Part shown: one piece after another, positions 1-64,000 of the stretch
Layout of the letters: each line of letters starts with the position of its first letter
Numbering within the stretch: position 1 is the stretch's first letter
From: Elusimicrobiota bacterium
Lineage (GTDB): Bacteria > Elusimicrobiota > Elusimicrobia > UBA1565
Direction of reading: 5' to 3'
NCBI GenBank assembly: GCA_016218495.1
Contig: JACRDU010000162.1
Coordinates: forward strand, 1 to 64,000
Length of the DNA stretch: 64,000 bases
Position numbers and translations under genes: made by a program
The notes under the pieces: generated by a model
Told to the model about the DNA's origin: nothing
Seen by the model: the letters and a program-made list of their open reading frames with translations, nothing else
The model's database searches: none

Positions 1-77
1 TCGGCGCGGGTAGCGCCGACCCCGAGCGGACCCCCGCGGGGTTCGCTCGATCCTTTGGGGGCCCTCCGCCGTGCCTC

Positions 78-133
78 TTTCAGGCTCATTCTGTGTTGGA
101 ATCGCCCGGATTTCAGGCTCATTCTGTATTGGA
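78..133. repeat. 23-bp direct repeat TTTCAGGCTCATTCTGT(G/A)TTGGA x2 (78-100 and 111-133, 1 mismatch, 33 bp start-to-start) in the leader of the SPFH gene
   Basis: Read directly from the sequence. Lies 50-100 bp upstream of the ATG at 182. Confidence 0.8.
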
Positions 134-181
134 CAAGTCTCACCCTAGACAGCCCCCCCTCACAGTCGCTATCCTGCGCGC

Positions 182-1105
182 ATGGCCTATATCATCTTCG
201 CCGTGCTCGTCGCCGGAATCGTCATGTCCCTCATGAGCGGACGCTTCATGGACAAAGGCCGCATCGACCCCGAGGCGTTCTCCCACACCCTGCGCACGGT
301 GCTGGGGACCGCCCTCGTCATCGGCGTCTTCCTCGCCATCGTGACCCAGTCCGTCGTCGTCATCCCTCCGGGCTACCGCGGAGTCGTCTTCAACCGCATC
401 TCCGGCGTCCGGCAGCAGCCCCAGGACGAGGGCATCAACTTCGTGATGCCCTTCGTCGAGCAGGTCATCGTGCTCGACATCAGGGTGCAGAAGGATTCCT
501 ACGACGCCACGGCCGCCTCGAAGGACATGCAGACCGTCCATACCAAGGTGGCCCTCAACTACCACCCCAAGGCCGAGGCGACCCCTCGGCTCCTGCAGGA
601 GGTCGGGCCGCAGTACTCCGAGCGCCTGATCCACCCCGCCGTGCAAGAAGCGGTGAAGGCGACGACGGCCCGCTTCACGGCCGAGGAGCTCATCACGCGG
701 CGCGAGGACGTGAAGATGCTCATCAAGGAGCTCGTCGAGAAGCAGGTGTCCCCCCACAACATCAAGGTGGACGAGCTCTACATCACCGACTTCGACTTCT
801 CCCGGCAGTTCGCCGAGTCGATCGAGGCCAAGCAGATCGCCGAGCAGACGGCGCTCAAGGCCAAACGCGACCTGGACCGCATCAAGATCGAGGCGGAGCA
901 GAAGGTGGCCACGGCCCGCGCCGAGGCGGAGTCCCTCCGGATGCAGAAGGAGGCCATCACGCCTCAGCTCATCCAGCTCCGCCAGGTCGACGCCCAGAAG
1001 CTGGCCATCGAGAAGTGGGACGGGAAGATGCCGTCCGTCATCATGGGCGGCGGGGCGATGCCCCTGCTCGACCTCAATTCCCTGACCCAGCGCCCGCCGC
1101 GCTGA
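182..1105 (+). CDS. SPFH / band-7 (prohibitin/HflC-like) membrane protein
   Basis: 307-aa ORF with an N-terminal TM helix (IIFAVLVAGIVMSLM), an SPFH core (PPGYRGVVFNRISGV...INFVMPFVEQVIVLDIRVQ) and a C-terminal coiled-coil, Ala/Glu/Lys-rich tail typical of prohibitin/HflK/C. Confidence 0.8.
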   Translation: MAYIIFAVLVAGIVMSLMSGRFMDKGRIDPEAFSHTLRTVLGTALVIGVFLAIVTQSVVVIPPGYRGVVFNRISGVRQQPQDEGINFVMPFVEQVIVLDIRVQKDSYDATAASKDMQTVHTKVALNYHPKAEATPRLLQEVGPQYSERLIHPAVQEAVKATTARFTAEELITRREDVKMLIKELVEKQVSPHNIKVDELYITDFDFSRQFAESIEAKQIAEQTALKAKRDLDRIKIEAEQKVATARAEAESLRMQKEAITPQLIQLRQVDAQKLAIEKWDGKMPSVIMGGGAMPLLDLNSLTQRPPR

Positions 1106-1114
1106 GGCGGGCCC

Positions 1115-2833
1115 TCAGGGCCGGACCGGCGGGGTCCTCACCGAGGTCTCGGTCTCGTTGATCCCCATCATGCGCAGGAACGCCTCGCCGAGCTCGGGAT
1201 CGATGCGCCGCCGGTTGATGTCGCGCCCGATCTCCCCGAGGGCGGCCTCCGAGGTCCATGCGTCCCGGTAGGGACGCCAGCAGGTCAGCGTCTCATAGGT
1301 CTCGACGACGCGGATGATCCTTCCGACCAGGGCTATGTCCGCCCCTTTGAGCCCCCTCGGATAGCCGGAACCGTCGAAGTTCTCATGGTGTTGGAGGATG
1401 CCCTGAAGGACCTCGGGGCTGACCGGGACCTTGATTTCCTTGAGGACCTGCGGAGCCGCGGTCACATGCGACCGGACCAGGTCCTGGTCGGAGGCGGGCA
1501 GGTCCGACAGGGCCCCGTCGTAGTTGAGCAGATGCTCGGGGACGGTCCGCTTGCCCACGTCGTGCAGGTAGCCGGCGAGGAAGGCATGTCTCACCTGCCC
1601 CTCCTCGAGGCCGATGAAATCGGCCAGCCCGGCGGCCAACGCCGCGACCGATTGGCCGTGGCCGAGGATGCCTTCGGAGGCCTCGATGCAGAGGAGCCAC
1701 TCCTCGGGCACCCCCACCTCTTTGACCAGGCGCCGGGACAGCTCGACCACCCGGCTCGGCAGGGGGCGGCCTTCCGCGACGAAGTCCCTGAGGCCCAGCA
1801 GCTCGTAGGCGGCGACGCGCTGCTGCTTGCCCTTGATGCGTATGGACGAACGGTCCTCCCCGGTCAGGAGGGTGGCAGCCATCGCCTTCTCGAAAGGAAG
1901 GTTGTCGGGGTCGAGCTCATGCGCCTGCCGGTGGAAGCGCAGGGCCTGCTCCATGTCTCCGAGCTGCGAGCAGACATCGGCCGCTTCCGCGCACATCTTG
2001 GCCGTGGGGCTCTGCGTCATCGCCTCCTTGAGGAGGGCGAGCTTCGCCTCCAGGCCCTTCGCCTCCTCGGGCGTCAGGCCCACGCGCACCCGACGGGTCC
2101 GGAACCAGCGCTGCACGGCCTGATGGACCTCCTCATCGATCCAGATGCCGCCCGGCGGAGCTATCTGCTGGAGCCGGGCGGCCAGATTGACCTTGTCTCC
2201 GATGGCGGTGAAGTTCTTCCGGCTGCCGGAACCCATGAGTCCGACCAGGATGGGGCCGCTGGCCAGCCCGATGCGCATCTTCCATGGGAACTGCCAATCC
2301 GCCATCCTCTCCTGCATGCGCACGGCCGCCAGCGCCGCCATCAAGGCGTGGTTCAAGGAGGCGTATGGCACGCCGAACTCCGCCATCAGGGCATCGCCCA
2401 TGTATTTGTCCAGATGGCCGCGGAAGCGCTTCAGGACGGGCTCCATCGCCGAGAAGAGGACGTCGAGCTCATCGATGAGGGCTTCGGGCGGCATGTTCTC
2501 CGCCGCCGTGGTGAATGCGACGAGGTCGGCGAACATCATCGTCGCCCGCTTCTTCTGGGGGCCGGCCTTCGCCTCGAGGACGAGCTTGGCGACCAGGGGG
2601 TCCATCGCGATGCCCAGAGCCCTCTCGATGGAGCGCTTCTCGCGCTCGAGGGCCTGTACCTTGTCGACGACGGAGCCCGGAACCTCGGGAGGCGGGGCGG
2701 ACGCCGCGGGCGCGGGAGCCGACGCCTGCGCCGCCGACGCGGAGCGCCGTTCGATGGCGCCCACCACCATGTCGGCGAACGACTCCGCCAAGCGTTCCAC
2801 CTGAGCGCGCAGAGAGTCCCTCAGACGAGACAT
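1115..2833 (-). CDS. class III nucleotidyl (adenylate/guanylate) cyclase domain fused to an HD-GYP phosphohydrolase domain
   Basis: 572 aa. N-terminal coiled coil. CHD motifs FADLVAFT, KYMGDALMAEFG, GDKVNLAARL. C-terminal HD-GYP signature HDVGK ... HHENFDGSGYP. Convergent with the SPFH gene. Confidence 0.8.
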   Translation of the reverse strand: MSRLRDSLRAQVERLAESFADMVVGAIERRSASAAQASAPAPAASAPPPEVPGSVVDKVQALEREKRSIERALGIAMDPLVAKLVLEAKAGPQKKRATMMFADLVAFTTAAENMPPEALIDELDVLFSAMEPVLKRFRGHLDKYMGDALMAEFGVPYASLNHALMAALAAVRMQERMADWQFPWKMRIGLASGPILVGLMGSGSRKNFTAIGDKVNLAARLQQIAPPGGIWIDEEVHQAVQRWFRTRRVRVGLTPEEAKGLEAKLALLKEAMTQSPTAKMCAEAADVCSQLGDMEQALRFHRQAHELDPDNLPFEKAMAATLLTGEDRSSIRIKGKQQRVAAYELLGLRDFVAEGRPLPSRVVELSRRLVKEVGVPEEWLLCIEASEGILGHGQSVAALAAGLADFIGLEEGQVRHAFLAGYLHDVGKRTVPEHLLNYDGALSDLPASDQDLVRSHVTAAPQVLKEIKVPVSPEVLQGILQHHENFDGSGYPRGLKGADIALVGRIIRVVETYETLTCWRPYRDAWTSEAALGEIGRDINRRRIDPELGEAFLRMMGINETETSVRTPPVRP

Positions 2834-2888
2834 GTCTTAGGGAAGCTTAGGCGGGAAGTCCCGGGGCATCAACAGCGGGGCGCTGCGC

Positions 2889-3503
2889 TCAGGCTGCCGG
2901 CGGCAGCCGGGGTTCCCGGCTCATCAGCGCGCGCATCGCCGCCTCGTTGACGATGACGATGACGCTGCATTCCGCGTTGAGGCGCTCGGAATGGAGCTGC
3001 ATGTGGGCCAGCAGGAGGGTGTCTTTGCGGCCGTCGTAATCCTCGAGGGCGGCGCCGGTCAGCTCGGCCTTCGTCCCCTGCCCGACCTCCGGGACGGAGA
3101 GGATGATGGCCACGCCATAACGGTCCGACAAGGCCGCCAGCACGTTCTGCGCCAGGATGTTGCCCACCTCGCCGATGGTCGAGCAGAGCAGGTCCGCGAC
3201 GTTCCCCAGCCCGGCGCGGTAGGGCTTGGTGACGGCCTCGGTGACTGAGCGGGCGCTCTCCTCGGAGAACAGGATCAGCAGCTCGAGCGGCGTCTCGCTG
3301 GTGGAGCGGAAGTGGGCGGAGACATGGTCCTGCTGGTTGTGGGCGAACCAGGAGAGGACCCGGACCGGGGACATCTCCTGCGTGTCGGAGAAATTGACCC
3401 CCCACTCGGTCTGCGACATGTCCCCGAGCCGCTCGGTGCCGGATTCGACGCCGGCCTGGATGAGGCCGACGATCATGTCGCGCTCCGGAGGCTGGAGCGT
3501 CAC
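2889..3503 (-). CDS. CheC/CheX-family CheY-P phosphatase-like protein
   Basis: 204 aa. Exact CheC-family active-site spacing S-x3-E-x2-N-x22-P in STIGEVGNILAQNVLAALSDRYGVAIILSVP. Only one such site, so it is CheX-like. Start ATG overlaps the cheY-like stop (ATGA). Confidence 0.6.
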   Translation of the reverse strand: MTLQPPERDMIVGLIQAGVESGTERLGDMSQTEWGVNFSDTQEMSPVRVLSWFAHNQQDHVSAHFRSTSETPLELLILFSEESARSVTEAVTKPYRAGLGNVADLLCSTIGEVGNILAQNVLAALSDRYGVAIILSVPEVGQGTKAELTGAALEDYDGRKDTLLLAHMQLHSERLNAECSVIVIVNEAAMRALMSREPRLPPAA

Positions 3504-3865
3504 GGCGCGGTTCCCGGGCCCTCGAAGAGCCTCTTGAAGGTCTTGAAGTTGAACGGCTTCAGGACGACCCGCAGGGCGCCGAGGGACAACGCCTCGACCT
3601 CGAGGGCGCGGGCGTTGTTGCCCGTGATCACGATCACCCTTGCGGCAGGGTCGAAGGCCCGGATGCGCTTGAGTACTTCGAGGCCGTTGATGTCCGGCAG
3701 GGAGATGTCCAACGTGACGAAATCCGGCCGTTGCGCCATATAGGCCGCCAGGGCCGCCTCGCCCGTGCCGGCCTCGGCCACGACCTGGTAGCCCATGGCG
3801 TCGAAGAGCACGCGGAGCATGCCGCGCAGGACTTCGTTGTCGTCGACGACGAGGACCCGGGTCAG
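3500..3865 (-). CDS. CheY-like single-domain response-regulator receiver (N-terminus extends upstream of the ATG at 3820, likely non-canonical CTG start at 3865)
   Basis: Receiver motifs LVVDD (encoded upstream of ATG 3820), phospho-acceptor in VTLDISLP, T in VIVITG, K in VLKPF. The frame is open to 3865 with no ATG/GTG/TTG upstream. CTG at 3865-3863 is preceded by GGGGA at 4 nt spacing. Confidence 0.65.
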   Translation of the reverse strand: MTRVLVVDDNEVLRGMLRVLFDAMGYQVVAEAGTGEAALAAYMAQRPDFVTLDISLPDINGLEVLKRIRAFDPAARVIVITGNNARALEVEALSLGALRVVLKPFNFKTFKRLFEGPGTAP

Positions 3866-5061
3866 ACTATCCCCAATTCCTTGCCCACCTTGGCGAACGC
3901 CTTCAGCGCCGTCTCCAGGTCCCCATAGGTGTGTCCGGCGCTGACGATGGTCCTCAGGCGCTCCTTGCCTTTGCCGACCGTCGGGAAGCCGATGGCCAGG
4001 GCGAAGACGCCCTCCTCGAAGAGGCGCTGGCTGAAGCGCTTCGCCTTCGAGGTGTCTCCGACCATGACGGGCGTTATCGGGGTCTCCGAGGCGCCCGTGT
4101 CGAAGCCCAGCGCCTTGAGGCCCCTCTTGAAGTGCTCCGCGTTCTTCCAGAGCCGCTCGATGTGGGACGGCTCGGACTCGAGGATGTCCAATACGGCCAG
4201 ACAGGTCGCCGTCACCGACGGGGGGTGCGACGAGGAGAACAGGAACGGGCGGGCGGTGGACACCAGGTAGTCGCGCAGGGACTGCGCGCCGGCCACGTAG
4301 CCGCCGATCGCCGCGACGGCCTTGGAGAGCGTGCCAATCTGGATCTGCGTGCGGTCGGTCAGGCCGAAGTGGGACGGGGTCCCGGCGCCGTTCTTGCCGA
4401 GCACGCCGGAGGCATGGGCGTCGTCGACCATCACGAAGGCGTCGTACTTGTCGGCGAGGTCTTGGATGGCCGGCAGCGGCGCGATGTCGCCGTCCATGGA
4501 GAAGACCCCGTCGGTGACGACCATCCGGCGGCGGGCCTTGCGCGCCTCGGGGGAGGACAGGACGGCCTCGAGGGCCCTCATGTCCTTGTGGGGGTAGATC
4601 TTCCGGGCCGACTTGGCCAGGCGCCCCCCGTCGATGATGGACGCGTGGTTCAGCTCGTCGGAGACGAGCAGGTCCTGGTCGCTGGTCATCAGGCTCTGGC
4701 AGAGGGCGACGTTCGTGGCGAAGCCGGACTGGAAGACCAGGGAGGCCTGGGTGCCCTTGAAGCGCGCCAGGCGCTCCTCCAGCGTCTGGTGGATGTCCAT
4801 CGTCCCGATGATGGAACGCACGGCGGCCGTGCCCACGCCGTAGCGGTCGATCGCGGCCTTCGCCGCCGCCTTGACCTTGGGATGGGTGGTGAAGGCCAGA
4901 TAGTTGTTCGAGGTCAGGTTGACGACGCGCTTGCCGTCGACGACGGACACCGGGTCCTGGCCTCCCTGCAGGATGCGCAAGGTGATGCGCCGGCCTTCGC
5001 GCTCGAGGGCCGACACCTCTTCGTCGAGGAAGGACATGATGTTCTTCGCGCCGGCGGTCAT
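3862..5061 (-). CDS. kbl: 2-amino-3-ketobutyrate CoA ligase (glycine C-acetyltransferase), PLP-dependent
   Basis: 399 aa, class-II aminotransferase/AONS family (SMDGD, TLSKA). Immediately downstream of tdh with a 4-nt overlap. Confidence 0.9.
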   Translation of the reverse strand: MTAGAKNIMSFLDEEVSALEREGRRITLRILQGGQDPVSVVDGKRVVNLTSNNYLAFTTHPKVKAAAKAAIDRYGVGTAAVRSIIGTMDIHQTLEERLARFKGTQASLVFQSGFATNVALCQSLMTSDQDLLVSDELNHASIIDGGRLAKSARKIYPHKDMRALEAVLSSPEARKARRRMVVTDGVFSMDGDIAPLPAIQDLADKYDAFVMVDDAHASGVLGKNGAGTPSHFGLTDRTQIQIGTLSKAVAAIGGYVAGAQSLRDYLVSTARPFLFSSSHPPSVTATCLAVLDILESEPSHIERLWKNAEHFKRGLKALGFDTGASETPITPVMVGDTSKAKRFSQRLFEEGVFALAIGFPTVGKGKERLRTIVSAGHTYGDLETALKAFAKVGKELGIV

Positions 5062-6098
5062 ACTCCTCCGATTTCGAAGACGACCTTTCCGCAGTTCTTG
5101 GCCTTGGCGTTCATCACGGCGAAGCCCTTCTTGAACCGCCTGAGCGGGAACCGGTGCGTGACGACCGGCCGGGGGTCGAGCGTCCTAGAGCGCAGGAGCG
5201 CGTCCGTCGTATACCAGGTCTTGAAGACCTCGCGCCCGGCGATGCCCATGATGCGCACGCCCTTGAAGACCACGTCGTTGGCCCAATCGATGGAGAGCTC
5301 GCGCGGCGGGATGCCGAAGGCGCTCAGGCGCCCTCCGGAACGGACCGCCTTGAGGCCGAGCTCGATGGCGGGCGGGGCCCCCGACATCTCCAGCACGATG
5401 TCGAGCGCCCCGTCGGAGGCCTTCTCGATCTTGGCGCGCAGGGCCGGGTCGTTGGGCGACAGGACCAGGTCCGCCCCCATCCTCTTGGCCATCCGCATCC
5501 GGTACGGCGCCCCCTCCACCGCGATGACGGGCTTCGCGCCGCCCGCCTTCGCCGCGCCGATGGCGAAGAGCCCCTGGGGCCCGCAGCCCAGGACCATCAC
5601 GGACTTGCCCACGACCTCCTCGCAGAGGGCCGCATAGACGGCGTTGCCGATCGGCTCGAGGAGGGAGGCCACCGGCGCCAGCGAGCGGTCCTTATGCTTC
5701 CAGGCGCAGCGCGCCGGGACCCGCGCGTACTCCCCGAAGCCCCCGGGCGTGTCGATGCCGAGGATCTTGAGGTTGCGGCAGACGTGGCGCTGTCCGTTGC
5801 GGCACTGGGTGCAGAGCCCGCAATAGACGTGGGACTCCACCGAGATCAGGTCGCCCCTATGGAAGTCCCGCGTGGCGGAGCCCGCTTCGACGACGGTGCC
5901 GCAGAATTCGTGCCCGAAGACCATCGGCAGCCGCAGGCGCTTGGGCGCCCAGGCGGTCCAGTTGTAGATGGGCAGGTCCGAGCCGCAGATGGAGGCCCGC
6001 TCGACCTTGATGAGGAGCTCGTCGGCGGCGATGCGGGGAACGTCCATGCGGACGAGGTCCGCGCCGGGTCCGGGCTTGGTCTTGGAGAGGGCTAGCAT
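5058..6098 (-). CDS. tdh: L-threonine 3-dehydrogenase (Zn-dependent MDR family)
   Basis: 346 aa. Zn-ADH motifs GHEFCG, CGxCxxC (CGLCTQCRNG). Rossmann GCGPQG. Classic tdh-kbl pairing. Confidence 0.9.
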   Translation of the reverse strand: MLALSKTKPGPGADLVRMDVPRIAADELLIKVERASICGSDLPIYNWTAWAPKRLRLPMVFGHEFCGTVVEAGSATRDFHRGDLISVESHVYCGLCTQCRNGQRHVCRNLKILGIDTPGGFGEYARVPARCAWKHKDRSLAPVASLLEPIGNAVYAALCEEVVGKSVMVLGCGPQGLFAIGAAKAGGAKPVIAVEGAPYRMRMAKRMGADLVLSPNDPALRAKIEKASDGALDIVLEMSGAPPAIELGLKAVRSGGRLSAFGIPPRELSIDWANDVVFKGVRIMGIAGREVFKTWYTTDALLRSRTLDPRPVVTHRFPLRRFKKGFAVMNAKAKNCGKVVFEIGGV

Positions 6099-6101
6099 GG
6101 G

Positions 6102-6950
6102 TTATCCCTTGAAGAAGCTCTTGGCGACGAAGAGGACGTTCTCTTTGCGCTCGCGCAGGCGGCGGTAGAAGTAAGGGAACCAGTGCGCGCCGTACGGGAC
6201 GTAGACGCGCATGCCCAGGCCCTGCCCCGCCAGCTCGGTCCAGCGCCGGGCGCGCAGGCCGTAGAGCATCTGGAATTCATAGCGGTCCGCCGGGATCTTC
6301 TTCGCCTTCGCGTGGGCGAGGACGGCCGCAATGCGGGCGTCGTCGTGGGTGGCGATGGCCGGAAACGGCCCGTTGTCGAGCAGGTCGCGCGCCACGGCGT
6401 CGTAGTTCGCGTTGACCTCCTCCTTCTGAGCGAAGGCGACCTCGGAGGGCTCCTTGTAGGCGCCCTTGCACAGGCGGACCTTGACGCCCGCCTTGGACAG
6501 CAGCGCCGCGTCGCCGACCGTGCGCCGGAGCATCGCCTGCAGCACCGTCCCGACGTTCCCGAAGGACTTATGGGCGTCGAGCACGAGGTCCAGCGTCGCC
6601 TGGGTCCAGGCCGAGCCCTCCATGTCCACGCGCACGAAGTTCCCGCGGCGCTTGGCCTCTTCGAGGACCCGGCCGAGGTTGCGCTTGGCCACCGCCGTCC
6701 CGAGGTTCAGGCCGAACTGGGTCAGCTTGAGGCTGACGTTGGCGTCGACCCCGGACTCGTGGATGGCGGAGAGGAGACGGACGTACTCGTCGGCCGCCGC
6801 GGAGGCCTGAGACTCGTCCTCCGTGTCCTCCCCCAGGAAATCCAGGGTGGCCCTGAGCCCCTTCTTGTTGAGCTTCTTGACGGCGGCGACGGACTCCGCC
6901 GTCGTCTCGCCGGCGACGAACCGCCTAGCCAGGAAAGTGAGCGCGCGCAT
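6102..6950 (-). CDS. monofunctional proline dehydrogenase (PutA-type ProDH domain)
   Basis: Motifs VKVRLCKGAY and YEFQMLYG. I prefer the start at MRALTFLARRF (6950) over the upstream ATG 7028 of the longest ORF. Confidence 0.75.
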   Translation of the reverse strand: MRALTFLARRFVAGETTAESVAAVKKLNKKGLRATLDFLGEDTEDESQASAAADEYVRLLSAIHESGVDANVSLKLTQFGLNLGTAVAKRNLGRVLEEAKRRGNFVRVDMEGSAWTQATLDLVLDAHKSFGNVGTVLQAMLRRTVGDAALLSKAGVKVRLCKGAYKEPSEVAFAQKEEVNANYDAVARDLLDNGPFPAIATHDDARIAAVLAHAKAKKIPADRYEFQMLYGLRARRWTELAGQGLGMRVYVPYGAHWFPYFYRRLRERKENVLFVAKSFFKG

Positions 6951-7069
6951 GCCCCTTTCTACCAAATTCCGATGGATTCCATCGCCGGCCCCTCTGGGTC
7001 CTAGGGCCCAGGACCATGCTGGGCCCATGGATGGTACCGCTTGGGACCTTGGCGCCCTATGCTCTGGGC

Positions 7070-9403
7070 ATGTCAGCCCTGAGCCTCGCCCTGGGACTCC
7101 TCGCCGCGACGGCGCAGGCCGCGGCGCCCAAGCCCAAGGCCCGGCCCGAGCTTCCCGCCGTCCGGGTCTGGCTGGCCGCCCCCGAGTCCGAGCCCGCCGA
7201 CATGAAGGACCGCCGCGCCGCTTCTACCAGGCTGCTCCGGCTCCTGCTGGGCGAAGAGGCGCGTCCCCGCAAGGTGGAAGCGGAAGGGGAAAGGCCTTCG
7301 GCCGAGCTTTGGGAAGCGGCCCGCTGGAACCCGGGCCTCCAGGACGAAGAGAAGCGGACCCTCCTCGACGAGGCTCGGAAGTCCTGGCCCGGGAAGGTCG
7401 TCGTACAGGAAGATGAGTCCGGCACCGTCTCCGGGAAGCCCTCACGGAAGGCCCCGCCCCGCGCCCACCTCCTTAATATGGAAGCGGCGACGGCCCAGCT
7501 CCAGGCCAAGGTCCCCTCGGCGTTGACCGGGCTCTCGGCCGGCACGGTCTACGACGGGTCCCGCGCCGCCGCGGCTCCCACGGCCGCGCCCGCCGAAGAC
7601 CTGCGCGACGCCCTGGCCCCGGCCGCCGCTGCCCTCGCCGTCCTCAGCGCCGCCCCGGCGGCGAAGCCTCATACCGCGCCGCCCGCGCCGGGCGCCAAAG
7701 AGCCGGACGGCCGTCCGTTCTCCGATGTGATAGCGAAGGAAGCGGAAGCGTCGGGCATAGACCCGGAGGTCGTCCATGCCCTCATCGCCGCCAACGGCGG
7801 CTACAGCGCCCGCCGCCACGACGGGGGCGCCTACGGGCTCATGATGGTCACCCGGACCGCCGCAGACTGGGTAGGCGTCAGCGGGGACCTGCGCGACCCC
7901 GCGCTGAACATCCGGACCGGGACGCGCCTGCTGGCGAAGCTGCTGAAGATGTTCGACGGGGATATCAACCGGGCGCTGGCCGCCTACCGCGTCGGCGCGG
8001 GGGCCGTCATCAAGTCCGGCGGCATCCCGAACCGCAAAGACGTGAAGGATTTCCTGGCCGCCTTCCAAAAGGCCTACCGCGGCGGAGAGCTGAAGCCTCC
8101 CGTCCTACCCGCGAAGCCGCCCGTCTCAGGCGACGCCCGCCGCCTGGTCGAGGAGGGCCGCGCCGCCGTCGGGGGGACCCCCGAGGCCCCGCGGACCTCC
8201 TTCTCAGGCTCGGCCAAGTGGCGCCCCATCATCACCCAGGCCGCCGCCACCTTCGGGGTCGACCCGAAGCTCGTCGAGGCCATCCTCCTCTCGGAGAGCG
8301 AGGGCCGGCCGTCCCTGGTCTCCCCCGCCGGCGCCAAAGGCCTGATGCAGCTGATGCCGGGCACCGCGCGTTCGCTGGGGGTCAAGAACATCTTCGACCC
8401 GAAGCAGAACATCTATGGCGGCACCAAGTACCTCAAGCAGCTGCTGGACCGCTTCAACGGCGACAAGGTGCTCGCCGTGGCGGCCTATAACGCCGGCCCG
8501 AACCGGAAGTCCCTGCGCGCCGGACGCGTCCCCGCCTTCCGGGAGACCTCGAAGTACGTGACCCGGGTCTTCGAGCGCTACGAACAGCTGGGCGGCGGCG
8601 CCATCGACTACCTGGCCTACATGTCCGGCCGCGGTCGGGCATGGGCCGAGCGCGAGTCGGCGCGCCTCGGGCGCCTCTGGGGGCCCGCTCCGGCCGAGGC
8701 CGCCGTCATCCCGGTCCCGGCGGCGCCGCCCGCCCTTCCCCCGTCCGCCCAGCCCTCCATGCCCCCGGCGGCGCCGTCCTCCCCGGTGGGTTCCGCGGGC
8801 GTCACGGCGGACCCCTCCCGTGGCCGCTCCGTCGGCACTCCCAGCAACGGGCGCCTCGTGGACGGGGTGAGGCTCCCCCCTGAGGGAGAAGGCTACCGCT
8901 CCATCCGCCAGAGCCGCGGCCGCTTCTACGGGACGGGCCGCCTGGTCGCCGCCGTCGAATATATGGCCGCATCCGTCAAAGCGGCGTCCCCCTCAGCCCC
9001 GCCGATCGCCCTGGGGGACCTCTCGGCCAAGAACGGCGGGGACGTCTCCTCGCACGCCTCCCATGAGAACGGCCGCGACGTCGACATCCTGCTGGCCTGG
9101 AAGGACGCGCAGGGCGCTCCGGTCTTCTCCGACGAGTTCGTCAGCCTTCCCGCCAAGGGCAGCGTGGCCCACGGCGGCCGGCGCATCTCCTTCGACCCCG
9201 CCCGGACCTGGCTCATCGTCAAAGGCCTGGCGACGAACCCCTATACCCCGGTCACCAACGCCTTCCTGGACCAGAGCCTCATCAACGCCGTGCTCCGCTA
9301 CGCGGAGTCCGCCGGCGAGAGCAAGGCCCTCGTCAGCAAGGCCTCGCGCATGCTCCAGCACTGGCCCAACCACAAGAACCACATCCACGTCCGCGTCCAA
9401 TAA
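7070..9403 (+). CDS. secreted peptidoglycan hydrolase: tandem SLT lytic-transglycosylase domains fused to a MepA-like (LAS / M74) murein DD-endopeptidase domain
   Basis: Signal peptide MSALSLALGLLAATAQAAA (alternative start 7016). SLT-1 is degenerate (catalytic ES replaced, GLMMV). SLT-2 is canonical (ESEGRP...GAKGLMQLMPGTA...AYNAGPNR). The C-terminus has SHASHENGRDVDI and HKNHIHVRV, which are Zn ligands of the LAS/MepA type. Confidence 0.7.
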   Translation: MSALSLALGLLAATAQAAAPKPKARPELPAVRVWLAAPESEPADMKDRRAASTRLLRLLLGEEARPRKVEAEGERPSAELWEAARWNPGLQDEEKRTLLDEARKSWPGKVVVQEDESGTVSGKPSRKAPPRAHLLNMEAATAQLQAKVPSALTGLSAGTVYDGSRAAAAPTAAPAEDLRDALAPAAAALAVLSAAPAAKPHTAPPAPGAKEPDGRPFSDVIAKEAEASGIDPEVVHALIAANGGYSARRHDGGAYGLMMVTRTAADWVGVSGDLRDPALNIRTGTRLLAKLLKMFDGDINRALAAYRVGAGAVIKSGGIPNRKDVKDFLAAFQKAYRGGELKPPVLPAKPPVSGDARRLVEEGRAAVGGTPEAPRTSFSGSAKWRPIITQAAATFGVDPKLVEAILLSESEGRPSLVSPAGAKGLMQLMPGTARSLGVKNIFDPKQNIYGGTKYLKQLLDRFNGDKVLAVAAYNAGPNRKSLRAGRVPAFRETSKYVTRVFERYEQLGGGAIDYLAYMSGRGRAWAERESARLGRLWGPAPAEAAVIPVPAAPPALPPSAQPSMPPAAPSSPVGSAGVTADPSRGRSVGTPSNGRLVDGVRLPPEGEGYRSIRQSRGRFYGTGRLVAAVEYMAASVKAASPSAPPIALGDLSAKNGGDVSSHASHENGRDVDILLAWKDAQGAPVFSDEFVSLPAKGSVAHGGRRISFDPARTWLIVKGLATNPYTPVTNAFLDQSLINAVLRYAESAGESKALVSKASRMLQHWPNHKNHIHVRVQ

Positions 9404-9418
9404 CTTCTTAGAGGGGAC

Positions 9419-10351
9419 TCAGCGGCAGAGGGTCCAGTAGGATTGGAAGTCTTTGGGGGGTTTGGCGGTGAAGGTGACGGGCTTGCCGCTGACGGGGTGT
9501 TCCAGGAAGACCTTGTAGGCGTGCAGCAGGAGGCGCGGGGGCTCGGGCAGCTTCAGCGCCTGGAATTCCTTGAGTTTGGCCCCTGTGACGGTCTCGGGGT
9601 CGCCGAGGACGGGATGCCCGAGGACTGCCAGGTGGGCACGGATCTGGTGGGTGCGCCCGGTCAGCGGACGCGCCTCGACCAGGCTGACGCCCTTGCCTTC
9701 GCCCACGGTGCGGAACCCGGTGGAGGCTTCACGGCCGAACGGGGTCACCTTCACCTGGCGCCGCCCGGACGCGCGCCCGATGGGCGCGTCGACCGAGCGC
9801 TCCAGGACGGTCCCGAGGACCAGCGCGCGATAGACCTTGTCGACCAGACGCTCGCGGAAGGCGAACAAGAGGCGTTTCTGAGCCCGGACGGTCTTCGCGA
9901 CGAGCAGCGTGCCGCTGGTGGGCCGGTCGAGCCGGTGCACCAGCCCGCAGCGCTCCACGCCGGAGCGCGCCGCCTTCGCGCGGTAGGTGAGCAGGAGCCC
10001 GGCCAGGTTGGGCTCCGGCTCCTCCAGCGCCGCGGCCGGCCGCCGCAGCCAACTCTCCCCCAAGGGGTGCATCAGCAGCCCGGCGGGCTTGTTCAGGACC
10101 AGCAGGTCAGGGTCCTCGTGGATGACCCAGTCCTCGAAAGGCTGCTCGGGCCAGGCGCGCGGGGCCGTGTCCACCTTGATGAGCTCGCCGCCTCGCAGAC
10201 GATGGTCCTGGCTGCGCCGGGCGCCGTCGACGGTCACGGCCCCCCGCTCGATCAGGCCGCGCAGGTGCGCCCGGCTCAGGTCCGGCATCCGCCGGGCGAG
10301 GAACTGGTCGACCCGAAGCCCCCCCTCTCCGTAGAATTTCTCCAGGCTCAT
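9419..10351 (-). CDS. RluA-family (RluD/RluC-like) 23S rRNA pseudouridine synthase
   Basis: S4 domain at the N-terminus. Catalytic motif HRLDRPTSGTLLVAKT. I take the start at MSLEKFYGEG (10351), which overlaps the lgt stop. Confidence 0.8.
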   Translation of the reverse strand: MSLEKFYGEGGLRVDQFLARRMPDLSRAHLRGLIERGAVTVDGARRSQDHRLRGGELIKVDTAPRAWPEQPFEDWVIHEDPDLLVLNKPAGLLMHPLGESWLRRPAAALEEPEPNLAGLLLTYRAKAARSGVERCGLVHRLDRPTSGTLLVAKTVRAQKRLLFAFRERLVDKVYRALVLGTVLERSVDAPIGRASGRRQVKVTPFGREASTGFRTVGEGKGVSLVEARPLTGRTHQIRAHLAVLGHPVLGDPETVTGAKLKEFQALKLPEPPRLLLHAYKVFLEHPVSGKPVTFTAKPPKDFQSYWTLCR

Positions 10352-11121
10352 GACGGCCTCCGACGCGCGAGATAGGCGGTGGCCGCCACGCACACCACGA
10401 GACCCAAGGCCTGCGACGGCGGGATGCCCAGCAGGCCCTGCCCCCTGTCGTCACCGCGGAAGAACTCGAGCAGGAAGCGGGCGCCGCCGTAGACGGCCAG
10501 GTAGCCGGCCCACGCCGTCCCCCGCGGCAGGCGCCCCGCCTCCACCGCGCCGAGCAGCCGCCATGCCAGCCCCGCCACCAGCAGGTCGGCGGCCGATTCG
10601 TAGGCCTGGACGGGGTGGAGGCGCACCCCCAGCAGATACGGGGAGACCAGGGCCTCGGGGTCGGTGAAGCGGACGCCCCAAGGCAGCGAGGTCGGCCTGC
10701 CCGCGCAGCAGCCCGCCGCCAGGCAGCCGAGGCGGCCGAGGGCGTGGCCGATGGGCAGGGCCACCGCGAAATGGTCGCAGAAGCGCGCGAAGGAAAGGCC
10801 GCGGCGCCGGCACCACCAGGCGCCCGCCGCCATAGAGCCGACGACCCCTCCGTAGAAGACGAACCCATAGCGGATGTCCCGCAGCGGGTGCAGCGCCCCG
10901 GAGAGGACGGAGCGCCATTCCACCGCGAGGTAGAGGAGCTTGCCGCCCAGGATGGCCCCGCCGAAGAGCCAGTAGATCAGGCTCCAGAAGTCGTCCTCGC
11001 TGAGCCCCATCTTCCCGCGGCGCGCGGTCAGCCACCAGATGCCCAGCAGGTAGCCGGAGGCCACCAGCACGCCATAAGTGGCGAGGCGGAACTCGCCGAC
11101 GCGAAGGACCGTCGGGAACAT
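10348..11121 (-). CDS. lgt: prolipoprotein diacylglyceryl transferase
   Basis: Multi-pass membrane protein with the Lgt signature GRLGCLAAGCCAGRP and YPxQxYE-like HPVQAYES. Start at MFPTVLRV (11121), not the longer 343-aa ORF. Confidence 0.85.
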   Translation of the reverse strand: MFPTVLRVGEFRLATYGVLVASGYLLGIWWLTARRGKMGLSEDDFWSLIYWLFGGAILGGKLLYLAVEWRSVLSGALHPLRDIRYGFVFYGGVVGSMAAGAWWCRRRGLSFARFCDHFAVALPIGHALGRLGCLAAGCCAGRPTSLPWGVRFTDPEALVSPYLLGVRLHPVQAYESAADLLVAGLAWRLLGAVEAGRLPRGTAWAGYLAVYGGARFLLEFFRGDDRGQGLLGIPPSQALGLVVCVAATAYLARRRPS

Positions 11122-11420
11122 CAGCGCCTCTCGGGCGGAGGGAATCGGTACTCGATCTCGCCCGGCCGCTGCAGCCCCAGTTCGGTGCGGGCGGCCCGCT
11201 CGAGAGCGCGGTCGTCGCCCTTGGCGGCCGCGATGCGCCCCTTGAGCAGGTCCTCCTCTTTGCGGGCGGCGGAGAGGTCCTTGCGCAGGCCGCGCAAGGT
11301 CCACCAAGAGGAGACCATGGAGCGCACCCCGCTGTTGCCGAGCAGGGCGAGGGCGGCCAGGACCCCGGCGCCGGCCCAAAGCCAGCGGGCCCGCGGCCCC
11401 GGAGCACGGCGCAGCGCCAC
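11121..11420 (-). CDS. ftsB: FtsB/DivIC-like septum formation initiator (GTG start)
   Basis: About 100 aa with one TM helix (WLWAGAGVLAALALLG) followed by a coiled coil (LRGLRKDLSAARKEEDLLKGRIAAAKG) and a Pro-rich tail. GTG at 11420 overlaps the eno stop. This is the conserved eno-ftsB synteny. Confidence 0.55.
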   Translation of the reverse strand: MALRRAPGPRARWLWAGAGVLAALALLGNSGVRSMVSSWWTLRGLRKDLSAARKEEDLLKGRIAAAKGDDRALERAARTELGLQRPGEIEYRFPPPERR

Positions 11421-12736
11421 TACGCTGCCGCGGCGGACCGGCGCACGGCGGCAGGGCGGCGCTTGAACGCCGAATCCCCCGCGTAGCGGGCCTTGCGCCC
11501 CAACCGGTCGTGGATGCGCAGGAGCTGGTTGTATTTCGACAGGCGCTCGGAGCGGCAAGGCGCGCCCGTCTTGATGGCGCCGGCGTTGAGGGCCACGGCC
11601 AGGTCGGCGATATAGGGGTCTTCCGTCTCTCCCGAGCGGTGGGAGATGATGGAGGTGAAGCCGGCCTGGTGGGCGCGCAGCACGGCGCGCACGGTCTCGG
11701 TGACCGACCCGATCTGGTTGAGCTTGACCAGGATGGCGTTGGCCGCGCCTTCCGCGATGCCCCGCTCCAGGCGCGAGACGTTCGTCACGAACAGGTCGTC
11801 GCCGACGACGCGCAGGACCGAGCCCACCCGGTCCGTCATCGCCTTCCACCCCGCCCAATCGTCCTCGTCCAGCGGGTCCTCGATGGACAGGAGGCCGAAG
11901 CGCGAAGTCCAGGCCGCATAGCGGTCGATCATCGCGGCGGCGGACATGGGCTTCCCTTCGAAGACGTAAGACCCGTCCTTAAAGTACTCGCTGGCGGCGC
12001 AATCGAGAGAGATGCGTATCTTGCCCGCTCCGCCGGAGCGCTTCAGGGCCTCCCCGACGGTCTCGAGCACCTCCTCATGCGTGCGGATGCGCGGGGCGAA
12101 GCCGCCCTCGTCGCCGACCGCGGTGGAATGGCCCTTCTCTTTGAGGAGCTTCTTGAGGACCTGGTAGGCCTCGCTGCCGATGCGCAGCGCCTCCGGGAAC
12201 GAAGCCGCGCCCGTCGGGACGATCATGAACTCCTGGACATCGATACCGCTGTCGGCGTGCTGGCCCCCGTTGATGATGTTGAGCATCGGGGCGGGCAGCA
12301 GCCACTCCTTCTCCTTTAGTCCGAAGACGCCGCGCAGGTGCTCGAAGAGGGGCTTGCCCTTCGACTCGGCGCCGGCCCGGGAGACGGCCATCGAGACGCC
12401 CAGGATGGCGTTGGCGCCGAGCTTGCCCTTGTTGGCCGTGCCGTCCATCGCTATCAGCTTGGCGTCGACCTTCTCCTGGTCGGAGGCGTCGAGCCCCTTC
12501 ACGGCGGGCCCGAGGACCTTCACGGCGTTGCGCACGGCCGTCGAGACTCCCTTGCCGAGGAATCGGGAGGCGTCGCCGTCGCGCAGTTCGACGGCCTCGT
12601 GCTCGCCGGTGGACGCCCCGCTGGGGACGGAGGCCCTTCCGAAGGACCCGTCGCTCAGGACGACCTCGGCTTCCAGGGTGGGCAGGCCGCGGGAATCGAG
12701 GATCTCTCGCGCGGTGACTGACTTGATCTTTGCCAT
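11420..12736 (-). CDS. eno: enolase (phosphopyruvate hydratase)
   Basis: 438 aa, [17 protein letters not shown]... a canonical enolase N-terminus and active-site regions. GGAGG SD sits 5 nt upstream. Confidence 0.95.
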
Positions 12737-12764
12737 GCGACCTCCGCCGGCCGGGCGGCCGGGA

Positions 12765-14243
12765 CTAAATCTTGCCTTTGAGGATGCGCTTGCCTTCTTC
12801 GACCATCGCCGCCAGGCCCTTCGCGTCGCGGGCCTCGGCGTAGAGGCGGACGACCGGCTCCGTGCCGGAGAAGCGCAGCCCCAGCCAGCGGCCGTCCTTG
12901 AGGATGAATTTGTAGCCGTCGGAGTCGTCGATGCGCCAGACGGACGCGCCGGCCAGGGACGTGGGCGGCTTCGTGCCGAGGCGCTCGTTGATCTCGCGCA
13001 CGAGCTTCGTCCCCTCGAGCTCGAAGTTGAGGCGGGCGCAGTGGAAGGCCCCGTGCTTCTTGAACAGCTCGTCGCGGACCTTCGCGAGCGGGCGCTTCTC
13101 CATCGCGACGAGCTCCGCCATCAGCAGTCCCGCCAGGAGGCCGTCCTTCTCGGGGACGTGGCCCCGGATGGACATCCCGGCCGATTCCTCGCCGCCGAGC
13201 AGGAAGTCCCCCCCGCGCAGCAGTTCTCCGATGTACTTGAACCCCACCGGGGTCTCGCGCACGCGCTGGCCGTAGGACTTCGCCACGGCGTCCACGAAAT
13301 GGGAGGTCATCAGGCTGCGCGCGACGGCGCCAGCCATGCCGCGGTTCTTCGCCAGGTGGTAGAAGGCCAGGCCCAAGACCTCGTTGGCGGGGATCCAGAC
13401 CCCGCCGGCGTCGAGCACGCCGAAGCGGTCGGCGTCCCCGTCGCAGGCCAAGCCCAGGTCGAGGCGCTCCTTCTTCATCAGGGCGGCCAGGCCTTCCAGC
13501 TTCTCGGGCGCCGGCTCGGGGGACTGCCCGCCGAACAGGACGTCGCGCTCCTCGCGCAGGCCGTAGGCCTTGAGGCCGAGCGACTCGAGGAACGGCCGCA
13601 GATAGGAGCGCGCGGAGCCGTTCATCGCGTCCACGCCGATCTTGAGCTTGGAGCCCTTGAGCGCCTTCGGGTCCAGCAGGGTGCGCAGCTGCTTGAAGTA
13701 GCCGGGGCGGAAGTCCGTCTCCGCAATCCAGCCGTCGCGCACGGCCCTGTCGTAGGGCATCACGCGCGGCAGGGCGGGGGGCAGGACGCCCAGGCGCCGC
13801 TCGATGTCCTCGGTCACGGCCGGGGTCGCCGGGCCGGCCCAGAAAGGGGACCATTTGATGCCGTTGTGGCGGGCCGGGTTGTGGCTGGCGGTGATCATCA
13901 CGCCGCCCACGGCCTTGTTCTCCAGGATGGCCCATGCGGCCGCCGGCGTGGGGGTGTCGCCCTTGGAGAGCAGGACCCGCACCCCGTCCTGGGCGAAGAC
14001 CGTGGCCGCCTCGGAGGCGAACTGCTCGCCGAGGAACCGGGGGTCGTAGCCGACCACCACCGTCGGGGCGACCCCTTGGGCCGCCGCGCCGCCTTGCAGG
14101 CGGTATTCCTTGGAAGGGAACCCGAAGTCGGCGCTCTCCTTGGCGTGCCCGGAGACGCAGTGGATGAGGCGCCGCACGTTGTTGAAAGTGAACTCGTCGG
14201 CGAACAAGGCGCGCCAGCCGGAGGTGCCGAATCTTATGGTCAT
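12765..14243 (-). CDS. alpha-D-phosphohexomutase (phosphoglucomutase/phosphomannomutase family)
   Basis: Active-site Ser loop [18 protein letters not shown]-terminus. AGGAGA SD sits 7 nt upstream of the ATG at 14243. Confidence 0.85.
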
Positions 14244-14390
14244 GGTCGTCTCCTGACGGACCCGAAGGTGCGACCATCCCCTGCGCAAAGCTCGTTCATG
14301 GGCGGTTATATATACAATAGTCCTCCTGCGTTTTCAACGACATTCCACCGCCCGGCGCCTGGAACCCGAAGCCGAACAATATAGGCCTTT

Positions 14391-14455
14391 AGACCTATTG
14401 CGGCATAGGTCCTATGGGGTTGCGAAGTCAAGGTTCCCGCCCTATACTCAAGGAG
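14391..14455 (+). promoter_or_regulatory. sigma70-like promoter (TTGCGA, 18-nt spacer, TATACT) plus an upstream imperfect palindrome AGACCTATtgcggcATAGGTCCT and an AAGGAG SD for the 14460 gene
   Basis: -35 at 14420-14425, -10 at 14444-14449, SD at 14450-14455, ATG at 14460. Palindrome at 14391-14413. An AT-rich island in the pgm / 14460 divergent intergenic region. Confidence 0.4.
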
Positions 14456-14459
14456 CGCC

Positions 14460-15764
14460 ATGAAACCCCTCGCCGCAGCGCTAGCCGCCCTCCTCTTTAT
14501 AGGCCCCACACTGCCGGCCTCGGCGCAGGTCTGGAACGAGAAGACCCAGACCATCGACTACGTCGACGACCAGGGCAATGTGCAGGGCTCCACGCCCGCT
14601 ACCCCCGACCCCGCCGTGGCCGCCGACCCAGCCGCCGCCGGGACCCCCGGCGCACAGCCCGCGGCGGACGCCGGGGGGGCGGGAGCCATGCCCGACCCGG
14701 CGAAGATTTACGAGGCGGCCATCGCCGCCGAACAGCAGACGGGCCAGACCATGGTCTGGGACGGCGACCAGATGGTGCCCGCTCCGGAGGGCTTCCAGAA
14801 CTCCCTGACCCCCGACGCCATGGCCGCCGGCTGGCGCCCGGTCATGTCCGGCAACGAGGTCGTCGGGGCCTGCAACGGCAGCGTCTGCACCGCCCAGGGC
14901 CTCCAGCCGGACCTGTTCGGACCTCCTCCGTCGGGCACCACGGCCGACAACCTCAATTCGTCCGTCACGCCGCCCGACGCCGCCGCTCCCGGGGCCCCCG
15001 CCGCCCCGCCCGCCCCGCTGGCCTGGAATGAGGCGGGACCCTTGGCGCCGGGGCAGACCCGGCTGCCGAAGCCTGAGGAAGCCGGCCAGCAAACGCCCGG
15101 CGCGACGCCTCCCCCCGCCCCCACCCCGGAGAACTTCGAGGCCGTCAACAATTTCGTCACCCAGAACGCCCAGAACGAGCTGGACGGCCAGAACGGACCC
15201 AACTCGGGGACCGGCAGCCCCAGTTACGACGGCGCCGACAACCCCATGACGGGCATGGCCTTCGCTCCGGACGGGTCGGGCGCCTACGACCTCCCGCCCG
15301 GGCCCGGCTTCACCGGCGGCCCGGCGCTCGGTCCCGACGGGCAGATCGCCCAGGGCCGCGGCACCGGGAGCACCGGCGGCCGCGACGGGGGCAGGGCCAT
15401 CAACTGCAAGGAGGCCGGCAACTGCGAGGCGGTGGCGCAGAACCTCATCGACTTCCACCAGGGGCTCAAGAACGGCCGCCCCGAAGGCCCCACGGACGCC
15501 AACGTCATCCCGATCGCCCAGACTGAGGGGCGCCTGCGCGCCTCGCCGGCCTTCCTCGAGGCCGAAGCGGCCCAGACCGTGGGCCGCAGCGCCGTGGCCG
15601 CCGTCTCCGGCATCCTCGCCGAGGGCGCCGCCCTCGACGACCAGGGCGTCACCGACGCCGGGGAGCCGTTCACCGGCGCCTCCCGGACGCGCAGGGCCCC
15701 CGTCCCCACCGGGAACTGCTCCCAGCACATCATGCAGTCCGTCGGCGTCTGCCCCAGCAAATAG
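14460..15764 (+). CDS. secreted Pro/Ala/Gly-rich low-complexity protein with a Cys-containing C-terminus, function unknown
   Basis: Signal peptide MKPLAAALAALLFIGPTLPASAQ. Good promoter and SD. No recognisable domain. Confidence 0.55.
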   Translation: MKPLAAALAALLFIGPTLPASAQVWNEKTQTIDYVDDQGNVQGSTPATPDPAVAADPAAAGTPGAQPAADAGGAGAMPDPAKIYEAAIAAEQQTGQTMVWDGDQMVPAPEGFQNSLTPDAMAAGWRPVMSGNEVVGACNGSVCTAQGLQPDLFGPPPSGTTADNLNSSVTPPDAAAPGAPAAPPAPLAWNEAGPLAPGQTRLPKPEEAGQQTPGATPPPAPTPENFEAVNNFVTQNAQNELDGQNGPNSGTGSPSYDGADNPMTGMAFAPDGSGAYDLPPGPGFTGGPALGPDGQIAQGRGTGSTGGRDGGRAINCKEAGNCEAVAQNLIDFHQGLKNGRPEGPTDANVIPIAQTEGRLRASPAFLEAEAAQTVGRSAVAAVSGILAEGAALDDQGVTDAGEPFTGASRTRRAPVPTGNCSQHIMQSVGVCPSK

Positions 15765-15867
15765 ACGACCGGGACCAAGAGTCCTATTCGGGCCTAGGCC
15801 CTTTCCATCCCGCCTCCTAGGCCTACCGTCACTTATCCTTTCGGCCTTTAGGGCATAAACTTAAGGT

Positions 15868-16434
15868 ATGAAGACGATGATTCTCGCCGTGGCCGTGACC
15901 TTCGCCGGGACGGCCGTCTTCGCGCAGGAAGCGCCCAAGGCGCCCGTCAAGCCGTCGGGCCCCTACCAGATCTGCCTCTACCCGAACCCCTGCGCCCCGC
16001 GCCGCACGGCCCCCACCCCGCCCAAGGATTCCGCCAAGCCCGAGACCGCGAAGCCCATCGAGGCCGTGCCCGCCGACCCGCTCTCCCGCGCCGTGCTGCA
16101 GGGCTCCATCACGCAGGGCGAGGACGGCATCGTGTCCTCCATCCGCCTCTCCCCTGCCCACACCGGCACGGACCACGACCAGATCATCACCCGCGGCACC
16201 GGCCTGCGCGACGCCCTGGCCCCCCTCCCCTCCTCCGCCGCCCTCCCGGGCACGAAGGTCCCCGCCAACAAGAACGGCGCCAAGGGCGCGGCGGAAGACG
16301 AGTGGGCGACGGTAGAGAACGGCGGGGCCACGGCCGGACAGCTCAACGAGATGCGCGACGAGCGCAAAGCCATGAAGTCCGGCGGCGAGTCCTCCCATTC
16401 CGCCACCGGGCGCATGTGGAAAGACAAGAAGTAA
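15868..16434 (+). CDS. small secreted protein, function unknown
   Basis: Signal peptide MKTMILAVAVTFAGTAVFAQ. AAGG SD. Confidence 0.5.
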   Translation: MKTMILAVAVTFAGTAVFAQEAPKAPVKPSGPYQICLYPNPCAPRRTAPTPPKDSAKPETAKPIEAVPADPLSRAVLQGSITQGEDGIVSSIRLSPAHTGTDHDQIITRGTGLRDALAPLPSSAALPGTKVPANKNGAKGAAEDEWATVENGGATAGQLNEMRDERKAMKSGGESSHSATGRMWKDKK

Positions 16435-16515
16435 CCCCGCCTCGAACGCCGGCCTGAGCAGTACTCCGCCCTCCGATTCAGCCAACGGCAACTTTGTTGC
16501 TGTCCTACTCATATT

Positions 16516-16998
16516 ATGAAGTGCCTCCTCCCGCTCCTCCCGGCCTTTGCCTGCCTTGCGGGCTGCGCGGTCGCCTCCGTAGACCCTTCAGCCAGGGCGG
16601 TGAATTTCTGCGTGCTCCCGGCCTTAGGGCAGGGAGGACCTCTGACCAGCAGCATGACGGCCAACCCCCCGCGAAATCCGGCGCGCCTGCACAGCCTCCG
16701 GGTCGTCGCCTGGGACCGGGCCTTGGCGGAAGGCTGCGACGTCATGCTGGAGATCAGCGAAGGCGTCATGTCAACCGGGCCCGCCGCCCTCCAGTATTCC
16801 CGGGACACCGGGCGCCAGGCGAACTGCGGCATCACGGGCTATTCGGCCTACACCAAGAATTGGGTGCTGAAGAGCGCGGCGAGCGCCCCAGACTGCATGA
16901 CGCTGCAGTATAACCTCAAGCGCGATTTCCAGCCGGGCACCCCCTCCTACAAGGCCATCGGGTTCGGGACAGCAGCGAGCACCGCGGAAGGCATCTGA
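16516..16998 (+). CDS. lipoprotein, function unknown
   Basis: Lipobox LAGC after a hydrophobic signal (MKCLLPLLPAFACLAGCAV). Confidence 0.55.
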   Translation: MKCLLPLLPAFACLAGCAVASVDPSARAVNFCVLPALGQGGPLTSSMTANPPRNPARLHSLRVVAWDRALAEGCDVMLEISEGVMSTGPAALQYSRDTGRQANCGITGYSAYTKNWVLKSAASAPDCMTLQYNLKRDFQPGTPSYKAIGFGTAASTAEGI

Positions 16999-18029
16999 AA
17001 CGCCTCTGCGTCGCGGCCGCGCTGCTCACCGCGGCAGCCGCCCGGGCCCAGTCTCCGACGATGGACTGCCCGGGCACCATCTCGGCCTGGAAGGAATCCA
17101 ACTTCCGCCTGAACTGCAGCTGCCGCTCCGCCCACTCCACCCCCGACTGCGACGACGCGAACGCCCCCTCGCAATCCTCCAAATCCGGGAAATCGCGGTC
17201 CTCAGGCGGCGGGAAGGGAGGCCTGAGCTTCGACCAGCAAATCGGCCTCTCCATCATGGAGGCGGCCATGCGCGCCATCCTGTCCGGGCCTTCGGCCGCG
17301 CCGCCCGAGCAGGAGGCGCCGCCGCCGCCCCCACAGCCGGAATACGCCCCGAATCCGGTCTACGACCAAGCCTTGAAGAAATTCGAGGAATTCCGCAAGC
17401 CCGACAGCGAGCTCAGGCGCGCGCTCGTCGACCAGCTCTCCGGTGTGCCCCGTGAAAACCTCCCGCCCCGGACCCCCGCGCTGCCCAAGCAGCTGCTGCT
17501 GAGCGCCTGCCTGGGCCAAGCGGCCAAGCGCTCCTCTAACAACCCTCTGTCCGATGACGATACCGCCCTCCTTCTGCGCCAGTCGGCCCAGGCTATGCAG
17601 GGGATGTCCTTCGACGTGTCCATGAAGGGCTGCGACATCCCCGAGCCTCCCCTGCCGGGCCCCGCCGTGGTCGAAAAGCGCCTCAAGGCCGCGGAGCTCG
17701 CCGCCGACCTCTTCGCCCGGGCGGGGGAGCTCAAGGTCCGCTCCGCCCAGGCCGGCGAGAAGGCCGTGCGCGCCCAAGCCGCGCTCGCCGAAGCGGAGAA
17801 GAAGACGGCGGAGCCCACGGAGGACAAGGCCCTTCTCGCCGCCGCGCGCGAAGCCGAAGCGGCCGCCCGGCGAGAGCTCGAGCAGGCCCGCGCCGATGCC
17901 GAACGGCTCAAGCGCGAGGCCGAAGAAGCGGCCAAGAAAGGCCGGGGAGCGGCCGACCGCCTCAATGAGGCGGGCAACGACGAGGGCAGGCTCGACGGCC
18001 TATTCACGGAGTTCGGCGATGGCCGCTAG
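16995..18029 (+). CDS. secreted coiled-coil protein (first gene of a 4-gene overlapping operon). Either a CTG start at 16995 or an ATG at 17061.
   Basis: The frame is open from 16914. A signal-peptide-like KRLCVAAALLTAAAARAQS lies between 16998 and 17061 and is reachable only from CTG 16995 (GGAAGG SD 3 nt upstream, CTGA overlap with the upstream stop). C-terminal Ala/Glu/Lys coiled coil. Confidence 0.5.
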   Translation: MKRLCVAAALLTAAAARAQSPTMDCPGTISAWKESNFRLNCSCRSAHSTPDCDDANAPSQSSKSGKSRSSGGGKGGLSFDQQIGLSIMEAAMRAILSGPSAAPPEQEAPPPPPQPEYAPNPVYDQALKKFEEFRKPDSELRRALVDQLSGVPRENLPPRTPALPKQLLLSACLGQAAKRSSNNPLSDDDTALLLRQSAQAMQGMSFDVSMKGCDIPEPPLPGPAVVEKRLKAAELAADLFARAGELKVRSAQAGEKAVRAQAALAEAEKKTAEPTEDKALLAAAREAEAAARRELEQARADAERLKREAEEAAKKGRGAADRLNEAGNDEGRLDGLFTEFGDGR

Positions 18030-18981
18030 CCTGCTCGCCCTCCTCCTCGCGCTCCCCGCCGCGGCCGAGCTGCGCCTGGAATTGCGCCGCCCCGGAGGGG
18101 CGGAGACGGCGCTCGGCGTGAGCGTCAGCAGGGTGTTCCGGTCCGGCTCGGTGCCCTGCCCGGGAGCGCGGGTCGTCTTGACCCTGCCCAGCGGGCTGGA
18201 ATCCGAGGAGAAGGCCGAGGCCTCCGGCACGGCGCGTTTCGACCCCCGCAACCTCTCCTATTCCCTCCCGCCCACCGGAGCGGCGACCGTGCGCGCGAAG
18301 GCTGAGTGCGCCGGGAGCTCGGGCAAAGCCGACTTCAGCCTGAGCGGCTCGGAGCTGGCCTCCTACAGCAGGGAAGCCTCCTCTAAGCTGACCGATGACG
18401 GGGTGCGTCTGGCCGGGTCCAAGAGGTTCGCCGAAGCCCGCCTGCGCTTCTTCCAGGCCCTGGAGCTGGACCCCGCGTCGGCGCGCGCCCGCTTCAACCT
18501 CGCCCTCTGCGCCGAGAGGCTGGGGCTGCTCCGGCTCGCGGCCTCGGAATATGTCCGCTACCTGAGCCTCCACCCCGAGGCCCAGGACCGGACCTCGCTC
18601 GGGCGCAAGGTCGCGCGCATGGCTCGGGGCCTGAATCCCGGCCTGCCCCTTCCCAAAGTGGCGGCCGACCTCTTCGAAACCGGCCGCTCGGAAGCGGCGG
18701 CCGGGCGCTATAACCAGGGCCTCGCCGCCTTCTCGGCAGCGCAGGTGCTGGCCCCCTGGTGGCCCGAACCCTACCGAGCCTCCGGCCTGCTGCGCGAAAG
18801 CCTGGCCATGCGCGGCAAGGGGGCCTTCGCCGTCCACGCGGAGGCGGCCCTGAGCGACCTCGAGGCATTCCTCGAAGCCGCTCCCGGAGATACCCGCGCC
18901 TCGGACATCCGCGCACGCACAGAAAGGCTGCGCTCCATTCGCTCGGGGCTGAACGCCCCGCAGAGGATACGAATCAAATGA
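18019..18981 (+). CDS. secreted TPR-repeat protein
   Basis: Signal peptide MAASLLALLLALPAAA. TPR-like helices (ARLRFFQALELDP, ARFNLALCAERLG, AAGRYNQGLAAFSAA). Overlaps the upstream gene by 11 nt. Confidence 0.6.
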   Translation: MAASLLALLLALPAAAELRLELRRPGGAETALGVSVSRVFRSGSVPCPGARVVLTLPSGLESEEKAEASGTARFDPRNLSYSLPPTGAATVRAKAECAGSSGKADFSLSGSELASYSREASSKLTDDGVRLAGSKRFAEARLRFFQALELDPASARARFNLALCAERLGLLRLAASEYVRYLSLHPEAQDRTSLGRKVARMARGLNPGLPLPKVAADLFETGRSEAAAGRYNQGLAAFSAAQVLAPWWPEPYRASGLLRESLAMRGKGAFAVHAEAALSDLEAFLEAAPGDTRASDIRARTERLRSIRSGLNAPQRIRIK

Positions 18982-20552
18982 AAAAAATCCTCATGCCGCT
19001 CGCCCTCTCCCTCCTCGCCGCCTGCGTGAGCGCCCCCCCGAAAGGGGATGCCCCGCAGGCTGCGGCCGCCGGGTTCCCAGCCAAGCCCTCGGGCTGGCTC
19101 GGGGTATCGGCCGGCCCTATCACCGATGCCGCTTTGCGCTCGGACCTGCGTCTTCAAGCGGACCTGCCGGGCCTGCTCGTGCTAGCGGTCATGCGCGGGA
19201 CTCCCGCCCAGGCCTGCGGCCTCAAGGCCGGAGACTTCCTGTCGAGCATGGACGACCTGCCGCTCTCGGATCTTGCTCAGGTCAAGGCCGCCGGGGGCGG
19301 GAGCGCGGTCTCCTTCAAGGTCTTCTCGAACGGCAAGCCCCGGACGGCCGCCTGCACGCTGGGATTCTACCCGGCCGTGCTCGGCCTCAAGGTCAACGAC
19401 ACCGCCTCCGGGCTGACGCTGGCGGCCCCCCCCGACAAGGTGGTGGAGAAGGCCATGAAGCTCCTCGGCTGGCCCGGCGCCCCGGTGCTCATCCGTTCCA
19501 TGGACGGAGAAGCGGTTTCCGCCATCGCACAGGCCAAGGCCTTCCTCTCGGGCCGCAAGCCCCTGGACATGGTCGCCCTCGAGCTCACCGACGCGCGCAA
19601 AAAGTACACGCAGGCGGTCCAGCTCAGGCTCAACGAAGGAGCCCCCGCCGGCCAGGAGTTCGCCGAAGGGGCTCCCGCCTCCCGCGAGCCGCGTACGCTC
19701 ACGGTCTCCCCGGAAGGGAGCGGGGATTTCCGGACCCCCGCCGGGGCGTTGCTGATGTCGCAGCCCGGGGACACCGTGCTCCTGCGCGCGGGACGCTACA
19801 AGGGAGGGGTCCTGGTGTCCGTTCCCAAACGGACCCTGCGCGGGGAAGGCCCCTCCACCGTCCTGGAGGGAGGGCTCTTCGTGACGGGCGCCGCCGGCGT
19901 CACGGTCGAAGACCTCTCCGTCGAGATGTCGGCCCGCAGCGCCGACTCCGCCGCGGCCGTACGCCAGGCGCGGGGGACGACCCTGCGCAGGCTGACCATT
20001 ACCGGAGGCCACAGCGCGTCCGTCGAGGACTCCCCGGACACCTTGGTCGAGGACTGCGTGATGAGCAAGAGCCAGGTCGGGCTCAGGCTGGTCAATTCCA
20101 CCTTCAAGGTCCAGCGCAGCGTGTTCCACGACAACGACTACGGGGTGTTCGCCCAGAACAGCGTCGGGACGCTGCGCGGCCTCACCGTCGCCGACAACCG
20201 CTCGCATGGCTTGGTCCTCGAAGGCGGCCGCACCGAGCTCTATGACTCCATCCTGTCGGCCAACCCCACCCTGCTCCAATGTCAGAACGCCTGCCGCTTC
20301 TCCGGCGGCTACAACGACTACCACGAGGGCAACCTGTGCGGCGACGCCTGCGTTCCGGCTTCCGAAGCCGCGGCGGGGACGGGCCTGCGCAAGGAGACCG
20401 ACGTCTCCGTCGACCCGCTCTTCGCCGAGCGCCTGAAGGGCGACTATCGCCTGAGCCTGGAGTCCCCCCTCATCGGCCGCGGCCGGGGCGGGGGCCCCAT
20501 CGGCGCCCTGCCCCCGGCCGGCTCCGGCGCGGGAGACGAAGGCTTCAAGTGA
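18978..20552 (+). CDS. lipoprotein with a PDZ domain and a right-handed parallel beta-helix (NosD/CASH-like) region
   Basis: ATGA overlap with the TPR gene. Lipobox LLAACVSA. PDZ (GLKAGDFLSSMDDLPLSDLAQVKAAG). Repeated beta-helix rungs (TITGGHSASVED..., LRLVNSTFKVQRSVFHDNDYGVFAQNS..., LVLEGG). Confidence 0.65.
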   Translation: MKKILMPLALSLLAACVSAPPKGDAPQAAAAGFPAKPSGWLGVSAGPITDAALRSDLRLQADLPGLLVLAVMRGTPAQACGLKAGDFLSSMDDLPLSDLAQVKAAGGGSAVSFKVFSNGKPRTAACTLGFYPAVLGLKVNDTASGLTLAAPPDKVVEKAMKLLGWPGAPVLIRSMDGEAVSAIAQAKAFLSGRKPLDMVALELTDARKKYTQAVQLRLNEGAPAGQEFAEGAPASREPRTLTVSPEGSGDFRTPAGALLMSQPGDTVLLRAGRYKGGVLVSVPKRTLRGEGPSTVLEGGLFVTGAAGVTVEDLSVEMSARSADSAAAVRQARGTTLRRLTITGGHSASVEDSPDTLVEDCVMSKSQVGLRLVNSTFKVQRSVFHDNDYGVFAQNSVGTLRGLTVADNRSHGLVLEGGRTELYDSILSANPTLLQCQNACRFSGGYNDYHEGNLCGDACVPASEAAAGTGLRKETDVSVDPLFAERLKGDYRLSLESPLIGRGRGGGPIGALPPAGSGAGDEGFK

Positions 20553-21646
20553 GGTCCCTGGTCCTGCTGGCCCTGCTGCTCGCAGGGCCTGTGCGGGCGG
20601 CGGACCCCGCGCCGTTCGCGGACGAAATCGCCCGGCTGGAACTGCAGCGCACGGACCTGGAGCGCCGTCTCGCCAGCCGGCAGGGCCTGCTGGCCCAGGC
20701 GTCGGCCAAGCCTTCGGCCTCCAACATCGAGGCCGCCCAGCTCCTGCGCAAGGCCGTCTCCGACACGCGAGAGTCCCTGGCCGTGGTGGCCGCCAGCCTG
20801 CGCAAGCTGCGCGAATTCGGCGAGATGCTCGCCAAGATGCGGCTCAAGCCCAAAGCCGTCTTCGGAGCGTCGTCGGTGAAAGGGGAAGTCACGCTCATCA
20901 CGAAGGACGGGAGCCGCCCCCTCACCGCGGGTTCGGCCATCGAGGAGCCCGGCATCATCACCACCGGCGATGGGGCCGCGAACATCCTGCTTCCGGATGG
21001 GACCAGCCTGACTCTGGGCCCGCACAGCCGTTTCGACACGAAGGATTGGACGCTGCACAGCGGGGAGCTCTACTATGAGTCCCTGGATGCGCTGTTCGGG
21101 AAAGCCAGAGCGGCGATTCGAGGGAAATTCAAGAAGTTCGAGGTGCGCACCCCCTCCTGCGTGACATCGGTGCGGGGGACCAAGTTCCAGCTCAGCGCCG
21201 CCGCGCTCACCCTGTTCGACGGCGAAGTGGAGACCTCCACCTCCGCCCCGGCCGCCGCGCCGGCGTATTCCGGCCAGGCCCCTGAGCCCGGCGCCGTCGT
21301 TGAGACCGGCCCCGGGGAGACGCGTGCGCTGTCCCTGCCGGGCGGGCTGTCCGCCGTCCTGGGGCCCGAGAGCAGGCTCGAGGCGTCCAAGAGCGGCAAG
21401 CCGGTCGCCTTCCTGCGCCGCGGCTCGGCCCGCCTGCGCGCCCGCTGCGAGGGAGAGCCCGCCCAGGTCCTCGTCCCCAATGCCCGGGCCCAGGCGTCCT
21501 CGGCCGATTGGTCCATGCGCGTGCTCCCGTCGGGCGCGGCCGAGCTCTCGCTGGAGGCGGGGTCGGTGCTGATGACCGCCGACGAGAAGCGCCTGGACGC
21601 GGCGGCCCTCGAACGCTGGTGGGACGCCCGCTTCGAGGAGCCCTAG
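20549..21646 (+). CDS. secreted FecR-domain protein (GTG start overlapping the upstream stop)
   Basis: Signal VRSLVLLALLLAGPVRAA. FecR-like block ITTGDGAANILLPDGTSLTLGPHSRFD...VRTPSCVTSVRGTKFQL. Its stop shares the palindromic CTAG with the convergent barrel gene. Confidence 0.6.
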   Translation: MRSLVLLALLLAGPVRAADPAPFADEIARLELQRTDLERRLASRQGLLAQASAKPSASNIEAAQLLRKAVSDTRESLAVVAASLRKLREFGEMLAKMRLKPKAVFGASSVKGEVTLITKDGSRPLTAGSAIEEPGIITTGDGAANILLPDGTSLTLGPHSRFDTKDWTLHSGELYYESLDALFGKARAAIRGKFKKFEVRTPSCVTSVRGTKFQLSAAALTLFDGEVETSTSAPAAAPAYSGQAPEPGAVVETGPGETRALSLPGGLSAVLGPESRLEASKSGKPVAFLRRGSARLRARCEGEPAQVLVPNARAQASSADWSMRVLPSGAAELSLEAGSVLMTADEKRLDAAALERWWDARFEEP

Positions 21647-22587
21647 AACTTCAGACGGATGGTCGTGTGGTAGGCCGCGCCGAGGTCCCCGAACGGGACC
21701 CAGGCGAAGTCCACGCCGAAGCGCCCGTAGGAAGCCCCGCCGCCCAGCGTCACGCCGCCGAAGCCTTCCGCATCGGTGTTCGCGCTGTTCCAGCCGCCGC
21801 GCAGGGCCGTCGTCATGGCTCCGAAGGTCCGCGCCGCTTCCGCCCCCAGCGAGACCTGCGGGGAATCGTCTCGCGGGAAGCGGACCTCGACCGAGGCCAG
21901 CAGCCCTTGCGCGGGGCGCAGGGCGCCGCCCGCATATAAGGCGAACGGCAGCGGGGCCGGGCTCGAGCCCAGGCTCAGGCGCCCGCCCCAGTTCCGCCAG
22001 CCGGCGCCGGCGCTCAGCCGCCGCCCGCGCCAGAGCGCTCCGCCGTCGACGGCCGGGGCCCGGGCGCTGGCCGAGTCCAGCCGCTGTTCGACGAGCTTCA
22101 GCGTCCCGCCCACCGCCAGGCCCGGCAGGGCGAGCCGGCCGTACGAGAGGGAGTAAGCGAAGTCGGAGGCGCCGAACGTCCCCTGCGCCGCGTCGGTCTC
22201 GACCAGGCCCCGCCGCTCGATGCCCGACGCAACCAAGGTCTTCACCGAGAAGGCGGCCACGCCCCAGGCGTTGCGCTTGAGGCGGGTGTCCCGCAGAGAC
22301 AGGAGCGGCACCGCCACCGCCCCGAAATCGTGGGCCAGGTCCTGGAAGTGGCTGTCATGGGTGGCCGCCGCTTCCAGCGATTCCAGGAAGGCCAGCCCGG
22401 CCGGGTTGTAATGGGCCGCGTGCAGGTCGTCGGCCAGGCCTCCGAAGGCGTCCCCCATGGCGGCCGGCCGGGCTCCGGCGGGGATCTTCAGGAAGGCCGC
22501 GGCCGAGGTGCCCTTGTCGGCCGCGCCGAACGCTCCCGCATCGGCCGCGGCGCAAGCCAGCAGCAGGCAGAGGAGCCGCGCCCTCAT
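21643..22587 (-). CDS. FadL/PorV-like outer-membrane beta-barrel (module 1 partner of the 3,539-aa CTD protein)
   Basis: Signal MRARLLCLLLACAAADA. FadL hatch-type motif FLKIPAGARPAAMGDAFGGLADDLHAAHYNPAGLAFL. C-terminal ...TTIRLKF. The ATG overlaps the giant-gene stop (ATGA). Confidence 0.65.
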   Translation of the reverse strand: MRARLLCLLLACAAADAGAFGAADKGTSAAAFLKIPAGARPAAMGDAFGGLADDLHAAHYNPAGLAFLESLEAAATHDSHFQDLAHDFGAVAVPLLSLRDTRLKRNAWGVAAFSVKTLVASGIERRGLVETDAAQGTFGASDFAYSLSYGRLALPGLAVGGTLKLVEQRLDSASARAPAVDGGALWRGRRLSAGAGWRNWGGRLSLGSSPAPLPFALYAGGALRPAQGLLASVEVRFPRDDSPQVSLGAEAARTFGAMTTALRGGWNSANTDAEGFGGVTLGGGASYGRFGVDFAWVPFGDLGAAYHTTIRLKF

Positions 22588-25500
22588 TTGAGCACCGCCA
22601 TCTTGAAGAAGGCGGAGCGCCCGCCCACCTTCACCTGGCCTATATAGAGCCCGCTGGCCACGTCCTTTCCGGCGTCGTTTGCCCCGTCCCAAGCTTGGTA
22701 ATAGGACCGGCCGCCCTGCAGCTGGCCCAGGTCGACGGTGCGCACGCGCTCGCCCGCCGCGCTGAAGACCAGCAGGCGCCCGTCCCCGCCCTGGCCGGCC
22801 GGGACGGCGATGCGGACCAAGGTCCCCCGGACGGTCTGGATGGCGGCCCCGTGGATGGGGGTGACGGTCTTGAGGCGCAGGTCGAAGGGGTTGGGGAAGT
22901 TGTAGGCGCTGAGGACCCCGCCGTCATAGGCGTTCCCCGAGATGACGGCGGCGGCGGCGTCGAAGAGGACGAAGGTGGAGAAATGGTCGACGGAGAGCGA
23001 GACGGTCTTGTTCAAAGCGTCGAGCTCGAGAGGCGCCCCGGTGACGTCTTGCTGGAGCACGAAGGCGTTGGCGGCCTCGTTGTACCAGTAGACGTTGAGG
23101 CGCGCCGGCTCGGCTCCGGCGGCGTACCCGAGGCTCAGCCGGGCGGGCTTGGCCAGCCGCGAGCCGAGGCCGGAGGAGACGGCCACGTCGTAGTAAGGCC
23201 CCGCGGGGCGGACGTCCGGCGGGGTAGCGGCCATCGCCCGCACGAGGCCGGCGGGGTAGGCGTCCGTCCCGAAGCGCAGCGACGTACGGGTCGCCTCCTC
23301 GGCGGACAAGCCGGCGGCCGCCAGCCCCCGCGCCCCGAGCAGGAGCTCGTCGGTCCGCCGCAGCGCGATGGAGGCGGAGGAGGACGCGTCGAGGATGAAG
23401 GCGCCCTTGGGCAGGGCCACGCGCCCCGGGTCCCCCTCGATGGACAGCGTCCCGCCCGTGAGGTTCGAGAGCTGGGTGGACTGATACCCGTCGACCCCCG
23501 AGAAGAACGCCGCCGTCGCCACCGCCAGGAACTCCGCGGAATCCGCCGCGTCGGGGTCCCTCTCCTCGGTGCGCGCCGCGAAGCGCAGCGTGAAGCTGGA
23601 CTCGGAGACCCCCGGCGTATAGATGCCCAGCACCTTGCGCCGGTCCGCCGACAATTCCAGGCCGCTGAGGGCCCCTGACGCCGAGACCGTCGAGACCAGC
23701 CTGGCCGGGTCGTCGTCGGCCGCGGTCCGCGCCCGCAGCGGGCGCGAGGAGTTGAACTCGATGAGGAAGGCCCCCCCGGAGCGACGGGACTTCGCGGTGA
23801 TGCGCGGAGCGGGCGGGCGCACCACGACGTCGAGCACGCGGGACTCCGTCGTCGTCGAGAAGGACAGGGCCGATGCCTCGGGCGGCGTGTAGGGCTCGTC
23901 GTCGGCCGTGAGCACGATGAGCCGGTAGGTCTTGCCCGGCACGAACCCGCCGACCCGGTAGCGAGCCGCCGAGCGGCCCGCGGAATCGCGCAGCAGGCCC
24001 CCCTCGAGGACTTCCGACAGGTCGGCCGTCGCCGCGAAGACCCGGCGGACCTCGTCTTCGCCGGGCGCGCCCCCGTCCGGACGGCGCAGGACGCCGGAGA
24101 GGGACGCGGCCCGCTGCAGCGTGATGGTCCCCAAGGAGGGCGATGCGGCCGTCACCCGGACAGGGAGGGTCCGGGGGGCGCAGCCGAGGGCCTCCACCGT
24201 CAGCCTGTAGGCGCCCGCCGACAGGCCCGACAGGGAGAACGACCCGTCCGGGGCCGTCCGAGACACGGTGTTCCCCAAAGGGCCCTCCGTCGGAGGCCGG
24301 CCTTCCGGGTAGAGGTAGAGCTCGGCGCCCGGCTCCGCCACGGCCCCGTCCGAGGCGCCCAGCAGCTGCCCCCCGTCGGCCGCCAGGACGCGCCCGGAGA
24401 CCGAATACGGCGCCGCGCGCAGCGGGATGCTCAGCGCGGCCGTGCTGAGGACGTCGACCCCGGCGATGACGGTCTCATCGTAGGCCGGAGGCGGCTCGGA
24501 TGGGTCCTCCGGGCGGGCGGCCGCGACGATGTCGTAGAACCGGACGTCGGGGTCGAGCCCGCCCAGGGAGAACCGGCCCGCGCCGTCGCTGCGCACCGTG
24601 CGCGCGGGACGGCGCAGGCTCGACAGCCCCCCCACCGAAGGCCGGGCCGTGACCGGCACGCCGCCGGCGGGCAGGCCGCCGGACGAGTCGGTCAGCAGGC
24701 CCGCTACCGTCGCGGCCGAACGCAGCTTCACCACGCCCAGCTCGGCGGTCTGCCCCTCGGCCACCCGTACGCCGGCCCGCACGGCGGCGGCGGCGTCGAC
24801 GCCGCCCCCCGGCCCGGGGACGAGCTCGACGTCATAGACGCCCGCGAAGACCCCTCCGATGAGGATGGTCCCCGCCGCGTCGAAGTCGGGCCGGGCGCAG
24901 CCGCGGGGGCCGCAGAAGGCGCCCTGGGCCGGGAAGAAGCCCCCCTCCCGCCAGGGAGAGGCGACGGCGGCGATGCGCAGCTCCGCGGGCAGCAAGGTCC
25001 GGTCCGAGCCGTCGATCGGGACCAGCTCCAGGGTGCCCGACGAGGAACGGCGCTCGAGGGCGAGGCGCAGGCGGATGGACCCCAGGGCCTCGAGGGAGAC
25101 GGTCCCCGCGTCGGCCGCCCCCCCGTTGAGGCTGATGAGGCGCGGCCGGGCGCCGTAGGCCCGCGGGGTCCCGGCGTCGGCCACGGCGAGGACGAACTCC
25201 CCGTCGGGGAGGGAGTTGACGGCGAAGGCGGCCGGAGAGCCGGGAGCGGCCTCCACCGAGACCCGGCGCAGCTCCGTCCCGTCCAACGAGGAGAGCATGA
25301 CGTCCAGACGGCGTTTCGCGGGCGCGCCCGCCGGAAGGGCCAGGGCCCCCTGCACGGAGCCGCCCGGTCCGAGCCTCAGGTCCAACGCCGTGTCGGCCGT
25401 GACGGCGAGGGACGCCTCGACCGGAGCGGCCTCGTCGCCGTTGCCCGGGCTGCCGTCGAGGTCTCCCGGTATGCGGACGCGGTAATAGCCGGGCGGGACG

Positions 25501-28500
25501 CCGCGGATGAGGAAGGAACCGTCCGCTGCCAGGGCGCCCACATAGGCGATGGCGGGCGTGCGCGCGGCGACGGAAGGGGACCACGAGGCGCAGGACTGTC
25601 CGGCGCGCGCGAGGGGCCCCGGAGCCCCCGCCGACCCGTCTCCCACCGGCACGAGCTCGACGCGCGCCGCGGACAAGGTCACCGGCGACGAGGATGAGAG
25701 CAGGCAATAGGGGGCCCGCGCGGCGAAGGCGACGAGGCCCGGCAGCGACGACACGGTGACCGAGTACCCGGTCGAGGATATCCGCACCGGCCCCGTCAGC
25801 CGGACCAGGCCAGAGACGGTCTTGCTCCCTCCGGAAAGGTCGAGCAGGGCCTCCGCCGTGGCGGCCGGGGTCAGGGACAGCGCCGCCGAGGCGGAGCGTC
25901 CCGTGGCCGGGTCGAGGAAGGTCCAGCGGTTGATGCCCGACGCCAGCGCCGGCGTCGTCATCGTCAGGCTGGACGGATAGAACTGGAACGACGCCCCGGC
26001 CAGGGCCGTCGCCACGGCCACGGCGGTCTGGGCGCCGAAGGGGTCCGTATGCAGCAGCGCCAGCCGCGCGAAATCGGCGCTGCACGAGCAGGGCGAAGCG
26101 GGCGGCTCGATGCGGACCGACACCAGTCCCCGGGCCGAGGGCCGGGCATACACGAGCCCCACCGACGCGCCCGCGCTGGTGACCCGGACGGATTCGTCGC
26201 CGGCCGGAGTCTTTTCAAACCCGCTGACGACGGCGCGGACATCCCACAGCCCCGGCTCGAGGCCGCCGAGCTGGAACTGGGCCGCGCTCTGGGCCGCGTC
26301 GGTGGAGAGGCGGACGATGCCCGATTCCCTGCGCAGCAGGCGGGGCTCGAAGGCCTCCACGAGCACGGAAAAGCCGTTCGATGAGGCGGCATCCGGGGCC
26401 GGGCCCGTCCCCGCCAATCCCCGGCTGTCGCCCTGGACCGTGACCGTGCCGCGCAGGACGGCCCCCAGCCCCAAGGTCAGGGCCGGTCCGCCCTGGCCCG
26501 TGGCCCCGTCGCCTATGTCGGCCGTCCCGGAGACGAAGAGCGTCGTCGTCGCCGGCAGCAGCCCCGGGGCCCGCGCCGTCAGGGTCCACGAGCCCTGCGT
26601 CAGGCCATAGAGCCGGAACACGCCGCTGGAGGGGACGGTCCCGCTGGAGGCCGCCGGGATGGACAGGCTGGCGAAGCGGGTCGGCACGCTGCTGCCGGAG
26701 GGCGCCGCCGCCACGGCCACCGAGGTGCCGTACGCCGAAGTCGTGACGAGGACGGCCGTCCCGCTCAGCGCGGCCCGGCGGTCGAGGGCCAACGAGACGT
26801 CCGCCGTCGCCGAGGTGGACACGGTCACGGCCGCCGGCCGCGTGCTCAGGCCCAAGCGCGCCACCTCCACCTCCAGGGTATAGACGCCCGGCGGCAGGGC
26901 GAGGACGGTCCAGGTGCTGGCGCTGGCCCCCAAGGCCACGGCCCCGTCGTCCGAGCTCGCCCCCCCGCGCGGGAAATGCAGGACGCCGGAAGCCGCCGCC
27001 GAACCGTCCGCGCCCCGCGCCAGCACGGAGCCGAACACCTCCTCCGGGGAGAGGACGGGCACGGAGGCGTTGACCCTCATGAGCCCGGGAACGGCGAAGG
27101 AGGGCGACCCCGCCGCCCCGCCGGCCGTCGAGGCGGCCACCGAACAGACGGCGGTGGAGAGGCGCACGCCCACGCCTTGGACCATGACGAAGGAGGAGGC
27201 CCGCACGGCATAGCGGGCCCCCTCGTGCAGGCCCCAGACCTTGAACGCACCTGAGGAGTCCGCCGTCGCGGAGGACCCGTAGCCCGCTCCCGGCCCTTCC
27301 ACGCTCACGAAGGCCCCCGCGCCCGACGTTCCGAGGCTGCCGCTGATGAAGGGGCTGGTGGCGACCCTCACCTCGACGGAGGTCCCGGGATTGCCCCCCG
27401 CCCGGACCCTGACGGGGTAGCGGCCGGGAGCGACGAAGGAGCAGGCGCGCGCGCAGGCCACGGCGTCCCAACGGTATGACAACGCCGACGAGGCGTCGCC
27501 CGTCCCGGCCGAGCGCGCCAGCGGGGTCGTGAAGGAGGCTTCCGTGGCCACGGCCACGTCCCAAGGCACGGCCGGGTCCGTGACGCTGAAGCGGACCACC
27601 GCGGACCCCGCCCCGGGGACCAGCAGCACGCTCGTGGCCCCGGCGCTCAGGGTCCCCGTGTCGACCGAGACGGCCGTCGGAGCCACCGAAGAGGCCCGTA
27701 TCAGGGCGGTCCGGAGGGCGTCCACCGCCGAGCCGGCCAGCGTGGCCGTGGCGCGCACGGACTCCGAGTCCACCCCGCTGGTGGAGGTCGTCATATAGAA
27801 CGCGGGGGAAGCGGACTGCCCCGTGGACACCGTCACCGAAACGATGCCTGCGCCGCCGGCCGCGTAGAAGGCGGCCGAGAGGTCCCGGGAGAAGCCGGAG
27901 GCGGCCGGCTGTCCGGCGGAGAGCCCGATGACCACGGCCAGCGTGGAGACGGCGGGGTTGCCGCAGCCGTCGGTGAGGAAGAGCTGCATGGTCGCGGAGC
28001 CCTGAAGCGGGCCCAAGGCGATGGGGGCCCGGTCGGAGAACTCCAACCCGCTGGCCGGACCGGCCGCCAGCGCGACGGCGGGGGCGGATGCCACCGCGAC
28101 CAGAGTCCCCGACTGGGCGCTCCGGCTGCGCACATCGAGGAGGTGGCGGCCCACGGCGCGCGCCGGCGGATAGCCCGTGTAGTAGAAGCGGATGTCCTCC
28201 CCCGGCTTGAAGAGGTTCGGCGCCGCGCTGGCGACGCGGACCGCCAGCCAGTCGCTGCCCAGCGTCACGCTGCCGATGGACGGCGGCGCGAAGAGGACCT
28301 CGGAAGACCCCGCCACGCTCCAGGCCAGGCTCGTCGAGACGACGGCGGCGTAGCCCAGGGGCGGAGGGACGGCGGCCGTCAGCCCCGCCAGCGGCGTCCA
28401 GCCCGGGGGGATGCGCAGCGCCACGGCCCCCCCGCGCCCGAGGCCGGAGTTCCCCACGGTGAAGGTCACCGTGGTGACGACGGCCTGGCAGGCCCCGGTG

Positions 28501-31500
28501 GACACGGGGAGGACGGCCGCCGTCCCCTCTCCGTCGGCAGGGGAGAACTGCAGGATGCCCCGGTTGAATGTGAAGGTGGAGCCGAGCAGGGTGGCCAGCC
28601 CCGCCGGGTTGGAGGCCCTCATCAGGACGAAGTAGTCGCGGCCCGAGGTCAGCACCGAGTCCGGGAACGAGAGGATCCACTCGACGTCGGTCCCGCGGAA
28701 CGGCGTGACCCCGGCCGAGCGGAAGACCGTCGAAGCGGCTGAGAAGGACGACGCCCAGTCGTACCATAAGCCGGTCGAGCCGTCGCGCACGCCCACCGAG
28801 ACATCGGTGACGGACACGCTGTCCTGGGCGCCGCCGGCCAGCCTGCCGCTGAGCGTGCCCAGCGCGGCCCCGCTGGGCAGCGAGAAGCTCAGCACGGGGC
28901 TCGAGGCGGACAGGGAGAACACCGAGAACGTGGAGCTCTGTGCGGCCGGAACACCCGCATTCGACGCGTCGGCCGCCGAAATGGTGTAGAGCCCGGTCGC
29001 CCGGATGGTCAGCCCCGAGAGCGTCACGGACCCGCCGGACAGGGCCTGGGGGGACGGGAGGGTCGGCGATGCCGACGCCACCAGCGAAATCGAGACCGTG
29101 TCCGTCAGGGTCGAAATCAGGTTGCCGAACGGGTCCACGGCGCGTACCAGGACGGAGAACGGCCGGCTGAGGATCTGGAAATCGCTGGTGCCCGTGCGCC
29201 CCGCGGGGGATCCGGGCAGCGCGGCCTCGCCGGGGACCAGGACCTGCAGGGAGGAGTAGGCCGCGGCCTGCACCGTCACCGTGGACCCGGCCGTTCCCGC
29301 CGCCCCGGCGCCCTGCGCCCAGACCAGGGAGGTGGCCGGCGCCGGCTCCGCCACGCGCAGCGTCACCGGGAAGGCGGCCGACCCGGCGCTCAACGCCGCG
29401 CTGGACGGCTCCGTGTCGAAGGTGTCCCCGGTATGCACGGTCGTCGCCGCGGTGGAAGTCCGGACGGGCAGGAAGGCGTTGGAGACCGCGTGCACGGTGA
29501 CCGTGAACGACGAGCCCGCCGTCTGCACAAGCGCCGTGCCGGTCCGTCCGGTGCCCGCCACGAAGGTCTCTCCGGGGGCGATGACCAGCAGGGTCGGCCG
29601 GAACTCGATGCCGCTGTTGCCCCCGTCGTCGCGGGTCAAGCCGTCGTTGGCGTAGAGCAGAGCCCCCGCCGTGGCGTCGGCGTCCCTGACGGCCGCCGCG
29701 CTCATCGTCGAGGTCTGGACGGAGAGCCTGAACGGAGTGCCCGGCAACGCGCTGCGCAGGTCCACCGGGGTGCCGGTCGAGGTCCCGTTGACGCGCAGGT
29801 CGGCCAGGACGTGCAGGCCCGAGGTGGAGAAGGTTATCCCGGCCGACGGTTGGGTCGCCGAGAAGACCGCGGCGTCGAAGCTGGCGGAGAACACCCGGGC
29901 GCCGGGTCCGGCGGAGAGCCCGTTGAAGGCCTGGTGCAGCTTGTCGGCGTAGGCCTGCGTGGACGCCGAGAGGAAGGAGACCGTGGAGCGCTGCGCGGCG
30001 AAGGTCCCGCCCGCGCCCGCCCAATCCCCCTCCAGGCCGAAGGAGGCGTCGGAGGCCTCCAGACGGCCTGAAGTCAGGGCCAAGGCCCCGCGCACCCGCA
30101 GCGCGGTGCCGGGCGCCACGGCCACGCTGCTCGAGGAGGCGACCTCCAGGCCGCGCAGCGCGCTCTGCGGCCCCGGCTCCAGCCGCTGCAGCGCGGAGCC
30201 CGTCATGACCAAAGTGGCCGACGAGACGGAGGCGAAGTCGAAGACGCCCCCGGCTGACACGAGGTCGCCGCCCAAGGTCATCCGGGCCCCGGTCGAGAGG
30301 CGCACCGTCCCCGTCGCCGCCCGGAGCGTCCCATCCACGGCCAGGGAGCCGAACCGGAAGGTGGTGGTGGCGCTGTCGGCGGCGAAAAGGATGTTCCCCA
30401 CCGGCCCGGTGGAGAGCAGGGCGCCCCGGTCGGTGCCGGAGCCGGAGTATACGAGCCAAGAACCGGCGTCGTGCAGGTAGGCCGAGCCCGGGCCGATGTA
30501 GAGCTCTCCGGCCTCGCGCAGGGTCAAGGTCGAGCCCCGGGAGTCAAGCGTCCCCCCCGGGAAGAGGTTGATGGCGCCCGTCGAAAGGGTCATGGACGCG
30601 CTCAGGCGGACCGCGCCGCGCACGTCGACCTGGCCGGTGACCGACGAGGCGCTCGACACCAGCACCCGCCCCCCGGCGGGGCTCTGCCAGAGCACGCGGT
30701 GGGCGCTCGAGGAGGTGTAGACCGCCCCCGCCGTCACCCATCCCGACGACGAGCCGACCACAGAAATGGAACTGGCGCCCCCGTCGAACACCGCCCCCGC
30801 CAGGACCGTGAAGGTACCGCGCAAGACGAGCGCGTCGCGCAGGAAGGCGCCGGCGCTGGAGTTGGCCACGACCAGCGAGTCAAGCGCCGCGCCGGCCAGG
30901 GAGAGTTCCTGCAGCGAAGCGCCCTCCAGGCGCACCGTGGAGGAGGCCGTCGTCGGTCCGGGCCCGCCGCGGCGGTAGAGCCCCTCACCCAGCCGGAGTA
31001 CCCGGCCGGAGATGTCGAAGGCGCCGCTGAAGAGCTCGAGGGGGCCTTCGACGGCGGCGTCGGCCGCGAGGACGACCCCCGCCGGGTTCGAGGAGACGAG
31101 GTGCCCGAACACCGAGGCGCTCGACGCGGCGATACGCTGCGCCGCGGTGCCGTCCAGCAGCACCGTCCCAGAGGACCCCCGGAAGGAGCCGCTAGAGGCG
31201 CTCAGCGCGCCCCGAAACGAATGGGTGGCTGTCCCCAGGTCGCTCAGGCCGTCGACGAAGGTCACCCCGCTGGAGACCGCCACCGCGGTGGCCCAGGTGA
31301 CGCCGCCCGGGGAAGCCAGCTCGAGGTAGTGGAAGCTCGTCGCCCCCGCCAGGATGCTCTGCGCGCCTGGCCCGACGAAGGCCACCGTGGCGCCGGAGGC
31401 GGAGAAGGTCCCCGACGAAGACCAGTTCCCGCTCAGCTCGATGCGCCCCAGGCCCGCCGACAAAGACGAGCCGGCGGCGACCTCGAGGTCCCCGGCGACG

Positions 31501-33203
31501 GCGGTCTTCGTACTGAGGCCCGGCAGCAGGACGGCGCCGGAAGAGCCGACGACGGACAGGCTGCCGAAGGAGCCCCAGCGCGCGCGCTGGACGGAAGTCC
31601 CGTCGAGGATATAACGGCTGCCGCCCGAGTCCACCCGGCCCAGTTGGGTCAGGTCCCCGCCGAAGCGCGCCGTCACGCCGGCCGAAACGGTCATCGTGGA
31701 CCCCGCCTTGACCGTCATGTTGCCCCGAATGCTGACCGAAGAGGCCAGCGTCAGCGACGCCCCGGTCTCCACGAGGAGATGGTTGAAGTCCATCCCCGGC
31801 AGGACGCTCAGGGACTTCCCGAACCCGGTCATGGTCACGGTACCGGCGGTGAGCGTGAAGGTCCCCCCGGTCTGGACGAAGTCCCCGCCCATCTTCATCT
31901 CGAGGCTCCCGACGCTGAGCGTGCCGCCCCGCATCTCGAAACGCCCCGTCACGCTCGAGAACAGGGTGTTCCAGACCAAGGTCCCCTGGTAGCCCGATTC
32001 CAGCGTCAGCGTGCCGATGGGCAGGTTCCCGAAATCCCAGGTGCACGATTTGGCGGAGGCGGTAGAGCCGAAGACGGCGTTCTCGAAGGCCTGCGGCGCG
32101 ACATTGCCCACCCAGTTCGCGGAGTCCTTGCAGTCGGACGACCCCGCCCCGGTCCAGACCTTGGGGTCGACGAAGGCGCTGCCGGCCCCTCCATTGCTTC
32201 CCGGGGGCGTACCAGGGCCTCCGGCTCCCGCTCCCGACGAGATGGCGATGGTGGCCAGGTTCAAGCCCGTCGTGACGATGGCCACCCGGCCCCCGCCGCC
32301 GCCGCCGCCGGCCGGGCCGGCGCCGCCGCTGCCGCCCGCGGCGCCCCGGGCCAGCATGGAACCCGTGCCGGAGAGCACGGCGGCGCGGAGCAGTATGGCC
32401 CCTCCGGAGCCCCCCCCGCCGGCCTGGGAGCAGCCCCCCGCGCCGGCCGTCCCGTCGGCCAGGAACGCCCCGTTGACCGTGGCCGTTCCGGCGGTGACCG
32501 TCAGGAGCCCTCCGCCCGCGCCCCCGAAGCACGGAGCCAGGCCCCCTCCTCCCCCGGAGCCCAGCGTCGCAGGCAGGCTCACGGTGCCGTAGGCGCTCCC
32601 TCCGTTGACCGCCAAGCCGCCGTTTCCGCCCGCTCCTCCGTGGCCGCCGCCGCCGGCGCCGCGGCCGCCGCTGCCCGACCCGCCGCCTCCCGGACCCGTG
32701 CCGGCCGAAATGGCGCTCCCGCCGGGGAAGCCCCGTCCGGTGGCCTGCACCGTGGCCCCCGCCTGCAGGTCGAAGACGTCGGCCGAGATGGTGACGGCCG
32801 TCGTCGACTGGCTGACGGGCCCGTACTGCTCGACGAGTCCGCCAGACGAGACGCTGAAGGTCCCCGCCCGCGCCGTATGGGTGGAGAGGAAGGAGAGCAC
32901 CGAACCGCTGGAGACGCGCAAAAGCCCGGCCACCAGCGTCCCCGTCGAAAGGCGCAGTTGGGCCGTCGAGGCTCCGCCCAGGTCCAGGGAGGCCGCGACG
33001 ACTGCGGCCGCCGCCGTGGCGTCCACCCGGGCCCCCGACGAGATGGTCACGTCCGAAGCGGCGCCCGGGACGCCGGCGGGGCTCCAGTTCGCCGGGTCCG
33101 CCCATGTCGCGCCGTCCCCCCCTCCGGTCCAGGACACGGGCGCCCCGGCGGCCGGGGCGGCCGCGAGGAAGGCGAGGGCGCACAGGGTGCGGCGCAGGGC
33201 CAT
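22584..33203 (-). CDS. giant (3,539 aa) secreted adhesin-like protein: Gly-rich beta-helical / autotransporter-passenger-like repeats, Ig/CarboxypepD_reg-like domains, T9SS-type C-terminal sorting domain
   Basis: Single uninterrupted ORF. Signal MALRRTLCALAFLAAAPAAGA. GGxGGxG-rich N-terminal 1.1 kaa with recurring TLxxxG(T/S)L beta-strand repeats. C-terminal NFPNPFD...WDGANDAGKDVASGLYIGQV...FFKMAVLK (Por_Secre_tail / FlgD-Ig-like). Confidence 0.85.
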   Translation of the reverse strand: MALRRTLCALAFLAAAPAAGAPVSWTGGGDGATWADPANWSPAGVPGAASDVTISSGARVDATAAAAVVAASLDLGGASTAQLRLSTGTLVAGLLRVSSGSVLSFLSTHTARAGTFSVSSGGLVEQYGPVSQSTTAVTISADVFDLQAGATVQATGRGFPGGSAISAGTGPGGGGSGSGGRGAGGGGHGGAGGNGGLAVNGGSAYGTVSLPATLGSGGGGGLAPCFGGAGGGLLTVTAGTATVNGAFLADGTAGAGGCSQAGGGGSGGAILLRAAVLSGTGSMLARGAAGGSGGAGPAGGGGGGGRVAIVTTGLNLATIAISSGAGAGGPGTPPGSNGGAGSAFVDPKVWTGAGSSDCKDSANWVGNVAPQAFENAVFGSTASAKSCTWDFGNLPIGTLTLESGYQGTLVWNTLFSSVTGRFEMRGGTLSVGSLEMKMGGDFVQTGGTFTLTAGTVTMTGFGKSLSVLPGMDFNHLLVETGASLTLASSVSIRGNMTVKAGSTMTVSAGVTARFGGDLTQLGRVDSGGSRYILDGTSVQRARWGSFGSLSVVGSSGAVLLPGLSTKTAVAGDLEVAAGSSLSAGLGRIELSGNWSSSGTFSASGATVAFVGPGAQSILAGATSFHYLELASPGGVTWATAVAVSSGVTFVDGLSDLGTATHSFRGALSASSGSFRGSSGTVLLDGTAAQRIAASSASVFGHLVSSNPAGVVLAADAAVEGPLELFSGAFDISGRVLRLGEGLYRRGGPGPTTASSTVRLEGASLQELSLAGAALDSLVVANSSAGAFLRDALVLRGTFTVLAGAVFDGGASSISVVGSSSGWVTAGAVYTSSSAHRVLWQSPAGGRVLVSSASSVTGQVDVRGAVRLSASMTLSTGAINLFPGGTLDSRGSTLTLREAGELYIGPGSAYLHDAGSWLVYSGSGTDRGALLSTGPVGNILFAADSATTTFRFGSLAVDGTLRAATGTVRLSTGARMTLGGDLVSAGGVFDFASVSSATLVMTGSALQRLEPGPQSALRGLEVASSSSVAVAPGTALRVRGALALTSGRLEASDASFGLEGDWAGAGGTFAAQRSTVSFLSASTQAYADKLHQAFNGLSAGPGARVFSASFDAAVFSATQPSAGITFSTSGLHVLADLRVNGTSTGTPVDLRSALPGTPFRLSVQTSTMSAAAVRDADATAGALLYANDGLTRDDGGNSGIEFRPTLLVIAPGETFVAGTGRTGTALVQTAGSSFTVTVHAVSNAFLPVRTSTAATTVHTGDTFDTEPSSAALSAGSAAFPVTLRVAEPAPATSLVWAQGAGAAGTAGSTVTVQAAAYSSLQVLVPGEAALPGSPAGRTGTSDFQILSRPFSVLVRAVDPFGNLISTLTDTVSISLVASASPTLPSPQALSGGSVTLSGLTIRATGLYTISAADASNAGVPAAQSSTFSVFSLSASSPVLSFSLPSGAALGTLSGRLAGGAQDSVSVTDVSVGVRDGSTGLWYDWASSFSAASTVFRSAGVTPFRGTDVEWILSFPDSVLTSGRDYFVLMRASNPAGLATLLGSTFTFNRGILQFSPADGEGTAAVLPVSTGACQAVVTTVTFTVGNSGLGRGGAVALRIPPGWTPLAGLTAAVPPPLGYAAVVSTSLAWSVAGSSEVLFAPPSIGSVTLGSDWLAVRVASAAPNLFKPGEDIRFYYTGYPPARAVGRHLLDVRSRSAQSGTLVAVASAPAVALAAGPASGLEFSDRAPIALGPLQGSATMQLFLTDGCGNPAVSTLAVVIGLSAGQPAASGFSRDLSAAFYAAGGAGIVSVTVSTGQSASPAFYMTTSTSGVDSESVRATATLAGSAVDALRTALIRASSVAPTAVSVDTGTLSAGATSVLLVPGAGSAVVRFSVTDPAVPWDVAVATEASFTTPLARSAGTGDASSALSYRWDAVACARACSFVAPGRYPVRVRAGGNPGTSVEVRVATSPFISGSLGTSGAGAFVSVEGPGAGYGSSATADSSGAFKVWGLHEGARYAVRASSFVMVQGVGVRLSTAVCSVAASTAGGAAGSPSFAVPGLMRVNASVPVLSPEEVFGSVLARGADGSAAASGVLHFPRGGASSDDGAVALGASASTWTVLALPPGVYTLEVEVARLGLSTRPAAVTVSTSATADVSLALDRRAALSGTAVLVTTSAYGTSVAVAAAPSGSSVPTRFASLSIPAASSGTVPSSGVFRLYGLTQGSWTLTARAPGLLPATTTLFVSGTADIGDGATGQGGPALTLGLGAVLRGTVTVQGDSRGLAGTGPAPDAASSNGFSVLVEAFEPRLLRRESGIVRLSTDAAQSAAQFQLGGLEPGLWDVRAVVSGFEKTPAGDESVRVTSAGASVGLVYARPSARGLVSVRIEPPASPCSCSADFARLALLHTDPFGAQTAVAVATALAGASFQFYPSSLTMTTPALASGINRWTFLDPATGRSASAALSLTPAATAEALLDLSGGSKTVSGLVRLTGPVRISSTGYSVTVSSLPGLVAFAARAPYCLLSSSSPVTLSAARVELVPVGDGSAGAPGPLARAGQSCASWSPSVAARTPAIAYVGALAADGSFLIRGVPPGYYRVRIPGDLDGSPGNGDEAAPVEASLAVTADTALDLRLGPGGSVQGALALPAGAPAKRRLDVMLSSLDGTELRRVSVEAAPGSPAAFAVNSLPDGEFVLAVADAGTPRAYGARPRLISLNGGAADAGTVSLEALGSIRLRLALERRSSSGTLELVPIDGSDRTLLPAELRIAAVASPWREGGFFPAQGAFCGPRGCARPDFDAAGTILIGGVFAGVYDVELVPGPGGGVDAAAAVRAGVRVAEGQTAELGVVKLRSAATVAGLLTDSSGGLPAGGVPVTARPSVGGLSSLRRPARTVRSDGAGRFSLGGLDPDVRFYDIVAAARPEDPSEPPPAYDETVIAGVDVLSTAALSIPLRAAPYSVSGRVLAADGGQLLGASDGAVAEPGAELYLYPEGRPPTEGPLGNTVSRTAPDGSFSLSGLSAGAYRLTVEALGCAPRTLPVRVTAASPSLGTITLQRAASLSGVLRRPDGGAPGEDEVRRVFAATADLSEVLEGGLLRDSAGRSAARYRVGGFVPGKTYRLIVLTADDEPYTPPEASALSFSTTTESRVLDVVVRPPAPRITAKSRRSGGAFLIEFNSSRPLRARTAADDDPARLVSTVSASGALSGLELSADRRKVLGIYTPGVSESSFTLRFAARTEERDPDAADSAEFLAVATAAFFSGVDGYQSTQLSNLTGGTLSIEGDPGRVALPKGAFILDASSSASIALRRTDELLLGARGLAAAGLSAEEATRTSLRFGTDAYPAGLVRAMAATPPDVRPAGPYYDVAVSSGLGSRLAKPARLSLGYAAGAEPARLNVYWYNEAANAFVLQQDVTGAPLELDALNKTVSLSVDHFSTFVLFDAAAAVISGNAYDGGVLSAYNFPNPFDLRLKTVTPIHGAAIQTVRGTLVRIAVPAGQGGDGRLLVFSAAGERVRTVDLGQLQGGRSYYQAWDGANDAGKDVASGLYIGQVKVGGRSAFFKMAVLK

Positions 33204-33206
33204 TGG

Positions 33207-33665
33207 CTACTTGGACTGCTGCCTCGACATGAACTTCCGGCGCTCGGCCAGCTTCTTCATCTCCTCGGCGAAGGCCGGGTTCTTCTTGAGCATGAAGGAG
33301 AAGTCGGCCGAGAGGAGGACGAACAGGCGCGTCGCCTCCTCGCAGACCACGCTGGCGTTGCGCGGGTCGCGCGACAGCAGGGCCATCTCGCCGAAGAAGT
33401 CCCCCGGCCCGAGGCGGGCCACGGTCTTGGAGAGGAAGATGTACCTCTTGAGCCGCACGGAGACCGCCCCGTCGTAGACGATGTAGAAGGCGTCCCCCGG
33501 TTCGCCCTGATGGAAGACCGTCTCCCCGGGCTTATAACGGCAGAGCATGATGTACTTCACTATCTGCTCGAGCTCCCCGACGTTGAGCGGCGCGAAGAAC
33601 TCGACCTTCCTCATCGCCCGGGCCAGGTGGCCGTAGTCCGCGTCCGACATCGCTACCTTCTCCAT
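33207..33665 (-). CDS. stand-alone cyclic-nucleotide-binding (cNMP/CAP-effector) domain protein, no DNA-binding domain
   Basis: 152 aa. cNMP-binding beta-roll motifs GETVFHQGEPGDAFYIVYDGAVSV and FGEMALLSRDPRNASVV. The stop is 3 nt before the giant-gene ATG. Confidence 0.8.
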   Translation of the reverse strand: MEKVAMSDADYGHLARAMRKVEFFAPLNVGELEQIVKYIMLCRYKPGETVFHQGEPGDAFYIVYDGAVSVRLKRYIFLSKTVARLGPGDFFGEMALLSRDPRNASVVCEEATRLFVLLSADFSFMLKKNPAFAEEMKKLAERRKFMSRQQSK

Positions 33666-33674
33666 TTTCGCCTC

Positions 33675-34892
33675 CTAACGCTCGAATGCGACCCCGAAGA
33701 GCAGCGAGGTCGCGTCGTGGTTGAACCGGTGGAATCCCTCGTAATGGTCGTTGGCGCGCGCCCATGAGCGCTCCACCCGGGCCATCAGGCCCAGGCCCGG
33801 AGCGAGCGGCCAACGCCCCTCCAGTGACAGCGCCCAGGTCTGTTCCAGCAATCCGACGCCGCTGTAGGCGCCGATGCCGTCCCGGGCCGAGCGGTGCGGC
33901 CAGCGGCGCCAGCCGTAGCGCAGCCCCCCCGCCAGGGAAGCCGGGGCGCGCGGGTCCCCCCAAGACGCGCCGAAGTCCGGCCCGAGCTTCCACGCCGCAT
34001 AGCTGTAGCAGCGCTCCTGGAAGCGCGCTCGGGCGGGGTCGAAGCAGGCCTGGTCGGAGACCGTGTCTTCGAACTGCACGCTGAGCCCGCCGTGCAGACG
34101 GCGGTTCGGGCGCGGCTCGCCCGAGGCCCTGAGCCCGGCCTCGGCGGAGGAGACCAGGTCCCCCCGGGTCGAGTCGCCGAGCGACCCGTCGGAGCGGACC
34201 AGCTTCTGGTGGAGGAAGCGCCGGACCTGCAGCCCGGCCTTCAGGTCCAAGGCCAAGCCCTTGGGCAGGGGGAGCAAGAGGCCCGCGCTCAGCAGGTGGG
34301 CGTCGAAGTCGAGGACCCCCGAGCCGGCCAGCTCGCGGGCCAGCGGCCGGCCGCGCGGGTCGAGCGGGGCGGAGGATTCCAGCGAGTTGAAGTTCGGGAA
34401 GAAGGTGCGCGACAGCGCGTAGCCGGCCCAGAGCCGCCGCCCGGCCGACAGGTCCCATTCCAGGTCCACGCCCCCGTCGACGGTGTGGCTGTCGAAGAGC
34501 CCGGACAGCCAGTCCTCGTCCTTGGTCTCCCGCAGCAGGCGCATGCGCCAGCCGGCCCGGGGCTTGAGGAGCCAGCGGCCCCGAGCGGGGGCGTAGACGG
34601 CTTTCAGCGAAACACGGTGCTCCATCGCCTCAGAGAACAAGGTCGTCCCGCCCGCCGTGTCGAGCGCCGATTCGACCCCGCTGTAGGAACCGCCGAGGAC
34701 GGGGAAGAAGGTCCAGCGGGGCCCCAGCGGCACGGCCGCCGCGGCCGAGCCCGATGCGCTGCCGGAGAAGGCCCCCGGCCTGCCGTCGGTCTGCAGGCGG
34801 CCCCCCAGGAAGCGCGCGGAAATGACGGTCTCCAGCGCCCGCGCGGGGCCCGGGAAGGCGAGCAGGGCGCAGAGCAGGGCCCGGACGCTCAC
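33675..34892 (-). CDS. outer-membrane beta-barrel protein, unknown family (paralog of 62142..63383). GTG start overlapping the upstream stop.
   Basis: Signal VSVRALLCALLAFPGPARA. Alignable to the 62142 ORF (LRETKDEDWLSGLFDSHTV vs LKETRDETWGKGLFDTQTV; FFPNFNSLESS vs RFPNFKSLESK). The longer 688-aa ORF form has a junk N-terminus overlapping the upstream gene. Confidence 0.6.
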   Translation of the reverse strand: MSVRALLCALLAFPGPARALETVISARFLGGRLQTDGRPGAFSGSASGSAAAAVPLGPRWTFFPVLGGSYSGVESALDTAGGTTLFSEAMEHRVSLKAVYAPARGRWLLKPRAGWRMRLLRETKDEDWLSGLFDSHTVDGGVDLEWDLSAGRRLWAGYALSRTFFPNFNSLESSAPLDPRGRPLARELAGSGVLDFDAHLLSAGLLLPLPKGLALDLKAGLQVRRFLHQKLVRSDGSLGDSTRGDLVSSAEAGLRASGEPRPNRRLHGGLSVQFEDTVSDQACFDPARARFQERCYSYAAWKLGPDFGASWGDPRAPASLAGGLRYGWRRWPHRSARDGIGAYSGVGLLEQTWALSLEGRWPLAPGLGLMARVERSWARANDHYEGFHRFNHDATSLLFGVAFER

Positions 34893-36385
34893 GGCAGGGC
34901 TCCCGTCATGAAGGCCAGGGCCGGGTCGAGGCGCAGCTCGATGGTCCGCCCCGAGAAGAGCGAGGAGGAAACGCTCTGCTCCAAGCCGGCCCCCAGCAGG
35001 ACGGCGCGGAAGGCCGCCGCGCCCGAGCCCGCCGGCAGCGCGGCGGAAGCGACCTCGCCGCCGCAGAGCCCGCGCGAGACCGTGGACAGCGAAGAGCCTT
35101 CGGCCCAGGACGAGCTCAAGACCTGCAGCCGAGCGCTGGGAGCGGGATAGGTGACCGAGACCGCTCGCGCGGCAAGCTGGGCGCCGTTCATCAGGGCGTG
35201 GGCGGCGGTGAGGGCCCCTCCCGTGAAGGGGTCGGTGACGGTGGATGGGACGGCGTCGCCGTTCACCAGGATGTTCGCGCCCGTCCAGCCGGCCGCCAGG
35301 CGGCCGTTTACATAGACCCCCCACCGGTCGAAGAGGGAACGCCAGGCCGAAGCGCCGGCCGCCGAGCGGAAGTCCCCCGTCACCGGGTCGAAGACGGAGG
35401 AGACGTCGTCGGCGCCGTCGGCGTTGGCGTTGAGGTCGACCAGGTGTCCGCCGTCGGCCGTCTCCATCAGGACGTCGGGGCCGTTGGAGCGCGCCGACTC
35501 GTAGGCGGTCAGGGTCAGGGCGGGGGCCGCGCCCGCCGTGCCGGCCAGCGCCCGCAGGGCGCCCGAGATGTCCCCCGGCACGGCCGCGCTGAAGGTGCCC
35601 AGGTGGTAGAGGTAGTCGGTCCGGCCTTCCCGGCCGTTCACGGCGACCAGCTCGAGCTGGTCGGCCCGGGGTCGCCTGACCCAGGACTCGGCGCGCACCC
35701 GCGCTCCCCGAGAATCCATCGCCGTGCGGCCTTCCTCCCATTCCAGGCGCCGCAAGGCCTCGGCCCCGGAGGCATAGAGGCCTTCCCGGAAGGCGTCGGA
35801 TTCCAGCTCCGCCCGGATGCGCTCGCGCAGGCCTTCGCGGCGGAGGGCCGCGGCGGCCGGCATCCTGACGGGGACCTCCAGCCCGCGCAGGTCGATGCGC
35901 ACGCTCTCCCCGGAGCGCAGCAGGAGTTGGTGCCCGCGGTTGTCCTCCACCCCCAGCTCCCCCTCCGCCGACTCCACCGTGGTCCGGCCTCCGGCCAGGA
36001 CGCTGACCCTGAACTCCCCGCCCCGCACGGTCAGGGCCGCGGCCGGCGTGCGTACCTGCACCACACGGCGCCCCACATCGGCGAAGCGGAAGACGGACAC
36101 GCCGATCTCCACGCGGGCCAGGAAGCGCTCACCCCCGACGTCCTCCAAGGTGAGGACCGTGTCCTCCTGCAGCAGGGCGGTGTCGGCCCCGCCCAGCTTG
36201 AGGAAGGCGGACGATTGACGGCCCGTCCTGAGGGCGGCGCCGGGGCCCAGGGCGGACGGGATCTTCTCCAAAGTCGCCCAAGGGGCGTCCAAAGCGGGCC
36301 TGAGCTGGAGCAGACCGGACGCTCCGGCGACAGACGGCCCCGCCGGCGCGGCAGCCGCCGCCGGGCGCGAGAATAGGGCCAGCAC
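34889..36385 (-). CDS. secreted FecR-domain protein (paralog of the partial gene at 63391..64000)
   Basis: GTG start (a possible ATT start 6 codons upstream would give a better signal peptide). FecR-like block FLKLGGADTALLQEDTVLTLEDVGGERFLARVEIGVSVFRF...VRTPAAALTVRGGEFRV. C-terminal TADGGHLVDLNANADGADDVSSVFDPVTGDF matches the 63391 ORF. Confidence 0.6.
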   Translation of the reverse strand: MLALFSRPAAAAAPAGPSVAGASGLLQLRPALDAPWATLEKIPSALGPGAALRTGRQSSAFLKLGGADTALLQEDTVLTLEDVGGERFLARVEIGVSVFRFADVGRRVVQVRTPAAALTVRGGEFRVSVLAGGRTTVESAEGELGVEDNRGHQLLLRSGESVRIDLRGLEVPVRMPAAAALRREGLRERIRAELESDAFREGLYASGAEALRRLEWEEGRTAMDSRGARVRAESWVRRPRADQLELVAVNGREGRTDYLYHLGTFSAAVPGDISGALRALAGTAGAAPALTLTAYESARSNGPDVLMETADGGHLVDLNANADGADDVSSVFDPVTGDFRSAAGASAWRSLFDRWGVYVNGRLAAGWTGANILVNGDAVPSTVTDPFTGGALTAAHALMNGAQLAARAVSVTYPAPSARLQVLSSSWAEGSSLSTVSRGLCGGEVASAALPAGSGAAAFRAVLLGAGLEQSVSSSLFSGRTIELRLDPALAFMTGALP

Positions 36386-36463
36386 CAGGGCTGGGAGGAG
36401 GGCTCTTACCCTAATAATGCTCTAAGGGTACGCGCCCCGCGCGAAGCGCGCAATACCTCAACG

Positions 36464-36537
36464 GTGTCAGACTTTCGGAACTTTCGAAAGTTCGAAACTC
36501 TGTCGGAACTTTCGAAAGTTCCGAAAGTCTGACACCA
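36464..36537. repeat. AT-rich nested inverted repeat. 30-bp perfect stem GGTGTCAGACTTTCGGAACTTTCGAAAGTT...AACTTTCGAAAGTTCCGAAAGTCTGACACC containing two copies of the 18-bp palindrome GGAACTTTCGAAAGTTC(C/G). Candidate terminator and/or operator.
   Basis: Read directly. Lies immediately after the TAA stop of the 36540 gene and about 80-150 bp upstream of the 34889..36385 gene. Flanked by small GC hairpins (GCGCGAAGCGCGC). Confidence 0.8.
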
Positions 36538-36539
36538 GT

Positions 36540-37502
36540 TTAGAATTTCAGGAGGAGGGAGAAGCGGAAGGTGTTGCCGAGGTCGCCGTAGGGGACCCAG
36601 GCGAAGTCGAAGCCGGCGCGGTAGAACTGCACGCCGGCGCCCATCGTGAGGAGGTTCTGCCCGTCGTTGTCCATGCGGTGGGTGTTGACGCCGGCCCGCA
36701 GCGCGCCGGAGACGTTCGCCGTGAACGGGTGCAGGTACTCGACCCCGCTGCCCACGAACAGGTCGGTGTCGCGGTACTTTGTCACGTCCAACGAGGCCCG
36801 GACCCGCTTGGTCAGCTGGGTGCCGGAGCCGACGACGAAGCCGCGCGGGAGCGGGTCGGAGACTCCCGCGAAGGAGATCTCGCTGCCGATGTTCTTGACC
36901 ACGGCGGAGAGCCAGACCGGCCGCCCCCACACGCTGGGCAAGGTGAACAGGCCCCCGAAATCGGTGGCGAAGGCAGAGGCCGAGTAGCTGTCGATGGTCT
37001 CGTGGATGAGCTTGCCGGTGACGCCCAGGCTCAGCCGCGGAGACAGCCGGTAGGCGTAGGAGAGGTTGTAGGAGTAGTCCCCGGCCCCGAAGCTGCCGGT
37101 CGGCGAGCGCGTGTCGGCGGTGTGGCGCTCGATGTCGGAGATGGAGAGGTTGTAGATGGCCGCTCCGATGGCGTGCTTGGAGTGGTCGGCCTGGCGGCCC
37201 ATCGGGTAGACGAAGCCGGCGAACTCGTAGCTGATGCCCTGGAAGTGCTCGGCATGCGCCGCGGCCAGCTGGCTGGTCGACAGGCGGGTCATGGCCGCCG
37301 GGTTGTAGTACACCGCGTAGACGTCGTCGGCCAGAGCCGAATACGCCTCGCCCATCGCGCCGGCGCGGGAGCCCGCGCCGAGCTTGAGGAACTGGGCGGC
37401 GCTGGTGCCCGCGTTGGGGTTGATGGCCAGGGCCGGGCGCGCGGCGGCGCAGACGAGCCCGAGGGCCGCCAGCAGCGCGAAGAGTCGGACCCGGTTGGTC
37501 AC
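36540..37502 (-). CDS. FadL/PorV-like outer-membrane beta-barrel (module 2 partner of the 8,185-aa CTD protein)
   Basis: Signal MTNRVRLFALLAALGLVCAAARPALA. FadL hatch-type motif FLKLGAGSRAGAMGEAYSALADDVYAVYYNPAAM. C-terminal FRFSLLLKF. ATGA overlap with the giant-gene stop. Paralog of 21643..22587. Confidence 0.65.
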   Translation of the reverse strand: MTNRVRLFALLAALGLVCAAARPALAINPNAGTSAAQFLKLGAGSRAGAMGEAYSALADDVYAVYYNPAAMTRLSTSQLAAAHAEHFQGISYEFAGFVYPMGRQADHSKHAIGAAIYNLSISDIERHTADTRSPTGSFGAGDYSYNLSYAYRLSPRLSLGVTGKLIHETIDSYSASAFATDFGGLFTLPSVWGRPVWLSAVVKNIGSEISFAGVSDPLPRGFVVGSGTQLTKRVRASLDVTKYRDTDLFVGSGVEYLHPFTANVSGALRAGVNTHRMDNDGQNLLTMGAGVQFYRAGFDFAWVPYGDLGNTFRFSLLLKF

Positions 37503-40500
37503 AGGCCGCTCCCCTTGATGACGGCCATCTTGTGGTAGACGCTCTGGCCGTTCACCGTGTACTCCAGGATGTATACGCCCGAGGCCACCGGCCGGCCCGC
37601 GGCGTTCGTGCAGTCCCAGAAATCGTAGTTGTGCGTGCCGCCGTTGGCGGTCTTGTGGAACTCGTCGACCAGCTCGCCGGCGACGTTGTAGATGCGGAAG
37701 CGGTGGTCGAGCGGCGTGACGGCGCCGGGCGCGGCGTAGTGGATGACGGTGCCGACGCCGGTCAGCGCGCCCGCCGCGCAGGAGCCCTCGGCCACGTTGC
37801 AGTTGATGGTGCGGCTGCGGCAGTCGAACGGGTTCGGGAAGTTGAAGGCGATGGGCTTCTCGTCGCGGAAGGTGGCCGCCCCGACCAGCCCCGGCGCCCC
37901 GTTGAGGACGACGAAGGTGGAGAAGTGGTCGACCGAGACCGTGATGGTCTTGTTGATGGTGTCGATGCGCTTGTTGTTGGTCTCCTCGACCGGCGCCTGG
38001 CCGTTCGAGATGCTCCAGATCTTCAAAGCGGAGACGGAGGTCGTCGTCGCCAGCGAGGTGTCGTAGGGCAAGGTCAGGTCGACGGGCTTGGTGAGCTGGG
38101 CCCGGATGCCCAGCGGCAGGAAGACCTCGTAGAAGGAGCTGAACGGGTTGGCCTTGAAGGCGTTGTTGGTCGCGGTGGAAGCCGCCAGCGGGCCGTAGGC
38201 CGAGGCCTGCAGGGCCTGGATGCGGGCCGGCACGTAGCCGAGCTGGGCCATGGACAGCTGGGCCGCCTGGTTGGCGTCGAGCGAGCCCTGGACGCCGACC
38301 TGGACCTTGTTCTTGTCGCCCAGCTTGCCCTGGCAGTTATAGTTCGTGTCCCCGGCCGAGCAGCCCTCGAAGGAGCCGGGGGCGAAGTTCAGGCCGAACT
38401 TCTCCGAGTCGCCCTGGCCCTCGACGCGCTCGGAGGTCTGCAGGTTGACCTGGCCGCCCTGCGAGTTGTTGACCGGCTTGTTGGCCTGGGAGGTGATGAC
38501 GCGGTTCGAGCCGTTCTGCGACACCGCGGCGGCGAAGTCGAAGACCTTGAGCAGGGTGAAGTTCTCGCCCGTGGTCGGGTCGACGGTGGCCATGACGGCG
38601 TTGAGCTTGATGGAGAAGTTCTTCTCGGAGGCCGAGCCCGCCCGGTACACGACCGTGATTTCCTTGCGGTTGGACTCGATCTTCTTGTCCGAGCCGCCCA
38701 GCAGGGCGCCCTGGCCGTTCGGCGCGGTGTAGTTCGTCCCGTTGGAGGCGAAGCTCGAGACGCTGACGATGGTGTCGACGTCGTCGTCGGAGGCCAGGAG
38801 CTTGCGCAGCGGCTGCGAGCAGGCGATCTTGACCTGGAACTGCCCGTTGCCGAGCGCCTTCTCCCTGGAGTCCGCGTAGCAGTCCGGCGCCGTGCGGCTG
38901 TAGGTCAGGTTGACGGTCTTGGTCGTCGTGCTCTCGGCGGCCGAGAAGGATATCCCCTGGCCTTCCGCCGGGTAGACGACGTCGAGGTCGTCGCGGTGCG
39001 GCGGGAGGATGACCACGTTGTAGCTGACGCCCGGCTCGAAGCCGGAGATGGAGTAGCTGTTCACCGTGCGCGCCGTCTGGTCGATGGAGACCGAGCCGAT
39101 GATGAACTTGGAGAAGTCGCTGTTGGCGGCGGCCACGCCGCCGACCTCCTCGGTGCTGGGCGAGGTGCCGTTGGGCAGGAGGATGCGGCCCTGCAGCAGG
39201 CCGCCGCGGGCCAGGGTCAGGCCGGGGGCGCACAGGCCGACCACGGTGGTCGTCGAGATGCAGAAGCTGCCGGCATTGACGGTGACGGTGGCCGTGGCCA
39301 CCCCGAAGCCCAGGCTGACCGCGCGGATGGTGTAGCTGCCCACGGCGACGCCCGGGAAGCTGAAGCTGCCGTCGGAGAGAGTGTCCACCTCGGTGTCGCC
39401 CAGCGGGTTGTCCAGCGACACGACCCCGAGGGGCTGGAGGAAGACGGCCGCGGCAGGATAGCCCTGGTTCTCGCCGAACGGATAGGCGAGCGGGGACCCG
39501 TCGTCGGTCAGCACCTGGCCGGTCACGGACCCCAGCAGGGCGTTCAACTGGATGTTCAAAGGAGTGGTGGACACCGCCAGGCGGATGAGGTCGACCTGGG
39601 CGTAGCGTACGCCCGAAGCGGCCTGGTTGCCGTCGCGCGGCGCGACGGTGACGTCGTACTGCGGCGATACGAAGGTGGAGACCCAGAGGGTGAATTCGCC
39701 GTTGGCGTTGGAGAAGGTCTCCACCACCAGGGACACGTCGCCGTGCGAAGGCTTCGCCACCAGCTTGATGTTGCCCAGGGCCGTGGTGGTGGAGGCGGCG
39801 TCCACCAGAGTGCCCTTGATGGAGGTGCCCTGGTTCATCGACAGGGTACCGACGTCCTTGCGCTCGAAGGGCTGCAGGGACAGGCCGCCCAGCTCGACGG
39901 GCGAGTAGTTCTGCGACCCCTGGGCCAGGAAGGCCAGGTCCCACTTGTCCTGGAAGACCTTCAGGTCGTAGGGGGTGTCGGGGAAAAGCGGGCCGACCAG
40001 GAAGGTCCCGTCGGCGCGGATGGGGCGGGCGGAGACGCTGGAGGCCGCCTGGGCGAAGCCGCCCTCCACCCACGGGTTCGCCGTGGCGGTGATGCGCAGG
40101 TTCGGCGGCAGGACCTTGGCGTTGCGCTCGGTGAAGAGCTCGCCCGAGGCGGCGTCCTGGAGCTTGCCGGTCAGGTAGCCCGCCCGGCGCATGAGGACGT
40201 CCTGGCTGACCAGGTTCGCCGCCAGGCCGCCCGGTGACTGCGCCGAATCGGGGAAGCGGATGGGGCGGCCCAGGTACTTGGGCTCGGAGGCCGCGTCCTC
40301 GACGCTCAGGGTGTAGAATTCGCCGGCCGGCAGGCCTTCCAGGCGATAGCTGGTGGAGGCGGCCGTTACGCCCGCGGCCGAGTTGCCCAAGGCCACGGTG
40401 GTGGAGCGGACCACCTCGAGGCGGCGGTTGCGCAGGGTCAGACGCAGCGTCCGGAAGTCCTGGACACCGGCGGCCAGGGTCAGGACTCCGGTCACCGAGT

Positions 40501-43500
40501 AGCCGTCGGTGAGCGTGAAGGTGGAGGCCTGGACCGAGGCGGTGCCGACAGCCACGATCTGGGCCAGGCGCGGGACGACGACGGCGCAGGTGGTGCAGGC
40601 GGTGCCGGCGGCGTCCATGCGGCTGCGGATGTCGGCCGTCCGGACCAGGTAGACGCCGGGCGGCACGTTGCGGATGGTGTAGGTGCCGGCGCTGGTCAGA
40701 TAACCCACGCGGTCGGTGGCCGGGTTGAAGGAAGTGGAGGTGCCGACCCCGAACTCCTGGCGGATGGCGACGACGCGGGCCAGGGAGTTGGTGGAGGTCA
40801 GCACATCGCCGAGGTCCACAGTGGCCGGGTCGACGGGCACGTCCGCCCCCGTGCGGCCTTTCACGGGCAGGTGGCCGGCGTTCGCCACCAGCTTGGGATT
40901 GGTGTTGAAGTTCGTGTTGCTGATCTGGTTGAGGACGGCCCCGGAGATGGCGAAGGTCTGGTCGGTCAGGTCGACGAAGACCGTCGTCGTGGAGCCGTTG
41001 ACGATGGAGACGCGCTTCCTCACCGAGCGTCCCGTCGTCTTGTAGACGAAGGTCACATCGACGGTCTCGGTGTTGTTGCCGGTGAGGAGGAACGTCCCGG
41101 TGCTGGCCGTCGTGCTCCAGCCGTCGAGCGCGGTCGCGACCTCCTCGAAGCGCTTGCCGACCCTCTCGGGGCGGACGGCGGCGATGGTCTCGCCGAAAAG
41201 GGTCACGTTGCCGAAGTCGGTGTTCCCGTTGGGGATGAGGATGGTGCCGGAGACCACGCCGCTGGCCGCCTCGAAGCTGAAGGCCACATCGCCCTGGCCG
41301 GTGGTGGTCGACAGCGTCACCTCGCGCGAGAACCCGCCGGGCACCTCGAACTCCGTGTTGCCGCGGCTCTCGATGCCGGCGAAGACCTGGTACTTGATGC
41401 CGGGCTCCAGGCCGGTGAGCTGGACGGCCACCGAGGACAGCGTGGCGGACACCGGGATGTCGACGGAGCGGTAGGCCTGGTTCGGGGTGTTCGGCGCCCA
41501 GGCGTTGAGATGGATGCGCACGGAGGGCCCGCCGGGCTCGAGGGCCGGGAAGAGGCTGGTGTCCCCGGTCACCGACAGGGTGGCGGTCAGGACCGACGTG
41601 TTCGACGCCGGGAAGGAGGAGAAGTTGACCACCGTATCGACGCCGGAGAGGATGGTCGCCGAGTCGATGAAGACGGCCTTGTAGCCCTGGGTATTCGCCG
41701 TCAGGCGGTAGGAGCCGGGCTTGAGGCCGTCGACCCGGTAAGTGTCCGAGGCCACCCCGACGGGCAGTTCCACGCCGCCGAAACCGCCCTCGATGCGGGT
41801 CTCGGTGGAAATCGGCACGGCGCTGACCGAGACGAAGGCCCCGGTGGTATTGCTGCCGTTGGGCAAGGCCACGGTGCCGGTGAATGCTCCGCGGCGGCTG
41901 AAGACGGGCAAGGTCAGGCGCGTCTCGCCGGAGCCGGCCACGAACACGGACTGGCTCACGTCTTCGAAGCCCTCCAGGCGCGCCCGGACGGTGTAGGTGT
42001 CCGAGCCGACCTGGAAGCGCAGGACGGTCTTGGTGACGAAGGCGTTCACCGAGTTGTCGTACTGTCCGCCGTCGTCGAAGGTGGTGGTCCCGGCCTCGAG
42101 GCGCATCGGCCCGTTGCGGGAGAAGGTGCCGCTGGCGTTGGAAATCTGCAGCTCGCCCCACAGGGTGAAGGCCTGGGTGGAGGTGACCGGGATGTTGGGC
42201 ACGACGATCAAGGACGGCGCGCGGCTCATCAGGACGCGCACCGGGGCCGTGGAGGACTGGAAGGAGGCCGTGGAGAGCTCGACCTGGGAGTTGAACGGGG
42301 CCGTAGAGCGCACGGTGGAATCCGCGTTGACGGTGACCGAGGCGCGTCCCACCAAGTAGCCGTCCTTGGTGATGTTGAGGCGGTAGCCGCCGGCCGACAG
42401 GCCGTTGAGCGAGGCCGCGCCCTGGGCGTCGGTCAGCAGAGTACCGCCGCCGAACTGGCCGAAGTACTCGATGTTCACACCCGACAGCGGCAAGTTCGGC
42501 GTCACGCCGGAGTCGAAGACCTTGAGCGACAGGGCGGCGGACTGGACCGTGATGCGCAGGGAGTCGTTGCTGATGCCGCCCGCCTCGATGCGCACATAGT
42601 AGACGCCCTGGCCCACGCGCAGGCCGGCATAGTCGCGGCCGTCCCAGGCAATCTGTCCGCGGGCGGGCTGGCCGCTGCCGGAGAAGAAGGCCACCGGGTT
42701 CGGAGCGGCATCGGCCTTATAGGGGGTCGACGCGATGGACACCGTCCAGAACAGCGACTGGTCCGCGATATTGAAGTTGATGAAGGCCAGGTTGGGCGAG
42801 AGCGGGTTGCCGTCGGGCCGGATGGTGACCGTGGTCTGCGCCACCGACGGGTTGGGCTGAGTGGACACGCGCACGCCGGTCAGCGGGTCGACGGCCAGAG
42901 CGAAGACGCCGGCATAGCCCGTGGTGCCGGGAGCAAGGAGGTTGGAGGCGATTTCAACGGCCAGGTCGCCGGCCGTGGCCGCCCGGAGCCGGTAGGTGGC
43001 GCTGCTGGTCCCGGCGGCGAAGGTGACCACGGCGGTCGAGTCGAACACCCCGGCGATGCTGGAGGAGATCCTCAGCCCGGGCTCGTCGACGAAGGCGGCG
43101 GTCTGGTAGCTGAAGCGCTTGGCGCGCAGCACCACGTTGGCGACCGAGGCCACCGGGGTCCGGTTGCCGCACAGGTCGACGGCTTCGAGCAGCAGGCGTT
43201 GGGAGGTGGCGCCTTGGATGAGGCCGATGAACGGCTCGGCGGAGTGGACCGCCGCAGCGGCCCCCAGCGTCACATCGACGATAGGATTGCCCGAGAACAG
43301 CGGGGCCGGAGGCGCGGTCTGGGTGGAGGCCGAGCCGAAGAAGAACTGCGAGGGGCCCGTGAAGCAGGGCACGGCGGCGTTATAGAGGAACTGGACGGTC
43401 GAACCGGCCGCCAGCGGGGTACCGCCCACGCGGACGATGATGCCGGGCGCGCCGCCCGGGGCGGGCTGGGTGGAGACGGCCGGCCCGGCCGGGCTGAGGG

Positions 43501-46500
43501 TGACGGTCGTGAAGCCGGGGCTCATCGAACTGTCGGACTGCGGCGGAGTCCAGCCGAAGGGCAGGCCGAAGGCCACCGCGCCGCCCGCGCCGATGCCGCT
43601 CGGACCGACCACGAAGCTGCTGATGAAGACCTGGGCCGAGCCGGCCGCGGCCTGGCTGGAGTTGATGTTGACGAAGCCTTCGCCGGAGACCCCGTCCTGG
43701 CCCAGCTTGAAGCCCGGGTCGCGGATTTCGAAGTCCACGCCGTCGCGCGCCGCGTTGTCGGGCACGTAGATGGGCTCGGCGCCCTGGCCGTTGGGGCTGT
43801 AGACGCCCATCGGCTCATCGGGGTTCGGGATGAAGTCGTTGTTGACGTCGAGGAAGGCGCGCACGGCGTAGGGCTGGCCGCCCGGGACGCTCAGGTCGTA
43901 GGGGCCCACGCCGGTGGGGATGGAGCGCACCGCCAGCGGGCGGCCCTGGAAGGAGGAATCCGGCCAGAACTCGATGCGCAGCACGCCCTGGCGGGAGCCC
44001 GTGTAGCTGATGACGCCGGTGACGCGTCCTTCCAGCCCGCCGTAGGCGGCGGTGGAGGGGTTGATGACCAGCGACAAGCCGGCCACTTCCTGGCCCGCGC
44101 GCAGGAAGATGGGCGTCGCCGTAGGCGGAGCCGTGGAGAAGACGGCGAAGTCCTCGCCCTGGTCCGGGGAGTTGTTGAAGTTCACGTCGACGAAGGCCCC
44201 CATGTAGTAGCTGGTCTCGGAAGCCAGGTTCTGGAAGCTGAAGGCGCCGGGCCCGGGCAGGTCGCGTCCATCGACGAAGGCGCCTTCGGAGTCGAAGTTC
44301 TCCTGGTTGAAGAGGGCCATGACGATCTTGCCGCCCTGCGAGCCCGAGTAGATGACCTCGCCGGCGATGGAACCGGGCGTGCCGCCGGAGTTCTGCAGCG
44401 CGATCTTGTAGGCCCCGACGATGCCGGGGGCGTAGAAGGTGGCCGCCAGGGTGTAGTCCCCGGTCCCAGGCAGGGTCACCTGCAGCCGCGCGTCGCCCTG
44501 GTTGGCGCCGCCTTCGTCGGCCTGGGCCACCAGTTGGCCGTGCTCGTCATAGAGGTAGAGGTAGTTGTCCTCGGTCGCCTCCATCGTGGCGTCGAGGATC
44601 TGGCCGCGCGTGCCGTGGAAGGTCAGGAGCTGCTGCGACGAGCCCAGCGTCTCGCTCTCGCGGGAGTAGCAGGAGCCGCCGTTGATGGTGCCAGCGTTCT
44701 GGGCGCCCGGAGACAGGTCGAGCGACACCCGGTCGCAGACCGGCATCAGCAGACCGGTGACGGGGCCGAACACCGAGATACCCTGGGCGTCGGTCAGGCC
44801 GAAGGGCTCCGAGATGTCGGGCTGCTGGTTGCCGTTGCGGTCCAGGAAGCCGCGCAGCCAAGCCTGCCCGTCCGGGAGGCCTGAGAAGGTGAAGCTCTGG
44901 GGAGCAGCGCTGAACGGCAGGGTGGAAAGCCGGATCAGGTCGTCGGTGCTGCCGTCGTTGTCGGTGTCCTTGAAGAGGGCGAGGTAGAAGGTCCCGGTGG
45001 AGAAGCTCCCACGGTACTCGAGGGTCCCCGACAGGCTCGAGGAGCCCACCGGCCCGCCCTGGCCGGCGTCGCTGAGCGTGCCCACATGGCCGCCTGAGAA
45101 CGGGGCGTCGGCCGTGACCGTCAGCCCGCTCCCCCCCGCCACGAGCCCGAAGGCCTCGAACTGGGGCTCGTAGGCCTGGTTCCCGTTGGGGTCCTTGAAG
45201 GCGCGCAGATAATACGTGCCGTTGGGCAGGTTGTCGGCGGCGAAGGAGATGGCCCCGAACTGGGCTCCCGGGGTCGCGGTCCGGAACGGGGCGCCGACGA
45301 AGGTGTTGGTGGTGAAGGCCTGGACGACGATCGGGCCGGGCTGGCCGCCGCTGTAGGTCAGCACGCCCTCGATGCGCCCGACCGCGCCGCCCGACCCGCC
45401 CGCCCCGGCGTCGAAGACCACCAGGTCGATGCCGGCGACCTGCTGGCCCAGGTGGCCGAGGTTCACCAAGGAATCGCGGCGGAAGAAGGGCTCGCCGAAG
45501 TCCGAGCGCTGGTTGCCGTTGGAATCCACGAAGGCGTACATGCGGAACGGCCCGGTGGACAGGAAGGCCGCGGAGTAAGCGTAGGTCGACACGCCGGCCG
45601 TGCGCGGTATGGACACGGAACGGAAGCCTCCCTCGTGGCTGCCGCCCATGGTCTCGCGCTGGGCCTGGACGACCAACGGACCCTCCACGGTTCCCGAGTA
45701 CTGGACCGTGCCGGAGACGGCGCCGGTGGCCGGGTCCACCACGGTGAAGGCCACGCCCACCGAGCTCGACAGCGGCACGAAGGTCTGGGAGCCAGTGTCG
45801 CCGGACGGCTCGACCAAGGAGCCGCCCTCGTCGATCTGGCCGTTGGCGTTCTTGTCGATGAAGGCGCCGACGTAGTAGGTGGTGCCGCCCTGGATGCCCG
45901 AGCGGGAGAAGTAGCCCGTGGCGGACTGGGTCAGGTAGTACGGGATGTAGTTGAAGTTCTGGTCCGTGGCGAAGGCGACGAAGAGCGTGCCGGTGGAGGC
46001 GCCGTTATAGGTGACGGTGCCGAAGATGACCGAGGTGCCCGAGGTGCCGGTGCCGGGGTCGCGGACCAGCAGGTTCACCGTGCTGGTGGAATTCGCCTGG
46101 ACCGTCACCGGCGTGGAGGAGCCTTTGGCCTCCAGCGCGTCGCCGCGATTGTTGGCGTTCTGGTCCACGAAGGCCTGGACGATGTAGTTGGTGGCCGGGG
46201 CGATGAAGTCCAGCGCGTAGGACCCCGCGAACGGGATGGTGGTGAAGGCGACGACGTTGAGGTCGCTGCAGTCGCTGCAGGCGCGGCGGCCCACCTCGAT
46301 GCGGATGGTGCCGGCCAGGCTGCCCTGGCGCAGGATGGAGCCTTCGATGCGGCCCACGGACGGGTCGGCCAAAGCGATGTCCGCGCTGCCCACCGAGGCC
46401 ACGCCGCCCGTCACGGTGATGGCGGTGGGAGAGGACTCGCTGAAGCCGTAGGCGCCGGAGGGTTCGCCCGGGTCCTTGGCGAAGTTGAAGTTCTCGTCGC

Positions 46501-49500
46501 GGAAGGCGCGCAGATAGAAGGCGCCGTCCTTGAGGTTCCCGATGGTGAAGGAGCCGGTCCCGAACTGGTCCTGGACATGGAACGGGAAGGCGTCGGCGTC
46601 CGGCCGGTCGAAGAGCTGCAGGCGGATGGGGCCGGTCTTCGAGCCCGAGTAGGAGGTCACGCCGGCGATCTGGCCCGTGAACCCGCCGTAGACGTTCATC
46701 AGCAGGTCGTAGAAGCCGGTCTGGCCCGAGAAGAAGGAGGTCGGCTCAACGACATAGATGCCCGGCTCGTTGGCGAGGAAGGTCACATGGGGGTTGCCCG
46801 GGGTGTTGTCCCGCGCCACCACCTGGCCGGACGGGCCCAGCACGATGAGCTCTGAGTCGAAGCCCGGGGTGACCAGGCTGATGTCGACGCTGGAGCCCGT
46901 GCCGATGGAGCCGGCGGCGCCGCCGCCCGCCCGGAAGGTGTAGAGGTCGGTGTAGAAGCCGGGGCCCTTGTCGAGAGCGGGGCAGTCGCCGGCCTGGAAC
47001 TGCCCCGTGGCATCGAGCCCAAGGCGGAGCGCCGCGCGGTCGCAGATGGTCACGGGGCGGTTCGCCACCGTGTTGCCGTTGATGATGTTGAGCGGGAACG
47101 GACCGACGATGCCGCCGTGCGTGCCCGAGGGCTCGGTGGCCGCGTCCTGAGAGTTGTCCGCATTCACGTCGCGGAAGCCGCGCAGGTAGTAGACGCCGTC
47201 GTTGAGGCCGGTGAAGCTGAAGTCGCTCAAGGTGCTCTCGGCCAGGAACGGGTCCTCGCGGCGCGGGCTGGTGGAGAGACGGACGCGATAGGCGCCCTGG
47301 CTCGTGGCGGTGAAGGTGCTGATGGAGCCCGAGACCGTACCGCCCACGGCGGGGCGCACGGCCAGGGCGCCCGAGGCGCCGCCGACGTTGCCGCCCCAGT
47401 CGATGGCCAGGACGCGGTAGATGTTGTCCACCCCGCCGATGGGGCTCAGGTCGGTGAAGGCGGGGGCGGCCACGATGCCGGACACGCCGAAGACCGTCTG
47501 GTTGCTCAGAGTCGCGAAATTGGCGGTCCCGGCGGTGGTGCGCTGGACCCGGTAGCCGGCCAGGTCGGCAAGAGGAGTTCCGTTCTGGTTCAGGGTCGGG
47601 GCGTTCCAGGTCAGCGCGACCCGTCCCAGCGAGAGGGTGGCCAGCAGGCCGGCCGGCGCCGCCGGCGTGACGGTGTCGGCGACGACGGAGAAATTCTGCC
47701 CGATGACGGGCGAGGCGACCACGGCCACGGCACCGCCCAAGGTCCCCTGGTCCTCGCCCGCTTCGCGCGTGCCGTTGGCGTTGACGTCGACGAAGGCGCG
47801 CACGAAGTAGCTGCCGGCGCCCAGCGCCAGGTAGTAGGGCTGCTGGGACGACTTCGGCATGCGGACCGAGGCGGCTTGGCCGGCGAACGGGGCGGAACTG
47901 GTGAAGGCCTGGATATAGACGTCCCCGGTCTGGGTCCCTGTGTACGAGACCAGGCCGGCGATGGAGGGGTCGACGGAGGGCAAGGTCACGACGGACTGGA
48001 CGGAGCTGGGCGCCGAGAAGCCGCCGTTGGGGCTCTGCGCCTTGACCTGGAAGTAATAGGTGGTGGCCGGGGCCAAGCCGATGGCGGCCCTGGTCAGGGC
48101 CGGGCTGTATTGGACAGCCTGGAACGGCCCGGCCGCCACGGTGGCCGATTCGAGCTGGTAGTAGGCCAGGGAGCCGTTCCCGTTGGCGGTCCAATCCACG
48201 GTGAAGCTGGACACTCCCACGTTGGAGAAGGTGGGCGCGCCGGGGGTGACGGCGGCGGCGGCCGGGATGCCGAACACGGCGCGGATGCCGCCGGCGCCCT
48301 GGTTGTTGACCGCCTGGATGCCGCGGATGGCCGAGGTGGACGCCGCGGAGGCGGCCTCGATGTAGGTGGAGGCCGAGCCCGGCAGGGCCACGACCACCGC
48401 GCTCGAAGCGTCGAGCAGCAGGTAGCCCGTGGCGCCCTGGACCTGGGACCACTGGAAGGTCAGTTGGGTGTCGGAGAAGGCCCCCAAGCCGAACGAGCCC
48501 ACCGCGGCCGGGGGCTGCGGCGTGCCGACGCGCATCTCGGCGTTGGCGAAGCCGCCGGACGGGACGGACAGGAATGCGTCGTTGACGGTGAACGGCTCGT
48601 TGGCCTCGAATTGGCCGTTGAAGTTGAGGTCGGCGAAGCCCACCAGGCGGTAGTCGGTGGCGGGCTTGAGCAGGCCCATGAAGAAGTCGAAGCTGCCTCC
48701 GGCCGGCAGGCTGGGGACGAAACGGAAGTCGCGGGCCTCCGGCGCGAAGGAAGCCGTTCCCGGCACCCCGTGACCGGCCACGATGATGAAGCGCTTGTTG
48801 TTGACGGCCTGGTCGAAGAACACCCGGCCCTGGATGCCGCCCATGTCTCCGAGGGTCACCGTGCCGATGTTGGCGCCGGCCGCCGAGCTGACGGCGATGG
48901 GTGAGAGCAGGCTGGACAGCTGCGACATGACGATCTGGCTGGGGGCCAGGTTGTAGCCGCCCAACGGCTCGGGACCGTCGGGCTGGTCGTTGTAGTTGCC
49001 GTCCCGGAAGGCGACGAGGTAGTAGTTCGCGGGGATGGGGAGCCCCGTGACGGTGAACGGCCCGGCCGTGGGGGTCTTGAGCCCGCCGACGAAGTTCACC
49101 TCATGCTCGAAGTCGGGCGAGGTGGTCACCCCGATGTTGAACTGGCCGAAGTCCATGAGGCCCGAGTAGGCGAGAGAGCCAGAGATCTGGCCGAGCCCGC
49201 TGTAGACGGTGAAGCTGACGGCCGCCGTAGAGCCGATGGGCGCCTGGAACATAGGCAGCTTCCCGCTCTGCTGGTTGGGGTCGGCCTGGGCGTAAGCCTC
49301 CACCGTGAAGAACCCGCCGAAGGGGACATGGAGGACGTACGGATAGCTGCCGGCCCCGGCCAATGAGACGACGGCCGTGCTGACGGTCGGGTTGCAGCCG
49401 AAGGGGGCGTACTGGCAGTCCTGCTTCAGGTTCACTATGAGGTTGGAACCGGACAGGGCGCCGAGGTAGTTGATGGACCCGGCCACGGCGGAGGTGGTGG

Positions 49501-52500
49501 AGCCCGTCACCGTCAGCCCCACCCGCATCTCGCCGTAGTTGTTGAAGTAGTCGCCTGGGACGTCGTTGGCCGAGAGGTGGATGCCCAGCCCGCCGTTCTG
49601 GCCGGCCGTGATGGTGGTGCCGGTGCCGACGGCCACCCAGCCGCCGTTGGCGCTGACGAGCAGGGCTCCGGTGCGCGCCCCGCGCAGCAGGTTCGGCGCC
49701 GACTCCGTGTTGGAGAGGCCTTCCGGCCCGGTGTTCTGTCCCTTGAAGTTCCAGGAGCCAGCCGCCTGGACGACGACCTGCTGGCCCGGAGCCACCGACA
49801 GGCAGGTGTAGTAGCCGCCGCCGCCGAACGGGTCGCCCTCGGTTCCGGCGAACACCGCCCAGCCGATGGTGGCCGAGCTGACGATGGGATAGATGGGGTC
49901 GGCGTCCATGCTGCCGGCGCCCATCAGGAAGTAGTTGCTGGCGGCCACCGTCAGGCTGAGCGGCGCCAGGCCCTGGTGGCCGGACTGCAGGCCCTGCGGC
50001 TGGAAGACCAGGAAGGCCGTCCGCGGCTGGCCGGGGTCGAGGAACAGGGTCTGGTAGAAGTTGACCACCGCCGAGGAGACGGGCGGGGTGACATAGGCGA
50101 AGCCGACGGGGTTGTCGCAGGGCCCCGTGCCGCCGCAGTATTGGTCCAACTGGCCGTTGCCGTCGTTGTCGATCCAGAAGGCCAGCTGATAAGACTGCAT
50201 CGGCCCGCCCTCGATGTCGACCTGCAGGCCGTTCATGGAGGCCTGGCTGGAGGCCCCGGTCAGCGTCAGCTTCGCCATCGTCTGGGGGCCGTTGTCGCCG
50301 ATGAGGCCGCCGTGCGGGATGACGACAGACGCCCCGACCGTGCCTCCGGGGGGCGCCGTACCGCCCCCGGCCGAGATCGAGACGGTGCCGGGGTAGGTCC
50401 CGGACTGCGGCAAGGTGATGACGGCCGAGCTGCCGGACGCCTCGAAGGAATCCAGCTCGCGGTTGTTGTTTACGTCGACCCAGCCGATCAGGACCAGGCT
50501 GGTGGCCGGCACGGAGAGGTTGAAGAAGCCCGGGCCCTGGGAGTAGCTGAGGGCTTCGACGGCGTTCGTCGAGACGCCGTCGGCCAGGAGGCTGACGGCC
50601 CCGACCAGCATCGGGCCGAACTGCTGGGAGCCGTTCTGGAAGTCGACGTTGACCTCGCCCCAGTCGCGCACCGTGATGTCCTTGCCCGACAGGTTGTCGC
50701 TGGGGGCCACGAAGACGGGGTCGGAGCGGAGGAAGCCCTTGTTCGCGGGGCCGAAGGCGCCGCGGGTCTCGACTCCGTTGGGGTAGAAGTCGTTGTTCGC
50801 GTCGTGCCAGGCGAAGAGGTAATAGGTGGCCGGCGCGTCGAGGTTGTTGAGGTTGTAGGTCCCGCTCAACCCCGACACGGACGCGGTGAACTGGAGGCCG
50901 CCTTGCGGGGCGAAGGTATCGAAGAAAGGCTGGGTGGAGGCGCGGACCCGCGTGAAGCCGGCGCCGGGCCCGGAGACCGCCTCGTTGATGATGCTGCCGG
51001 CGATGTTGCCCGCGCCGCCGCCGTCCGGATTCCAGAACAGGACGTTGTTCGGGTCGTTCTCCTTGGGGGTGCCGCGGTTCGGGCCCATCGAATCCAGCAT
51101 CGTGACGTTCGAACCGACCGGAACGCCCGCGGCGTTTACGTTGGTCGTGTACTGCCCGTAGAACTGCAAGCCGCGGAAGGTCATCGCCTGGGACGAGGAG
51201 CGCGCCAGGGTGAAGGCCGCCGTCGCGTTCTGCTCCCACTCGTCGAAGCCGACGTTGTGGAAGGCCAGCAGGTTCGCCGCCGAGGTGATGGTCACGTTGG
51301 AGCGTTCCATGCGCAGGAACCCGTTCCCCGTGACGTTTACCGTGCCCTCCACGACGGTGAAGGGCACCGTGTTGAAGCCGGCCGGCATGACCTGGGAGAA
51401 GGCGCTCTGGTCCGGCGCGTACACGAAGCGGCCGCCGCCCGAGACCACGGCGCCCGCCTGCCCGACGAAGAGGCGGCCGTTGTCGCGGCCGAGGTCGAAT
51501 GTGGCGCCGTTGGTGACGAAGAGGCCGCCCTGGACGCGGAACTCCTTGTTCCGCCCCATGTCCAGCGTCCCGCCCGCTATGACGGCGTGGCTGGAGACCT
51601 GGATGGCGTTGAAGTCGTCGGGGCCGTTCGAGCCGCGCAGGCGCACCGTGCCCGTATAGCCGGGGGTCATCGTCCAGGCGCCGACGTTGAGCTGGAAGAG
51701 GTTCCAGTCGCAGTCGTTGGCCCCGTTGAACACGATGCTCTCGCCGGGCTGGGGGGGCTGGCCGGAGGCCCAGTTGTTGGGGATGTCCGCGCCCGCGCCG
51801 AAGGCGCTGCCACCCACCCAGGTCTGGGTGACGGAAGAGGGCACGATGTGGAAGTCGACCGCCAGCCCGTTCGAGTTGTCCTGGTAGTCGGTGTCGTTCA
51901 TCGCCAGGGCCAGGGGGCCCGACTGGGTCGACACGAAGGTCTTGGAGGAGCCCACCAAGAACCAGTTCGACCCGCCGATGCGCCCGACGAGCGCGCCGAT
52001 GGGCAGCGCCCCGCCGAGGCCGCCGGTGGACCCGAGGCCCTCAGGGCCGGACACGCCCGACGCTCCGGTGTTCCAGAAGCCGGAGGCGTTGATCTCCACG
52101 GTCTGTCCGACGTTGATGAAGAGGCCGGTGTCGAAGCCGCCGGAGGGCGAGGCGCCCGCCTGAGGGACCGGATAGCCCATGTCGAACGGGCGGGCGGCTA
52201 GGGAGAACTGGCTGACGGCCAGGTCCGAGGCGGCGGGCAACGGCTGCCCGGCGGCCATGGAGCCGTTAGGGAAGGTGAACGCCGAGGCCGACTCGACGCC
52301 GACCCCAGCCGACTTGCCGGCCGGCACCCCGAAGATGCCCAGGCCGACGAAATAGGAAGCCGTGGAGGCCGTCACCGTCTGGGTGCTCCAGAAGACCACG
52401 TTCGCGGTAGGAGGGACTCCGGCGGAGAAGAACTCGTCGCCGATGAATTCGTCCAGTCCGACGGTGAGATTGCCGTCGCTGTTGGAATCACGCCACACCC

Positions 52501-55500
52501 GGGCCACGACCGCCTGCGCCGGCGCGTCACCGAGGAGGCTCACGCGCAGGGCGCTGAGCTGGGCGTTGCCCCCCTCGCTCCACAGCCCGAGCTTGAGGAA
52601 GGCGGCCTCGCCGTTGGAGGAGATGTTCTGAGGGGCGACGGACACGGCCGCCAGATGCACCTGGCCGGGCGTGCCGGCGGCGATGGTGATGTTCTGGACG
52701 AAGGTCGTGTTGGGCGACACCCCGGAGAGGTCGATGGGGCCGACCGTGGCGAAGTCCTCGCCGGAATCCTTCGCGGCGTTCCAGTTCGAATCCACGAAGG
52801 CCTGCAGGTACAGGTTCGAGATGGTGGCGACGAAGACCGTGTAGGTGCTCAGGGAGTTGTCGGCCGAGCGCGGGTACTCGATGCGGGTCCCGGCCGAAGC
52901 GGGGTCGCCGTACCAGTGCTGGACGCGCAGGGTGCCGGTCTGGACGCTGTTGTTCGTGACGGTGCCGGACACCTGGACCATGTCGAAGAGGTGGAGGTCC
53001 AGCCCCGTCACGGTCTGGTCCGGGAGGACGACGACCGGGGTCAGCGGCCCGTAGAACGAAGCGGAGTGCCGGGCGAACGGGTCGAAATTGTCGGGCTCCC
53101 CGCTCGAGTTGCGGTCCCAGAGGGCCTGGACATAGTAGGTGTTCGGGGCGATGAGCCCCGACGCGGAGAACGCGCCGAGGGCGCCCGTGGAAACCATCAG
53201 GGTGGCCGGCGCGCTGTTGTCGATGTCGAAGGCGCTGGTCGAGAAGACGATTTTGTAGTCCGGAGCGCCGGTCAGGCCGTAGTCGTAGCCCAGCGTCCCT
53301 TCCACCGACCCGTAGGAGGCCGGCGGGGTGGGCGGCACGGTCTGCACGGTGACCAGCTGGTTGTTGCGGAAGTCCGCGCCCCAGAGCTGGCCGCCGACGA
53401 AGGCCAGGCCGGAGAGCATCTTGCCGCCGTCCACCCACTGGGGCGTCGTGTCGATGAAGGGAGAGGGCAGGGTCCCCAGGTTCTCGAAGCGCCAAACCGA
53501 CCCGCTGCCGGGGGCGGCATCGGTCGTCACTTCCGAGACGAACATGTTTCCGTCGAAGTCGAAGGCGAAGGCGAACGGGGCGGGGACCGCCGTGATGGTG
53601 ACGTCCGGCGTCCCGGAGATGCTGCCCGCCACCTCGGGATAGCGGCGGATTTCGCCCAGGGCCGGCACCGAGACCCAGAGGTTGTTGCCGCTGTCGAAGC
53701 CCAGGCCGGCCGCGCCGGGCAGCTGGGCGAAGCTGGTGAACTGAGAGGCGCCGCCCGCCGAATAGGTGGGGGCTCCCAGGGAAGAAGCGCCGTCGCGCAG
53801 GTAGTTGACGACGCTGGCCCCCCCGCCGGTCCGGTTGGCCACCCACAGGTCGCCGGTGTCCGACCGGAAGGCCGTGGCCCAGACGTCGCTGAGCATGGTC
53901 GAGAGGGAGCTGGAGGTCGTGGTCGAGACCGTGCCGGGGCCGGCCTCGCCGGCGTAGCGCACCAGTTGGTTCACCGGGCCGCCGAAGGCCGTGGAGACGG
54001 CCACCCAGAGGTTCCCTCCGGTGTCCACGGAAAGCGCACGCGGGTTGCGCACGCCCTGCGGGAAGCCCAGGACCTGCTGGGCCGGCGCGGTGCGGCTCAC
54101 GGGCGGGGCGGGGGAGTCGAAGCGTTTAAGGGAGTCCTCGGCCGCGTAGGAGGTCCAGAGCCGGCCCGCCATGTCGGCCACGCCCCAGTAGCCGTCGCCC
54201 TGCGGCGCGCCGCCGGTCCCGGAGCCCGCGTCGGAGAGGTTCTTGACGAAGGTGACGGCGTCGTAGCCGTTGGCTCCGTTGAAGCCCGTGCCGGTGACGA
54301 AGACGTTAGAGGAGTCGAGCACGGCCAGCCCGATGGCCTGGTCGAAGCCCGCGAAGCCGGCGTCGAAGCTGGTCGAGGCCTTCTCGATGAGGTCGGGGTC
54401 GAAGACCTTCAGCGCATAGTCGCCGCCGTCGGCGGAGTAGCTGGTGATGGCCAAGTAGAAGAGACCGTCGGGTCCGGACTTCAGGCCCGCGCCGGGAGCG
54501 GACTGAACGCTCAAGGTCGACGACGCCCCGCTGTAGTTCAGGTTCGGGTCGAACTTGCGCAGACGATAGTTGTAACCGGTGGCGTCATAGGACCCGGCCA
54601 GCAGCACGCCGTTGGAGAAGGCCAGGTCCATCTGGCCGACGACGGCCGGGAAGAGGGCCGAAACGTCGGCTTGGGCCAACGCGTTGAGGTTCTGGTCGTA
54701 CTTGACCAGCTTGACGGTGTTCGAGCCGTCGCTGACGCTGACGAAGACCTCGCCGCCGAAGGGGGTGATGACGATGTTGTTGCCGTTCACGTGCTGGGTG
54801 GAGATGGGGAAGGTGGCGCGGGCCACTTCGTTCAGGTTCGTGTCGAGCTTGACGACCTTGGCGCCCTGGCTGATGCTTCCGCCGTCGTTCACCGTGTAGA
54901 CGAACCCGGCGCGCGAGGCCGCGCGGGTGATGTTGCCGATGTTGTTCTGGTTGAAGGTGACGGTCTGCAGGCGCTCCAGGCTCGCGCCGAGCTTCACCAT
55001 GCGGCGCAAACCGGCCTCGTCCTTCTCCGCCACGAAGACGGAGCCGTTCTCGAAGGCCAATGCGTCGCCGGAGAGGCTGCCCAGCAAGGTCGTCGAGGCG
55101 ACGAAGGCGCCGGTCAGATCGTACTTGACCACCGTGACCTGGTCGGGAGAAGCACCGGCGCTGGCGTTGGAGGTCGAATGGATGGTGGCGTATACGAAAC
55201 CGCCGGTGGAATCGATCACCAGGCTGTGCCCGATGTCGGCCCCGTTGACGTCGTTGTTGATCCGCGAACCCGGGCTGAAGGTGCCGGCGAAGCTGACGCT
55301 GACGGTGCTGACCACCGCCGGCGGGGCCGCCGAGAGGGACTGGAGCTTCACGACCCCGTCGAAATGGCCGGTGTTGTAGCCGGCCCCCGCGGCGTAGACC
55401 CCGGTGGGACCGCTGGTGAGCAGGGCCATGAACGCGTCGGCGCCGGAGAAGCCGGCGTCGGCCAGGACCGTGTCGAAGGGGACGAGGTTGGAATCGAAGC

Positions 55501-58500
55501 GCTTGAGCAGGAAGTTCCCGCCGTCCGCGGTCGCCGAGGTCAGCCCGACCGTGACGATGTTGGCCGAGTCGGCCGAGATGGCGCCCATGCCCTGGCCGCC
55601 CACTACGGGGAAGGTCGAAGACACGCCGTCATAGGCCAGGGTGTTGGAGAAGCGCCGGACATAGGCCTCGCCGGCCCCCTCGGAGCGCGCGAAGAGGAAC
55701 AGCTTGCCCGAGCCGTAGGCGATGCGGGCCGAGTCGGGATCGCCGACCAAAGAGGAGATGTCCAGGGTGCCGACCACCTGCAGCCCGGTGTCGAACTTGA
55801 CCAGTCCGCTGGGGCTCATGTGCATCGAGCTGACCGCTACGAAGAGGTTGCCGACGGCGTCGACGGCGGCCCACTTGGCGTGCGTCTGCCAGGAGCCGGC
55901 GACGGTATAGGTGGTCCGGGAGATCTCGGCCAGGCTCGGGGAGTACTTGACGATGATGGTTGGATACTCGCCGCCCAGGAAGAGCGGCCCGCCGTCGACC
56001 AACGCGTAGACGTTCCCGCCGCGGGCTACGGCCATCGTCCCGCCGGCGCCCACCCCGAGGGTGGCGGAGGACTGGAAGACCAGGTTCGCGTCGTAGCGGT
56101 GGATGCCGGTGTCGATGGTGGGCTCGCCGCGGTTGGCGCCGACATAGAGCGAGCCGCCGTCAAAGGCGATGGTGTGGCTGGTGGTCCCCAGGGGGTACAT
56201 CGTGGCTGAAGAGAGCACGACGCCGGCAGAGTTCATCTTAAGGATGACAGCCTCGCCCGCCGGGGGCCACACCGCGCCGGTGGTCGAATAGGCGATGGCG
56301 TAGAGGTCGCCGGAGACGGGGTCGGCGGTCAGGGCCACGACGGCTTCGTTGCGGTTGTCGGTGGTGTTGACGAACTTGCCGGACGGCAGGGCGCCGGAAT
56401 ATGTGAAGACGGGAGCTGGCGGTGCCGCAGGACCGCCTGCCCCCAAGGGCAGGAGGAGGCGGGTGGTTCGGATGTCGTTGTTGGCCCCGTTCGAGGACTG
56501 TCCGGTCAGGAAGAGCGCACCGGTCTGTCCCACGACGAAGGCGAAGGCGGTATCGACGTTGCCGGCCCCGTCGGCCGTGGCCGAGGAGATCATGGCCAGG
56601 GTGGCGGGGTTGATCCGCATCGCCAGGTAATCCGCCGGCGAACCGGCCGAACCGGCCAAGAGCAGGTCGCCGGTGGCGTCGAAGGCCAGGTCGCTGGCGA
56701 TTTCAAAGCCCGCGCCTCCCAAGGCCGCCGTGCTGACGAGGGTCGGAGTGGGGACCGAGTAGCGCGCCAGGATGATGTCGCCGCCGTTGGCAACAGTGGA
56801 CCCGGTCACATAGAGTTCGGTGCCGGACGGCGCAAGAGCGATGCCCCCATCCTGTTGCCCAGCGGGGAGGGTGTCCTCAGTGATGGCGGAATTGAGGTTC
56901 TCATCAACCTGTGCCACGAGGACTCTGGCTGGGGTGTCATTAATCCGGCCGGTGGTATAGATGTTCCCAGTCACAGGGTCGGCCGCGACCCCGTTGGCAA
57001 AATAATCAAGCGAGGAGGCCCAACCCGTGAATCCGACGTTCGCCAACCCGGTGGAAATACGGAACAAGTCGATTTCGAAGAAGGACGCGGCAAAGTGATG
57101 CCCGGCGAAATAGAGGTAGCCGTTGGGGTGAGAGGTGACCGCTTCGAAGTAGTCCAGAGTCCCGCTGTCCATCGTGGTGGAGGAAATCATCGCCAGGGTG
57201 ATGGAGGACACGCGCATCAGCAGGAAGTCGCTGTTGCCCGAGGAATTGATATCCACCGAGCCGCCGACGAAGAGGTCGCCGTTGGCATGCTGGGCCACGG
57301 CACGGAAGCTGTCGTTATAGGGCGACAGGCCGTAAGTGGCCGACGACACCAGGTTCCCGCCCACATCATAATGGAGGATCAGGGCGTCATAGGAGCCCGC
57401 CGGGCTCGAGGTATGGCCGACGACGAACACATCGCCCGTGTTGGTGTCCTTGACGATGTCGTAGGCTCGGTCCTCGTCAGCGCCGGAGGCCAAGGCGCCG
57501 CCCGGCACGGGGAAGGTGCCGGAGAAGGACATCGGAGCCGGCGCGCCGCCGCCGGAGGCCAGGGTGCGCAGCATCACCACGCCGTCGTCGTGGGTCGAGT
57601 TGCGGCCCGTCCCGCCCAGCGCCACGCCGTCGCCCGAGTAGAGGGCGACGCCGGTCAAGCTGTCGGCCCCGCCGAACCCGGCGTCGAAGACCCCGGAGGA
57701 GAGCTGGTTGAAGCTATGGTCGAACCGGAAGGCGAGGAAGCTCCCCCCGTCGGCCGTGCTCGATGTCAACCCGACGACGAGCGAGGTGGCGTCGGCGGTG
57801 ATGGAGGTCTCCGGCGAGGCGCCGGGGACATAGATGTTCGTGCTGACGCCCAGGGAGGCCAAAGTCGAGGAATCGTAGCGATGGAGGATGGCATGGGCCG
57901 GCGCGGCCGAGTCGCCGGAGGCGACGAAGACGCTGCCGCCGCCGTAGGCCAAGCGCGGCTGACTGCCCAGAGTGGTGGTCAGGCTCACGGAGGAGAGTTG
58001 GACCAGGCTCGAGTCGAAGCGGTAGAGGGCGCCCTGGATGGGAGGCGTCACGGTCATAGACGTGACGGCGACATAGATGTCGCCCGGCACGTTAGCGACG
58101 ATGTCGTCGCCGTTGAGGTGGTCGGAGCCGAACGGGGCCAAGGTCGAACGCGCCACCTCGTTGAGGGTGACGGCGTCGTACTTGATGACCTTCGCGCCCT
58201 TATCGCTCAAGCCGCCGTCGTTGATGGTATACAGGAAGCCGTTCTTTGCCACGGCGCGGGTGATGTTGCCGACCGCCGCGGCGTCGACGCTCACCGAGGA
58301 GAGCCGCACCAGGTTCGCGTCGTAGCGCGCGATGCGCCGGGTCGTGGGCTCCTCCTTCTCGGAGACGAAGACGAAACCGTTCTCCCAGGCCAGGGCGTCG
58401 CCGCTCCGGTCGCCCTGGAGCGCGGCGGAGGCCAGCACTACGCCGGACGGGGAAATCTTCAGGAGGAAGCTGTCGCCGGACGCGGCGTACCACTGGGGCG

Positions 58501-61500
58501 CGCTCGTCGAGCGTGCCACCGTGTAGACGTTCCCGGTCGTGGAATCGACGGCCAGGCCGAACAGGGCCTCGTTGCGGTTGGCTGTGGAATTAACGAACGC
58601 CCCGGCGGGGAGGGAGCCGGAATAGGTCAGGACGGCCGGCCCGCCCGGGCCGCCGCCGCCGGACAGGGCCAGGCGGGTCGTGCGGGCGACGCAGTTGTTC
58701 CCACCGCCGCCCGTGCAGGACGTGCCGGTGGCCCAGACATCGCCCGAAGCGGGCACATGCAGGGCGACCCCGGACCCGCCAGCGCCGGCCGCGTTGAAGG
58801 CGGCGGTGGACAGCAGGTTCAGGCCGACGTCGTAGCGAGCGGCGCTGTACTGCGAACCAACCGGGGTGCTCCCCGAAGTGACGATGTAGATGTCGCCCTC
58901 GGGGCCGGCCTGGATCTGGCCGGGGCCGATCTGCAGGCGGGTCGGGGCGAAGGTGGAGGAGAACCCGGTATAGTTCAGGCTGGAGTCGAACTTCCTGATA
59001 TAGAGCTCAGAGCCGTCCTCGCTGCCGACCAGGGCGAACACGAACCCGCCCGCGTAGGCCAGCTCGATGCTGCCGCCGTTGCCGATGATGGGCAGGAGAT
59101 TCGTCGACACATCGACGTCCACCAGGGGCGAGGCGCCGTCGAAGGTCGGCCCGTACTTGAGCAGGTGCAAGGTCGAGGTGGCGTTGTTCACCACCATATA
59201 GGTGTTGCCGGAGGGGTCGATGGTGATGCCGTTGCCGTTCGTAAAACCGGGCAAAGTGGTATAGGAGGCTGTGGCCAGGGCCACCAGGCTCGGGCTGAAC
59301 TTGATGAGGGAGCTGCCGTCGTTGTGGACGTAGATGTTCGTCCCATCCGTCGTCATGCGGGTGGCGTTGGTGTAGGCCGGCCCCCCGGCGGCGGGAGACT
59401 GGTAGGACACCTGTCCCTGCTGGGCCAGGAACTTGTTGAACTTGACGATGCCCACGTCGCTCGTGGTGCTGGAGGTCGGCTTTACCTTGTAGCTGGCGTA
59501 GACGTTGAAGGCGCTGTCCACCGCGAAGGCATCCGCCCCGGCGGCGTTGCCCGGCAGGGTCGTCGAAGAAAGGAGGTTGCCGGAGGCGTCGAGGCGGGCG
59601 ATGGAGTCGACCTCGGGATAGAGCTCGCCTCCCAGGTTGGCCGTCGTCGATATGAACGCCACATAGACGAAGGGGCCGGAGACCGTCACCGTGTCGACGA
59701 AAATCTGTCGGCCGATGATGTTGTGGCCGGTGGCCGTGATGGCGTTGCCGTTCGCCGAGTTGTAGGCCCCGCCAAAGGTGAAGGACGGGGCGCCGGCAGG
59801 CGCGCCCTCGATGCCTTCGGCGCCGGCCACGACGCTGCCCGTGCCGTCGAGCTGCACGACGGTGGGAGAGCCGTTGTTGACCGCGTAGAACGTGCCGCCC
59901 ATGTCGGTGCCGGAATAGAGGACCGATTCGCTGAGCAGGTTCTTCGGGTAGCCGGCGGTGAGGTTGAGGGAGAGGTCGTAGTCCCAATACGCCGAATAAC
60001 CCAGATTCTGGGAGGGCTCCTGGCCGCCGATGACGGCGACGTTGGCGGCGCCGCGCAGGATGATGTCACCCACCTTCTCGTGGGTGGCCGGGCTGGTGGA
60101 ATGCCAGTACTTCTCGGCGACGGTGCTGCCGTCCATGTCGAACTTGAGGACGGCCAGGTCCATGTTGCCGGACCCGTTCATGAACATGGCGCCGGCGAAG
60201 AGGTTCGTGCCGTTCGCGGTGAGGGTGGGATTCCCCTCGCTGCTGGGCATGAAGCCGGGGAGGGTGTTGGCCAAGGTCAGGGAGCCGGCGGCGTATTTCC
60301 ACAGCGCCAGGTCGATGTAGTTCGGCGCGCCGCCCACCGGCTGGCTGGACATGCCGAGCATCCAGAAATACTGAGGGGCCCCCGGCGCCGTGCCGGTGGA
60401 CGCGATGCTCGAGACGAAGTCGAAGGAAGAGCTAGGGGCGTTGGCGTAAGTCGGGGCGAACAGGGTGTCCGAGACGGTGGCGTACTCCCAGATCGCGGTG
60501 GCGAACGAGCCGGCGGAGAGTTCGACGGCGCCGGCCAACCTCAGTTCGCCGTTGGCGGTAGAAGTGGCGGCCATCACGAAGTCCGTCAGGCCGAAGCCCG
60601 CGTCGAGCGTCCGGCTGGAGACGAAGGTCATCGGACCCGGGTTGAACTTCCAGACCGCGGCGTCGTTGCCCAAAGTCGTCGGACCGGAAGCCATCCCGAC
60701 CATGTAGAGGCTGCCGCCCGTGTAGACCAGGGGCAGGTTGTCGTCGACGCCGGCGCCGCTGATGGTAATCGACGAAACAAGGGTGTTGAGCGGCGTCATC
60801 TTGCGGATGTCGACGGTGCCGTCGCCGTTGGCGACCGACATATAGAGGTAGGTGCCGTCGTTGACCAGGGAGGTCTGGCCGCCCTGGCCGCCGCCGCCAT
60901 CGGGCAAGGCCGCGTAATCGACCATCTTGGACGCGAAATTCTGCGGCCCGGCCGTCTGGTTGACCGAGGTCATGTAAATCTGGGTGCTGGCGCGCACGAC
61001 CATCGAACTCGAGGGGTCCGCATCCTTGCGCAGAGAAGAAGCCAGGTCGGGCGTGAAGGCCTTGAGGCCAGGGAACGCCCCGCTGCCCATGTAGTAGACG
61101 TCGTAGTTGTTAGGGTCGACGGCGACGCTGCGCTCGTCGCTCGACGAGACGTTGCCGCTAGAAGCGAAGGTCGCCGTGGCGACGGCCACCCCGTTCTGGA
61201 TGCGGAAGATGTAGTTGATGGATTGACCCGCGACCGAGGCGAAGGCCACAGCGTAAGCGTCGCCGGAACCGGCGAGGGCCACAGCGGCACCGCCCTCCAG
61301 CGTGTCCGGGGGGGTGATGTCGAAGCTACCCGCCGGCGTCAGGTTCGGGGCGGTGAGGAGCTCCACCCGGAGGGTCCCGCCGTCGCTGCGCACGCCGACG
61401 ACGAGGACGCCGTTGCCCGGGAACCATCCTAGCACGCGGTCCTGCTTGCCCGAGACATAGGAACCCGTCATGGCCCGGGTCGAGATCAGATTCAGGGCCG

Positions 61501-62056
61501 GCGTATTGAATTCGTTTATGAGCTGCTGGCCGCCGACGATGCTGGCGGTGATTATGCTCGTGCCGGAGGAGATGACCGCATGGAAGGAGGCTCCCGACGC
61601 GTCCTGGTAGGACGCTTGGAAGGCCAAGGTAATCCTGTCGTAGACCCGCATGTGGCGTTGCCCGTTGGCCGAGCCGACGACGAAGACGCTGCCGAGGGCG
61701 GGGTCGACGAAGACATCCTCGGCGACGTCGACGGAACTGCCGCCGCTGTCGAAGGTGGCCGAGGATAGCACGTTGCCGGACGGGTCATACTTGACGATGA
61801 GCCAGTCGGTCCCGCCGGGACCGAGATTGACGATCTTGCCGACGACGAAGACATTGCCGTTGGCGAGGTCGACGGAAATCCCCTGAGCGCGGTCGTTGTT
61901 GCCGCCGGTATCGTACGTGGCGCTGGTGAACGAGGTCGAGTAGTTGCCGGCGAACCCTGCGGCGCCTGCGGTGACGGGTAGGAAGAGGACAGACGCGACG
62001 ACCGTCCGCAATAACGCGGCGGTCGACCCTCGGCGGAGTCTCGGCGTTTCTCTCAC
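37499..62056 (-). CDS. giant (8,185 aa, 24.6 kb) secreted cell-surface protein: multiple SBBP-type beta-propellers, NHL-like propeller, about 14+ Ca-binding-loop beta-sandwich repeats, 2 FN3, 2 PPC domains, many Ig/CarboxypepD_reg-like domains, T9SS-type CTD
   Basis: Single uninterrupted ORF, GTG start, signal peptide (TAALLRTVVASVLFLPVTAGAAG). SBBP motifs (GNVFVVG...DWLIVKYDPSGNVLSS) recur through aa 40-2900. The C-terminus NFPNPFD...GVYILEY...HKMAVIKGSGL is Por_Secre_tail-like. Confidence 0.85.
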   Translation of the reverse strand: MRETPRLRRGSTAALLRTVVASVLFLPVTAGAAGFAGNYSTSFTSATYDTGGNNDRAQGISVDLANGNVFVVGKIVNLGPGGTDWLIVKYDPSGNVLSSATFDSGGSSVDVAEDVFVDPALGSVFVVGSANGQRHMRVYDRITLAFQASYQDASGASFHAVISSGTSIITASIVGGQQLINEFNTPALNLISTRAMTGSYVSGKQDRVLGWFPGNGVLVVGVRSDGGTLRVELLTAPNLTPAGSFDITPPDTLEGGAAVALAGSGDAYAVAFASVAGQSINYIFRIQNGVAVATATFASSGNVSSSDERSVAVDPNNYDVYYMGSGAFPGLKAFTPDLASSLRKDADPSSSMVVRASTQIYMTSVNQTAGPQNFASKMVDYAALPDGGGGQGGQTSLVNDGTYLYMSVANGDGTVDIRKMTPLNTLVSSITISGAGVDDNLPLVYTGGSLYMVGMASGPTTLGNDAAVWKFNPGPMTFVSSRTLDAGFGLTDFVMAATSTANGELRLAGAVELSAGSFATAIWEYATVSDTLFAPTYANAPSSSFDFVSSIASTGTAPGAPQYFWMLGMSSQPVGGAPNYIDLALWKYAAGSLTLANTLPGFMPSSEGNPTLTANGTNLFAGAMFMNGSGNMDLAVLKFDMDGSTVAEKYWHSTSPATHEKVGDIILRGAANVAVIGGQEPSQNLGYSAYWDYDLSLNLTAGYPKNLLSESVLYSGTDMGGTFYAVNNGSPTVVQLDGTGSVVAGAEGIEGAPAGAPSFTFGGAYNSANGNAITATGHNIIGRQIFVDTVTVSGPFVYVAFISTTANLGGELYPEVDSIARLDASGNLLSSTTLPGNAAGADAFAVDSAFNVYASYKVKPTSSTTSDVGIVKFNKFLAQQGQVSYQSPAAGGPAYTNATRMTTDGTNIYVHNDGSSLIKFSPSLVALATASYTTLPGFTNGNGITIDPSGNTYMVVNNATSTLHLLKYGPTFDGASPLVDVDVSTNLLPIIGNGGSIELAYAGGFVFALVGSEDGSELYIRKFDSSLNYTGFSSTFAPTRLQIGPGQIQAGPEGDIYIVTSGSTPVGSQYSAARYDVGLNLLSTAAFNAAGAGGSGVALHVPASGDVWATGTSCTGGGGNNCVARTTRLALSGGGGPGGPAVLTYSGSLPAGAFVNSTANRNEALFGLAVDSTTGNVYTVARSTSAPQWYAASGDSFLLKISPSGVVLASAALQGDRSGDALAWENGFVFVSEKEEPTTRRIARYDANLVRLSSVSVDAAAVGNITRAVAKNGFLYTINDGGLSDKGAKVIKYDAVTLNEVARSTLAPFGSDHLNGDDIVANVPGDIYVAVTSMTVTPPIQGALYRFDSSLVQLSSVSLTTTLGSQPRLAYGGGSVFVASGDSAAPAHAILHRYDSSTLASLGVSTNIYVPGASPETSITADATSLVVGLTSSTADGGSFLAFRFDHSFNQLSSGVFDAGFGGADSLTGVALYSGDGVALGGTGRNSTHDDGVVMLRTLASGGGAPAPMSFSGTFPVPGGALASGADEDRAYDIVKDTNTGDVFVVGHTSSPAGSYDALILHYDVGGNLVSSATYGLSPYNDSFRAVAQHANGDLFVGGSVDINSSGNSDFLLMRVSSITLAMISSTTMDSGTLDYFEAVTSHPNGYLYFAGHHFAASFFEIDLFRISTGLANVGFTGWASSLDYFANGVAADPVTGNIYTTGRINDTPARVLVAQVDENLNSAITEDTLPAGQQDGGIALAPSGTELYVTGSTVANGGDIILARYSVPTPTLVSTAALGGAGFEIASDLAFDATGDLLLAGSAGSPADYLAMRINPATLAMISSATADGAGNVDTAFAFVVGQTGALFLTGQSSNGANNDIRTTRLLLPLGAGGPAAPPAPVFTYSGALPSGKFVNTTDNRNEAVVALTADPVSGDLYAIAYSTTGAVWPPAGEAVILKMNSAGVVLSSATMYPLGTTSHTIAFDGGSLYVGANRGEPTIDTGIHRYDANLVFQSSATLGVGAGGTMAVARGGNVYALVDGGPLFLGGEYPTIIVKYSPSLAEISRTTYTVAGSWQTHAKWAAVDAVGNLFVAVSSMHMSPSGLVKFDTGLQVVGTLDISSLVGDPDSARIAYGSGKLFLFARSEGAGEAYVRRFSNTLAYDGVSSTFPVVGGQGMGAISADSANIVTVGLTSATADGGNFLLKRFDSNLVPFDTVLADAGFSGADAFMALLTSGPTGVYAAGAGYNTGHFDGVVKLQSLSAAPPAVVSTVSVSFAGTFSPGSRINNDVNGADIGHSLVIDSTGGFVYATIHSTSNASAGASPDQVTVVKYDLTGAFVASTTLLGSLSGDALAFENGSVFVAEKDEAGLRRMVKLGASLERLQTVTFNQNNIGNITRAASRAGFVYTVNDGGSISQGAKVVKLDTNLNEVARATFPISTQHVNGNNIVITPFGGEVFVSVSDGSNTVKLVKYDQNLNALAQADVSALFPAVVGQMDLAFSNGVLLAGSYDATGYNYRLRKFDPNLNYSGASSTLSVQSAPGAGLKSGPDGLFYLAITSYSADGGDYALKVFDPDLIEKASTSFDAGFAGFDQAIGLAVLDSSNVFVTGTGFNGANGYDAVTFVKNLSDAGSGTGGAPQGDGYWGVADMAGRLWTSYAAEDSLKRFDSPAPPVSRTAPAQQVLGFPQGVRNPRALSVDTGGNLWVAVSTAFGGPVNQLVRYAGEAGPGTVSTTTSSSLSTMLSDVWATAFRSDTGDLWVANRTGGGASVVNYLRDGASSLGAPTYSAGGASQFTSFAQLPGAAGLGFDSGNNLWVSVPALGEIRRYPEVAGSISGTPDVTITAVPAPFAFAFDFDGNMFVSEVTTDAAPGSGSVWRFENLGTLPSPFIDTTPQWVDGGKMLSGLAFVGGQLWGADFRNNQLVTVQTVPPTPPASYGSVEGTLGYDYGLTGAPDYKIVFSTSAFDIDNSAPATLMVSTGALGAFSASGLIAPNTYYVQALWDRNSSGEPDNFDPFARHSASFYGPLTPVVVLPDQTVTGLDLHLFDMVQVSGTVTNNSVQTGTLRVQHWYGDPASAGTRIEYPRSADNSLSTYTVFVATISNLYLQAFVDSNWNAAKDSGEDFATVGPIDLSGVSPNTTFVQNITIAAGTPGQVHLAAVSVAPQNISSNGEAAFLKLGLWSEGGNAQLSALRVSLLGDAPAQAVVARVWRDSNSDGNLTVGLDEFIGDEFFSAGVPPTANVVFWSTQTVTASTASYFVGLGIFGVPAGKSAGVGVESASAFTFPNGSMAAGQPLPAASDLAVSQFSLAARPFDMGYPVPQAGASPSGGFDTGLFINVGQTVEINASGFWNTGASGVSGPEGLGSTGGLGGALPIGALVGRIGGSNWFLVGSSKTFVSTQSGPLALAMNDTDYQDNSNGLAVDFHIVPSSVTQTWVGGSAFGAGADIPNNWASGQPPQPGESIVFNGANDCDWNLFQLNVGAWTMTPGYTGTVRLRGSNGPDDFNAIQVSSHAVIAGGTLDMGRNKEFRVQGGLFVTNGATFDLGRDNGRLFVGQAGAVVSGGGRFVYAPDQSAFSQVMPAGFNTVPFTVVEGTVNVTGNGFLRMERSNVTITSAANLLAFHNVGFDEWEQNATAAFTLARSSSQAMTFRGLQFYGQYTTNVNAAGVPVGSNVTMLDSMGPNRGTPKENDPNNVLFWNPDGGGAGNIAGSIINEAVSGPGAGFTRVRASTQPFFDTFAPQGGLQFTASVSGLSGTYNLNNLDAPATYYLFAWHDANNDFYPNGVETRGAFGPANKGFLRSDPVFVAPSDNLSGKDITVRDWGEVNVDFQNGSQQFGPMLVGAVSLLADGVSTNAVEALSYSQGPGFFNLSVPATSLVLIGWVDVNNNRELDSFEASGSSAVITLPQSGTYPGTVSISAGGGTAPPGGTVGASVVIPHGGLIGDNGPQTMAKLTLTGASSQASMNGLQVDIEGGPMQSYQLAFWIDNDGNGQLDQYCGGTGPCDNPVGFAYVTPPVSSAVVNFYQTLFLDPGQPRTAFLVFQPQGLQSGHQGLAPLSLTVAASNYFLMGAGSMDADPIYPIVSSATIGWAVFAGTEGDPFGGGGYYTCLSVAPGQQVVVQAAGSWNFKGQNTGPEGLSNTESAPNLLRGARTGALLVSANGGWVAVGTGTTITAGQNGGLGIHLSANDVPGDYFNNYGEMRVGLTVTGSTTSAVAGSINYLGALSGSNLIVNLKQDCQYAPFGCNPTVSTAVVSLAGAGSYPYVLHVPFGGFFTVEAYAQADPNQQSGKLPMFQAPIGSTAAVSFTVYSGLGQISGSLAYSGLMDFGQFNIGVTTSPDFEHEVNFVGGLKTPTAGPFTVTGLPIPANYYLVAFRDGNYNDQPDGPEPLGGYNLAPSQIVMSQLSSLLSPIAVSSAAGANIGTVTLGDMGGIQGRVFFDQAVNNKRFIIVAGHGVPGTASFAPEARDFRFVPSLPAGGSFDFFMGLLKPATDYRLVGFADLNFNGQFEANEPFTVNDAFLSVPSGGFANAEMRVGTPQPPAAVGSFGLGAFSDTQLTFQWSQVQGATGYLLLDASSAVVVALPGSASTYIEAASAASTSAIRGIQAVNNQGAGGIRAVFGIPAAAAVTPGAPTFSNVGVSSFTVDWTANGNGSLAYYQLESATVAAGPFQAVQYSPALTRAAIGLAPATTYYFQVKAQSPNGGFSAPSSVQSVVTLPSVDPSIAGLVSYTGTQTGDVYIQAFTSSAPFAGQAASVRMPKSSQQPYYLALGAGSYFVRAFVDVNANGTREAGEDQGTLGGAVAVVASPVIGQNFSVVADTVTPAAPAGLLATLSLGRVALTWNAPTLNQNGTPLADLAGYRVQRTTAGTANFATLSNQTVFGVSGIVAAPAFTDLSPIGGVDNIYRVLAIDWGGNVGGASGALAVRPAVGGTVSGSISTFTATSQGAYRVRLSTSPRREDPFLAESTLSDFSFTGLNDGVYYLRGFRDVNADNSQDAATEPSGTHGGIVGPFPLNIINGNTVANRPVTICDRAALRLGLDATGQFQAGDCPALDKGPGFYTDLYTFRAGGGAAGSIGTGSSVDISLVTPGFDSELIVLGPSGQVVARDNTPGNPHVTFLANEPGIYVVEPTSFFSGQTGFYDLLMNVYGGFTGQIAGVTSYSGSKTGPIRLQLFDRPDADAFPFHVQDQFGTGSFTIGNLKDGAFYLRAFRDENFNFAKDPGEPSGAYGFSESSPTAITVTGGVASVGSADIALADPSVGRIEGSILRQGSLAGTIRIEVGRRACSDCSDLNVVAFTTIPFAGSYALDFIAPATNYIVQAFVDQNANNRGDALEAKGSSTPVTVQANSTSTVNLLVRDPGTGTSGTSVIFGTVTYNGASTGTLFVAFATDQNFNYIPYYLTQSATGYFSRSGIQGGTTYYVGAFIDKNANGQIDEGGSLVEPSGDTGSQTFVPLSSSVGVAFTVVDPATGAVSGTVQYSGTVEGPLVVQAQRETMGGSHEGGFRSVSIPRTAGVSTYAYSAAFLSTGPFRMYAFVDSNGNQRSDFGEPFFRRDSLVNLGHLGQQVAGIDLVVFDAGAGGSGGAVGRIEGVLTYSGGQPGPIVVQAFTTNTFVGAPFRTATPGAQFGAISFAADNLPNGTYYLRAFKDPNGNQAYEPQFEAFGLVAGGSGLTVTADAPFSGGHVGTLSDAGQGGPVGSSSLSGTLEYRGSFSTGTFYLALFKDTDNDGSTDDLIRLSTLPFSAAPQSFTFSGLPDGQAWLRGFLDRNGNQQPDISEPFGLTDAQGISVFGPVTGLLMPVCDRVSLDLSPGAQNAGTINGGSCYSRESETLGSSQQLLTFHGTRGQILDATMEATEDNYLYLYDEHGQLVAQADEGGANQGDARLQVTLPGTGDYTLAATFYAPGIVGAYKIALQNSGGTPGSIAGEVIYSGSQGGKIVMALFNQENFDSEGAFVDGRDLPGPGAFSFQNLASETSYYMGAFVDVNFNNSPDQGEDFAVFSTAPPTATPIFLRAGQEVAGLSLVINPSTAAYGGLEGRVTGVISYTGSRQGVLRIEFWPDSSFQGRPLAVRSIPTGVGPYDLSVPGGQPYAVRAFLDVNNDFIPNPDEPMGVYSPNGQGAEPIYVPDNAARDGVDFEIRDPGFKLGQDGVSGEGFVNINSSQAAAGSAQVFISSFVVGPSGIGAGGAVAFGLPFGWTPPQSDSSMSPGFTTVTLSPAGPAVSTQPAPGGAPGIIVRVGGTPLAAGSTVQFLYNAAVPCFTGPSQFFFGSASTQTAPPAPLFSGNPIVDVTLGAAAAVHSAEPFIGLIQGATSQRLLLEAVDLCGNRTPVASVANVVLRAKRFSYQTAAFVDEPGLRISSSIAGVFDSTAVVTFAAGTSSATYRLRAATAGDLAVEIASNLLAPGTTGYAGVFALAVDPLTGVRVSTQPNPSVAQTTVTIRPDGNPLSPNLAFINFNIADQSLFWTVSIASTPYKADAAPNPVAFFSGSGQPARGQIAWDGRDYAGLRVGQGVYYVRIEAGGISNDSLRITVQSAALSLKVFDSGVTPNLPLSGVNIEYFGQFGGGTLLTDAQGAASLNGLSAGGYRLNITKDGYLVGRASVTVNADSTVRSTAPFNSQVELSTASFQSSTAPVRVLMSRAPSLIVVPNIPVTSTQAFTLWGELQISNASGTFSRNGPMRLEAGTTTFDDGGQYDNSVNAFVTKTVLRFQVGSDTYTVRARLEGFEDVSQSVFVAGSGETRLTLPVFSRRGAFTGTVALPNGSNTTGAFVSVSAVPISTETRIEGGFGGVELPVGVASDTYRVDGLKPGSYRLTANTQGYKAVFIDSATILSGVDTVVNFSSFPASNTSVLTATLSVTGDTSLFPALEPGGPSVRIHLNAWAPNTPNQAYRSVDIPVSATLSSVAVQLTGLEPGIKYQVFAGIESRGNTEFEVPGGFSREVTLSTTTGQGDVAFSFEAASGVVSGTILIPNGNTDFGNVTLFGETIAAVRPERVGKRFEEVATALDGWSTTASTGTFLLTGNNTETVDVTFVYKTTGRSVRKRVSIVNGSTTTVFVDLTDQTFAISGAVLNQISNTNFNTNPKLVANAGHLPVKGRTGADVPVDPATVDLGDVLTSTNSLARVVAIRQEFGVGTSTSFNPATDRVGYLTSAGTYTIRNVPPGVYLVRTADIRSRMDAAGTACTTCAVVVPRLAQIVAVGTASVQASTFTLTDGYSVTGVLTLAAGVQDFRTLRLTLRNRRLEVVRSTTVALGNSAAGVTAASTSYRLEGLPAGEFYTLSVEDAASEPKYLGRPIRFPDSAQSPGGLAANLVSQDVLMRRAGYLTGKLQDAASGELFTERNAKVLPPNLRITATANPWVEGGFAQAASSVSARPIRADGTFLVGPLFPDTPYDLKVFQDKWDLAFLAQGSQNYSPVELGGLSLQPFERKDVGTLSMNQGTSIKGTLVDAASTTTALGNIKLVAKPSHGDVSLVVETFSNANGEFTLWVSTFVSPQYDVTVAPRDGNQAASGVRYAQVDLIRLAVSTTPLNIQLNALLGSVTGQVLTDDGSPLAYPFGENQGYPAAAVFLQPLGVVSLDNPLGDTEVDTLSDGSFSFPGVAVGSYTIRAVSLGFGVATATVTVNAGSFCISTTTVVGLCAPGLTLARGGLLQGRILLPNGTSPSTEEVGGVAAANSDFSKFIIGSVSIDQTARTVNSYSISGFEPGVSYNVVILPPHRDDLDVVYPAEGQGISFSAAESTTTKTVNLTYSRTAPDCYADSREKALGNGQFQVKIACSQPLRKLLASDDDVDTIVSVSSFASNGTNYTAPNGQGALLGGSDKKIESNRKEITVVYRAGSASEKNFSIKLNAVMATVDPTTGENFTLLKVFDFAAAVSQNGSNRVITSQANKPVNNSQGGQVNLQTSERVEGQGDSEKFGLNFAPGSFEGCSAGDTNYNCQGKLGDKNKVQVGVQGSLDANQAAQLSMAQLGYVPARIQALQASAYGPLAASTATNNAFKANPFSSFYEVFLPLGIRAQLTKPVDLTLPYDTSLATTTSVSALKIWSISNGQAPVEETNNKRIDTINKTITVSVDHFSTFVVLNGAPGLVGAATFRDEKPIAFNFPNPFDCRSRTINCNVAEGSCAAGALTGVGTVIHYAAPGAVTPLDHRFRIYNVAGELVDEFHKTANGGTHNYDFWDCTNAAGRPVASGVYILEYTVNGQSVYHKMAVIKGSGL

Positions 62057-62116
62057 AGCGGTGCTACAAAACCTTTACAGCGACAACATGTAAGCACAAC
62101 TTCCCGATTTGCGCAA

Positions 62117-62134
62117 GGGTGACTTCGGTCACCC
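62117..62134 (-). other. stem-loop GGGTGAC-CGAA-GTCACCC (7-bp stem, tetraloop) in the 86-nt spacer between the OMP gene and the giant gene
   Basis: Read directly. On the minus-strand transcript it lies just after the OMP stop and about 60 nt before the giant-gene GTG. Confidence 0.5.
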
Positions 62135-62141
62135 CTCCTAA

Positions 62142-63383
62142 CTAATAGTCGTAACTGAAGCCGAACAGGTAATTCGCCGTCGAGTACGTGTACCGATAAG
62201 TCTTCTCGTAAGTCATGTTCGAGTCGGTCCACAGGAAGTTCGCCTGCGCGAGCATCCGGAAATTCTTCGCGATGGGCACGCCGTAGCCGAGTTGGACGAG
62301 GTAGCGGTCCTGGGTCTGCGTGTCCGTCTGATAGCGCCCGTTGGGGTCCTGCACCAGGCGCCCGAGGTAGTTCTGGCGCGACCAGGAGAAGCCCAGCGTC
62401 GCCGTCGTCGGAGCTTCCTTGTCCCCCCACGACATCCCCGCGCTAGGGCCCGCCGACACCGACCAGGAGCTGTAGGCGTCCGGGATGAAGCGGGTCTGCC
62501 CGGCGTCGTAGGTGTTCTGGTTCGAGCCCGTGTAGTTGAAGCCGGTGTTGAAGCCCACCGAGAGCTTGGCCTTGCCCTTCAGCACGTCGCGCGGGTGGAC
62601 GATGGAAGCGGTCAGGGCGTTGGTGAAGTCCTGGCGGTTCTCGTTGACGAACTGCCCGGCCAGGTTCACCAGCGGCTGGTCGTGGAACTTCTGCCAGAGC
62701 AGGCGGTAGCCCAGGGTCACGGCCGCCACCGGCTTGTCGTAGGGCACGGGACGCGAAAGCGTAAAGGAGAGCTGCTGGTTCAAGGTGTCGAGGGTGCGCA
62801 CGCCGGCCGTCTCGCGGCCGAGGGCGTTGCCGGCCGGGTCCACCCCGGACTTGGATTCCAGGGACTTGAAGTTCGGGAAGCGCGTGTAGAAGAAATCGTA
62901 GCCCCAGCGGTAGGAGAAGGGTTCCTTGTAGACGTTCTCCGCCTCGAAGCCCAGGCCCACCGTCTGCGTGTCGAAGAGGCCCTTGCCCCAGGTCTCGTCC
63001 CGGGTCTCTTTGAGGAAGTCGAACTTGTAGGAGAGCGAAGGCTTGAGCTTCCAGTTGCTGCCCGCGATGCTGCGCAGGTAGCCGACCGAGAGCCGGTGCG
63101 ACATGCCCTGCGCGAACAGGGTCCCGGACCCGATGGGGTCGGAGACGCCCTTCGTGCCGCGGTAGGAGGCGCTATATAAGGGAAGGAGCAGGCGCCCCTC
63201 CCCCAGCTTCACCACCGGCGCGGCGCTCGCGGTCAGGTTGCCGTTCAACTTGGACTTGTCCCCCGAGAAGAAGTACTGCCCGCCCAAGGCCGTGACTCCG
63301 TAGACCGGAATGACCTCGACCGCCCTCAAAGGGGAGGTCATGAGAGCCGCGAAGGCCAGGGGAAGGAGGGGGCTGGTCTTCAC
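62142..63383 (-). CDS. outer-membrane beta-barrel protein, unknown family (paralog of 33675..34892)
   Basis: GTG start. Signal MKTSPLLPLAFAALMTSPLRA. C-terminal aromatic beta-barrel signature ...NYLFGFSYDY. Alternating hydrophobic patterns throughout. Confidence 0.65.
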   Translation of the reverse strand: MKTSPLLPLAFAALMTSPLRAVEVIPVYGVTALGGQYFFSGDKSKLNGNLTASAAPVVKLGEGRLLLPLYSASYRGTKGVSDPIGSGTLFAQGMSHRLSVGYLRSIAGSNWKLKPSLSYKFDFLKETRDETWGKGLFDTQTVGLGFEAENVYKEPFSYRWGYDFFYTRFPNFKSLESKSGVDPAGNALGRETAGVRTLDTLNQQLSFTLSRPVPYDKPVAAVTLGYRLLWQKFHDQPLVNLAGQFVNENRQDFTNALTASIVHPRDVLKGKAKLSVGFNTGFNYTGSNQNTYDAGQTRFIPDAYSSWSVSAGPSAGMSWGDKEAPTTATLGFSWSRQNYLGRLVQDPNGRYQTDTQTQDRYLVQLGYGVPIAKNFRMLAQANFLWTDSNMTYEKTYRYTYSTANYLFGFSYDY

Positions 63384-63390
63384 TGCGCTG

Positions 63391-64000
63391 CTAAGGTATC
63401 AATCCCGACTGCATCAAAATCTTCGGCTCGTACACCAGGTCGATCCGACGGCCCCCGAACTCCGAGGCGGTGATGATCTGCTGGTAGTTGAAGTCGAGCA
63501 GGCGCTTCTTGTATTCGGCCCCGTTCGTCAGGCCGGCGAAATCGGAGTGCTTGGCCACGGTCCCTTTGTCGTCGATGATATAGTTGTCGAACTTGTCCCA
63601 GATGGTGCCGCCCACGTTCTGCCGGTAGACGATGTCGTGGAAGGAGCCGGGCTCGCGGTTGCCGGTGCAGAAATCGAGGTTGGTGCAGTTGGGCGAGGAG
63701 AGCAGGGCGAGGTTCGTCCCCGTGAAGGTCCGGTCGGCCATGCTGGTGATGTCGGCCCCGTTCGTCCAGCCGGTATGCTGGACCCCGTTGAACTTCAGGG
63801 TGTAGACATTGAAAAGGGTGGAGAAGAAGGCCGTGCCGGCCGGCAGCGCCACGAAGTCGTTGACCGCCGGGTCGAAGGCCTTGGTCACGTTGTCGGTGGC
63901 GTCGGCGTTCGCGTTGAGGTTGACCTGATGCCCTCCGGTCGCCGTCTCCAGGACGGTGTCCGAGGTGTTCGACCAGGCCGTCTGGTAGCCGGTCAGGAAA
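63391..64000 (-). CDS. secreted FecR-domain-family protein, 3' part only (gene continues beyond the window). Paralog of 34889..36385.
   Basis: The frame is open to the window edge (the listed ORF begins at an internal GTG). TATGGHQVNLNANADATDNVTKAFDPAVNDF aligns to TADGGHLVDLNANADGADDVSSVFDPVTGDF of the module-1 gene. Confidence 0.5.
   Translation of the reverse strand, partial: FLTGYQTAWSNTSDTVLETATGGHQVNLNANADATDNVTKAFDPAVNDFVALPAGTAFFSTLFNVYTLKFNGVQHTGWTNGADITSMADRTFTGTNLALLSSPNCTNLDFCTGNREPGSFHDIVYRQNVGGTIWDKFDNYIIDDKGTVAKHSDFAGLTNGAEYKKRLLDFNYQQIITASEFGGRRIDLVYEPKILMQSGLIP

What the first reader, a model, noticed from the sequence alone, without database searches (positions are those of the whole stretch)
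21643..64000. Tandemly duplicated 4-gene module for giant CTD-bearing surface proteins: FecR-like, OM barrel, giant adhesin, FadL/PorV-like barrel
On the minus strand the order [secreted FecR-domain protein][~410-aa OM beta-barrel][giant ORF with T9SS-type C-terminal domain][FadL/PorV-like barrel] occurs twice. Module 2 is >64000..36540 and module 1 is 36385..21643. All four components of one module are paralogous to those of the other, and the junctions are tightly coupled (GTGA and ATGA overlaps). In Bacteroidetes the gliding adhesin SprB is co-encoded with a cognate PorP/SprF-type barrel, and PorV shuttles CTD cargo. Here each giant protein appears to carry its own FadL/PorV-like partner plus an upstream barrel and a periplasmic FecR-like protein. 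I do not know of this arrangement as a described unit. This looks like a self-contained export and anchoring cassette for giant adhesins that has been duplicated and then diverged, since the cargos are unrelated in architecture.
Basis: partly seen in the sequence, partly recalled or inferred. Interest (0 to 1): 0.88.

Follow-up and report, generated by a model that had tools for sequence, protein, structure and literature searches.

The report
Elusimicrobial giant surface-protein export/anchor cassette
Two old, tandem copies of an operon conserved across the phylum Elusimicrobiota each encode a giant surface protein with a type-IX-secretion-like tail, a matching PorV/PorQ-like outer-membrane barrel, and an upstream FecR-like protein paired with a new 16-stranded barrel; this is a candidate undescribed way of exporting and anchoring giant proteins in a phylum where type IX secretion has not been reported.

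Summary
On the minus strand the order [FecR-domain protein A][~410-aa barrel B][giant D][~315-aa barrel E] occurs twice (>64000-36540 and 36385-21643), with GTGA/ATGA start-stop overlaps. Three details need correcting. Module 1 has a fifth gene, a 152-aa cNMP-binding protein. E is a PorV/PorQ-family barrel, not FadL. The two giants are homologous over their C-terminal ~2,000 aa (27% identity, E 1e-94), not unrelated. The source is a 70% GC Elusimicrobiota MAG. The cassette is conserved: 223 relatives of B in species-representative genomes, and every named record among the best 80 is Elusimicrobiota. A precedes B in 64 of 67 testable loci, a giant ORF follows in about 52 of 55, and E overlaps the giant's stop codon wherever the giant's end is visible. 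The same tandem pair recurs in at least 7 other genomes, so the duplication is ancient. The C-terminal domains are FlgD-Ig / T9SS type-A-like and match best the retained tails of PorZ and PorU. B has no Pfam family; its model is a 16-stranded barrel without POTRA domains. Best reading: E carries or anchors its giant through the tail (analogous to PorZ-PorQ and SprB-SprF), and A+B assist passage across the outer membrane (inferred, weaker). I could not test whether the genome has a T9SS core. I rate it a new variant of a known kind, interest about 0.7.

The parts
63391..64000 (-). A2, C-terminal 202 aa of the module-2 FecR-like periplasmic protein (the gene runs off the window)
   Evidence: Frame-1 translation runs off the window end. 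It is 31% identical to A1 aa 292-498. The full-length orthologue in L001 is 509 aa with PF04773 FecR.
62142..63383 (-). B2, 413-aa outer-membrane barrel of a new Elusimicrobiota-specific family
37499..62056 (-). D2, 8185-aa giant secreted protein (Sec signal peptide, beta-sandwich domains, module X, C-terminal sorting domain)
   Evidence: ORF. N-terminal signal peptide. Pfam DUF2141, fn3, CarboxypepD_reg, PEGA, SpaA. Orthologue of 8542 aa in L001.
51080..51838 (-). Module X in D2 (about aa 3407-3659), a ~200-aa domain also found in D1 and as an N-terminal extension of some B barrels
37502..37849 (-). C-terminal sorting domain of D2 (last 116 aa; FlgD-Ig / T9SS type-A-like; conserved Cys pair; KGSGL tail)
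   Evidence: TIGR04183 22.0 against 23; FlgD_ig 18.7 against 27; hits to the PorZ and PorU tails. Family alignment A3.
36540..37502 (-). E2, 320-aa PorV/PorQ-family barrel, translationally coupled to D2 (GTGA)
   Evidence: NF033709 163.1 against 90; PF19572 PorV 34 against 27. F. johnsoniae PorV 6h3i_F, E 2.3e-6. NCBI names the identical protein 'PorV/PorQ family protein'.
36470..36537 (-). Intermodule AT-rich palindrome (34-bp stem, two copies of GGAACTTTCGAAAGTTCC), followed by a second GC-rich hairpin; probable terminator or RNA-stabilising structure between the modules
   Evidence: Sequence. RNA fold -76.6 kcal/mol, z -10.7. Not conserved in other genomes' intermodule regions.
34889..36418 (-). 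A1, FecR-domain periplasmic protein (498 aa from GTG 36385; probably starts at ATT 36418 or 36415, which restores the signal peptide)
   Evidence: PF04773 25.1 against 24. The AF2 model is confident only for aa 18-165. Start-codon argument.
33675..34892 (-). B1, 405-aa barrel, paralogue of B2, GTGA overlap with A1
   Evidence: Its best relatives are the module-1-type barrels of L051, L046 and L055.
33207..33665 (-). C1, 152-aa stand-alone cNMP-binding protein without a signal peptide (optional fifth gene)
   Evidence: PF00027 77.7 bits. Orthologues occupy the same position in at least 14 loci.
22584..33203 (-). D1, 3539-aa giant secreted protein
   Evidence: Signal peptide. CarboxypepD_reg and FlgD_ig. 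C-terminal 2000 aa homologous to D2.
31629..32177 (-). Module X in D1 (about aa 343-525)
22587..22907 (-). C-terminal sorting domain of D1 (last 107 aa)
   Evidence: FlgD_ig 32.3-35.1 bits against 27.
21643..22587 (-). E1, 314-aa PorV/PorQ-family barrel, ATGA overlap with D1
   Evidence: NF033709 107.6 against 90; UPF0164 28.5 against 21.4. 38% identical to E2.

Best explanation
This is a conserved Elusimicrobiota operon for the biogenesis of giant cell-surface proteins, present here as two anciently diverged tandem copies.

Shown:
- Each copy encodes (i) a Sec-signal-bearing protein A with a FecR-type beta-sandwich domain, translationally coupled to (ii) a 16-stranded outer-membrane barrel B of a previously unclassified family.
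- It then encodes (iii) sometimes a small cytoplasmic cNMP-binding protein C, and (iv) a giant (2,300 to over 8,000 aa), non-repetitive, beta-sandwich-rich secreted protein D. D ends in a FlgD-Ig / T9SS type-A-like C-terminal domain.
- Last comes (v) a PorV/PorQ-family barrel E whose start codon overlaps the giant's stop codon.

Inferred mechanism:
1. D crosses the inner membrane via Sec.
2. Its C-terminal domain is bound by its own cognate barrel E. E acts as carrier and non-covalent outer-membrane anchor, in the way PorQ holds the retained tail of PorZ, PorV holds that of PorU, and SprF carries SprB.
3. The A+B pair assists passage or assembly of the giant at the outer membrane. A would act as the periplasmic receptor or chaperone, and B as a channel or docking barrel.

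Step 2 is moderately supported. Step 3 is the weakest.
For: Conserved unit:
- 223 relatives of B in one-genome-per-species contigs; every named record among the best 80 is Elusimicrobiota.
- A lies upstream of B in 64/67 testable loci. A D-homologue or an ORF of roughly 1000 aa or more lies downstream in about 52/55.
- Complete A-B-D-E sets are visible in L057, L064 and L073.
- Look-ups starting from E found giants of 6826 and 5622 aa ending 4 nt inside E.
- 4-nt A/B overlaps occur in at least 20 loci.
- The tandem [D2-like, E2-like][A1-, B1-, C1-, D1-like] arrangement recurs in L046, L051, L055, L066, L067, L081 and L084. Best hits follow an orthologue pattern.

Tail and E barrel:
- Of 12 tails, 11 match FlgD_ig, 8 match TIGR04183, 11 match the PorZ tail and 9 match the PorU tail. 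A PDB profile search hits FlgD, PorZ 5m11 and PorU 6za2.
- E passes NF033709 and matches solved PorV.
- Literature: the PorU tail stays bound to PorV and the PorZ tail to PorQ, and type-B cargo genes cluster with cognate PorP/SprF carriers (PMC10202324; PMC12635249).
- A smaller tail-bearing protein paired with a PorV-like barrel, without A/B, occurs in L085. This shows cargo-carrier pairing is a general rule in this phylum.

A/B:
- Invariant residues cluster in three segments (aa 125-138, 169-199, 287-305) that fall in loops L3, L4 and L6 of the model.
- One A-B fusion protein has no internal signal peptide (P0391).
- Some B barrels carry N-terminal fn3 or module-X domains. Module X is otherwise found only in the giants.
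Against: - No experiment and no complex prediction supports any contact (tail-E, A-B or B-D).
- E is below the equivalog cut-offs for PorV (72.5 against 250) and PorQ (98.9 against 220). Only family-level membership holds.
- The D2 tail is just under the TIGR04183 and FlgD_ig cut-offs.
- B has no POTRA domains, and D has no TPS or other shared N-terminal domain.
- The A-B fusion is a single sequence from one partial MAG protein.
- Module X is absent from some complete cassettes (L057, L064, L073).
- Whether the genome has a T9SS core was not testable. If it does, A/B need not be a translocon.
Confidence: 0.55

Rival explanations
1. The cassettes are cargo-plus-carrier modules of a canonical but so far unrecognised T9SS in Elusimicrobiota. 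D would be translocated by a SprA/Sov-like translocon powered by GldLM/PorLM encoded elsewhere. E would be the cargo-specific PorV-like shuttle. A/B would be accessory, for example quality control, regulation or a second anchor.
For: The tail and the PorV/PorQ-family barrel are the two hallmark cargo-side elements of T9SS. In Bacteroidota the distribution of tail-bearing proteins correlates with the T9SS core (PMC10202324). T9SS genes are normally scattered, so their absence from this 64-kb window says little.
Against: Published surveys find T9SS core genes only in FCB-superphylum phyla (PMC11285876; PMC4793230). No paper links Elusimicrobia with T9SS. This reading does not explain why a dedicated FecR-like protein and a 16-strand barrel are translationally coupled and conserved upstream of nearly every giant.
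Confidence: 0.25
2. A and B have nothing to do with exporting D. B is a substrate-specific porin and A a periplasmic binding or sensor protein. They are co-regulated with a giant surface protein that captures substrates or prey, giving a capture-and-uptake locus. Only D-E is a secretion/anchoring pair.
Against: A has no transmembrane or anti-sigma part, and no sigma factor gene is nearby. The conservation in B is concentrated in loop segments, which is unlike typical porins, whose external loops vary. Module X and fn3 domains, shared with the giants, are fused to some B barrels, and A is fused to B once. The A-B-D adjacency is near-universal while D sequences diverge strongly.
Confidence: 0.15
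3. The pattern is an artefact: long spurious ORFs in 70% GC DNA, or a recent assembly duplication.
For: High-GC DNA produces many long overlapping ORFs on both strands.
Against: Every component has homologues at 35-90% identity in the same order in more than 60 independent assemblies, including low-GC genomes (39-47% GC bins such as L073 and L078). The paralogues are only 27-38% identical, so this is not an assembly repeat.
Confidence: 0.01

Closest known systems
T9SS attachment-complex pairs PorZ-PorQ and PorU-PorV (Porphyromonas gingivalis)
   Same: A secreted protein keeps an Ig-like type-A C-terminal domain that stays bound to a PorV/PorQ-family outer-membrane barrel, which tethers it at the surface. 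The tails here score best against exactly the PorZ and PorU tails, and E is a PorV/PorQ-family member.
   Different: Here each giant has its own barrel encoded immediately downstream and translationally coupled. E is not an orthologue of PorV or PorQ, since it falls below the equivalog cut-offs. The organism is outside the FCB superphylum. No PorU sortase or SprA translocon is known for it.
sprCDBF operon of Flavobacterium johnsoniae (giant gliding adhesin SprB with its cognate PorP/SprF-family carrier)
   Same: A four-gene operon in which a giant (about 6,500 aa) surface adhesin is followed by the gene for its dedicated outer-membrane barrel carrier and preceded by two accessory genes. Cargo-carrier gene clustering is the rule for type-B CTD proteins (PMC10202324, PMC12635249).
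   Different: SprB has a type-B CTD and SprF is PorP-family. Here the tail is type-A/FlgD-Ig-like and the barrel is PorV/PorQ-family (TIGR03519 PorP scores only 16.3 against 90.55). I did not compare A and B with SprC/SprD, and no homology is claimed.
Two-partner secretion (type Vb: TpsB/FhaC/CdiB with TpsA)
   Different: There are no POTRA domains, no TPS domain on the cargo and no sequence similarity (7-10% identity). The barrel gene is separated from the cargo's C-terminal signal system. Porins match B almost as well.
FecR-type periplasmic sensor domains (PF04773) of anti-sigma factors
   Same: A carries a FecR domain (25.1 bits in A1; 55.2 bits in P0391) and is genetically coupled to an outer-membrane barrel.
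   Different: A has a cleavable signal peptide instead of an N-terminal anti-sigma domain plus transmembrane helix. It has a ~330-aa C-terminal region of unknown fold. No ECF sigma factor gene or TonB-dependent transducer is nearby.

Membership tests
Type IX secretion system (T9SS) | Cargo carries a type-A CTD (TIGR04183 / PF18962) | tested here: inconclusive
   D2 scores TIGR04183 22.0 against 23 and PF18962 13.7 against 27. D1 hits only FlgD_ig (32.3 against 27). Across 12 cassette tails, 8 match TIGR04183 at E<=0.01, 11 match FlgD_ig and 11 match the PorZ tail.
Type IX secretion system (T9SS) | PorV shuttle (NF033710) or PorQ (NF033711) orthologue | tested here: not met
   E2 scores PorV 72.5 against 250 and PorQ 98.9 against 220. 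E1 scores 32.8 and 52.2. Only the broad family model is passed.
Type IX secretion system (T9SS) | Core machinery: SprA/Sov translocon, GldK/L/M/N (PorK/L/M/N), PorU sortase, PorZ | not testable with these tools
   None is present in the 64-kb window (Pfam on the other ORFs). The literature reports none outside FCB phyla (PMC11285876, PMC4793230).
Type IX secretion system (T9SS) | Occurrence within the FCB superphylum | tested here: not met
   All named homologues are Elusimicrobia/Elusimicrobiota.
PorV/PorQ family protein (NCBIfam NF033709) | Full-length match above the curated cut-off (90 bits) | tested here: met
   E2 163.1 bits (aa 33-320, profile 1-326). E1 107.6 bits (aa 27-312). E2 also matches solved PorV 6h3i_F at E 2.3e-6.
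FadL / Toluene_X outer-membrane transporters (PF03349) | Match above the gathering score over the barrel | tested here: not met
   E2 scores 22.5 against 29.7, over aa 40-83 only. E1 has no hit.
PorP/SprF family (TIGR03519) | Match above the cut-off (90.55) | tested here: not met
   E2 scores 16.3 bits. B1 and B2 have no hit.
FecR anti-sigma factor | FecR periplasmic domain (PF04773) | tested here: met
   A1 scores 25.1 against 24. Homologues carry precomputed PF04773. P0391 scores 55.2 bits.
FecR anti-sigma factor | N-terminal cytoplasmic anti-sigma domain plus transmembrane helix, and a partner ECF sigma factor gene | tested here: not met
   A homologues begin with cleavable Sec signal peptides. 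No sigma factor gene lies in or next to the cassettes.
Two-partner secretion TpsB / Omp85 | 16-stranded barrel | tested here: met
Two-partner secretion TpsB / Omp85 | Periplasmic POTRA domains on the barrel protein, and a TPS domain on the cargo | tested here: not met
   In B the barrel begins immediately after the signal peptide. No POTRA or Haemagg_act hit appears in B or D.
Cyclic-nucleotide-binding domain (PF00027) | Match above the gathering score | tested here: met
   C1 scores 77.7 against 27.5.

The most novel reading that the evidence does not exclude
Elusimicrobiota lack the T9SS core, and the A-B-(C)-D-E cassette is a self-contained, previously unrecognised outer-membrane secretion and anchoring pathway for giant proteins. 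A novel 16-stranded barrel with a FecR-like periplasmic partner would translocate the Sec-exported giant, and a cargo-specific PorV/PorQ-like barrel would capture its Ig-like C-terminal domain to tether it. This would make the tail/PorV carrier module older than, or independent of, the T9SS motor and translocon.
Probability: 0.25. Interest if true: 0.9.

Novelty: new variant of a known kind. Interest (0 to 1): 0.7.

Why it matters
Reviews state that T9SS tail-bearing proteins and T9SS genes are confined to Bacteroidota or the FCB superphylum. This cassette places the cargo-side logic of T9SS (an Ig-like C-terminal signal plus a cognate PorV/PorQ-type barrel) in a different phylum. There it is hard-wired one barrel per giant cargo and always accompanied by two further conserved envelope proteins of unknown function.

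If the T9SS core is truly absent, this points to a new route across the outer membrane for proteins of up to about 8,000 residues. It would also bear on how the T9SS carrier and attachment module evolved.

The finding also gives a functional context to the 'huge proteins' for which Elusimicrobia are noted (PMC11573180). It defines a new barrel family of 465 cluster representatives with no Pfam model, and compact 11-kb versions of the cassette (L057, L064, L073) that could be tested heterologously.

Tried and rejected
- Exact-protein look-ups aimed at extending the window past 64000 failed or returned only a 5.6-kb contig. The 5' part of A2 and its upstream region were therefore not seen directly. 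In related loci a divergent ~221-aa PF05552 membrane protein sits there.
- AF2 on A1 with a shallow 14-sequence alignment gave pLDDT 52. Only the FecR domain was confident, so I ran no fold search on it.
- The afdb50 fold library was unavailable.
- PDB sequence-profile searches with the A and B families found nothing meaningful.
- Self-BLAST of the giants found no internal repeats at E<1e-8, so they are not built of tandem near-identical repeats like RTX or Bap adhesins.
- The sigma-70 promoter and terminator scan was uninformative.
- The intermodule palindrome is not conserved in other genomes, so I rejected it as a conserved operator.
- I considered the third FecR gene (20279-21646, +) as part of the system. 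It shares only the FecR domain with A, and no match to it other than the A proteins' FecR domains was found in the held loci.
- FadL and PorP/SprF assignments for E were rejected on scores.
- Strict complementarity of module X between B and D was rejected, because short complete giants also lack it.
- Literature searches for Elusimicrobia with T9SS, PorV or giant proteins found no description. The Meheust et al. 2020 Elusimicrobia paper is not held.
Full report
**1. What is in the sequence**

The window is about 70% GC. On the minus strand between 21643 and 64000 the ORF map and translations give two modules.

| Gene | Module 2 | Module 1 |
|---|---|---|
| A (FecR-like) | 63391->64000, runs off the window | 34889-36385, 498 aa |
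| B (barrel) | 62142-63383, 413 aa | 33675-34892, 405 aa |
| C (cNMP-binding) | absent | 33207-33665, 152 aa |
| D (giant) | 37499-62056, 8185 aa | 22584-33203, 3539 aa |
| E (barrel) | 36540-37502, 320 aa | 21643-22587, 314 aa |

- The other junctions are short gaps: A2/B2 7 nt, B1/C1 9 nt with a GGAGG, C1/D1 3 nt, B2/D2 85 nt.
- Pairwise BLASTP confirms paralogy of A (31%, E 5e-26), B (31%, 5e-55) and E (38%, 2e-55).
D1 aa 1558-3539 aligns with D2 aa 6125-8181 (27% identity over 2175 aa, E 1e-94), and a shorter shared segment lies further upstream.

**2. Family assignments**

- A1 passes Pfam FecR marginally (25.1 against 24). Its homologues do so clearly.
- B1 and B2 match no Pfam or NCBIfam family.
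- C1 is a cNMP_binding domain (77.7 bits) with no signal peptide.
- E1 and E2 pass NCBIfam NF033709 'PorV/PorQ family protein' (107.6 and 163.1 against 90). They fall far below the PorV, PorQ and PorV2 equivalog cut-offs and below PorP/SprF. The FadL/Toluene_X hit is sub-threshold and covers only 45 residues. E2 alone finds solved F. johnsoniae PorV (6h3i_F) at E 2.3e-6.
- Both giants have Sec signal peptides and scattered beta-sandwich domains (CarboxypepD_reg, DUF2141, fn3, PEGA, SpaA). They contain no near-identical internal repeats.
- The last ~110 residues of each giant form a conserved domain: NFPNPFD...GT(M/L)I(R/H)...IYNVAGELVR...WDG/C.N..G..VASGVYI...FFKMA(V/I)IK.
  - I aligned 12 such tails from this window and related loci.
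  - 11 match FlgD_ig, 8 match TIGR04183 (T9SS type A sorting domain), 11 match the tail of PorZ and 9 match that of PorU.
  - A PDB profile search returns FlgD, then PorZ (5m11) and PorU (6za2).
  - So the tails belong to the FlgD-Ig / type-A CTD superfamily. For the window's own D2 the curated cut-offs are narrowly missed.

**3. Source and conservation**

- Identical A1 and E2 proteins exist in NCBI on a 96,861-bp contig of an Elusimicrobia MAG. NCBI already names them 'FecR domain-containing protein' and 'PorV/PorQ family protein'.
- Every source-supplied name among the homologues of B2 is Elusimicrobia/Elusimicrobiota; they are otherwise 'hypothetical' and carry no Pfam domain.
- A scan of one genome per species found 223 loci encoding a relative of B. 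Every named record among the best 80 is Elusimicrobiota, spanning roughly 39-70% GC bins and several orders.
- I annotated those loci locally with phmmer, using the window's proteins as queries:
  - A lies immediately upstream of B in 64 of 67 loci with enough flank, often with a 4-nt overlap (at least 20 loci).
  - A D-homologue or another ORF of roughly 1000 aa or more follows in about 52 of 55.
  - A C-type gene sits between B and D in 11 of the 55 loci with enough downstream flank, and C1 finds 14 relatives in all.
  - Where the giant is short enough to fit in the flank (L057, L064, L073), the full A-B-D-E set is seen.
- Starting independently from E homologues, two look-ups found giants of 6826 and 5622 aa ending 4 nt inside E.
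- The tandem arrangement is itself conserved. A D2-like giant and an E2-like barrel are followed by an A1-, B1-, C1- and D1-like module in L046, L051, L055, L066, L081 and L084, and in L067 with an insertion.
- B1, A1, C1 and E2 find their best matches in exactly those positions. The duplication is therefore ancient, not a recent event in this genome.
- An exhaustive profile search with the B family over 1.84 billion cluster representatives gives only 465 hits at E<=1e-3. The family is small, and every member that carries a source name is from Elusimicrobiota.

**4. Structure of B and links between the components**

- AF2 on a 33-sequence alignment gives a confident model of B2 (pLDDT 84.5). 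It has 16 strands that start right after the signal peptide, so there is no POTRA or plug domain.
- The invariant residues of the family cluster in three inter-strand segments: KETRDExWGxGLFD, FPNxxSLESxxGxDPxGxxLxRE and SNQNxYDA. With the usual outer-membrane-protein topology these are external or lumenal loops L3, L4 and L6. That placement is an inference. It suggests a conserved plug or binding platform rather than a variable porin surface.
- Three observations tie B to its neighbours:
  - One protein (P0391, a partial Elusimicrobia MAG protein) is an A-B fusion with no internal signal peptide. Its layout is a periplasmic module followed by a 16-strand barrel, as in Omp85/TpsB proteins.
  - Some B barrels carry an N-terminal extension, joined by a Pro/Ala-rich linker. 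The extension is an fn3 domain or one to two copies of a ~200-aa 'module X'.
  - Module X is otherwise found only inside the giants (D1 about aa 343-525, D2 about aa 3407-3659, and about 30 other D ORFs).
- The giants of the extended-B loci show no module X. Some short complete giants lack it too, so the complementarity is suggestive and not strict.
- AF2 on A1 was confident only for the FecR domain.

**5. Most likely mechanism**

- Shown: the five gene products, their family or fold assignments, their signal peptides, their translational coupling, and their phylum-wide co-conservation.
- Inferred with moderate support: E is the cognate carrier or anchor of its giant through the C-terminal domain.
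  - In T9SS, PorV/PorQ-family barrels bind such tails. The retained tails of PorU and PorZ stay bound to PorV and PorQ. Type-B cargos such as SprB are encoded next to their dedicated PorP/SprF carriers (PMC10202324; PMC12635249).
  - L085 also shows a 1317-aa NHL protein with a canonical tail followed by its own 288-aa PorV-like barrel, without A/B. One carrier per cargo therefore seems to be the rule in this phylum.
- Inferred with weak support: A plus B help the giant across, or into, the outer membrane. Translational coupling, the fusion and the shared domains argue for a physical A-B-D assembly. The nature of that assembly (translocon, docking site or second anchor) is open.
- C is presumably a cytoplasmic cyclic-nucleotide-responsive regulator. 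Its role is unknown.

**6. Comparison with known systems and novelty**

- The closest known analogues are the PorZ-PorQ and PorU-PorV pairs and the sprCDBF operon. Two-partner secretion is a looser analogue for A/B.
- Membership of T9SS is not established:
  - only the family-level PorV/PorQ criterion is met;
  - the tail criterion is borderline;
  - PorV and PorQ orthology is not met;
  - the taxonomic criterion is not met;
  - the core machinery could not be searched for.
- Published surveys place T9SS genes, and CTD proteins, only in Bacteroidota or FCB phyla (PMC11285876; PMC4793230; PMC10202324).
- Full-text searches found no paper connecting Elusimicrobia with T9SS, PorV or this gene arrangement. 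Elusimicrobia are only noted as rich in huge proteins (PMC11573180).
- I therefore rate this a new variant of a known kind. It uses T9SS-style cargo and carrier logic, in a new phylum, with a new accessory pair that includes an unclassified barrel family.
- The most novel reading not excluded is a self-contained secretion and anchoring pathway. I give it about 25%.

**7. Limits**

- No genome-wide search for the T9SS core was possible.
- No multimer predictions were possible.
- The A-B fusion is a single sequence.
- The 5' end of A2 lies outside the window.

Noticed in passing
window 33207-33665 (-): A 152-aa stand-alone cNMP-binding protein without a signal peptide sits between barrel B1 and giant D1. 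Orthologues occupy the same slot in at least 14 related loci of both module types, but not in this window's module 2. Its role in an operon of envelope proteins is unexplained.
   Followed up: partly
window 36470-36537 (and a second GC-rich hairpin at about 36425-36455), minus strand: An AT-rich 34-bp-stem palindrome containing two copies of the perfect 18-bp palindrome GGAACTTTCGAAAGTTCC lies between E2 and A1. It folds at -76.6 kcal/mol (z -10.7). It occurs nowhere else in the window and is not conserved in other genomes' intermodule regions, which instead share a TGTAACAAAAGT...GTTA(C/T)ACT motif.
   Followed up: partly
window 36385-36424 (-): The first canonical start of A1 (GTG 36385) lies in the middle of the signal peptide. 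In-frame ATT codons at 36418 and 36415, just after the TAG at 36424-36422, would restore an RVRALLPALVLALF signal peptide. They align with the ATG of homologues in L081 and L067, so A1 probably uses a non-canonical ATT start.
   Followed up: partly
window 17896-21646 (+): Convergent with E1 is a third secreted FecR-domain protein (20279-21646; PF04773 67.4 bits). It is preceded by a PDZ plus beta-helix protein (18759-20552) and a TPR protein (17896-18981). It shares only the FecR domain with A, and in the held loci it matched nothing except the FecR domains of the A proteins.
   Followed up: partly
window 1115-2833 (-): A protein combining an adenylate/guanylate cyclase domain with an HD-type phosphohydrolase domain. 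It is a possible source or sink of the nucleotide sensed by C1, but I found no evidence for a link.
   Followed up: no
window 31629-32177 and 51080-51838 (-); L052, L059, L071, L075, L076; P0264-P0266: A ~200-aa domain with no Pfam match ('module X') occurs in both giants and in about 30 related giants. In some lineages it forms the N-terminal extension of the B barrel, joined by a Pro/Ala-rich linker. One other B barrel carries an fn3 domain in that position.
   Followed up: yes
L001 660-1325, L002 7713-8387 and 24 further loci (outside the window, upstream of A2-type genes): A ~221-aa multi-pass membrane protein (PF05552, 'conserved TM helix') is divergently encoded immediately upstream of module-2-type cassettes in 26 distinct loci, often next to a response regulator. 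It probably lies just beyond position 64000 in the source contig.
   Followed up: partly
L085 11104-15948: A 1317-aa NHL/ZU5 protein with a canonical T9SS-type-A-like tail is followed by its own 288-aa PorV-like barrel, without any A/B genes. Cargo-carrier pairing in Elusimicrobiota therefore extends beyond the giant cassettes.
   Followed up: partly
window 37502-37849 (-) and alignment A3: Module-2-type tails have a conserved cysteine pair (NFPNPFDC ... WxC) and end in KGSGL. Module-1-type tails have Leu/Gly at those positions and end at the K. This may be a specificity determinant for the cognate barrel.
   Followed up: no
L084 13899-15683: In one related genome a 594-aa protein with a Peptidase_S74 (intramolecular chaperone/endosialidase-type) domain replaces the cNMP-binding gene between the barrel and the giant.
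   Followed up: no

Follow-up and report, generated by a model that had tools for sequence, protein, structure and literature searches.

A conserved single-domain cyclic-nucleotide-binding protein encoded directly before a giant secreted protein in an Elusimicrobiota envelope operon

Introduction

In bacteria, nearly all of the cAMP signalling that is understood runs through transcription factors of the CRP type. Free single-domain cyclic-nucleotide-binding (CNB) proteins are common in genome annotations, and to our knowledge almost none of them has a known target. A protein of this kind is encoded in a 64,000-nucleotide stretch of an Elusimicrobiota bacterium (GCA_016218495.1, JACRDU010000162.1:1-64000), referred to here in its entirety as the window. 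Its gene is wedged between the gene for an outer-membrane barrel and that for a secreted protein of 3,539 residues, and the question is what a cytoplasmic receptor does among genes whose other products are exported. The original prediction, made from the sequence, was that a second messenger gates the export or display of the giant protein, and that it does so through a protein-protein effector. It tied this gating to a cyclase::HD-GYP gene near the start of the window. A literature search found no report on T9SS-like modules or on CNB proteins in Elusimicrobia. The operon context described below is conserved and undescribed; the CNB domain type itself is known.

The operon and its boundaries

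All genes in this part of the window lie on the minus strand. Five of them form an operon in which the CNB gene occupies the third position:

34889..36385, minus strand: FecR-domain periplasmic protein, 498 aa, first gene of the operon (PF04773, 25.1 bits against a cut-off of 24)
33675..34892, minus strand: outer-membrane beta-barrel, 405 aa, with a signal peptide and about 16-18 strands (locus comparison and AlphaFold2 model)
33207..33665, minus strand: CNB gene, 152 aa, ATG start, PF00027 match, GC3 of 0.96; no signal peptide, hence cytoplasmic
22584..33203, minus strand: giant B, 3,539 aa; signal peptide at the N-terminus, repeats of the CarboxypepD_reg type, and a FlgD_ig or T9SS-CTD-like domain at the C-terminus
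21643..22692, minus strand: PorV/PorQ-family outer-membrane protein, 349-aa ORF, last gene of the operon (NF033709, 107 bits against a cut-off of 90)

The gene upstream of the CNB gene had been taken for a single barrel of 688 aa. The barrel stands and its extent does not, as comparison with orthologous loci divides this over-extended ORF into two genes, the FecR-like gene and the 405-aa barrel. The GTG start of the barrel overlaps the stop codon of the FecR-like gene (GTGA), and the FecR-like orthologues in related loci have 495-511 aa. The AlphaFold2 model of the barrel is all beta (pLDDT 85) and retrieves generic outer-membrane barrels only in Foldseek; the family has no sequence match in Pfam, NCBIfam or the PDB. 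At the C-terminus of giant B, FlgD_ig (PF13860) scores 29.3 against a cut-off of 27 and further FlgD models match, with no match to TIGR04183. The true start of the 349-aa ORF at the end of the operon is probably nearer 22587.

The window holds a second module with the same plan. It comprises a FecR-like gene cut by the window end, a barrel of 413 aa that is 31% identical to the 405-aa barrel, giant A (8,185 aa) and a PorV/PorQ-family gene. The C-terminus of giant A passes TIGR04183, the T9SS type-A sorting domain, with 25.4 bits against a cut-off of 23. In this module the barrel (62142..63383) is followed by the giant (37499..62056) with no CNB gene, as originally stated, and a family profile search finds no second CNB copy anywhere in the window. 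The core T9SS translocon and motor components (SprA/Sov, PorK/L/M/N, PorU) are not seen within the 64 kb. Two features lie at the meeting point of the modules:

36540..37502, minus strand: PorV/PorQ-family gene of module 2 (NF033709, 163 bits against a cut-off of 90)
36462..36537, minus strand: hairpin (stem of 34 bp) within the 154 nt that precede the FecR-like gene (MFE -84.7 kcal/mol, z -10.3)

The hairpin is likely the boundary between the transcription units of module 2 and module 1. The intergenic palindrome, GGAACTTTCGAAAGTTCC, is absent from all related loci compared, and no conserved inverted repeat precedes the FecR-like genes; the sole case, in locus L176, is unrelated to that of the window.

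A predicted receptor with an intact nucleotide pocket

The 152-aa protein matches one Pfam family, cNMP_binding (PF00027), with an E-value of 6.8e-22 and 77.7 bits against a cut-off of 27.5. The match spans residues 43-129 and profile positions 3-89 of 89. The AlphaFold2 model, built on 60 homologues, has a mean pLDDT of 90. It begins with a short N-terminal strand and helices at residues 8-20 and 29-36, continues with a beta-roll (39-118) that holds the cassette helix (93-96), and closes with a B helix (119-128) and a long C helix (130-151), after which no further element follows. The eight-stranded beta-roll with its N-terminal and B/C helices is the fold that defines the CNB family. A Foldseek search of the PDB with this model retrieves solely CNB domains, among them those of PKA-R, PKG, MloK1, CNG channels and the N-terminal domains of GlxR and CRP, and the TM-score normalised to the target is about 0.9 for the domains of MloK1 and PKG. 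Pfam, the model and Foldseek agree with the original description of a stand-alone protein that has neither an HTH nor another output domain. The product is a separate, cytoplasmic, single-domain protein and a predicted cyclic-nucleotide receptor.

The residues that would contact a ligand can be placed by alignment:

33348..33395, minus strand: codons of the phosphate-binding cassette, F91-G-E93-M-A-L-L-S-R-D-P-R102-N-A-S-V106 (orthologue and MloK1 alignments)
33237..33239, minus strand: codon of the lid arginine R143 in the C helix, equivalent to MloK1 R348 (alignment and orthologue conservation)

The cassette pattern Gly-Glu ... Arg-x-Ala and the lid residue are both present in the protein (FGEMALLSRDPRNASV). 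Across 87 orthologues G92, A95 and L96 are kept in every sequence, E93 in 84, and R102, A104 and R143 in 85 each; R143 is invariant in a set of 60 sequences. The cassette glutamate and arginine, on which the original prediction had asked for a check, are therefore not degenerate. These alignments indicate a binding pocket that is intact and under strong purifying selection.

Among single domains, the best matches in both sequence and structure come from two bacterial channels, MloK1 and SthK, through their CNB domains. The alignment with MloK1 is gapless from the phosphate-binding cassette through the C helix, so that subtracting 205 from a MloK1 residue number gives the number in the window protein. 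Five positions named in MloK1 are identical (F296=F91, E298=E93, M299=M94, R307=R102, R348=R143) and two differ (S308 is N103 and A352 is S147). In MloK1 the lid arginine R348 is the main determinant of nucleotide affinity, and S308 together with position 352 modulates the affinity for cGMP (PMC4076524). With Asn and Ser at these two positions, the selectivity of the window protein may differ from that of the channel. Among the 87 orthologues position 103 is N in 42, S in 35 and T in 7, and position 147 is S or T. Given the roles of these positions in MloK1 (PMC4076524), the sequence does not separate cAMP from cGMP. The ligand is most likely cAMP, because an adenylyl cyclase of the Lys/Thr type is encoded in the window; cGMP is possible.

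Junctions and expression of the CNB gene

The spacers given in the original prediction are exact when read directly from the sequence. The barrel gene stops with TAG at 33675-33677 and is separated from the CNB gene by 9 nt (33666-33674). The CNB gene stops with TAG at 33207-33209, and the ATG of giant B follows at 33203. Two elements mark these junctions:

33671..33676, minus strand: Shine-Dalgarno sequence AGGAGG, 5 nt before the CNB ATG and overlapping the stop codon of the barrel gene
33204..33206, minus strand: the 3 nt CCA that part the CNB stop TAG from the giant B ATG, a probable translational-coupling junction

Purine-rich sites comparable to AGGAGG precede the CNB start in 8/8 orthologous module loci. 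No canonical Shine-Dalgarno sequence is present at -5 to -10 of the giant B ATG in the window. The reading frame of the CNB gene has a GC3 of 0.96, against 0.37 at codon position 2, in a window of 70% GC overall.

The 9-nt and 3-nt spacers, with no terminator predicted between the operon genes, make co-transcription of the CNB gene with its neighbours likely. A scan for promoters and terminators over 21-38 kb of the window gave nothing above shuffled expectation, and Rfam, scanned over the whole window at gathering thresholds, gave no riboswitch and no match to any other RNA family. The CNB protein had also been called co-translated with the giant; the correct term for such a junction is translationally coupled.

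Orthologous loci and distribution of the family

The CNB family comprises about 86 clusters of single-domain proteins of 148-157 aa, and those with a named source are nearly all from Elusimicrobia MAGs. When genome and metagenome contigs were scanned with the CNB protein, generic CNB domains sharing the PGDFFGEM pattern dominated the results, and only seven useful loci were gained, L011-L015, L094 and L095.

Eight other Elusimicrobia loci, with CNB identities of 55-83% (L001 83%, L003 64%, L011 63%, L176 62%, L093 57%, L009 57%, L174 55%, L094 55%), show the order FecR-like gene, barrel, CNB gene, giant B (about 3,500 aa). The same gene is thus found in the same place of orthologous modules, which the original prediction had proposed to look for. 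In these loci the barrel is 34-63% identical to that of the window and the N-terminus of the giant 41-61%. Six further pairs of CNB and barrel homologues come from contigs of matching length, each pair presumably on one contig.

When the first in-frame start codon of the giant is taken, the CNB stop and the giant start overlap by up to 62 nt or lie up to 16 nt apart in 8/9 module loci. ATGA overlaps join the two genes in L174 and L176, an 8-nt overlap is found in L003, and gaps of 6 to 16 nt occur in others. In L001 the called start of the giant is 71 nt downstream, with the frame that encodes its signal peptide opening directly after the CNB stop. In every module locus the CNB stop and the coding frame of the giant abut or overlap. 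Each giant starts with its own signal peptide, and the relative frame at the junction varies among loci, which argues against the CNB protein being a split-off N-terminal domain of the giant.

Other arrangements keep the CNB gene next to part of the module or away from it altogether:

L005 (54%): giant A, PorV, CNB, PGM-enolase (the flank found beyond module 1 in the window)
L015 (39%): CNB, PorV-like gene, giant of >2,891 aa
L091 (59%): FecR-domain gene, 260-aa exported protein, CNB, NUDIX; no giant
L012 (58%): DnaG, RpoD, CNB, contig end
L007, L092, L095 (sister clade): 74-aa DUF2007 gene paired with CNB, 4-nt overlap

L005 is otherwise syntenic with the window and has kept the CNB gene, with the FecR-like gene, the barrel and giant B absent. 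The 260-aa exported protein of L091 was considered as a homologue of the 405-aa barrel and rejected (hhalign probability 0.2%), so the FecR domain is all that L091 has in common with the module.

In a neighbour-joining tree the module-linked CNB proteins fall into one large clade and the unlinked ones into a sister clade. Members of the latter are 45-53% identical to the window protein and have no module genes near them. This holds for L010, L013, L014 and L175, and some genes of this clade adjoin MTHFR/TilS or a methyltransferase. Since these orthologues sit in unrelated contexts, the family is not intrinsically a component of an adhesin module. Just eight positions tell module and non-module clades apart consistently, all of them outside the ligand pocket.

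The cyclase::HD-GYP gene

One gene in the window is a candidate source of the ligand:

1115..2833, minus strand: class III cyclase::TPR::HD-GYP protein with the motif HHENFDGSGYP and a Lys/Thr pair, a candidate unlinked source of cAMP

Its Lys/Thr specificity pair is that of the adenylyl cyclases CyaB (3r5g) and CyaC (1wc1) and not the Glu/Gly of the guanylyl cyclase Cya2, and it is accordingly predicted to make cAMP. The original prediction linked this gene to the gating of the adhesin, a tie that proves weak. The gene lies 18.8 kb from the end of the operon with housekeeping genes in between, and its linkage is not conserved: a tblastn search found no homologue within 10 kb of the CNB gene in 19/20 related loci. 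The sole match among the 20, in L009, is an unrelated FIST-cyclase. The cyclase is a possible source of the ligand and not part of the CNB/giant system.

Comparison with known systems

The closest match, to MloK1 of Mesorhizobium loti and to SthK, suggests the expected mechanism, in which the C helix closes as a lid over the bound nucleotide (PMC4076524). These proteins are channels with a pore and transmembrane domain, whereas the window protein is free, has 152 aa and contains no hydrophobic segment. The match covers just channel residues 225-351, and membership of the MloK1/SthK channel type is rejected for want of an N-terminal transmembrane pore domain. The regulatory subunit of PKA and Epac are also high-scoring and provide a precedent for holding or releasing a partner in a ligand-dependent manner, the mode proposed here for the CNB protein. 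They differ in that they are eukaryotic, combine several domains, carry their CNB domains in tandem and have segments for docking or inhibition; the window locus encodes neither a kinase nor a GEF partner.

CRP/FNR proteins have the same fold in their effector domain, and the C helix of the window protein corresponds to the dimerisation helix of CRP. Membership of this family is rejected, as no HTH (PF13545 or PF00325) is present and the chain stops at residue 152, just past the C helix. The NCBIfam equivalog for CRP gives 40 bits against a cut-off of 266, and the protein falls far below every CRP/FNR cut-off. TIGR03896 (cyc_nuc_ocin) describes CNB proteins that are encoded by an export system and offers an annotation-level precedent for secretion under cyclic-nucleotide control. 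Its members accompany ABC bacteriocin exporters and not PorV-like/giant modules; the window protein, with 30.5 bits against a cut-off of 161.05 and 152 aa against about 317 aa, is not one of them.

In the LapD/LapG/LapA system of Pseudomonas fluorescens the fate of a giant adhesin is decided by a c-di-GMP receptor and not by a transcription factor. LapD is a transmembrane protein that relays its signal to the periplasm, and its cargo LapA is exported by type I secretion. The receptor in the window is soluble and has no route across the inner membrane. It carries PF00027 only, with none of the TM, HAMP or degenerate GGDEF-EAL parts of a LapD-type receptor, and such membership is rejected. In function the window protein comes nearest to CNB proteins that work by protein contacts. 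Among bacterial proteins it resembles CbpA of Pseudomonas aeruginosa, a non-transcriptional cAMP binder, compared here by description only. Besides its CNB domain, CbpA carries a degenerate second one; it is found at the cell pole and is not known to be encoded in an envelope or secretion operon. A review that cites Endoh and Engel (2009) describes it as a cAMP-binding protein that is not a transcription factor and gives its target as unknown (PMC11139211).

The giant with its putative C-terminal sorting-type domain and the adjacent PorV/PorQ gene resembles the pairing of T9SS cargo with a gene of the PorP/PorV family, e.g., SprB/SprF. Type-B CTD proteins are reportedly anchored by PorP-like proteins, a finding attributed to Gorasia in 2022. 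T9SS is described in reviews as specific to Bacteroidota, whereas the window belongs to an Elusimicrobia MAG. We know of no CNB gene in operons of T9SS cargo with PorP or PorV proteins.

Proposed function

The reading favoured here, with confidence that falls somewhat short of an even chance, is that the CNB protein links the level of cAMP to the making or exporting of giant B. Its connection to the operon is argued from the exact position, which is kept over deep divergence, and from the association, which is repeated in differing gene orders. Ligand binding would close the C-helix lid, as in MloK1, the regulatory subunits of PKA and Epac. Closure would then switch the binding of the protein to a partner on the cytoplasmic side and so tune the synthesis or export of the giant. 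Re-initiation on the giant gene by ribosomes that have just translated the CNB gene is probable, and the two proteins would then be made together.

Topology narrows the choice of partner. The CNB protein has no signal peptide and no transmembrane segment. Its four operon partners (FecR-like protein, barrel, giant and PorV-like protein) are exported, and none of them has a cytoplasmic domain. Because every other product of the operon leaves the cytoplasm, the partner would be either the nascent N-terminus of the giant or an unlinked component of the cytoplasm or inner membrane. For the same reason the CNB protein would act from the cytoplasm and would not gate surface display directly, which makes the gating of display in the original prediction topologically unlikely. 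Its other element, control of the giant by a protein-protein effector, is plausible. A narrower proposal is that the protein is a dedicated cytoplasmic gatekeeper. Depending on cAMP, it would attach to the N-terminus of the giant while this is being made, or to a T9SS-like or Sec component on its cytoplasmic face, and would license translation-coupled export. This is rather unlikely; if true, it would be a cAMP counterpart of c-di-GMP/LapD control, but acting before export, in a phylum from which no type IX-like secretion has been described.

Competing explanations

No direct partner is evident in the locus, and the orthologues of 45-53% identity in unrelated contexts also speak against a role tied to the operon, as do the CNB gene that follows rpoD in L012, those kept without giant B in L005 and without any giant in L091, and the lack of a CNB gene in module 2. 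A real if doubtful possibility is therefore that the family provides Elusimicrobiota, across the lineage, with a small general cAMP receptor, the target of which is encoded elsewhere (e.g., a signalling protein of the DUF2007 type or some other conserved factor of the cytoplasm). The place of the CNB gene in the operon would then reflect co-expression at most and no direct role for the giant. This rival is serious because orthologues of the sister lineage sit in unrelated contexts, be it in the DUF2007-CNB pairs of L007, L092 and L095 or apart from module genes in L010, L013, L014 and L175. It also accounts for a length of 148-157 aa kept across about 86 clusters, for the persistence of the gene in L005 and L091, for a topology mismatched with all operon partners and for the finding of just eight consistent module/non-module differences, none in the pocket. 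Harder to reconcile with it are the position between barrel and giant, held while the barrel diverged to 34-63% and the giant N-terminus to 41-61% identity, and the tight or overlapping junctions throughout. Three further arrangements that put the CNB gene beside PorV-like, giant or FecR-domain genes are likewise hard to explain by hitch-hiking.

The remaining explanations concern the protein itself. A ligand other than cAMP or cGMP, or a ligand-independent scaffold as in some effector domains of the CRP/FNR type, would fit the diverse effectors that CNB folds of the CRP/FNR superfamily bind (PMC10187061) and the Asn found at residue 103 in 42/87 orthologues in place of the usual Ser, Thr or Ala. 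It is improbable in view of the near-invariant Gly-Glu ... Arg-x-Ala cassette and lid Arg, which together contact ribose, cyclic phosphate and base, and of the best single-domain matches, which are the cAMP-binding domains of MloK1 and SthK. That the CNB ORF serves mainly as a leader loading ribosomes onto the giant gene, with its protein incidental, is very hard to credit. The strong Shine-Dalgarno sequence of the CNB gene, the lack of a canonical one 5-10 nt before the giant ATG in the window and the abutting or overlapping frames in all module loci would suit such a leader, but it would not keep a 150-aa fold and its ligand contacts over 87 orthologues, nor persist in loci with no giant downstream. 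An artefact, be it an N-terminal domain of the giant that a sequencing error has split off or an ORF arising by chance in GC-rich DNA, has a negligible probability. In the window alone the CNB gene and the giant do share a frame, parted by TAG and one codon. In other loci the two genes either overlap in different frames, through ATGA in L174 and L176 and by 8 nt in L003, or lie 6 to 16 nt apart, and the signal peptides of the giants must be N-terminal. The CNB gene has its own Shine-Dalgarno sequence besides, and the 87 orthologues of 148-157 aa, their conservation, the varying junction frames and the GC3 of 0.96 refute the artefact.

Significance

With an intact pocket and a fixed, probably translationally coupled position before a giant secreted protein, the CNB family is an unusually clean lead. 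If the proposed link between cAMP and giant B is functional, it would mean post-transcriptional control by cAMP over the production of a surface protein. It would also help to define an undescribed envelope module of Elusimicrobiota, in which a FecR-like protein and a barrel are combined with a PorV-like protein and a giant that ends in a T9SS-like tail. Should the link prove not to be functional, the CNB family would still be a defined, phylum-wide small cAMP receptor, for which the sister clade offers DUF2007 as a candidate partner.

FecR-like/barrel pairs

The stretch between the hairpin and the cyclic-nucleotide-binding (CNB) gene of module 1 was first read as holding a single 688-aa barrel ORF. 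The barrel assignment holds for part of it, and 33675-36385 on the minus strand is in fact occupied by two genes, the stop of the first overlapping the start of the second in GTGA:

34889..36385, minus: FecR-domain protein, module 1, 498 aa
33675..34892, minus: outer-membrane barrel, module 1, 405 aa

The same FecR-like/barrel pair is found in module 2, with the barrel at 62142..63383 and the FecR-like gene at 63391..64000 (both minus), the latter cut by the window end so that only its C-terminus is seen. A third FecR-domain gene (20279..21646, plus, 455 aa) lies beside a 597-aa PDZ plus beta-helix protein, and the two (18759-21646, plus) are convergent with the end of module 1.

Giant proteins with T9SS-like features

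Two secreted giants are encoded in this window from an Elusimicrobia MAG, both with a T9SS-like domain at the C-terminus. The 8,185-aa one, giant A (37499-62056, minus), scores above the TIGR04183 threshold. Each giant is followed by a PorV/PorQ-family gene:

21643-22692, minus: PorV/PorQ-family gene, 3′ of giant B
36540-37502, minus: PorV/PorQ-family gene, 3′ of giant A

Core T9SS genes are absent from the 64-kb window. According to reviews, the T9SS is restricted to Bacteroidota.

Hairpin between the modules

The 154-nt AT-richer gap from the module-2 PorV-like gene to the module-1 FecR-like gene contains a hairpin (36462-36537, minus) with a 34-bp stem, a minimum free energy of -84.7 kcal/mol and a z of -10.3. 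Within it the 18-bp palindrome GGAACTTTCGAAAGTTCC occurs twice; this palindrome was not found in any fetched related locus. The hairpin could mark a boundary in the manner of a terminator, serve as an operator, or represent a small mobile repeat. In the related locus L176 a perfect 29-nt inverted repeat (3558-3618) lies about 30 nt 5′ of the FecR-like gene and has no sequence relation to the window hairpin; the giant of L176 is broken into two ORFs of 541 and 2,351 aa.

Cyclases

1115-2833, minus: class III cyclase, TPR-like linker and HD-GYP fused in one protein

The cyclase domain carries the Lys/Thr pair of the adenylyl type and the HD-GYP domain is intact (HHENFDGSGYP). Since both are joined in one protein, the enzyme, judged from these residues, could combine cAMP synthesis with cyclic dinucleotide degradation. 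Among 20 related loci searched, the sole cyclase found within 10 kb of a CNB gene is a FIST-domain class III enzyme in L009 (34-2034, minus), 8 kb upstream.

The CNB gene across loci

Where module 1 carries the CNB gene, module 2 (62057-62141, minus) has a Shine-Dalgarno-like AGGAGG right behind the barrel stop, followed by a GTG mini-ORF of 22 codons that ends 7 nt 5′ of the giant-A start. The mini-ORF is doubtful because only 1 nt separates the AGGAGG from the GTG; the stretch may be the leftover of a lost gene.

In the sister clade Elusimicrobiales, a 74-aa DUF2007 gene lies directly 5′ of the orthologous CNB gene, overlapping it by 4 nt in L007 and L092:

L007, 9780-10456: DUF2007-CNB pair
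L092, 9780-10456: DUF2007-CNB pair
L095, 1203-1876: DUF2007-CNB pair

DUF2007, annotated as a putative signal-transducing protein, is a candidate partner of the CNB family. A distant orthologue (39% identity) occurs in L015 (7903-20420) in the order HisRS, CNB, PorV-like and an FG-GAP-repeat giant of >2,891 aa. Two genes 5′ of this orthologue the locus encodes a complete CRP-type regulator, which has both CNB and HTH domains. L005 (1-12400) is syntenic with the window, matching giant A/PorV upstream and the PGM-enolase flank downstream. There the FecR-like gene, the barrel and giant B are all absent, and the CNB gene lies 5 nt 3′ of the PorV-like gene; in this locus it is either older than module 1 or a survivor of its loss.

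What the first reader, a model, noticed from the sequence alone, without database searches (positions are those of the whole stretch)
33675..36385. Paralogous FecR-domain + OM-barrel gene pairs heading each module (second pair at 62142..64000)
Two pairs of paralogs head the modules: 34889..36385 with 63391..>64000, and 33675..34892 with 62142..63383. Within each pair a secreted protein whose N-terminus is a FecR-type beta-sandwich (normally the periplasmic sensor of anti-sigma factors, here without an anti-sigma N-domain) is coupled by a GTGA overlap to a ~410-aa barrel of unrecognised family ending in FGFSYDY. This formally resembles FecR / outer-membrane-transducer signalling pairs but has a small non-TonB barrel. 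The same logic could serve as a sensor or gate for cargo secretion or as an assembly factor.
Basis: partly seen in the sequence, partly recalled or inferred. Interest (0 to 1): 0.65.

Follow-up and report, generated by a model that had tools for sequence, protein, structure and literature searches.

The report
Elusimicrobial outer-membrane module for giant proteins
Two tandem copies of a gene module found across the phylum Elusimicrobiota each pair a secreted FecR-fold protein and an unclassified 16-strand outer-membrane barrel with a giant surface protein carrying a type-IX-secretion-style tail and a PorV-like barrel, which suggests a dedicated and so far undescribed way of exporting or anchoring giant proteins.

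Summary
The ORFs and both paralogies are real: barrels 31% identity (E 5e-55), FecR-like proteins 31% (E 5e-26). Two details hold for one pair only. The GTGA overlap exists only in the 34889/34892 pair. The FGFSYDY ending exists only in 62142..63383.

Each giant (8185 and 3539 aa) has a signal peptide and a T9SS type-A-like C-terminal domain. Each overlaps (GTGA/ATGA) a PorV/PorQ-family barrel gene. All four parts are paralogous between the modules.

The order FecR-like, barrel, giant, PorV-like recurs in Elusimicrobiota genomes: 63 of 69 loci have the pair adjacent, and 41 of 51 have a giant ORF downstream. No ECF sigma gene lies nearby.

My best reading is a dedicated export or anchoring module for the giant protein, not FecR-type signalling. 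Function rests on genomic inference only.

The parts
63391..64000 (-). FecR-like protein, copy B. Only the C-terminal 202 aa are present; the N-terminus runs off the window.
   Evidence: 31% identity to residues 292-498 of copy A, E 5e-26; matches family HMM positions 296-503, E 1e-60.
62142..63383 (-). Barrel B, 413 aa: signal peptide plus a predicted 16-strand outer-membrane beta-barrel of an unclassified, Elusimicrobiota-wide family. It ends in FGFSYDY.
37499..62056 (-). Giant protein B, 8185 aa: signal peptide, beta-propeller-like and CarboxypepD_reg/Ig-like repeats, and a C-terminal T9SS type-A-like sorting domain (roughly the last 80 aa, about 37502..37741).
   Evidence: N-terminal signal peptide. 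(Pfam repeats). (TIGR04183 25.4 bits against cutoff 23; also matches the C-terminal ends of the PorZ and PorU models). (motifs FPNPFD ... VASGVY ... KMAVIK).
36540..37502 (-). PorV/PorQ-family barrel B, 320 aa. Its GTG start overlaps the stop codon of giant B (GTGA).
   Evidence: Pfam PorV 3e-8, UPF0164. (NF033709 PorV_fam 163.1 bits against cutoff 90). (signal peptide).
36458..36535 (.). Long perfect hairpin in the 154-nt spacer between module B and module A. It is built from two copies of the palindrome GAACTTTCGAAAGTTC.
   Evidence: sequence. (2 copies; 0.01 expected by chance). (MFE -60.7 kcal/mol, z -9.9).
34889..36385 (-). FecR-like protein A, 498 aa: signal peptide, FecR beta-domain (about residues 18-170), charged helix 178-217, and an orphan beta-rich C-domain (225-498).
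33675..34892 (-). Barrel A, 405 aa, paralogue of barrel B. Its GTG start overlaps the FecR-like A stop codon (GTGA). It ends in FGVAFER.
   Evidence: (31% identity, E 5e-55). (family HMM E 3e-118).
33207..33665 (-). Stand-alone cyclic-nucleotide-binding protein, 152 aa, with no signal peptide. It is an accessory member of the module, between barrel and giant.
   Evidence: PF00027 77.7 bits. (sequence). (a homologue sits in the same position in at least 16 related loci).
22584..33203 (-). Giant protein A, 3539 aa: signal peptide, Gly/Ala/Ser-rich N-terminal region, a CarboxypepD_reg domain, and a C-terminal sorting domain homologous to that of giant B.
   Evidence: signal peptide. (FlgD_ig 29.3 bits at residues 3474-3524). 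(C-terminal motifs). (the two C-terminal domains share 41% identity, E 1e-16).
21643..22587 (-). PorV/PorQ-family barrel A. The likely ATG start at 22587 overlaps the giant A stop codon (ATGA). The mechanical ORF listing extends it to 22692.
   Evidence: NF033709 107 bits against cutoff 90. (38% identity to copy B, E 5e-51). (internal Met followed by a signal peptide).

Best explanation
The FecR-like protein and the 16-strand barrel are the first two genes of a conserved Elusimicrobiota envelope module. The gene order is FecR-like, barrel, an optional cNMP-binding protein, a giant protein with a C-terminal sorting domain (CTD), and a PorV-like barrel. I propose that the module exports one giant surface protein across the outer membrane and holds it there.

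Proposed sequence of events:
1. The giant protein enters the periplasm through Sec. It has a signal peptide.
2. The soluble periplasmic FecR-fold protein docks on, or gates, the POTRA-less 16-strand barrel and handles the cargo. This would be the job POTRA domains do in two-partner secretion.
3. The barrel is the outer-membrane conduit or platform. Its most conserved residues sit in the long loops rather than in the membrane strands.
4. The T9SS-type C-terminal domain of the giant is captured by the PorV/PorQ-family barrel. That gene is translationally coupled to the giant gene, and the barrel would anchor the protein on the cell surface.

Shown here: the domain composition, the predicted folds, the whole-module paralogy, and the synteny across Elusimicrobiota genomes.

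Inferred: that the proteins interact physically, that the barrel is the conduit, which step each part performs, and that the giant is surface-exposed.
For: - Module anatomy in the window.
- All four parts are paralogous between modules A and B: FecR-like 31%, barrel 31%, CTD 41%, PorV-like 38%. The unit was therefore duplicated as a whole.
- Start/stop overlaps link FecR-like A to barrel A and each giant to its PorV-like gene.
- Synteny across Elusimicrobiota.
  - 232 relatives of the barrel were found in GTDB genomes, and the best 80 are all Elusimicrobiota.
  - The FecR-like gene is directly upstream in 63 of 69 loci, and within 0.9 kb in 4 more.
  - An open stretch of at least 1500 aa lies downstream in 41 of 51 loci.
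  - The same CTD is present on all 11 giants whose ends are visible next to a PorV-like gene.
  - Tandem B-then-A modules recur in L051, L058, L062 and L073.
- Pairwise divergence of the two families correlates at r = 0.905, with 0 of 999 permutations reaching it.
- Conservation in the barrel is highest in loops L2-L4 and L6 (0.68-0.88). Strands average 0.61.
- The CTD of giant B passes TIGR04183. It also resembles the retained CTDs of PorZ and PorU, which bind PorQ and PorV. Both downstream barrels pass NF033709.
- Background from the literature: PorV binds CTDs (PMC5562754). Cargo-adjacent PorP-like barrels anchor type-B CTD proteins (PMC9143113).
Against: - There is no experimental or structural evidence that the FecR-like protein binds the barrel, or that either touches the giant. 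A complex prediction could not be run.
- The fold matches of the barrel are generic. Porins score almost as well as TpsB or TamA barrels. No Omp85 or ShlB sequence signal was found.
- The distance correlation partly reflects shared phylogeny and paralogue type.
- 10 of 51 loci show no ORF of 1500 aa or more downstream. Two loci (L072, L084) show no FecR-like gene.
- In Bacteroidota, T9SS cargo fold in the periplasm and need the 36-strand SprA pore. I could not check whether Elusimicrobiota genomes encode SprA or PorKLMN elsewhere.
- The giants do contain some cysteines, 0.34-0.48% and mostly in close pairs. This neither supports nor excludes passage in an unfolded state.
- Barrel A lacks the terminal aromatic residue of the family consensus.
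Confidence: 0.5

Rival explanations
1. The pair is an anchoring or attachment platform, not a conduit. The giant would cross the outer membrane through another translocon encoded elsewhere, such as a SprA-like pore. The barrel and the FecR-like protein would then only assemble, hold or organise the giant and PorV-like complex. This is comparable to PorP/SprF-type anchors or to the PorQ-PorZ and PorV-PorU attachment pairs.
For: - Cargo-adjacent dedicated barrels that anchor rather than translocate are known in T9SS (PMC9143113).
- The CTD of giant B resembles the retained CTDs of PorZ and PorU.
- Conserved surface loops fit a stable protein partner at the cell surface.
- T9SS-type CTD cargo are normally transported folded through a very large pore (PMC10994853).
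Against: - The barrel shows no similarity to PorP/SprF, PorV or PorQ.
- Published surveys restrict a complete T9SS to Bacteroidetes (PMC4793230).
- No T9SS core component was seen among the window genes scanned.
- The module already contains a PorV-like barrel that could do the anchoring.
Confidence: 0.2
2. The pair is a cell-surface signalling or sensing device like FecR/FecA. The barrel would sense an external cue and the FecR-fold protein would relay it, perhaps to control production or release of the giant.
For: - A genuine FecR fold is present.
- A stand-alone cNMP-binding protein is a frequent module member.
- An adenylate/guanylate cyclase-HD protein is encoded in the window at 1115..2833.
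Against: - The FecR-like protein has no anti-sigma domain and no transmembrane helix, so it cannot reach the cytoplasm.
- No ECF sigma factor lies in the window or in four related contexts. Only housekeeping rpoD is nearby.
- The barrel has no plug, TonB box or STN domain.
- The C-domain is not an STN-like domain and has no PDB match.
Confidence: 0.05
3. The barrel is a general porin or structural outer-membrane protein with a periplasmic partner. Its position next to the giant gene would be conserved gene order without functional coupling.
For: - The main-type locus sits in a core region next to rpsU-dnaG-rpoD.
Against: - The whole four-gene unit was duplicated and diverged together.
- Tandem second modules recur in other genomes.
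- Start/stop overlaps occur within the module.
- The long loops are more conserved than the strands, the opposite of typical porins.
Confidence: 0.1
4. The pair is an assembly factor of the BAM/TAM type. It would insert the cognate PorV-like barrel, or fold the giant at the membrane, rather than transport it.
For:
Against: - The barrel has no POTRA domains, and no Omp85 (PF01103) or ShlB sequence signal was found.
- The giants are repeat-rich surface-type proteins with a CTD, not AsmA/TamB-like.
- It is unclear why each PorV-like paralogue would need a private insertase.
Confidence: 0.1

Closest known systems
FecR/PupR anti-sigma regulators paired with TonB-dependent transducers (FecA/PupB cell-surface signalling)
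   Same: - It is encoded next to an outer-membrane barrel.
   Different: - It has a signal peptide in place of the cytoplasmic anti-sigma domain and transmembrane helix.
- The C-terminal half is an orphan fold, not an STN-like subdomain.
- The partner is a 16-strand, 413-aa barrel without a plug or signalling domain.
- No ECF sigma gene is nearby.
- The neighbours are a giant CTD protein and a PorV-like barrel.
Type IX secretion cargo and carrier logic (type-A CTD with PorV; PorZ-PorQ and PorU-PorV; SprB with its adjacent PorP-like SprF)
   Same: - The giants end in a CTD that passes TIGR04183 and carries PNPF ... GVY ... K-hydrophobic-K-type motifs.
- Each is followed by a barrel that passes the PorV/PorQ family model NF033709.
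- As with SprB/SprF, a giant adhesin-like protein has its own dedicated outer-membrane partner genes.
   Different: - The phylum is Elusimicrobiota, whereas complete T9SS are reported only in Bacteroidetes (PMC4793230).
- No SprA/Sov, PorK/L/M/N or PorU was seen in the window.
- The module is headed by two families unknown in T9SS.
- The 16-strand barrel is not PorP/SprF, PorV or PorQ.
Two-partner secretion (type Vb: TpsB transporters FhaC/CdiB with TpsA giants)
   Same: - It is a Sec-dependent, very large repeat-rich exoprotein encoded next to a dedicated 16-strand barrel.
- A periplasmic beta-rich partner could play the role of POTRA domains.
   Different: - The barrel has no POTRA domains. 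The mature chain starts at strand 1 in the window copies.
- No Omp85 or ShlB sequence signal was found.
- The cargo has no TPS domain. The N-termini of the giants differ between modules.
- The shared cargo element is C-terminal.
- The periplasmic element is a separate FecR-fold protein.

Membership tests
FecR-type anti-sigma regulator (cell-surface signalling) | Periplasmic FecR domain (PF04773) | tested here: met
   [not shown]
FecR-type anti-sigma regulator (cell-surface signalling) | N-terminal cytoplasmic anti-sigma domain followed by a transmembrane helix | tested here: not met
   The FecR fold begins at about residue 18, after a signal-peptide-like N-terminus. Family alignments show only signal peptides upstream.
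FecR-type anti-sigma regulator (cell-surface signalling) | Partner is a TonB-dependent transducer with plug and N-terminal signalling domain, with an adjacent ECF sigma gene | tested here: not met
   The partner is a 413-aa barrel modelled with 16 strands and no Plug or TonB_dep_Rec hit. No ECF sigma gene is in the window or in loci L001, L002, L005 and L006.
PorP/SprF family (PF11751 / TIGR03519) | Match of the ~410-aa barrel to the family models | tested here: not met
   Neither barrel hits PF11751 or TIGR03519 at E <= 1. The family profile has no PDB sequence match.
PorV/PorQ family (NF033709; FadL-like fold) | Match of the ~410-aa barrel to the family | tested here: not met
   [not shown]
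PorV/PorQ family (NF033709; FadL-like fold) | Match of the downstream 320-aa and 314/349-aa proteins to the family | tested here: met
   They score 163.1 and 107 bits against a cutoff of 90. Pfam PorV gives 34 bits against 27 for copy B, and UPF0164 hits both.
T9SS type-A CTD cargo (TIGR04183 / PF18962) | C-terminal sorting domain on the giant proteins | tested here: met
   Giant B scores 25.4 bits on TIGR04183 against a cutoff of 23. PF18962 is below its cutoff at 16.6 against 27. Giant A hits only FlgD_ig, 29.3 against 27, but its CTD is 41% identical to that of B, E 1e-16.
Complete type IX secretion system | SprA/Sov translocon, PorK/L/M/N motor and ring, PorU sortase in the genome | not testable with these tools
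   Only the window and 10-kb flanks of related loci could be read, and none was seen there. The literature restricts complete T9SS to Bacteroidetes (PMC4793230). A whole-genome scan was not possible.
Omp85/TpsB transporters (two-partner secretion) | 16-strand barrel | tested here: met
   [not shown]
Omp85/TpsB transporters (two-partner secretion) | N-terminal POTRA domains and an Omp85/ShlB sequence signature | tested here: not met
   The mature chain begins at strand 1, about residue 28. There is no PF01103, PF03865 or POTRA hit at E <= 1.

The most novel reading that the evidence does not exclude
The module is a self-contained, Sec-dependent outer-membrane secretion pathway of a new type, specific to Elusimicrobiota. 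A POTRA-less 16-strand barrel and a soluble FecR-fold periplasmic partner would translocate proteins of several thousand residues. The T9SS-type C-terminal domain of the cargo would then be captured by a dedicated PorV-type barrel. This would be a minimal, or possibly ancestral, CTD/PorV pathway that works without SprA or the PorKLMN motor. It would also be the first non-signalling, secretion-linked role for the FecR fold.
Probability: 0.25. Interest if true: 0.85.

Novelty: new variant of a known kind. Interest (0 to 1): 0.62.

Why it matters
CTD signals and PorV carriers are treated as hallmarks of the Bacteroidota type IX system. Here they appear in another phylum as part of a compact operon conserved across its genomes. 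That operon is headed by two unclassified components: a new barrel family, and a FecR-fold protein with an orphan C-terminal domain.

If the pair is the conduit, this would be a new solution for moving proteins of 3,500 to 8,000 residues across an outer membrane. It would also bear on how T9SS evolved.

Even on the conservative reading, three things follow:
- It assigns a context to hundreds of 'hypothetical' and 'FecR domain-containing' proteins.
- It warns that 'FecR' annotation in Elusimicrobiota does not imply sigma-factor signalling.
- It identifies the probable major surface proteins of a poorly known phylum that has a cultured representative, Elusimicrobium minutum, for testing.

Tried and rejected
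- **PorP/SprF or PorQ/PorV identity of the barrel.** Rejected: no model hits, hhalign probability 1.4%, and different fold neighbours.
- **FecR-type signalling.** Rejected for lack of anti-sigma, transmembrane and ECF parts.
- **Structure prediction with locus-derived orthologues.** This also ruled out a linker-fused complex of FecR-like protein and barrel. I used hits from the representative search instead.
- **Profile word search for more FecR-like homologues.** Added almost nothing.
- **Exact look-up of the window's barrel B.** Found no contig, so the missing N-terminus of FecR-like B was not recovered.
- **The afdb50 fold library.** Unavailable.
- **PDB sequence search with both family profiles.** Gave only the FecR domain.
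- **'Extra genes' between barrel and giant in L001.** They turned out to be fragments of the giant gene.
- **Promoter and terminator consensus scan of 33000..37700.** Uninformative.
- **Cysteine content of the giants.** Not decisive.
- **Literature searches.** Searches for Elusimicrobia with PorV, T9SS, FecR or giant genes found no description of this module.
- **N-terminal extension of some barrels.** Pfam gave no hits.
Full report
**Observation**

- FecR-like A: 34889..36385, 498 aa.
- Barrel A: 33675..34892, 405 aa.
- Barrel B: 62142..63383, 413 aa.
- FecR-like B: 63391..>64000, C-terminal 202 aa only.

They lie in the high-GC3 frame of a genome of about 70% GC. The barrels are 31% identical over 398 residues (E 5e-55). 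The FecR-like proteins are 31% identical over their last 214 residues (E 5e-26).

Two details are only half right. The GTGA start/stop overlap exists in pair A, but pair B has a TAG stop, 7 nt, then GTG. FGFSYDY ends barrel B only, and barrel A ends in FGVAFER.

**Organism**

FecR-like A is 100% identical to an NCBI protein named 'FecR domain-containing protein [Elusimicrobia bacterium]'. Every named homologue of either protein comes from Elusimicrobia/Elusimicrobiota.

**What the two proteins are**

The chain has four parts:
- a signal-peptide-like N-terminus;
- the FecR domain, about residues 18-170;
- one long charged helix, residues 178-217;

There is no anti-sigma domain or transmembrane helix.

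Conservation across 67 family members is highest in the long loops L2, L3, L4 and L6 (mean 0.68-0.88), against 0.61 in the strands. By the usual topology rule these loops are extracellular or fold into the lumen. Ordinary porins show the opposite pattern.

The barrel is not PorP/SprF, PorV or PorQ.

Each pair is followed by a giant ORF with a signal peptide: 8185 aa at 37499..62056 and 3539 aa at 22584..33203. Each giant ends in a C-terminal domain of about 80 aa with the motifs FPNPFD ... VASG[VL]Y ... KMAV[IL]K.
- The giant B domain passes TIGR04183, the T9SS type-A sorting domain, at 25.4 bits against 23. It also aligns to the C-terminal ends of the PorZ and PorU models.
- The giant A domain hits FlgD_ig and is 41% identical to that of B (E 1e-16).

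The stop codon of each giant overlaps the start of a PorV/PorQ-family barrel gene: GTGA for B and ATGA for A. Those barrels score 163 and 107 bits on NF033709 against a cutoff of 90. They are 38% identical to each other.

All four module components are therefore paralogous between A and B, which points to duplication of the whole module. Module A also carries a 152-aa stand-alone cNMP-binding protein between barrel and giant.

**Comparative genomics**

Back-translated motifs of the barrel found 232 relatives in GTDB species genomes. The best 80 loci are all Elusimicrobiota, spanning MAGs named with GC contents from about 39% to 70% and including Endomicrobium-labelled and Elusimicrobiaceae MAGs.

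In those loci:
- A FecR-like ORF lies directly upstream on the same strand in 63 of 69 loci with enough upstream sequence. It lies within about 0.9 kb in 4 more and is undetected in 2.
- A same-strand open stretch of at least 1500 aa follows in 41 of 51 loci with at least 6 kb downstream. In 36 of these it starts within 1 kb, and most run off the locus at more than 3300 aa.
- Wherever the end of a giant is visible next to a PorV-like gene (11 loci), it carries the same C-terminal domain.
- Tandem second modules, with a PorV-like gene immediately followed by the next FecR-like gene, recur in L051, L058, L062 and L073. Their giants share the N-terminal region of the window's giant A.
- The main-type locus lies next to rpsU-dnaG-rpoD and an MscS-like gene in three separate MAGs.
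- The cNMP-binding gene sits between barrel and giant in at least 16 loci.
- Pairwise distances of the FecR-like and barrel families correlate at r = 0.905, with 0 of 999 permutations reaching it. This shows co-inheritance as a unit. It does not by itself show contact.

**Mechanism**

Shown: the composition, the predicted folds, the gene overlaps, the module duplication and the synteny across Elusimicrobiota genomes.

Inferred: the module exports and anchors its giant.
- I take the PorV-like barrel to be the receptor or anchor for the C-terminal domain. This is by analogy with PorV-CTD, PorQ-PorZ and PorV-PorU in T9SS (PMC5562754, PMC10994853).
- I take the 16-strand barrel and the FecR-like protein to be the outer-membrane conduit or platform and its periplasmic partner. 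This would be functionally like a TpsB transporter whose POTRA part is supplied as a separate protein.
- The main alternative is that the pair only anchors or organises the complex while another translocon does the transport. That would resemble PorP-like anchors of type-B CTD cargo (PMC9143113).

FecR-style signalling is not supported, because there is no anti-sigma or transmembrane part, no ECF sigma and no TonB-type barrel. A plain-porin reading is disfavoured by the module duplication and by the loop conservation.

I also could not scan whole genomes for SprA or PorKLMN.

**One further clue, only partly followed**

In L082 the barrel ORF encodes a 730-aa protein: signal peptide, an N-terminal extension of about 330 aa, an Ala/Pro/Glu-rich linker, then the barrel. 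In L059, L066, L078 and L083 the open stretch containing the barrel is similarly long (713-772 aa). I did not read those sequences.

The L082 extension has no Pfam hit. It shares a short WTG-G...NW...VPG motif with the N-terminus of the window's giant A (E 1e-5 for a single comparison). This layout recalls an autotransporter and would fit a protein-export role for the barrel. The evidence is at motif level only.

**Novelty**

Published surveys restrict complete T9SS to Bacteroidetes (PMC4793230) or to the FCB superphylum (abstract of PMC11205867, seen). Full-text searches found no description of this Elusimicrobiota module.

I rate it a new variant of a known kind, namely dedicated outer-membrane modules for giant surface proteins that reuse CTD/PorV parts. 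There is about a one-in-four chance that it is an autonomous secretion pathway of a new type.

Noticed in passing
window 36458..36535: A perfect hairpin of about 75 nt, less GC-rich than its surroundings, lies between the PorV-like B stop and the FecR-like A start. It is built from two copies of the 16-bp palindrome GAACTTTCGAAAGTTC (only 2 in the window, 0.01 expected). MFE is -60.7 kcal/mol, z -9.9. It could be a terminator or insulator between the tandem modules, or an operator.
   Followed up: partly
window 33207..33665; related loci e.g. L058:11169-11657, L062:11294-11758, L025:11211-11708: A stand-alone cyclic-nucleotide-binding protein of 152 aa, with no signal peptide and no DNA-binding domain, recurs between barrel and giant in at least 16 related loci of both module types. 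Module B of the window lacks it. This hints at cyclic-nucleotide control of the module.
   Followed up: partly
window 20279..21646 (+): A third FecR-domain protein of 455 aa (PF04773 67 bits at residues 227-318; weak hits to Lsa33 and the LapA retention module) is convergent with PorV-like A. Upstream on the same strand are a PDZ + beta-helix protein (18759..20552), a TPR protein (17896..18981) and four ORFs with no Pfam hit (14460..18029).
   Followed up: no
window 1115..2833 (-): This gene encodes an adenylate/guanylate cyclase catalytic domain fused to an HD (HD_5) domain. It is a possible source or sink of the nucleotide sensed by the module's cNMP-binding protein.
   Followed up: no
window 33675..33700 (C-terminus of barrel A): Barrel A ends in ...FGVAFER. 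The family consensus ends in an aromatic residue (...GFxYEY, with Y413 at least 90% conserved), which is the usual BAM beta-signal. Both proteins of module A are also the most divergent members of their families in the distance clustering.
   Followed up: no
L082:8972-11164 (sequence read); L078:9038-11176, L083:8837-11152, L059:1539-3752, L066:372-2579 (open stretch length only): In L082 the barrel is a 730-aa protein with an N-terminal extension of about 330 aa and an Ala/Pro/Glu-rich linker before the barrel. In L059, L066, L078 and L083 the open stretch containing the barrel is similarly long (713-772 aa), but I did not read those sequences. The L082 extension has no Pfam hit. It shares a WTG-G..NW..VPG motif with the N-terminus of the window's giant A. 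The layout is autotransporter-like.
   Followed up: partly
L001:12244-21236 (complete genome CP096137.1): The giant gene downstream of the barrel is called as several ORFs (528, 871, 107 and 3633 aa). These align to consecutive parts of single giant ORFs in other loci. This indicates a frameshifted or pseudogenised giant, or assembly errors.
   Followed up: partly
L001, L005, L006 (about 3-8 kb upstream of the FecR-like gene): The main-type module lies immediately downstream of the rpsU-dnaG-rpoD operon and an MscS-like gene in three separate Elusimicrobiota MAGs. It is therefore part of a stable core-genome neighbourhood.
   Followed up: no
window 37499..62056 and 22584..33203: The giants have few cysteines (0.34% and 0.48%), mostly in closely spaced pairs such as 1114/1122, 3974/3980, 5260/5263 and 7154/7157.
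   Followed up: partly

Follow-up and report, generated by a model that had tools for sequence, protein, structure and literature searches.

A palindrome between two giant-protein modules of Elusimicrobiota: probably a lineage-specific insert, possibly the 3'-end hairpin of a giant-PorV transcript

The Locus

The window, by which we mean the whole 64-kb stretch of DNA analyzed, carries in 21643-62056, on the minus strand, two adjacent modules, in each of which the gene for a giant secreted protein, of 8185 aa in one and 3539 aa in the other, is followed by the gene for its own PorV/PorQ-family barrel (Table 1). Read along the minus strand, on which all of these genes lie, the 8185-aa giant is followed by the PorV-family barrel, the palindrome that is the subject of this article, a conserved non-coding block, the FecR-like gene and the rest of the second module. 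This module order, including the genes for the FecR-like, the 404-aa and the cNMP-binding proteins, is kept in other Elusimicrobia MAGs, with orthologues of the two giants, of 8947 and 3517 aa, present in GCA_016196755.1. The 320-aa barrel has a 100% identical counterpart in an Elusimicrobia MAG, MBI5598043.1, and the stop codon of its gene touches the extended stem of the palindrome. As the gene for the 8185-aa giant and the PorV gene overlap by 4 nt, the two probably belong to one transcript, which would end at the hairpin.

The first ATG, GTG or TTG of the FecR-like open reading frame (GTG 36385) is located more than 15 nt downstream of a conserved Shine-Dalgarno-like motif, TAAGAG (36385-36420, minus), and it cuts into ALLPALVLALFSRPA, a region to which the signal-peptide-like N-termini of the relatives can be aligned, the same sequence being present in the relative L018; the true start may be non-canonical. 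A second FecR-domain protein (455 aa, 20279-21646, plus strand, Pfam 1.6e-18) is encoded at the other end of the modules, where its gene converges on the second PorV-family gene with an overlap of 4 nt; no intergenic hairpin is possible there.

Table 1. Features of the two modules and of the junction between them, in minus-strand order.
Feature	Position	Strand	Remarks
Giant protein, 8185 aa	37499..62056	-	C-terminal T9SS type A sorting domain, TIGR04183 26.7 bits vs cut-off 23
PorV/PorQ-family outer-membrane barrel, 320 aa	36540..37502	-	NCBIfam PorV_fam 163 bits vs cut-off 90; Pfam PorV 3e-8
Lineage-specific indel with the palindrome, 82 nt	36458..36539	-	One clean alignment gap vs L018; between PorV TAA and GGTA-TTGCGC block
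Stop-codon-proximal arm of inverted repeat	36506..36536		5' arm on minus strand; 31 nt, 100% complementary
16-nt self-complementary core, copy 2	36506..36521		Inside the sole exact 18-mer, 36505-36522
Spacer (loop), 12 nt	36494..36505		Two further pairs possible within
16-nt self-complementary core GAACTTTCGAAAGTTC, copy 1	36478..36493		Its 18-mer has one mismatch
Promoter-proximal arm of inverted repeat	36463..36493		3' arm on the (presumably) transcribed minus strand; 31 nt, 100% complementary
Conserved non-coding block, about 60 nt	36395-36461	-	Heads the FecR-like gene
Promoter-like bipartite motif TTGCGC-N17-TACCCT	36425..36453	-	Begins 9 nt past the stem; single match in the window
FecR-domain protein, 498 aa, first gene of the downstream module	34889..36385	-	Pfam FecR 2.5e-5; synteny in L019 and L029
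404-aa protein	Between FecR-like and cNMP-binding genes	-	Downstream module
cNMP-binding protein	33207-33665	-	Matches no DNA-binding domain
Second giant protein, 3539 aa	22584-33203	-	C-terminus with only weak FlgD-like matches
Second PorV-family barrel	21643-22692	-	

Structure of the Palindrome

The original prediction was of a 30-bp perfect inverted repeat at 36464-36537, beginning 2 nt after the TAA of the barrel gene. A repeat search does recover a perfect repeat directly past the PorV TAA (36540-36542, minus strand), but its arms measure 31 nt and its stem begins 3 nt past the stop codon (Table 1). The pairing can be extended by AAC/GTT, with one bulged T, to 36460-36540, so as to include the final base of the stop codon. 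This is the sole long perfect inverted repeat when the whole window is scanned, the runners-up being GC-rich palindromes within coding regions that are 74-88% complementary. The contrast in base composition noticed at first, about 45% GC in a context of about 70%, holds: the spacer from the PorV stop to the -35 hexamer has a GC fraction of 0.45, and the lowest-GC 90-mer of the window, at 0.43-0.44 versus a window mean of 0.70, is the palindrome itself. The distance from the first gene of the FecR-headed module, predicted at 80-150 bp, holds as well, with the stem located 78-151 nt upstream of the FecR-like GTG at 36385.

As RNA, a 121-nt region with the palindrome folds at -61.9 kcal/mol, versus -28.1 ± 3.5 kcal/mol in dinucleotide shuffles (z = -9.65), the hairpin energies ranging from about -56 (-55.9) to -61.9 kcal/mol, and a sliding scan of 90-nt segments, run on both strands, ranks the palindrome as the top GC-corrected folding outlier (z of -8.1 and -9.4). 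No shuffle matches it; the palindrome is real, and a chance feature is excluded. A T-shaped three-way fold, composed of an outer stem and two hairpins of 16-nt units, can be rejected, as it falls short of the linear hairpin by 21 kcal/mol in stability. Being near-perfect, the palindrome could act on either strand.

One may still suspect an artefact of assembly or sequencing, given that the source is a metagenome-assembled genome and that the closest relative compared does not have the segment. We consider this, along with a chance hairpin, hardly credible: the palindrome lies in the interior of a contig of 96.9 kb, it is not an inverted copy of its flanks, it is short relative to the reads, and comparable hairpins are present in independently assembled relatives.

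The palindrome had also been described as holding two copies of a self-complementary 18-mer about 29 bp apart. What is present twice is a 16-mer palindrome, GAACTTTCGAAAGTTC, at a distance of 28 bp from center to center, while the exact 18-mer, GGAACTTTCGAAAGTTCC, occurs once (36505-36522), its counterpart at 36477-36494 ending in a G and matching at 17 of the 18 positions. This duplication had been regarded as more elaborate than a simple terminator requires, a dimer-of-dimers operator for the downstream module being one of the possibilities named. It does not carry that weight: given one self-complementary 16-mer in the arm, a perfect inverted repeat is bound to contain it twice, and so the two copies do not constitute independent evidence of such a site.

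Presence and Absence among Syntenic Relatives

Ten homologues of the PorV barrel could be traced to contigs, and eight lineages have the same FecR-like gene downstream, with the two-module order fully visible in L019/L020 and in L029. The closest relative compared is L018, whose PorV is 88% identical to that of the window at the amino-acid level and 82.5% at the nucleotide level; nearer PorV proteins (P0121, 99.7%, and P0122, 96%) are encoded on Logan contigs outside the locus comparison. In L018, the junction reads TAG and then immediately GGTATTGCGC, the PorV stop abutting the conserved block with nothing between, and of the 72 non-coding bases after this stop 65 are identical to the window. 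With the palindrome missing from L018 by one clean gap, it is an 82-nt lineage-specific indel.

The palindrome is absent from all eight syntenic relatives, and thus it is dispensable for the locus. The distance from the PorV stop to the conserved block varies from 4 nt in L018 through 11 nt in L028, 30 nt in L049, 31 nt in L034, 86 nt in the window, 94 nt in L030, 99 nt in L027 and 257 nt in L019, to 390 nt in L029. In sequence, the spacers found in the other lineages are unrelated. In the four lineages with the shortest spacers (L018, L028, L034, and L049; 4-31 nt), no hairpin is found between the stop and the block. The remaining lineages have long, perfect hairpins of their own immediately past the PorV stop: one of 13-16 bp in L027, a nested one of 14 + 10 bp in L030, two of 14 and 20 bp in L029, and an 8-bp GC-rich stem followed by ATTTCC in L019. 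Hairpins also follow a PorV paralogue in another context, in L033, as two tandem 35-nt units with a 12-bp stem each. The L027 and L033 hairpins are homologous, and 3 of 11 pairs are changed on both sides while the pairing remains at 100%, in three sequences, so that these numbers are indicative only; they suggest, at that level, that it is structure rather than sequence that persists after PorV genes in this clade.

We hold with good confidence that the palindrome is a lineage-specific insert in a hypervariable, stop-codon-proximal slot, as judged from these alignments. Because no outgroup has it, gain is the parsimonious reading, and most likely the palindrome was gained in the lineage of the window rather than lost in the sister lineage.

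Other inhabitants of this slot deserve mention in their own right. The tandem units of L033 (1272-1341), which belongs to another metagenome, are homologous to the single hairpin past the syntenic PorV gene of L027 (2084-2114), both sequences originating from one sample, and these hairpins may represent a small REP-like family in that organism. In L030 (4962-5031, identical in L031 and L032), the same slot is filled by another nested palindrome, which measures about 65 nt and has a 14-bp outer and a 10-bp inner stem and 49% GC. ACAGGGA and CATTT-TT, present in the flanks of the L030 palindrome, recur in the 30-nt spacer of L034 and L049, relatives of similar divergence, which hints at growth of that hairpin from local sequence.

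The Conserved Block Downstream of the Palindrome

While the slot turns over, what follows it does not. The block that heads the FecR-like gene in the window also heads it in L018, L019, L027-L030, L034, and L049, with a consensus of (GGTA)TTGCG[CG]-N17-T[TA][AC]CCT followed by TATTAGGGTAAG in 9 of 9 syntenic loci, including the window. We label it promoter-like on the basis of its conservation and its 17-nt spacing; a scan with the sigma-70 consensus does not call it. Its two hexamers also open short inverted repeats, TTGCGC/GCGCAA and TACCCT/AGGGTA, each of them supplying the 5' half, and as there is almost no covariation, these repeats cannot be told from plain promoter hexamers or from leader structure. 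The block could represent a promoter combined with an operator, or else a leader RNA. An ECF-sigma promoter, to which GGAAC might point, is not supported, as no GGAAC-N16-17-CGTT arrangement is directed toward the downstream genes, and neither is a sigma-54 promoter, for which the GG/GC spacing is unfit.

A similar layout can be observed at a second junction, 62056-62142 (minus), upstream of the gene for the 8185-aa giant. A TAG is followed there by a hairpin, GGGGTGAC-cgaa-GTCACCC, and immediately by TTGCGC-17 nt-TTACAT, in a context of about 50% GC. The arrangement is like that at the palindrome, on a smaller scale.

These data bear on the proposal that the palindrome is a dimer-of-dimers site for a regulator of the downstream module. 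The proposal has some appeal, as the two identical 16-bp palindromes would be centered about 67 and 95 nt upstream of the putative start site (estimated from the position of the -10), and chance would rarely place a 16-nt palindrome within an arm of 31 nt (at a probability of about 2e-4, by a rough estimate). Yet the site is conserved in none of the eight syntenic relatives, whereas the promoter-like block is kept, the 28-bp spacing is out of helical phase, the window has no other such site and only chance matches are found elsewhere, and no transcription factor or HTH-type protein is encoded in or beside either module, the cNMP-binding protein giving no match to a DNA-binding domain. With the second copy being, in addition, a by-product of the inverted repeat, an operator function appears very improbable, and this part of the original prediction is not supported. 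Should the downstream module have an operator at all, TTGCGC/GCGCAA and TACCCT/AGGGTA would be better candidates than the palindrome.

Origin of the Insert

As to where the insert came from, the main rival to a functional reading is that of a selfish or neutral palindrome of no dedicated function, either a non-autonomous element of the REP or MITE type, or a hairpin formed de novo through template switching or slippage during replication, in a permissive non-coding slot. Several features fit such an origin: the clean presence/absence polymorphism against conserved flanks, the perfect arms, implying recency, and the rapid turnover of the slot in the relatives, four of which have it empty. The arm is internally repetitive, the heptamer ACTTTCG occurring six times in the 64-kb window, three times in each orientation and always within the palindrome, and this is the product expected of serial inverted duplication. 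The tandem duplication in L033, in turn, resembles the clustered REP repeats known as BIMEs.

On the other hand, no further copy could be found in the window or in the collections searched. A second copy is lacking in the window even when three mismatches are allowed. In 596 Gb of species-representative genomes, the exact 18-mer gives 17 isolated single matches, mostly in lower-GC genomes and none with the extended palindrome. A 19-mer gives five chance matches and nothing related in JGI metagenomes, and a 17-mer gives 13 unrelated matches in the IMG/VR viral contigs. When the element is compared by blastn to plasmids and phages, the only match is a chance one of 28 nt, to the Natrialba phage PhiCh1 (E = 0.2-0.7), and its three-frame translation, by which copies hidden in spurious open reading frames would be exposed, has no match among 5.8 billion predicted proteins. 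Rfam 15 returns only sub-threshold matches to generic miRNA-precursor hairpins, the best at 41 bits versus a threshold of 90. Within this scope the element is unique, an outcome that the original prediction had listed, together with uniform transcript coverage, as favoring a fortuitous hairpin. Also against mobility, the flanks (AAACT on one side, GTTGA on the other) differ and thus give no sign of a target-site duplication, and no transposase or RAYT gene is present among the window proteins scanned. The compensatory changes between the L027 and L033 hairpins suggest maintained pairing rather than neutrality, although gene conversion internal to a palindrome could produce the same pattern. 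On balance, a selfish or neutral palindrome strikes us as unlikely, if still the strongest of the competing explanations.

Some of the matches encountered are of separate interest. In low-GC viral contigs (L036, L038, L044, and L045 of IMG/VR, 36-39% GC), the core of the 18-mer is part of an apparent canonical terminator, CCTGGGAACTTTCGAAAGTTCCCAGG followed by TTTATTT; as the flanks are unrelated, this is, judging by the sequences, a coincidental reuse of the word. A segment of the element, GGTGTCAGAC, resembles the Tn3 sequence GGGGTCTGAC at 8 of 10 positions, but a terminal repeat of the Tn3 type can be dismissed, with no 5-bp duplication and no plasmid matches. By inspection, the element does not match adapters or FRT-like synthetic sequences either.

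A Possible Role at the 3' End of the Giant-PorV Transcript

The explanation that we favor, at a probability of roughly 0.45 and thus tentatively, is that the palindrome is a recently gained insert forming the 3'-end hairpin of the giant-PorV transcript and serving as a terminator devoid of a U-tract, an insulator or a stabilizer. In this scheme, the 82-nt insertion would fill the fast-evolving slot between the PorV stop and the regulatory block heading the next operon; in the 25.5-kb giant-PorV transcript, it would fold into a perfect hairpin of 31-34 bp starting at the stop codon; and the hairpin would act, most likely at the RNA level, by setting where the upstream transcript ends, by protecting that 3' end, and by reducing read-through into the promoter-like block that comes next. 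That the palindrome is transcribed, and that it has a terminating or a stabilizing effect, is what we infer as most likely.

The argument for a role at the RNA level is one of position, in that the hairpin is situated between the end of the translationally coupled giant-PorV pair and the conserved block, 9 nt from the latter, and it is strengthened by the unrelated hairpins that keep appearing in this slot in relatives and by the layout of the junction at 62056-62142. In addition, arms that are perfect next to a PorV gene diverged to 82.5% nucleotide identity from that of L018 indicate either a recent origin or maintained pairing.

The specific proposal of an intrinsic terminator insulating the modules, with which the analysis began, is plausible from this position but unproven, and a number of observations weigh against it. 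There is no U-tract 3' of the stem, which is followed by GTTGAGGTATTGCG, a terminator scan returns no sites in 35800-37000, and hairpins with a U-tract are not found after genes anywhere in the 64-kb window. In at least one high-GC group, the mycobacteria, intrinsic termination by RNA polymerase depends on a U-tract (PMC3993855); this is the best studied of the high-GC cases. The stem is several times longer than those of canonical terminators, of which the consensus scan counts at most 20 pairs, and a ribosome terminating at the stop codon, where the stem begins, must partly melt it. Finally, four syntenic lineages do without a hairpin, and thus termination by a hairpin is not required at this locus.

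A related possibility is that the palindrome is an element of RNA processing or one coupled to translation, i.e., a substrate for RNase III that would separate the mRNAs of the two modules, or a stem at the stop codon that would slow termination and so tune the output of PorV. RNase III needs roughly two helical turns, and a perfect duplex of at least 31 bp exceeds that. The stem begins within the stop codon or 3 nt past it, and REP sequences near stop codons in E. coli were reportedly found by Liang, Rudd and Deutscher, in 2015, to slow termination and tune output. In lineages without the hairpin, the modules can be as little as 4-11 nt apart and are probably co-transcribed. Against this reading, the hairpin is absent from a close relative, and sequence alone does not distinguish it from the 3'-end hairpin reading. 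We view a dedicated processing or translation-coupled role as improbable, more so than the selfish or neutral origin discussed above.

If the 3'-end hairpin does terminate transcription or insulate the modules, it would show one lineage uncoupling two neighboring giant-adhesin/PorV modules, which in the closest relatives are separated by only 4-11 nt. It would also provide a data point on 3'-end formation by a hairpin only, free of a U-tract, in a little-studied phylum of high GC content. Beyond this, the palindrome is an ordinary intergenic palindromic hairpin insert, a feature of a known kind. For annotation, the regulation of the second module should be sought in the conserved block that follows the palindrome.

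A broader and rather speculative model, to which we assign a low probability, can be formulated for the high-GC Elusimicrobia as a group. A family of fast-evolving, AT-rich hairpins, maintained in structure, would repeatedly colonize, or arise in, the slot between PorV stop codons and the conserved block, and these would tune the coupling of modules for giant T9SS cargo via translation-coupled termination or cutting by RNase III, thus representing a REP-like class with no sequence similarity to the known ones.

Comparison with Known Systems

Among the integrative elements, an integron attC site may come to mind, as the AAC...GTT ends are present. Both 7-mers (TCTAAAC and GTTGAGG), however, deviate from the RYYYAAC and GTTRRRY consensus, the genes upstream are syntenic chromosomal genes in relatives devoid of the element, and no integrase is present among the proteins scanned; we therefore reject this candidate. 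Hairpins created by template switching offer a closer parallel, in that the palindrome is perfectly complementary, consists of nested, hierarchical repeats, and appeared suddenly in one lineage. Unlike in such cases, no donor sequence is visible in L018, and the event cannot be reconstructed because all 82 nt are missing there.

The REP/BIME palindromes of Proteobacteria, which stabilize mRNA 3' ends and are sometimes located near stop codons, are imperfect and 20-40 nt in length, with copy numbers in the tens to hundreds. The palindrome is like them in being extragenic and placed just after a stop codon, in being present or absent by lineage, and in having a related hairpin arranged in tandem in L033. 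It is unlike them in being perfect and 74 nt long, in existing as one copy in 64 kb and in none in the public collections searched, and in having no RAYT- or transposase-like domain among the window proteins scanned.

The Correia elements and other bacterial MITEs (Neisseria CREE, ERIC, RUP) differ from the palindrome in more respects: the latter has no target-site duplication, with no bases duplicated relative to the empty site in L018, its arms make up almost the whole of it, leaving no internal region, and neither a family of copies nor a parent IS with matching ends could be found in the collections searched. What is common to both is a short non-coding insert beside genes with inverted repeats at its ends (here, perfect arms of 31 nt), a transcript expected to form a long duplex open to cleavage by RNase III, and the capacity to separate or modulate neighboring transcription units.

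Canonical intrinsic (Rho-independent) terminators are, in contrast to the palindrome, GC-rich rather than AT-rich and equipped with a U-tract, and their stems are shorter than the perfect 31-34 bp seen here (20 pairs at most in the scan); nor is the palindrome conserved at orthologous loci. Like such terminators, it forms a stable stem-loop that immediately follows the final gene of an operon and precedes another promoter-like region, and, being nearly symmetric, it could act in both directions.
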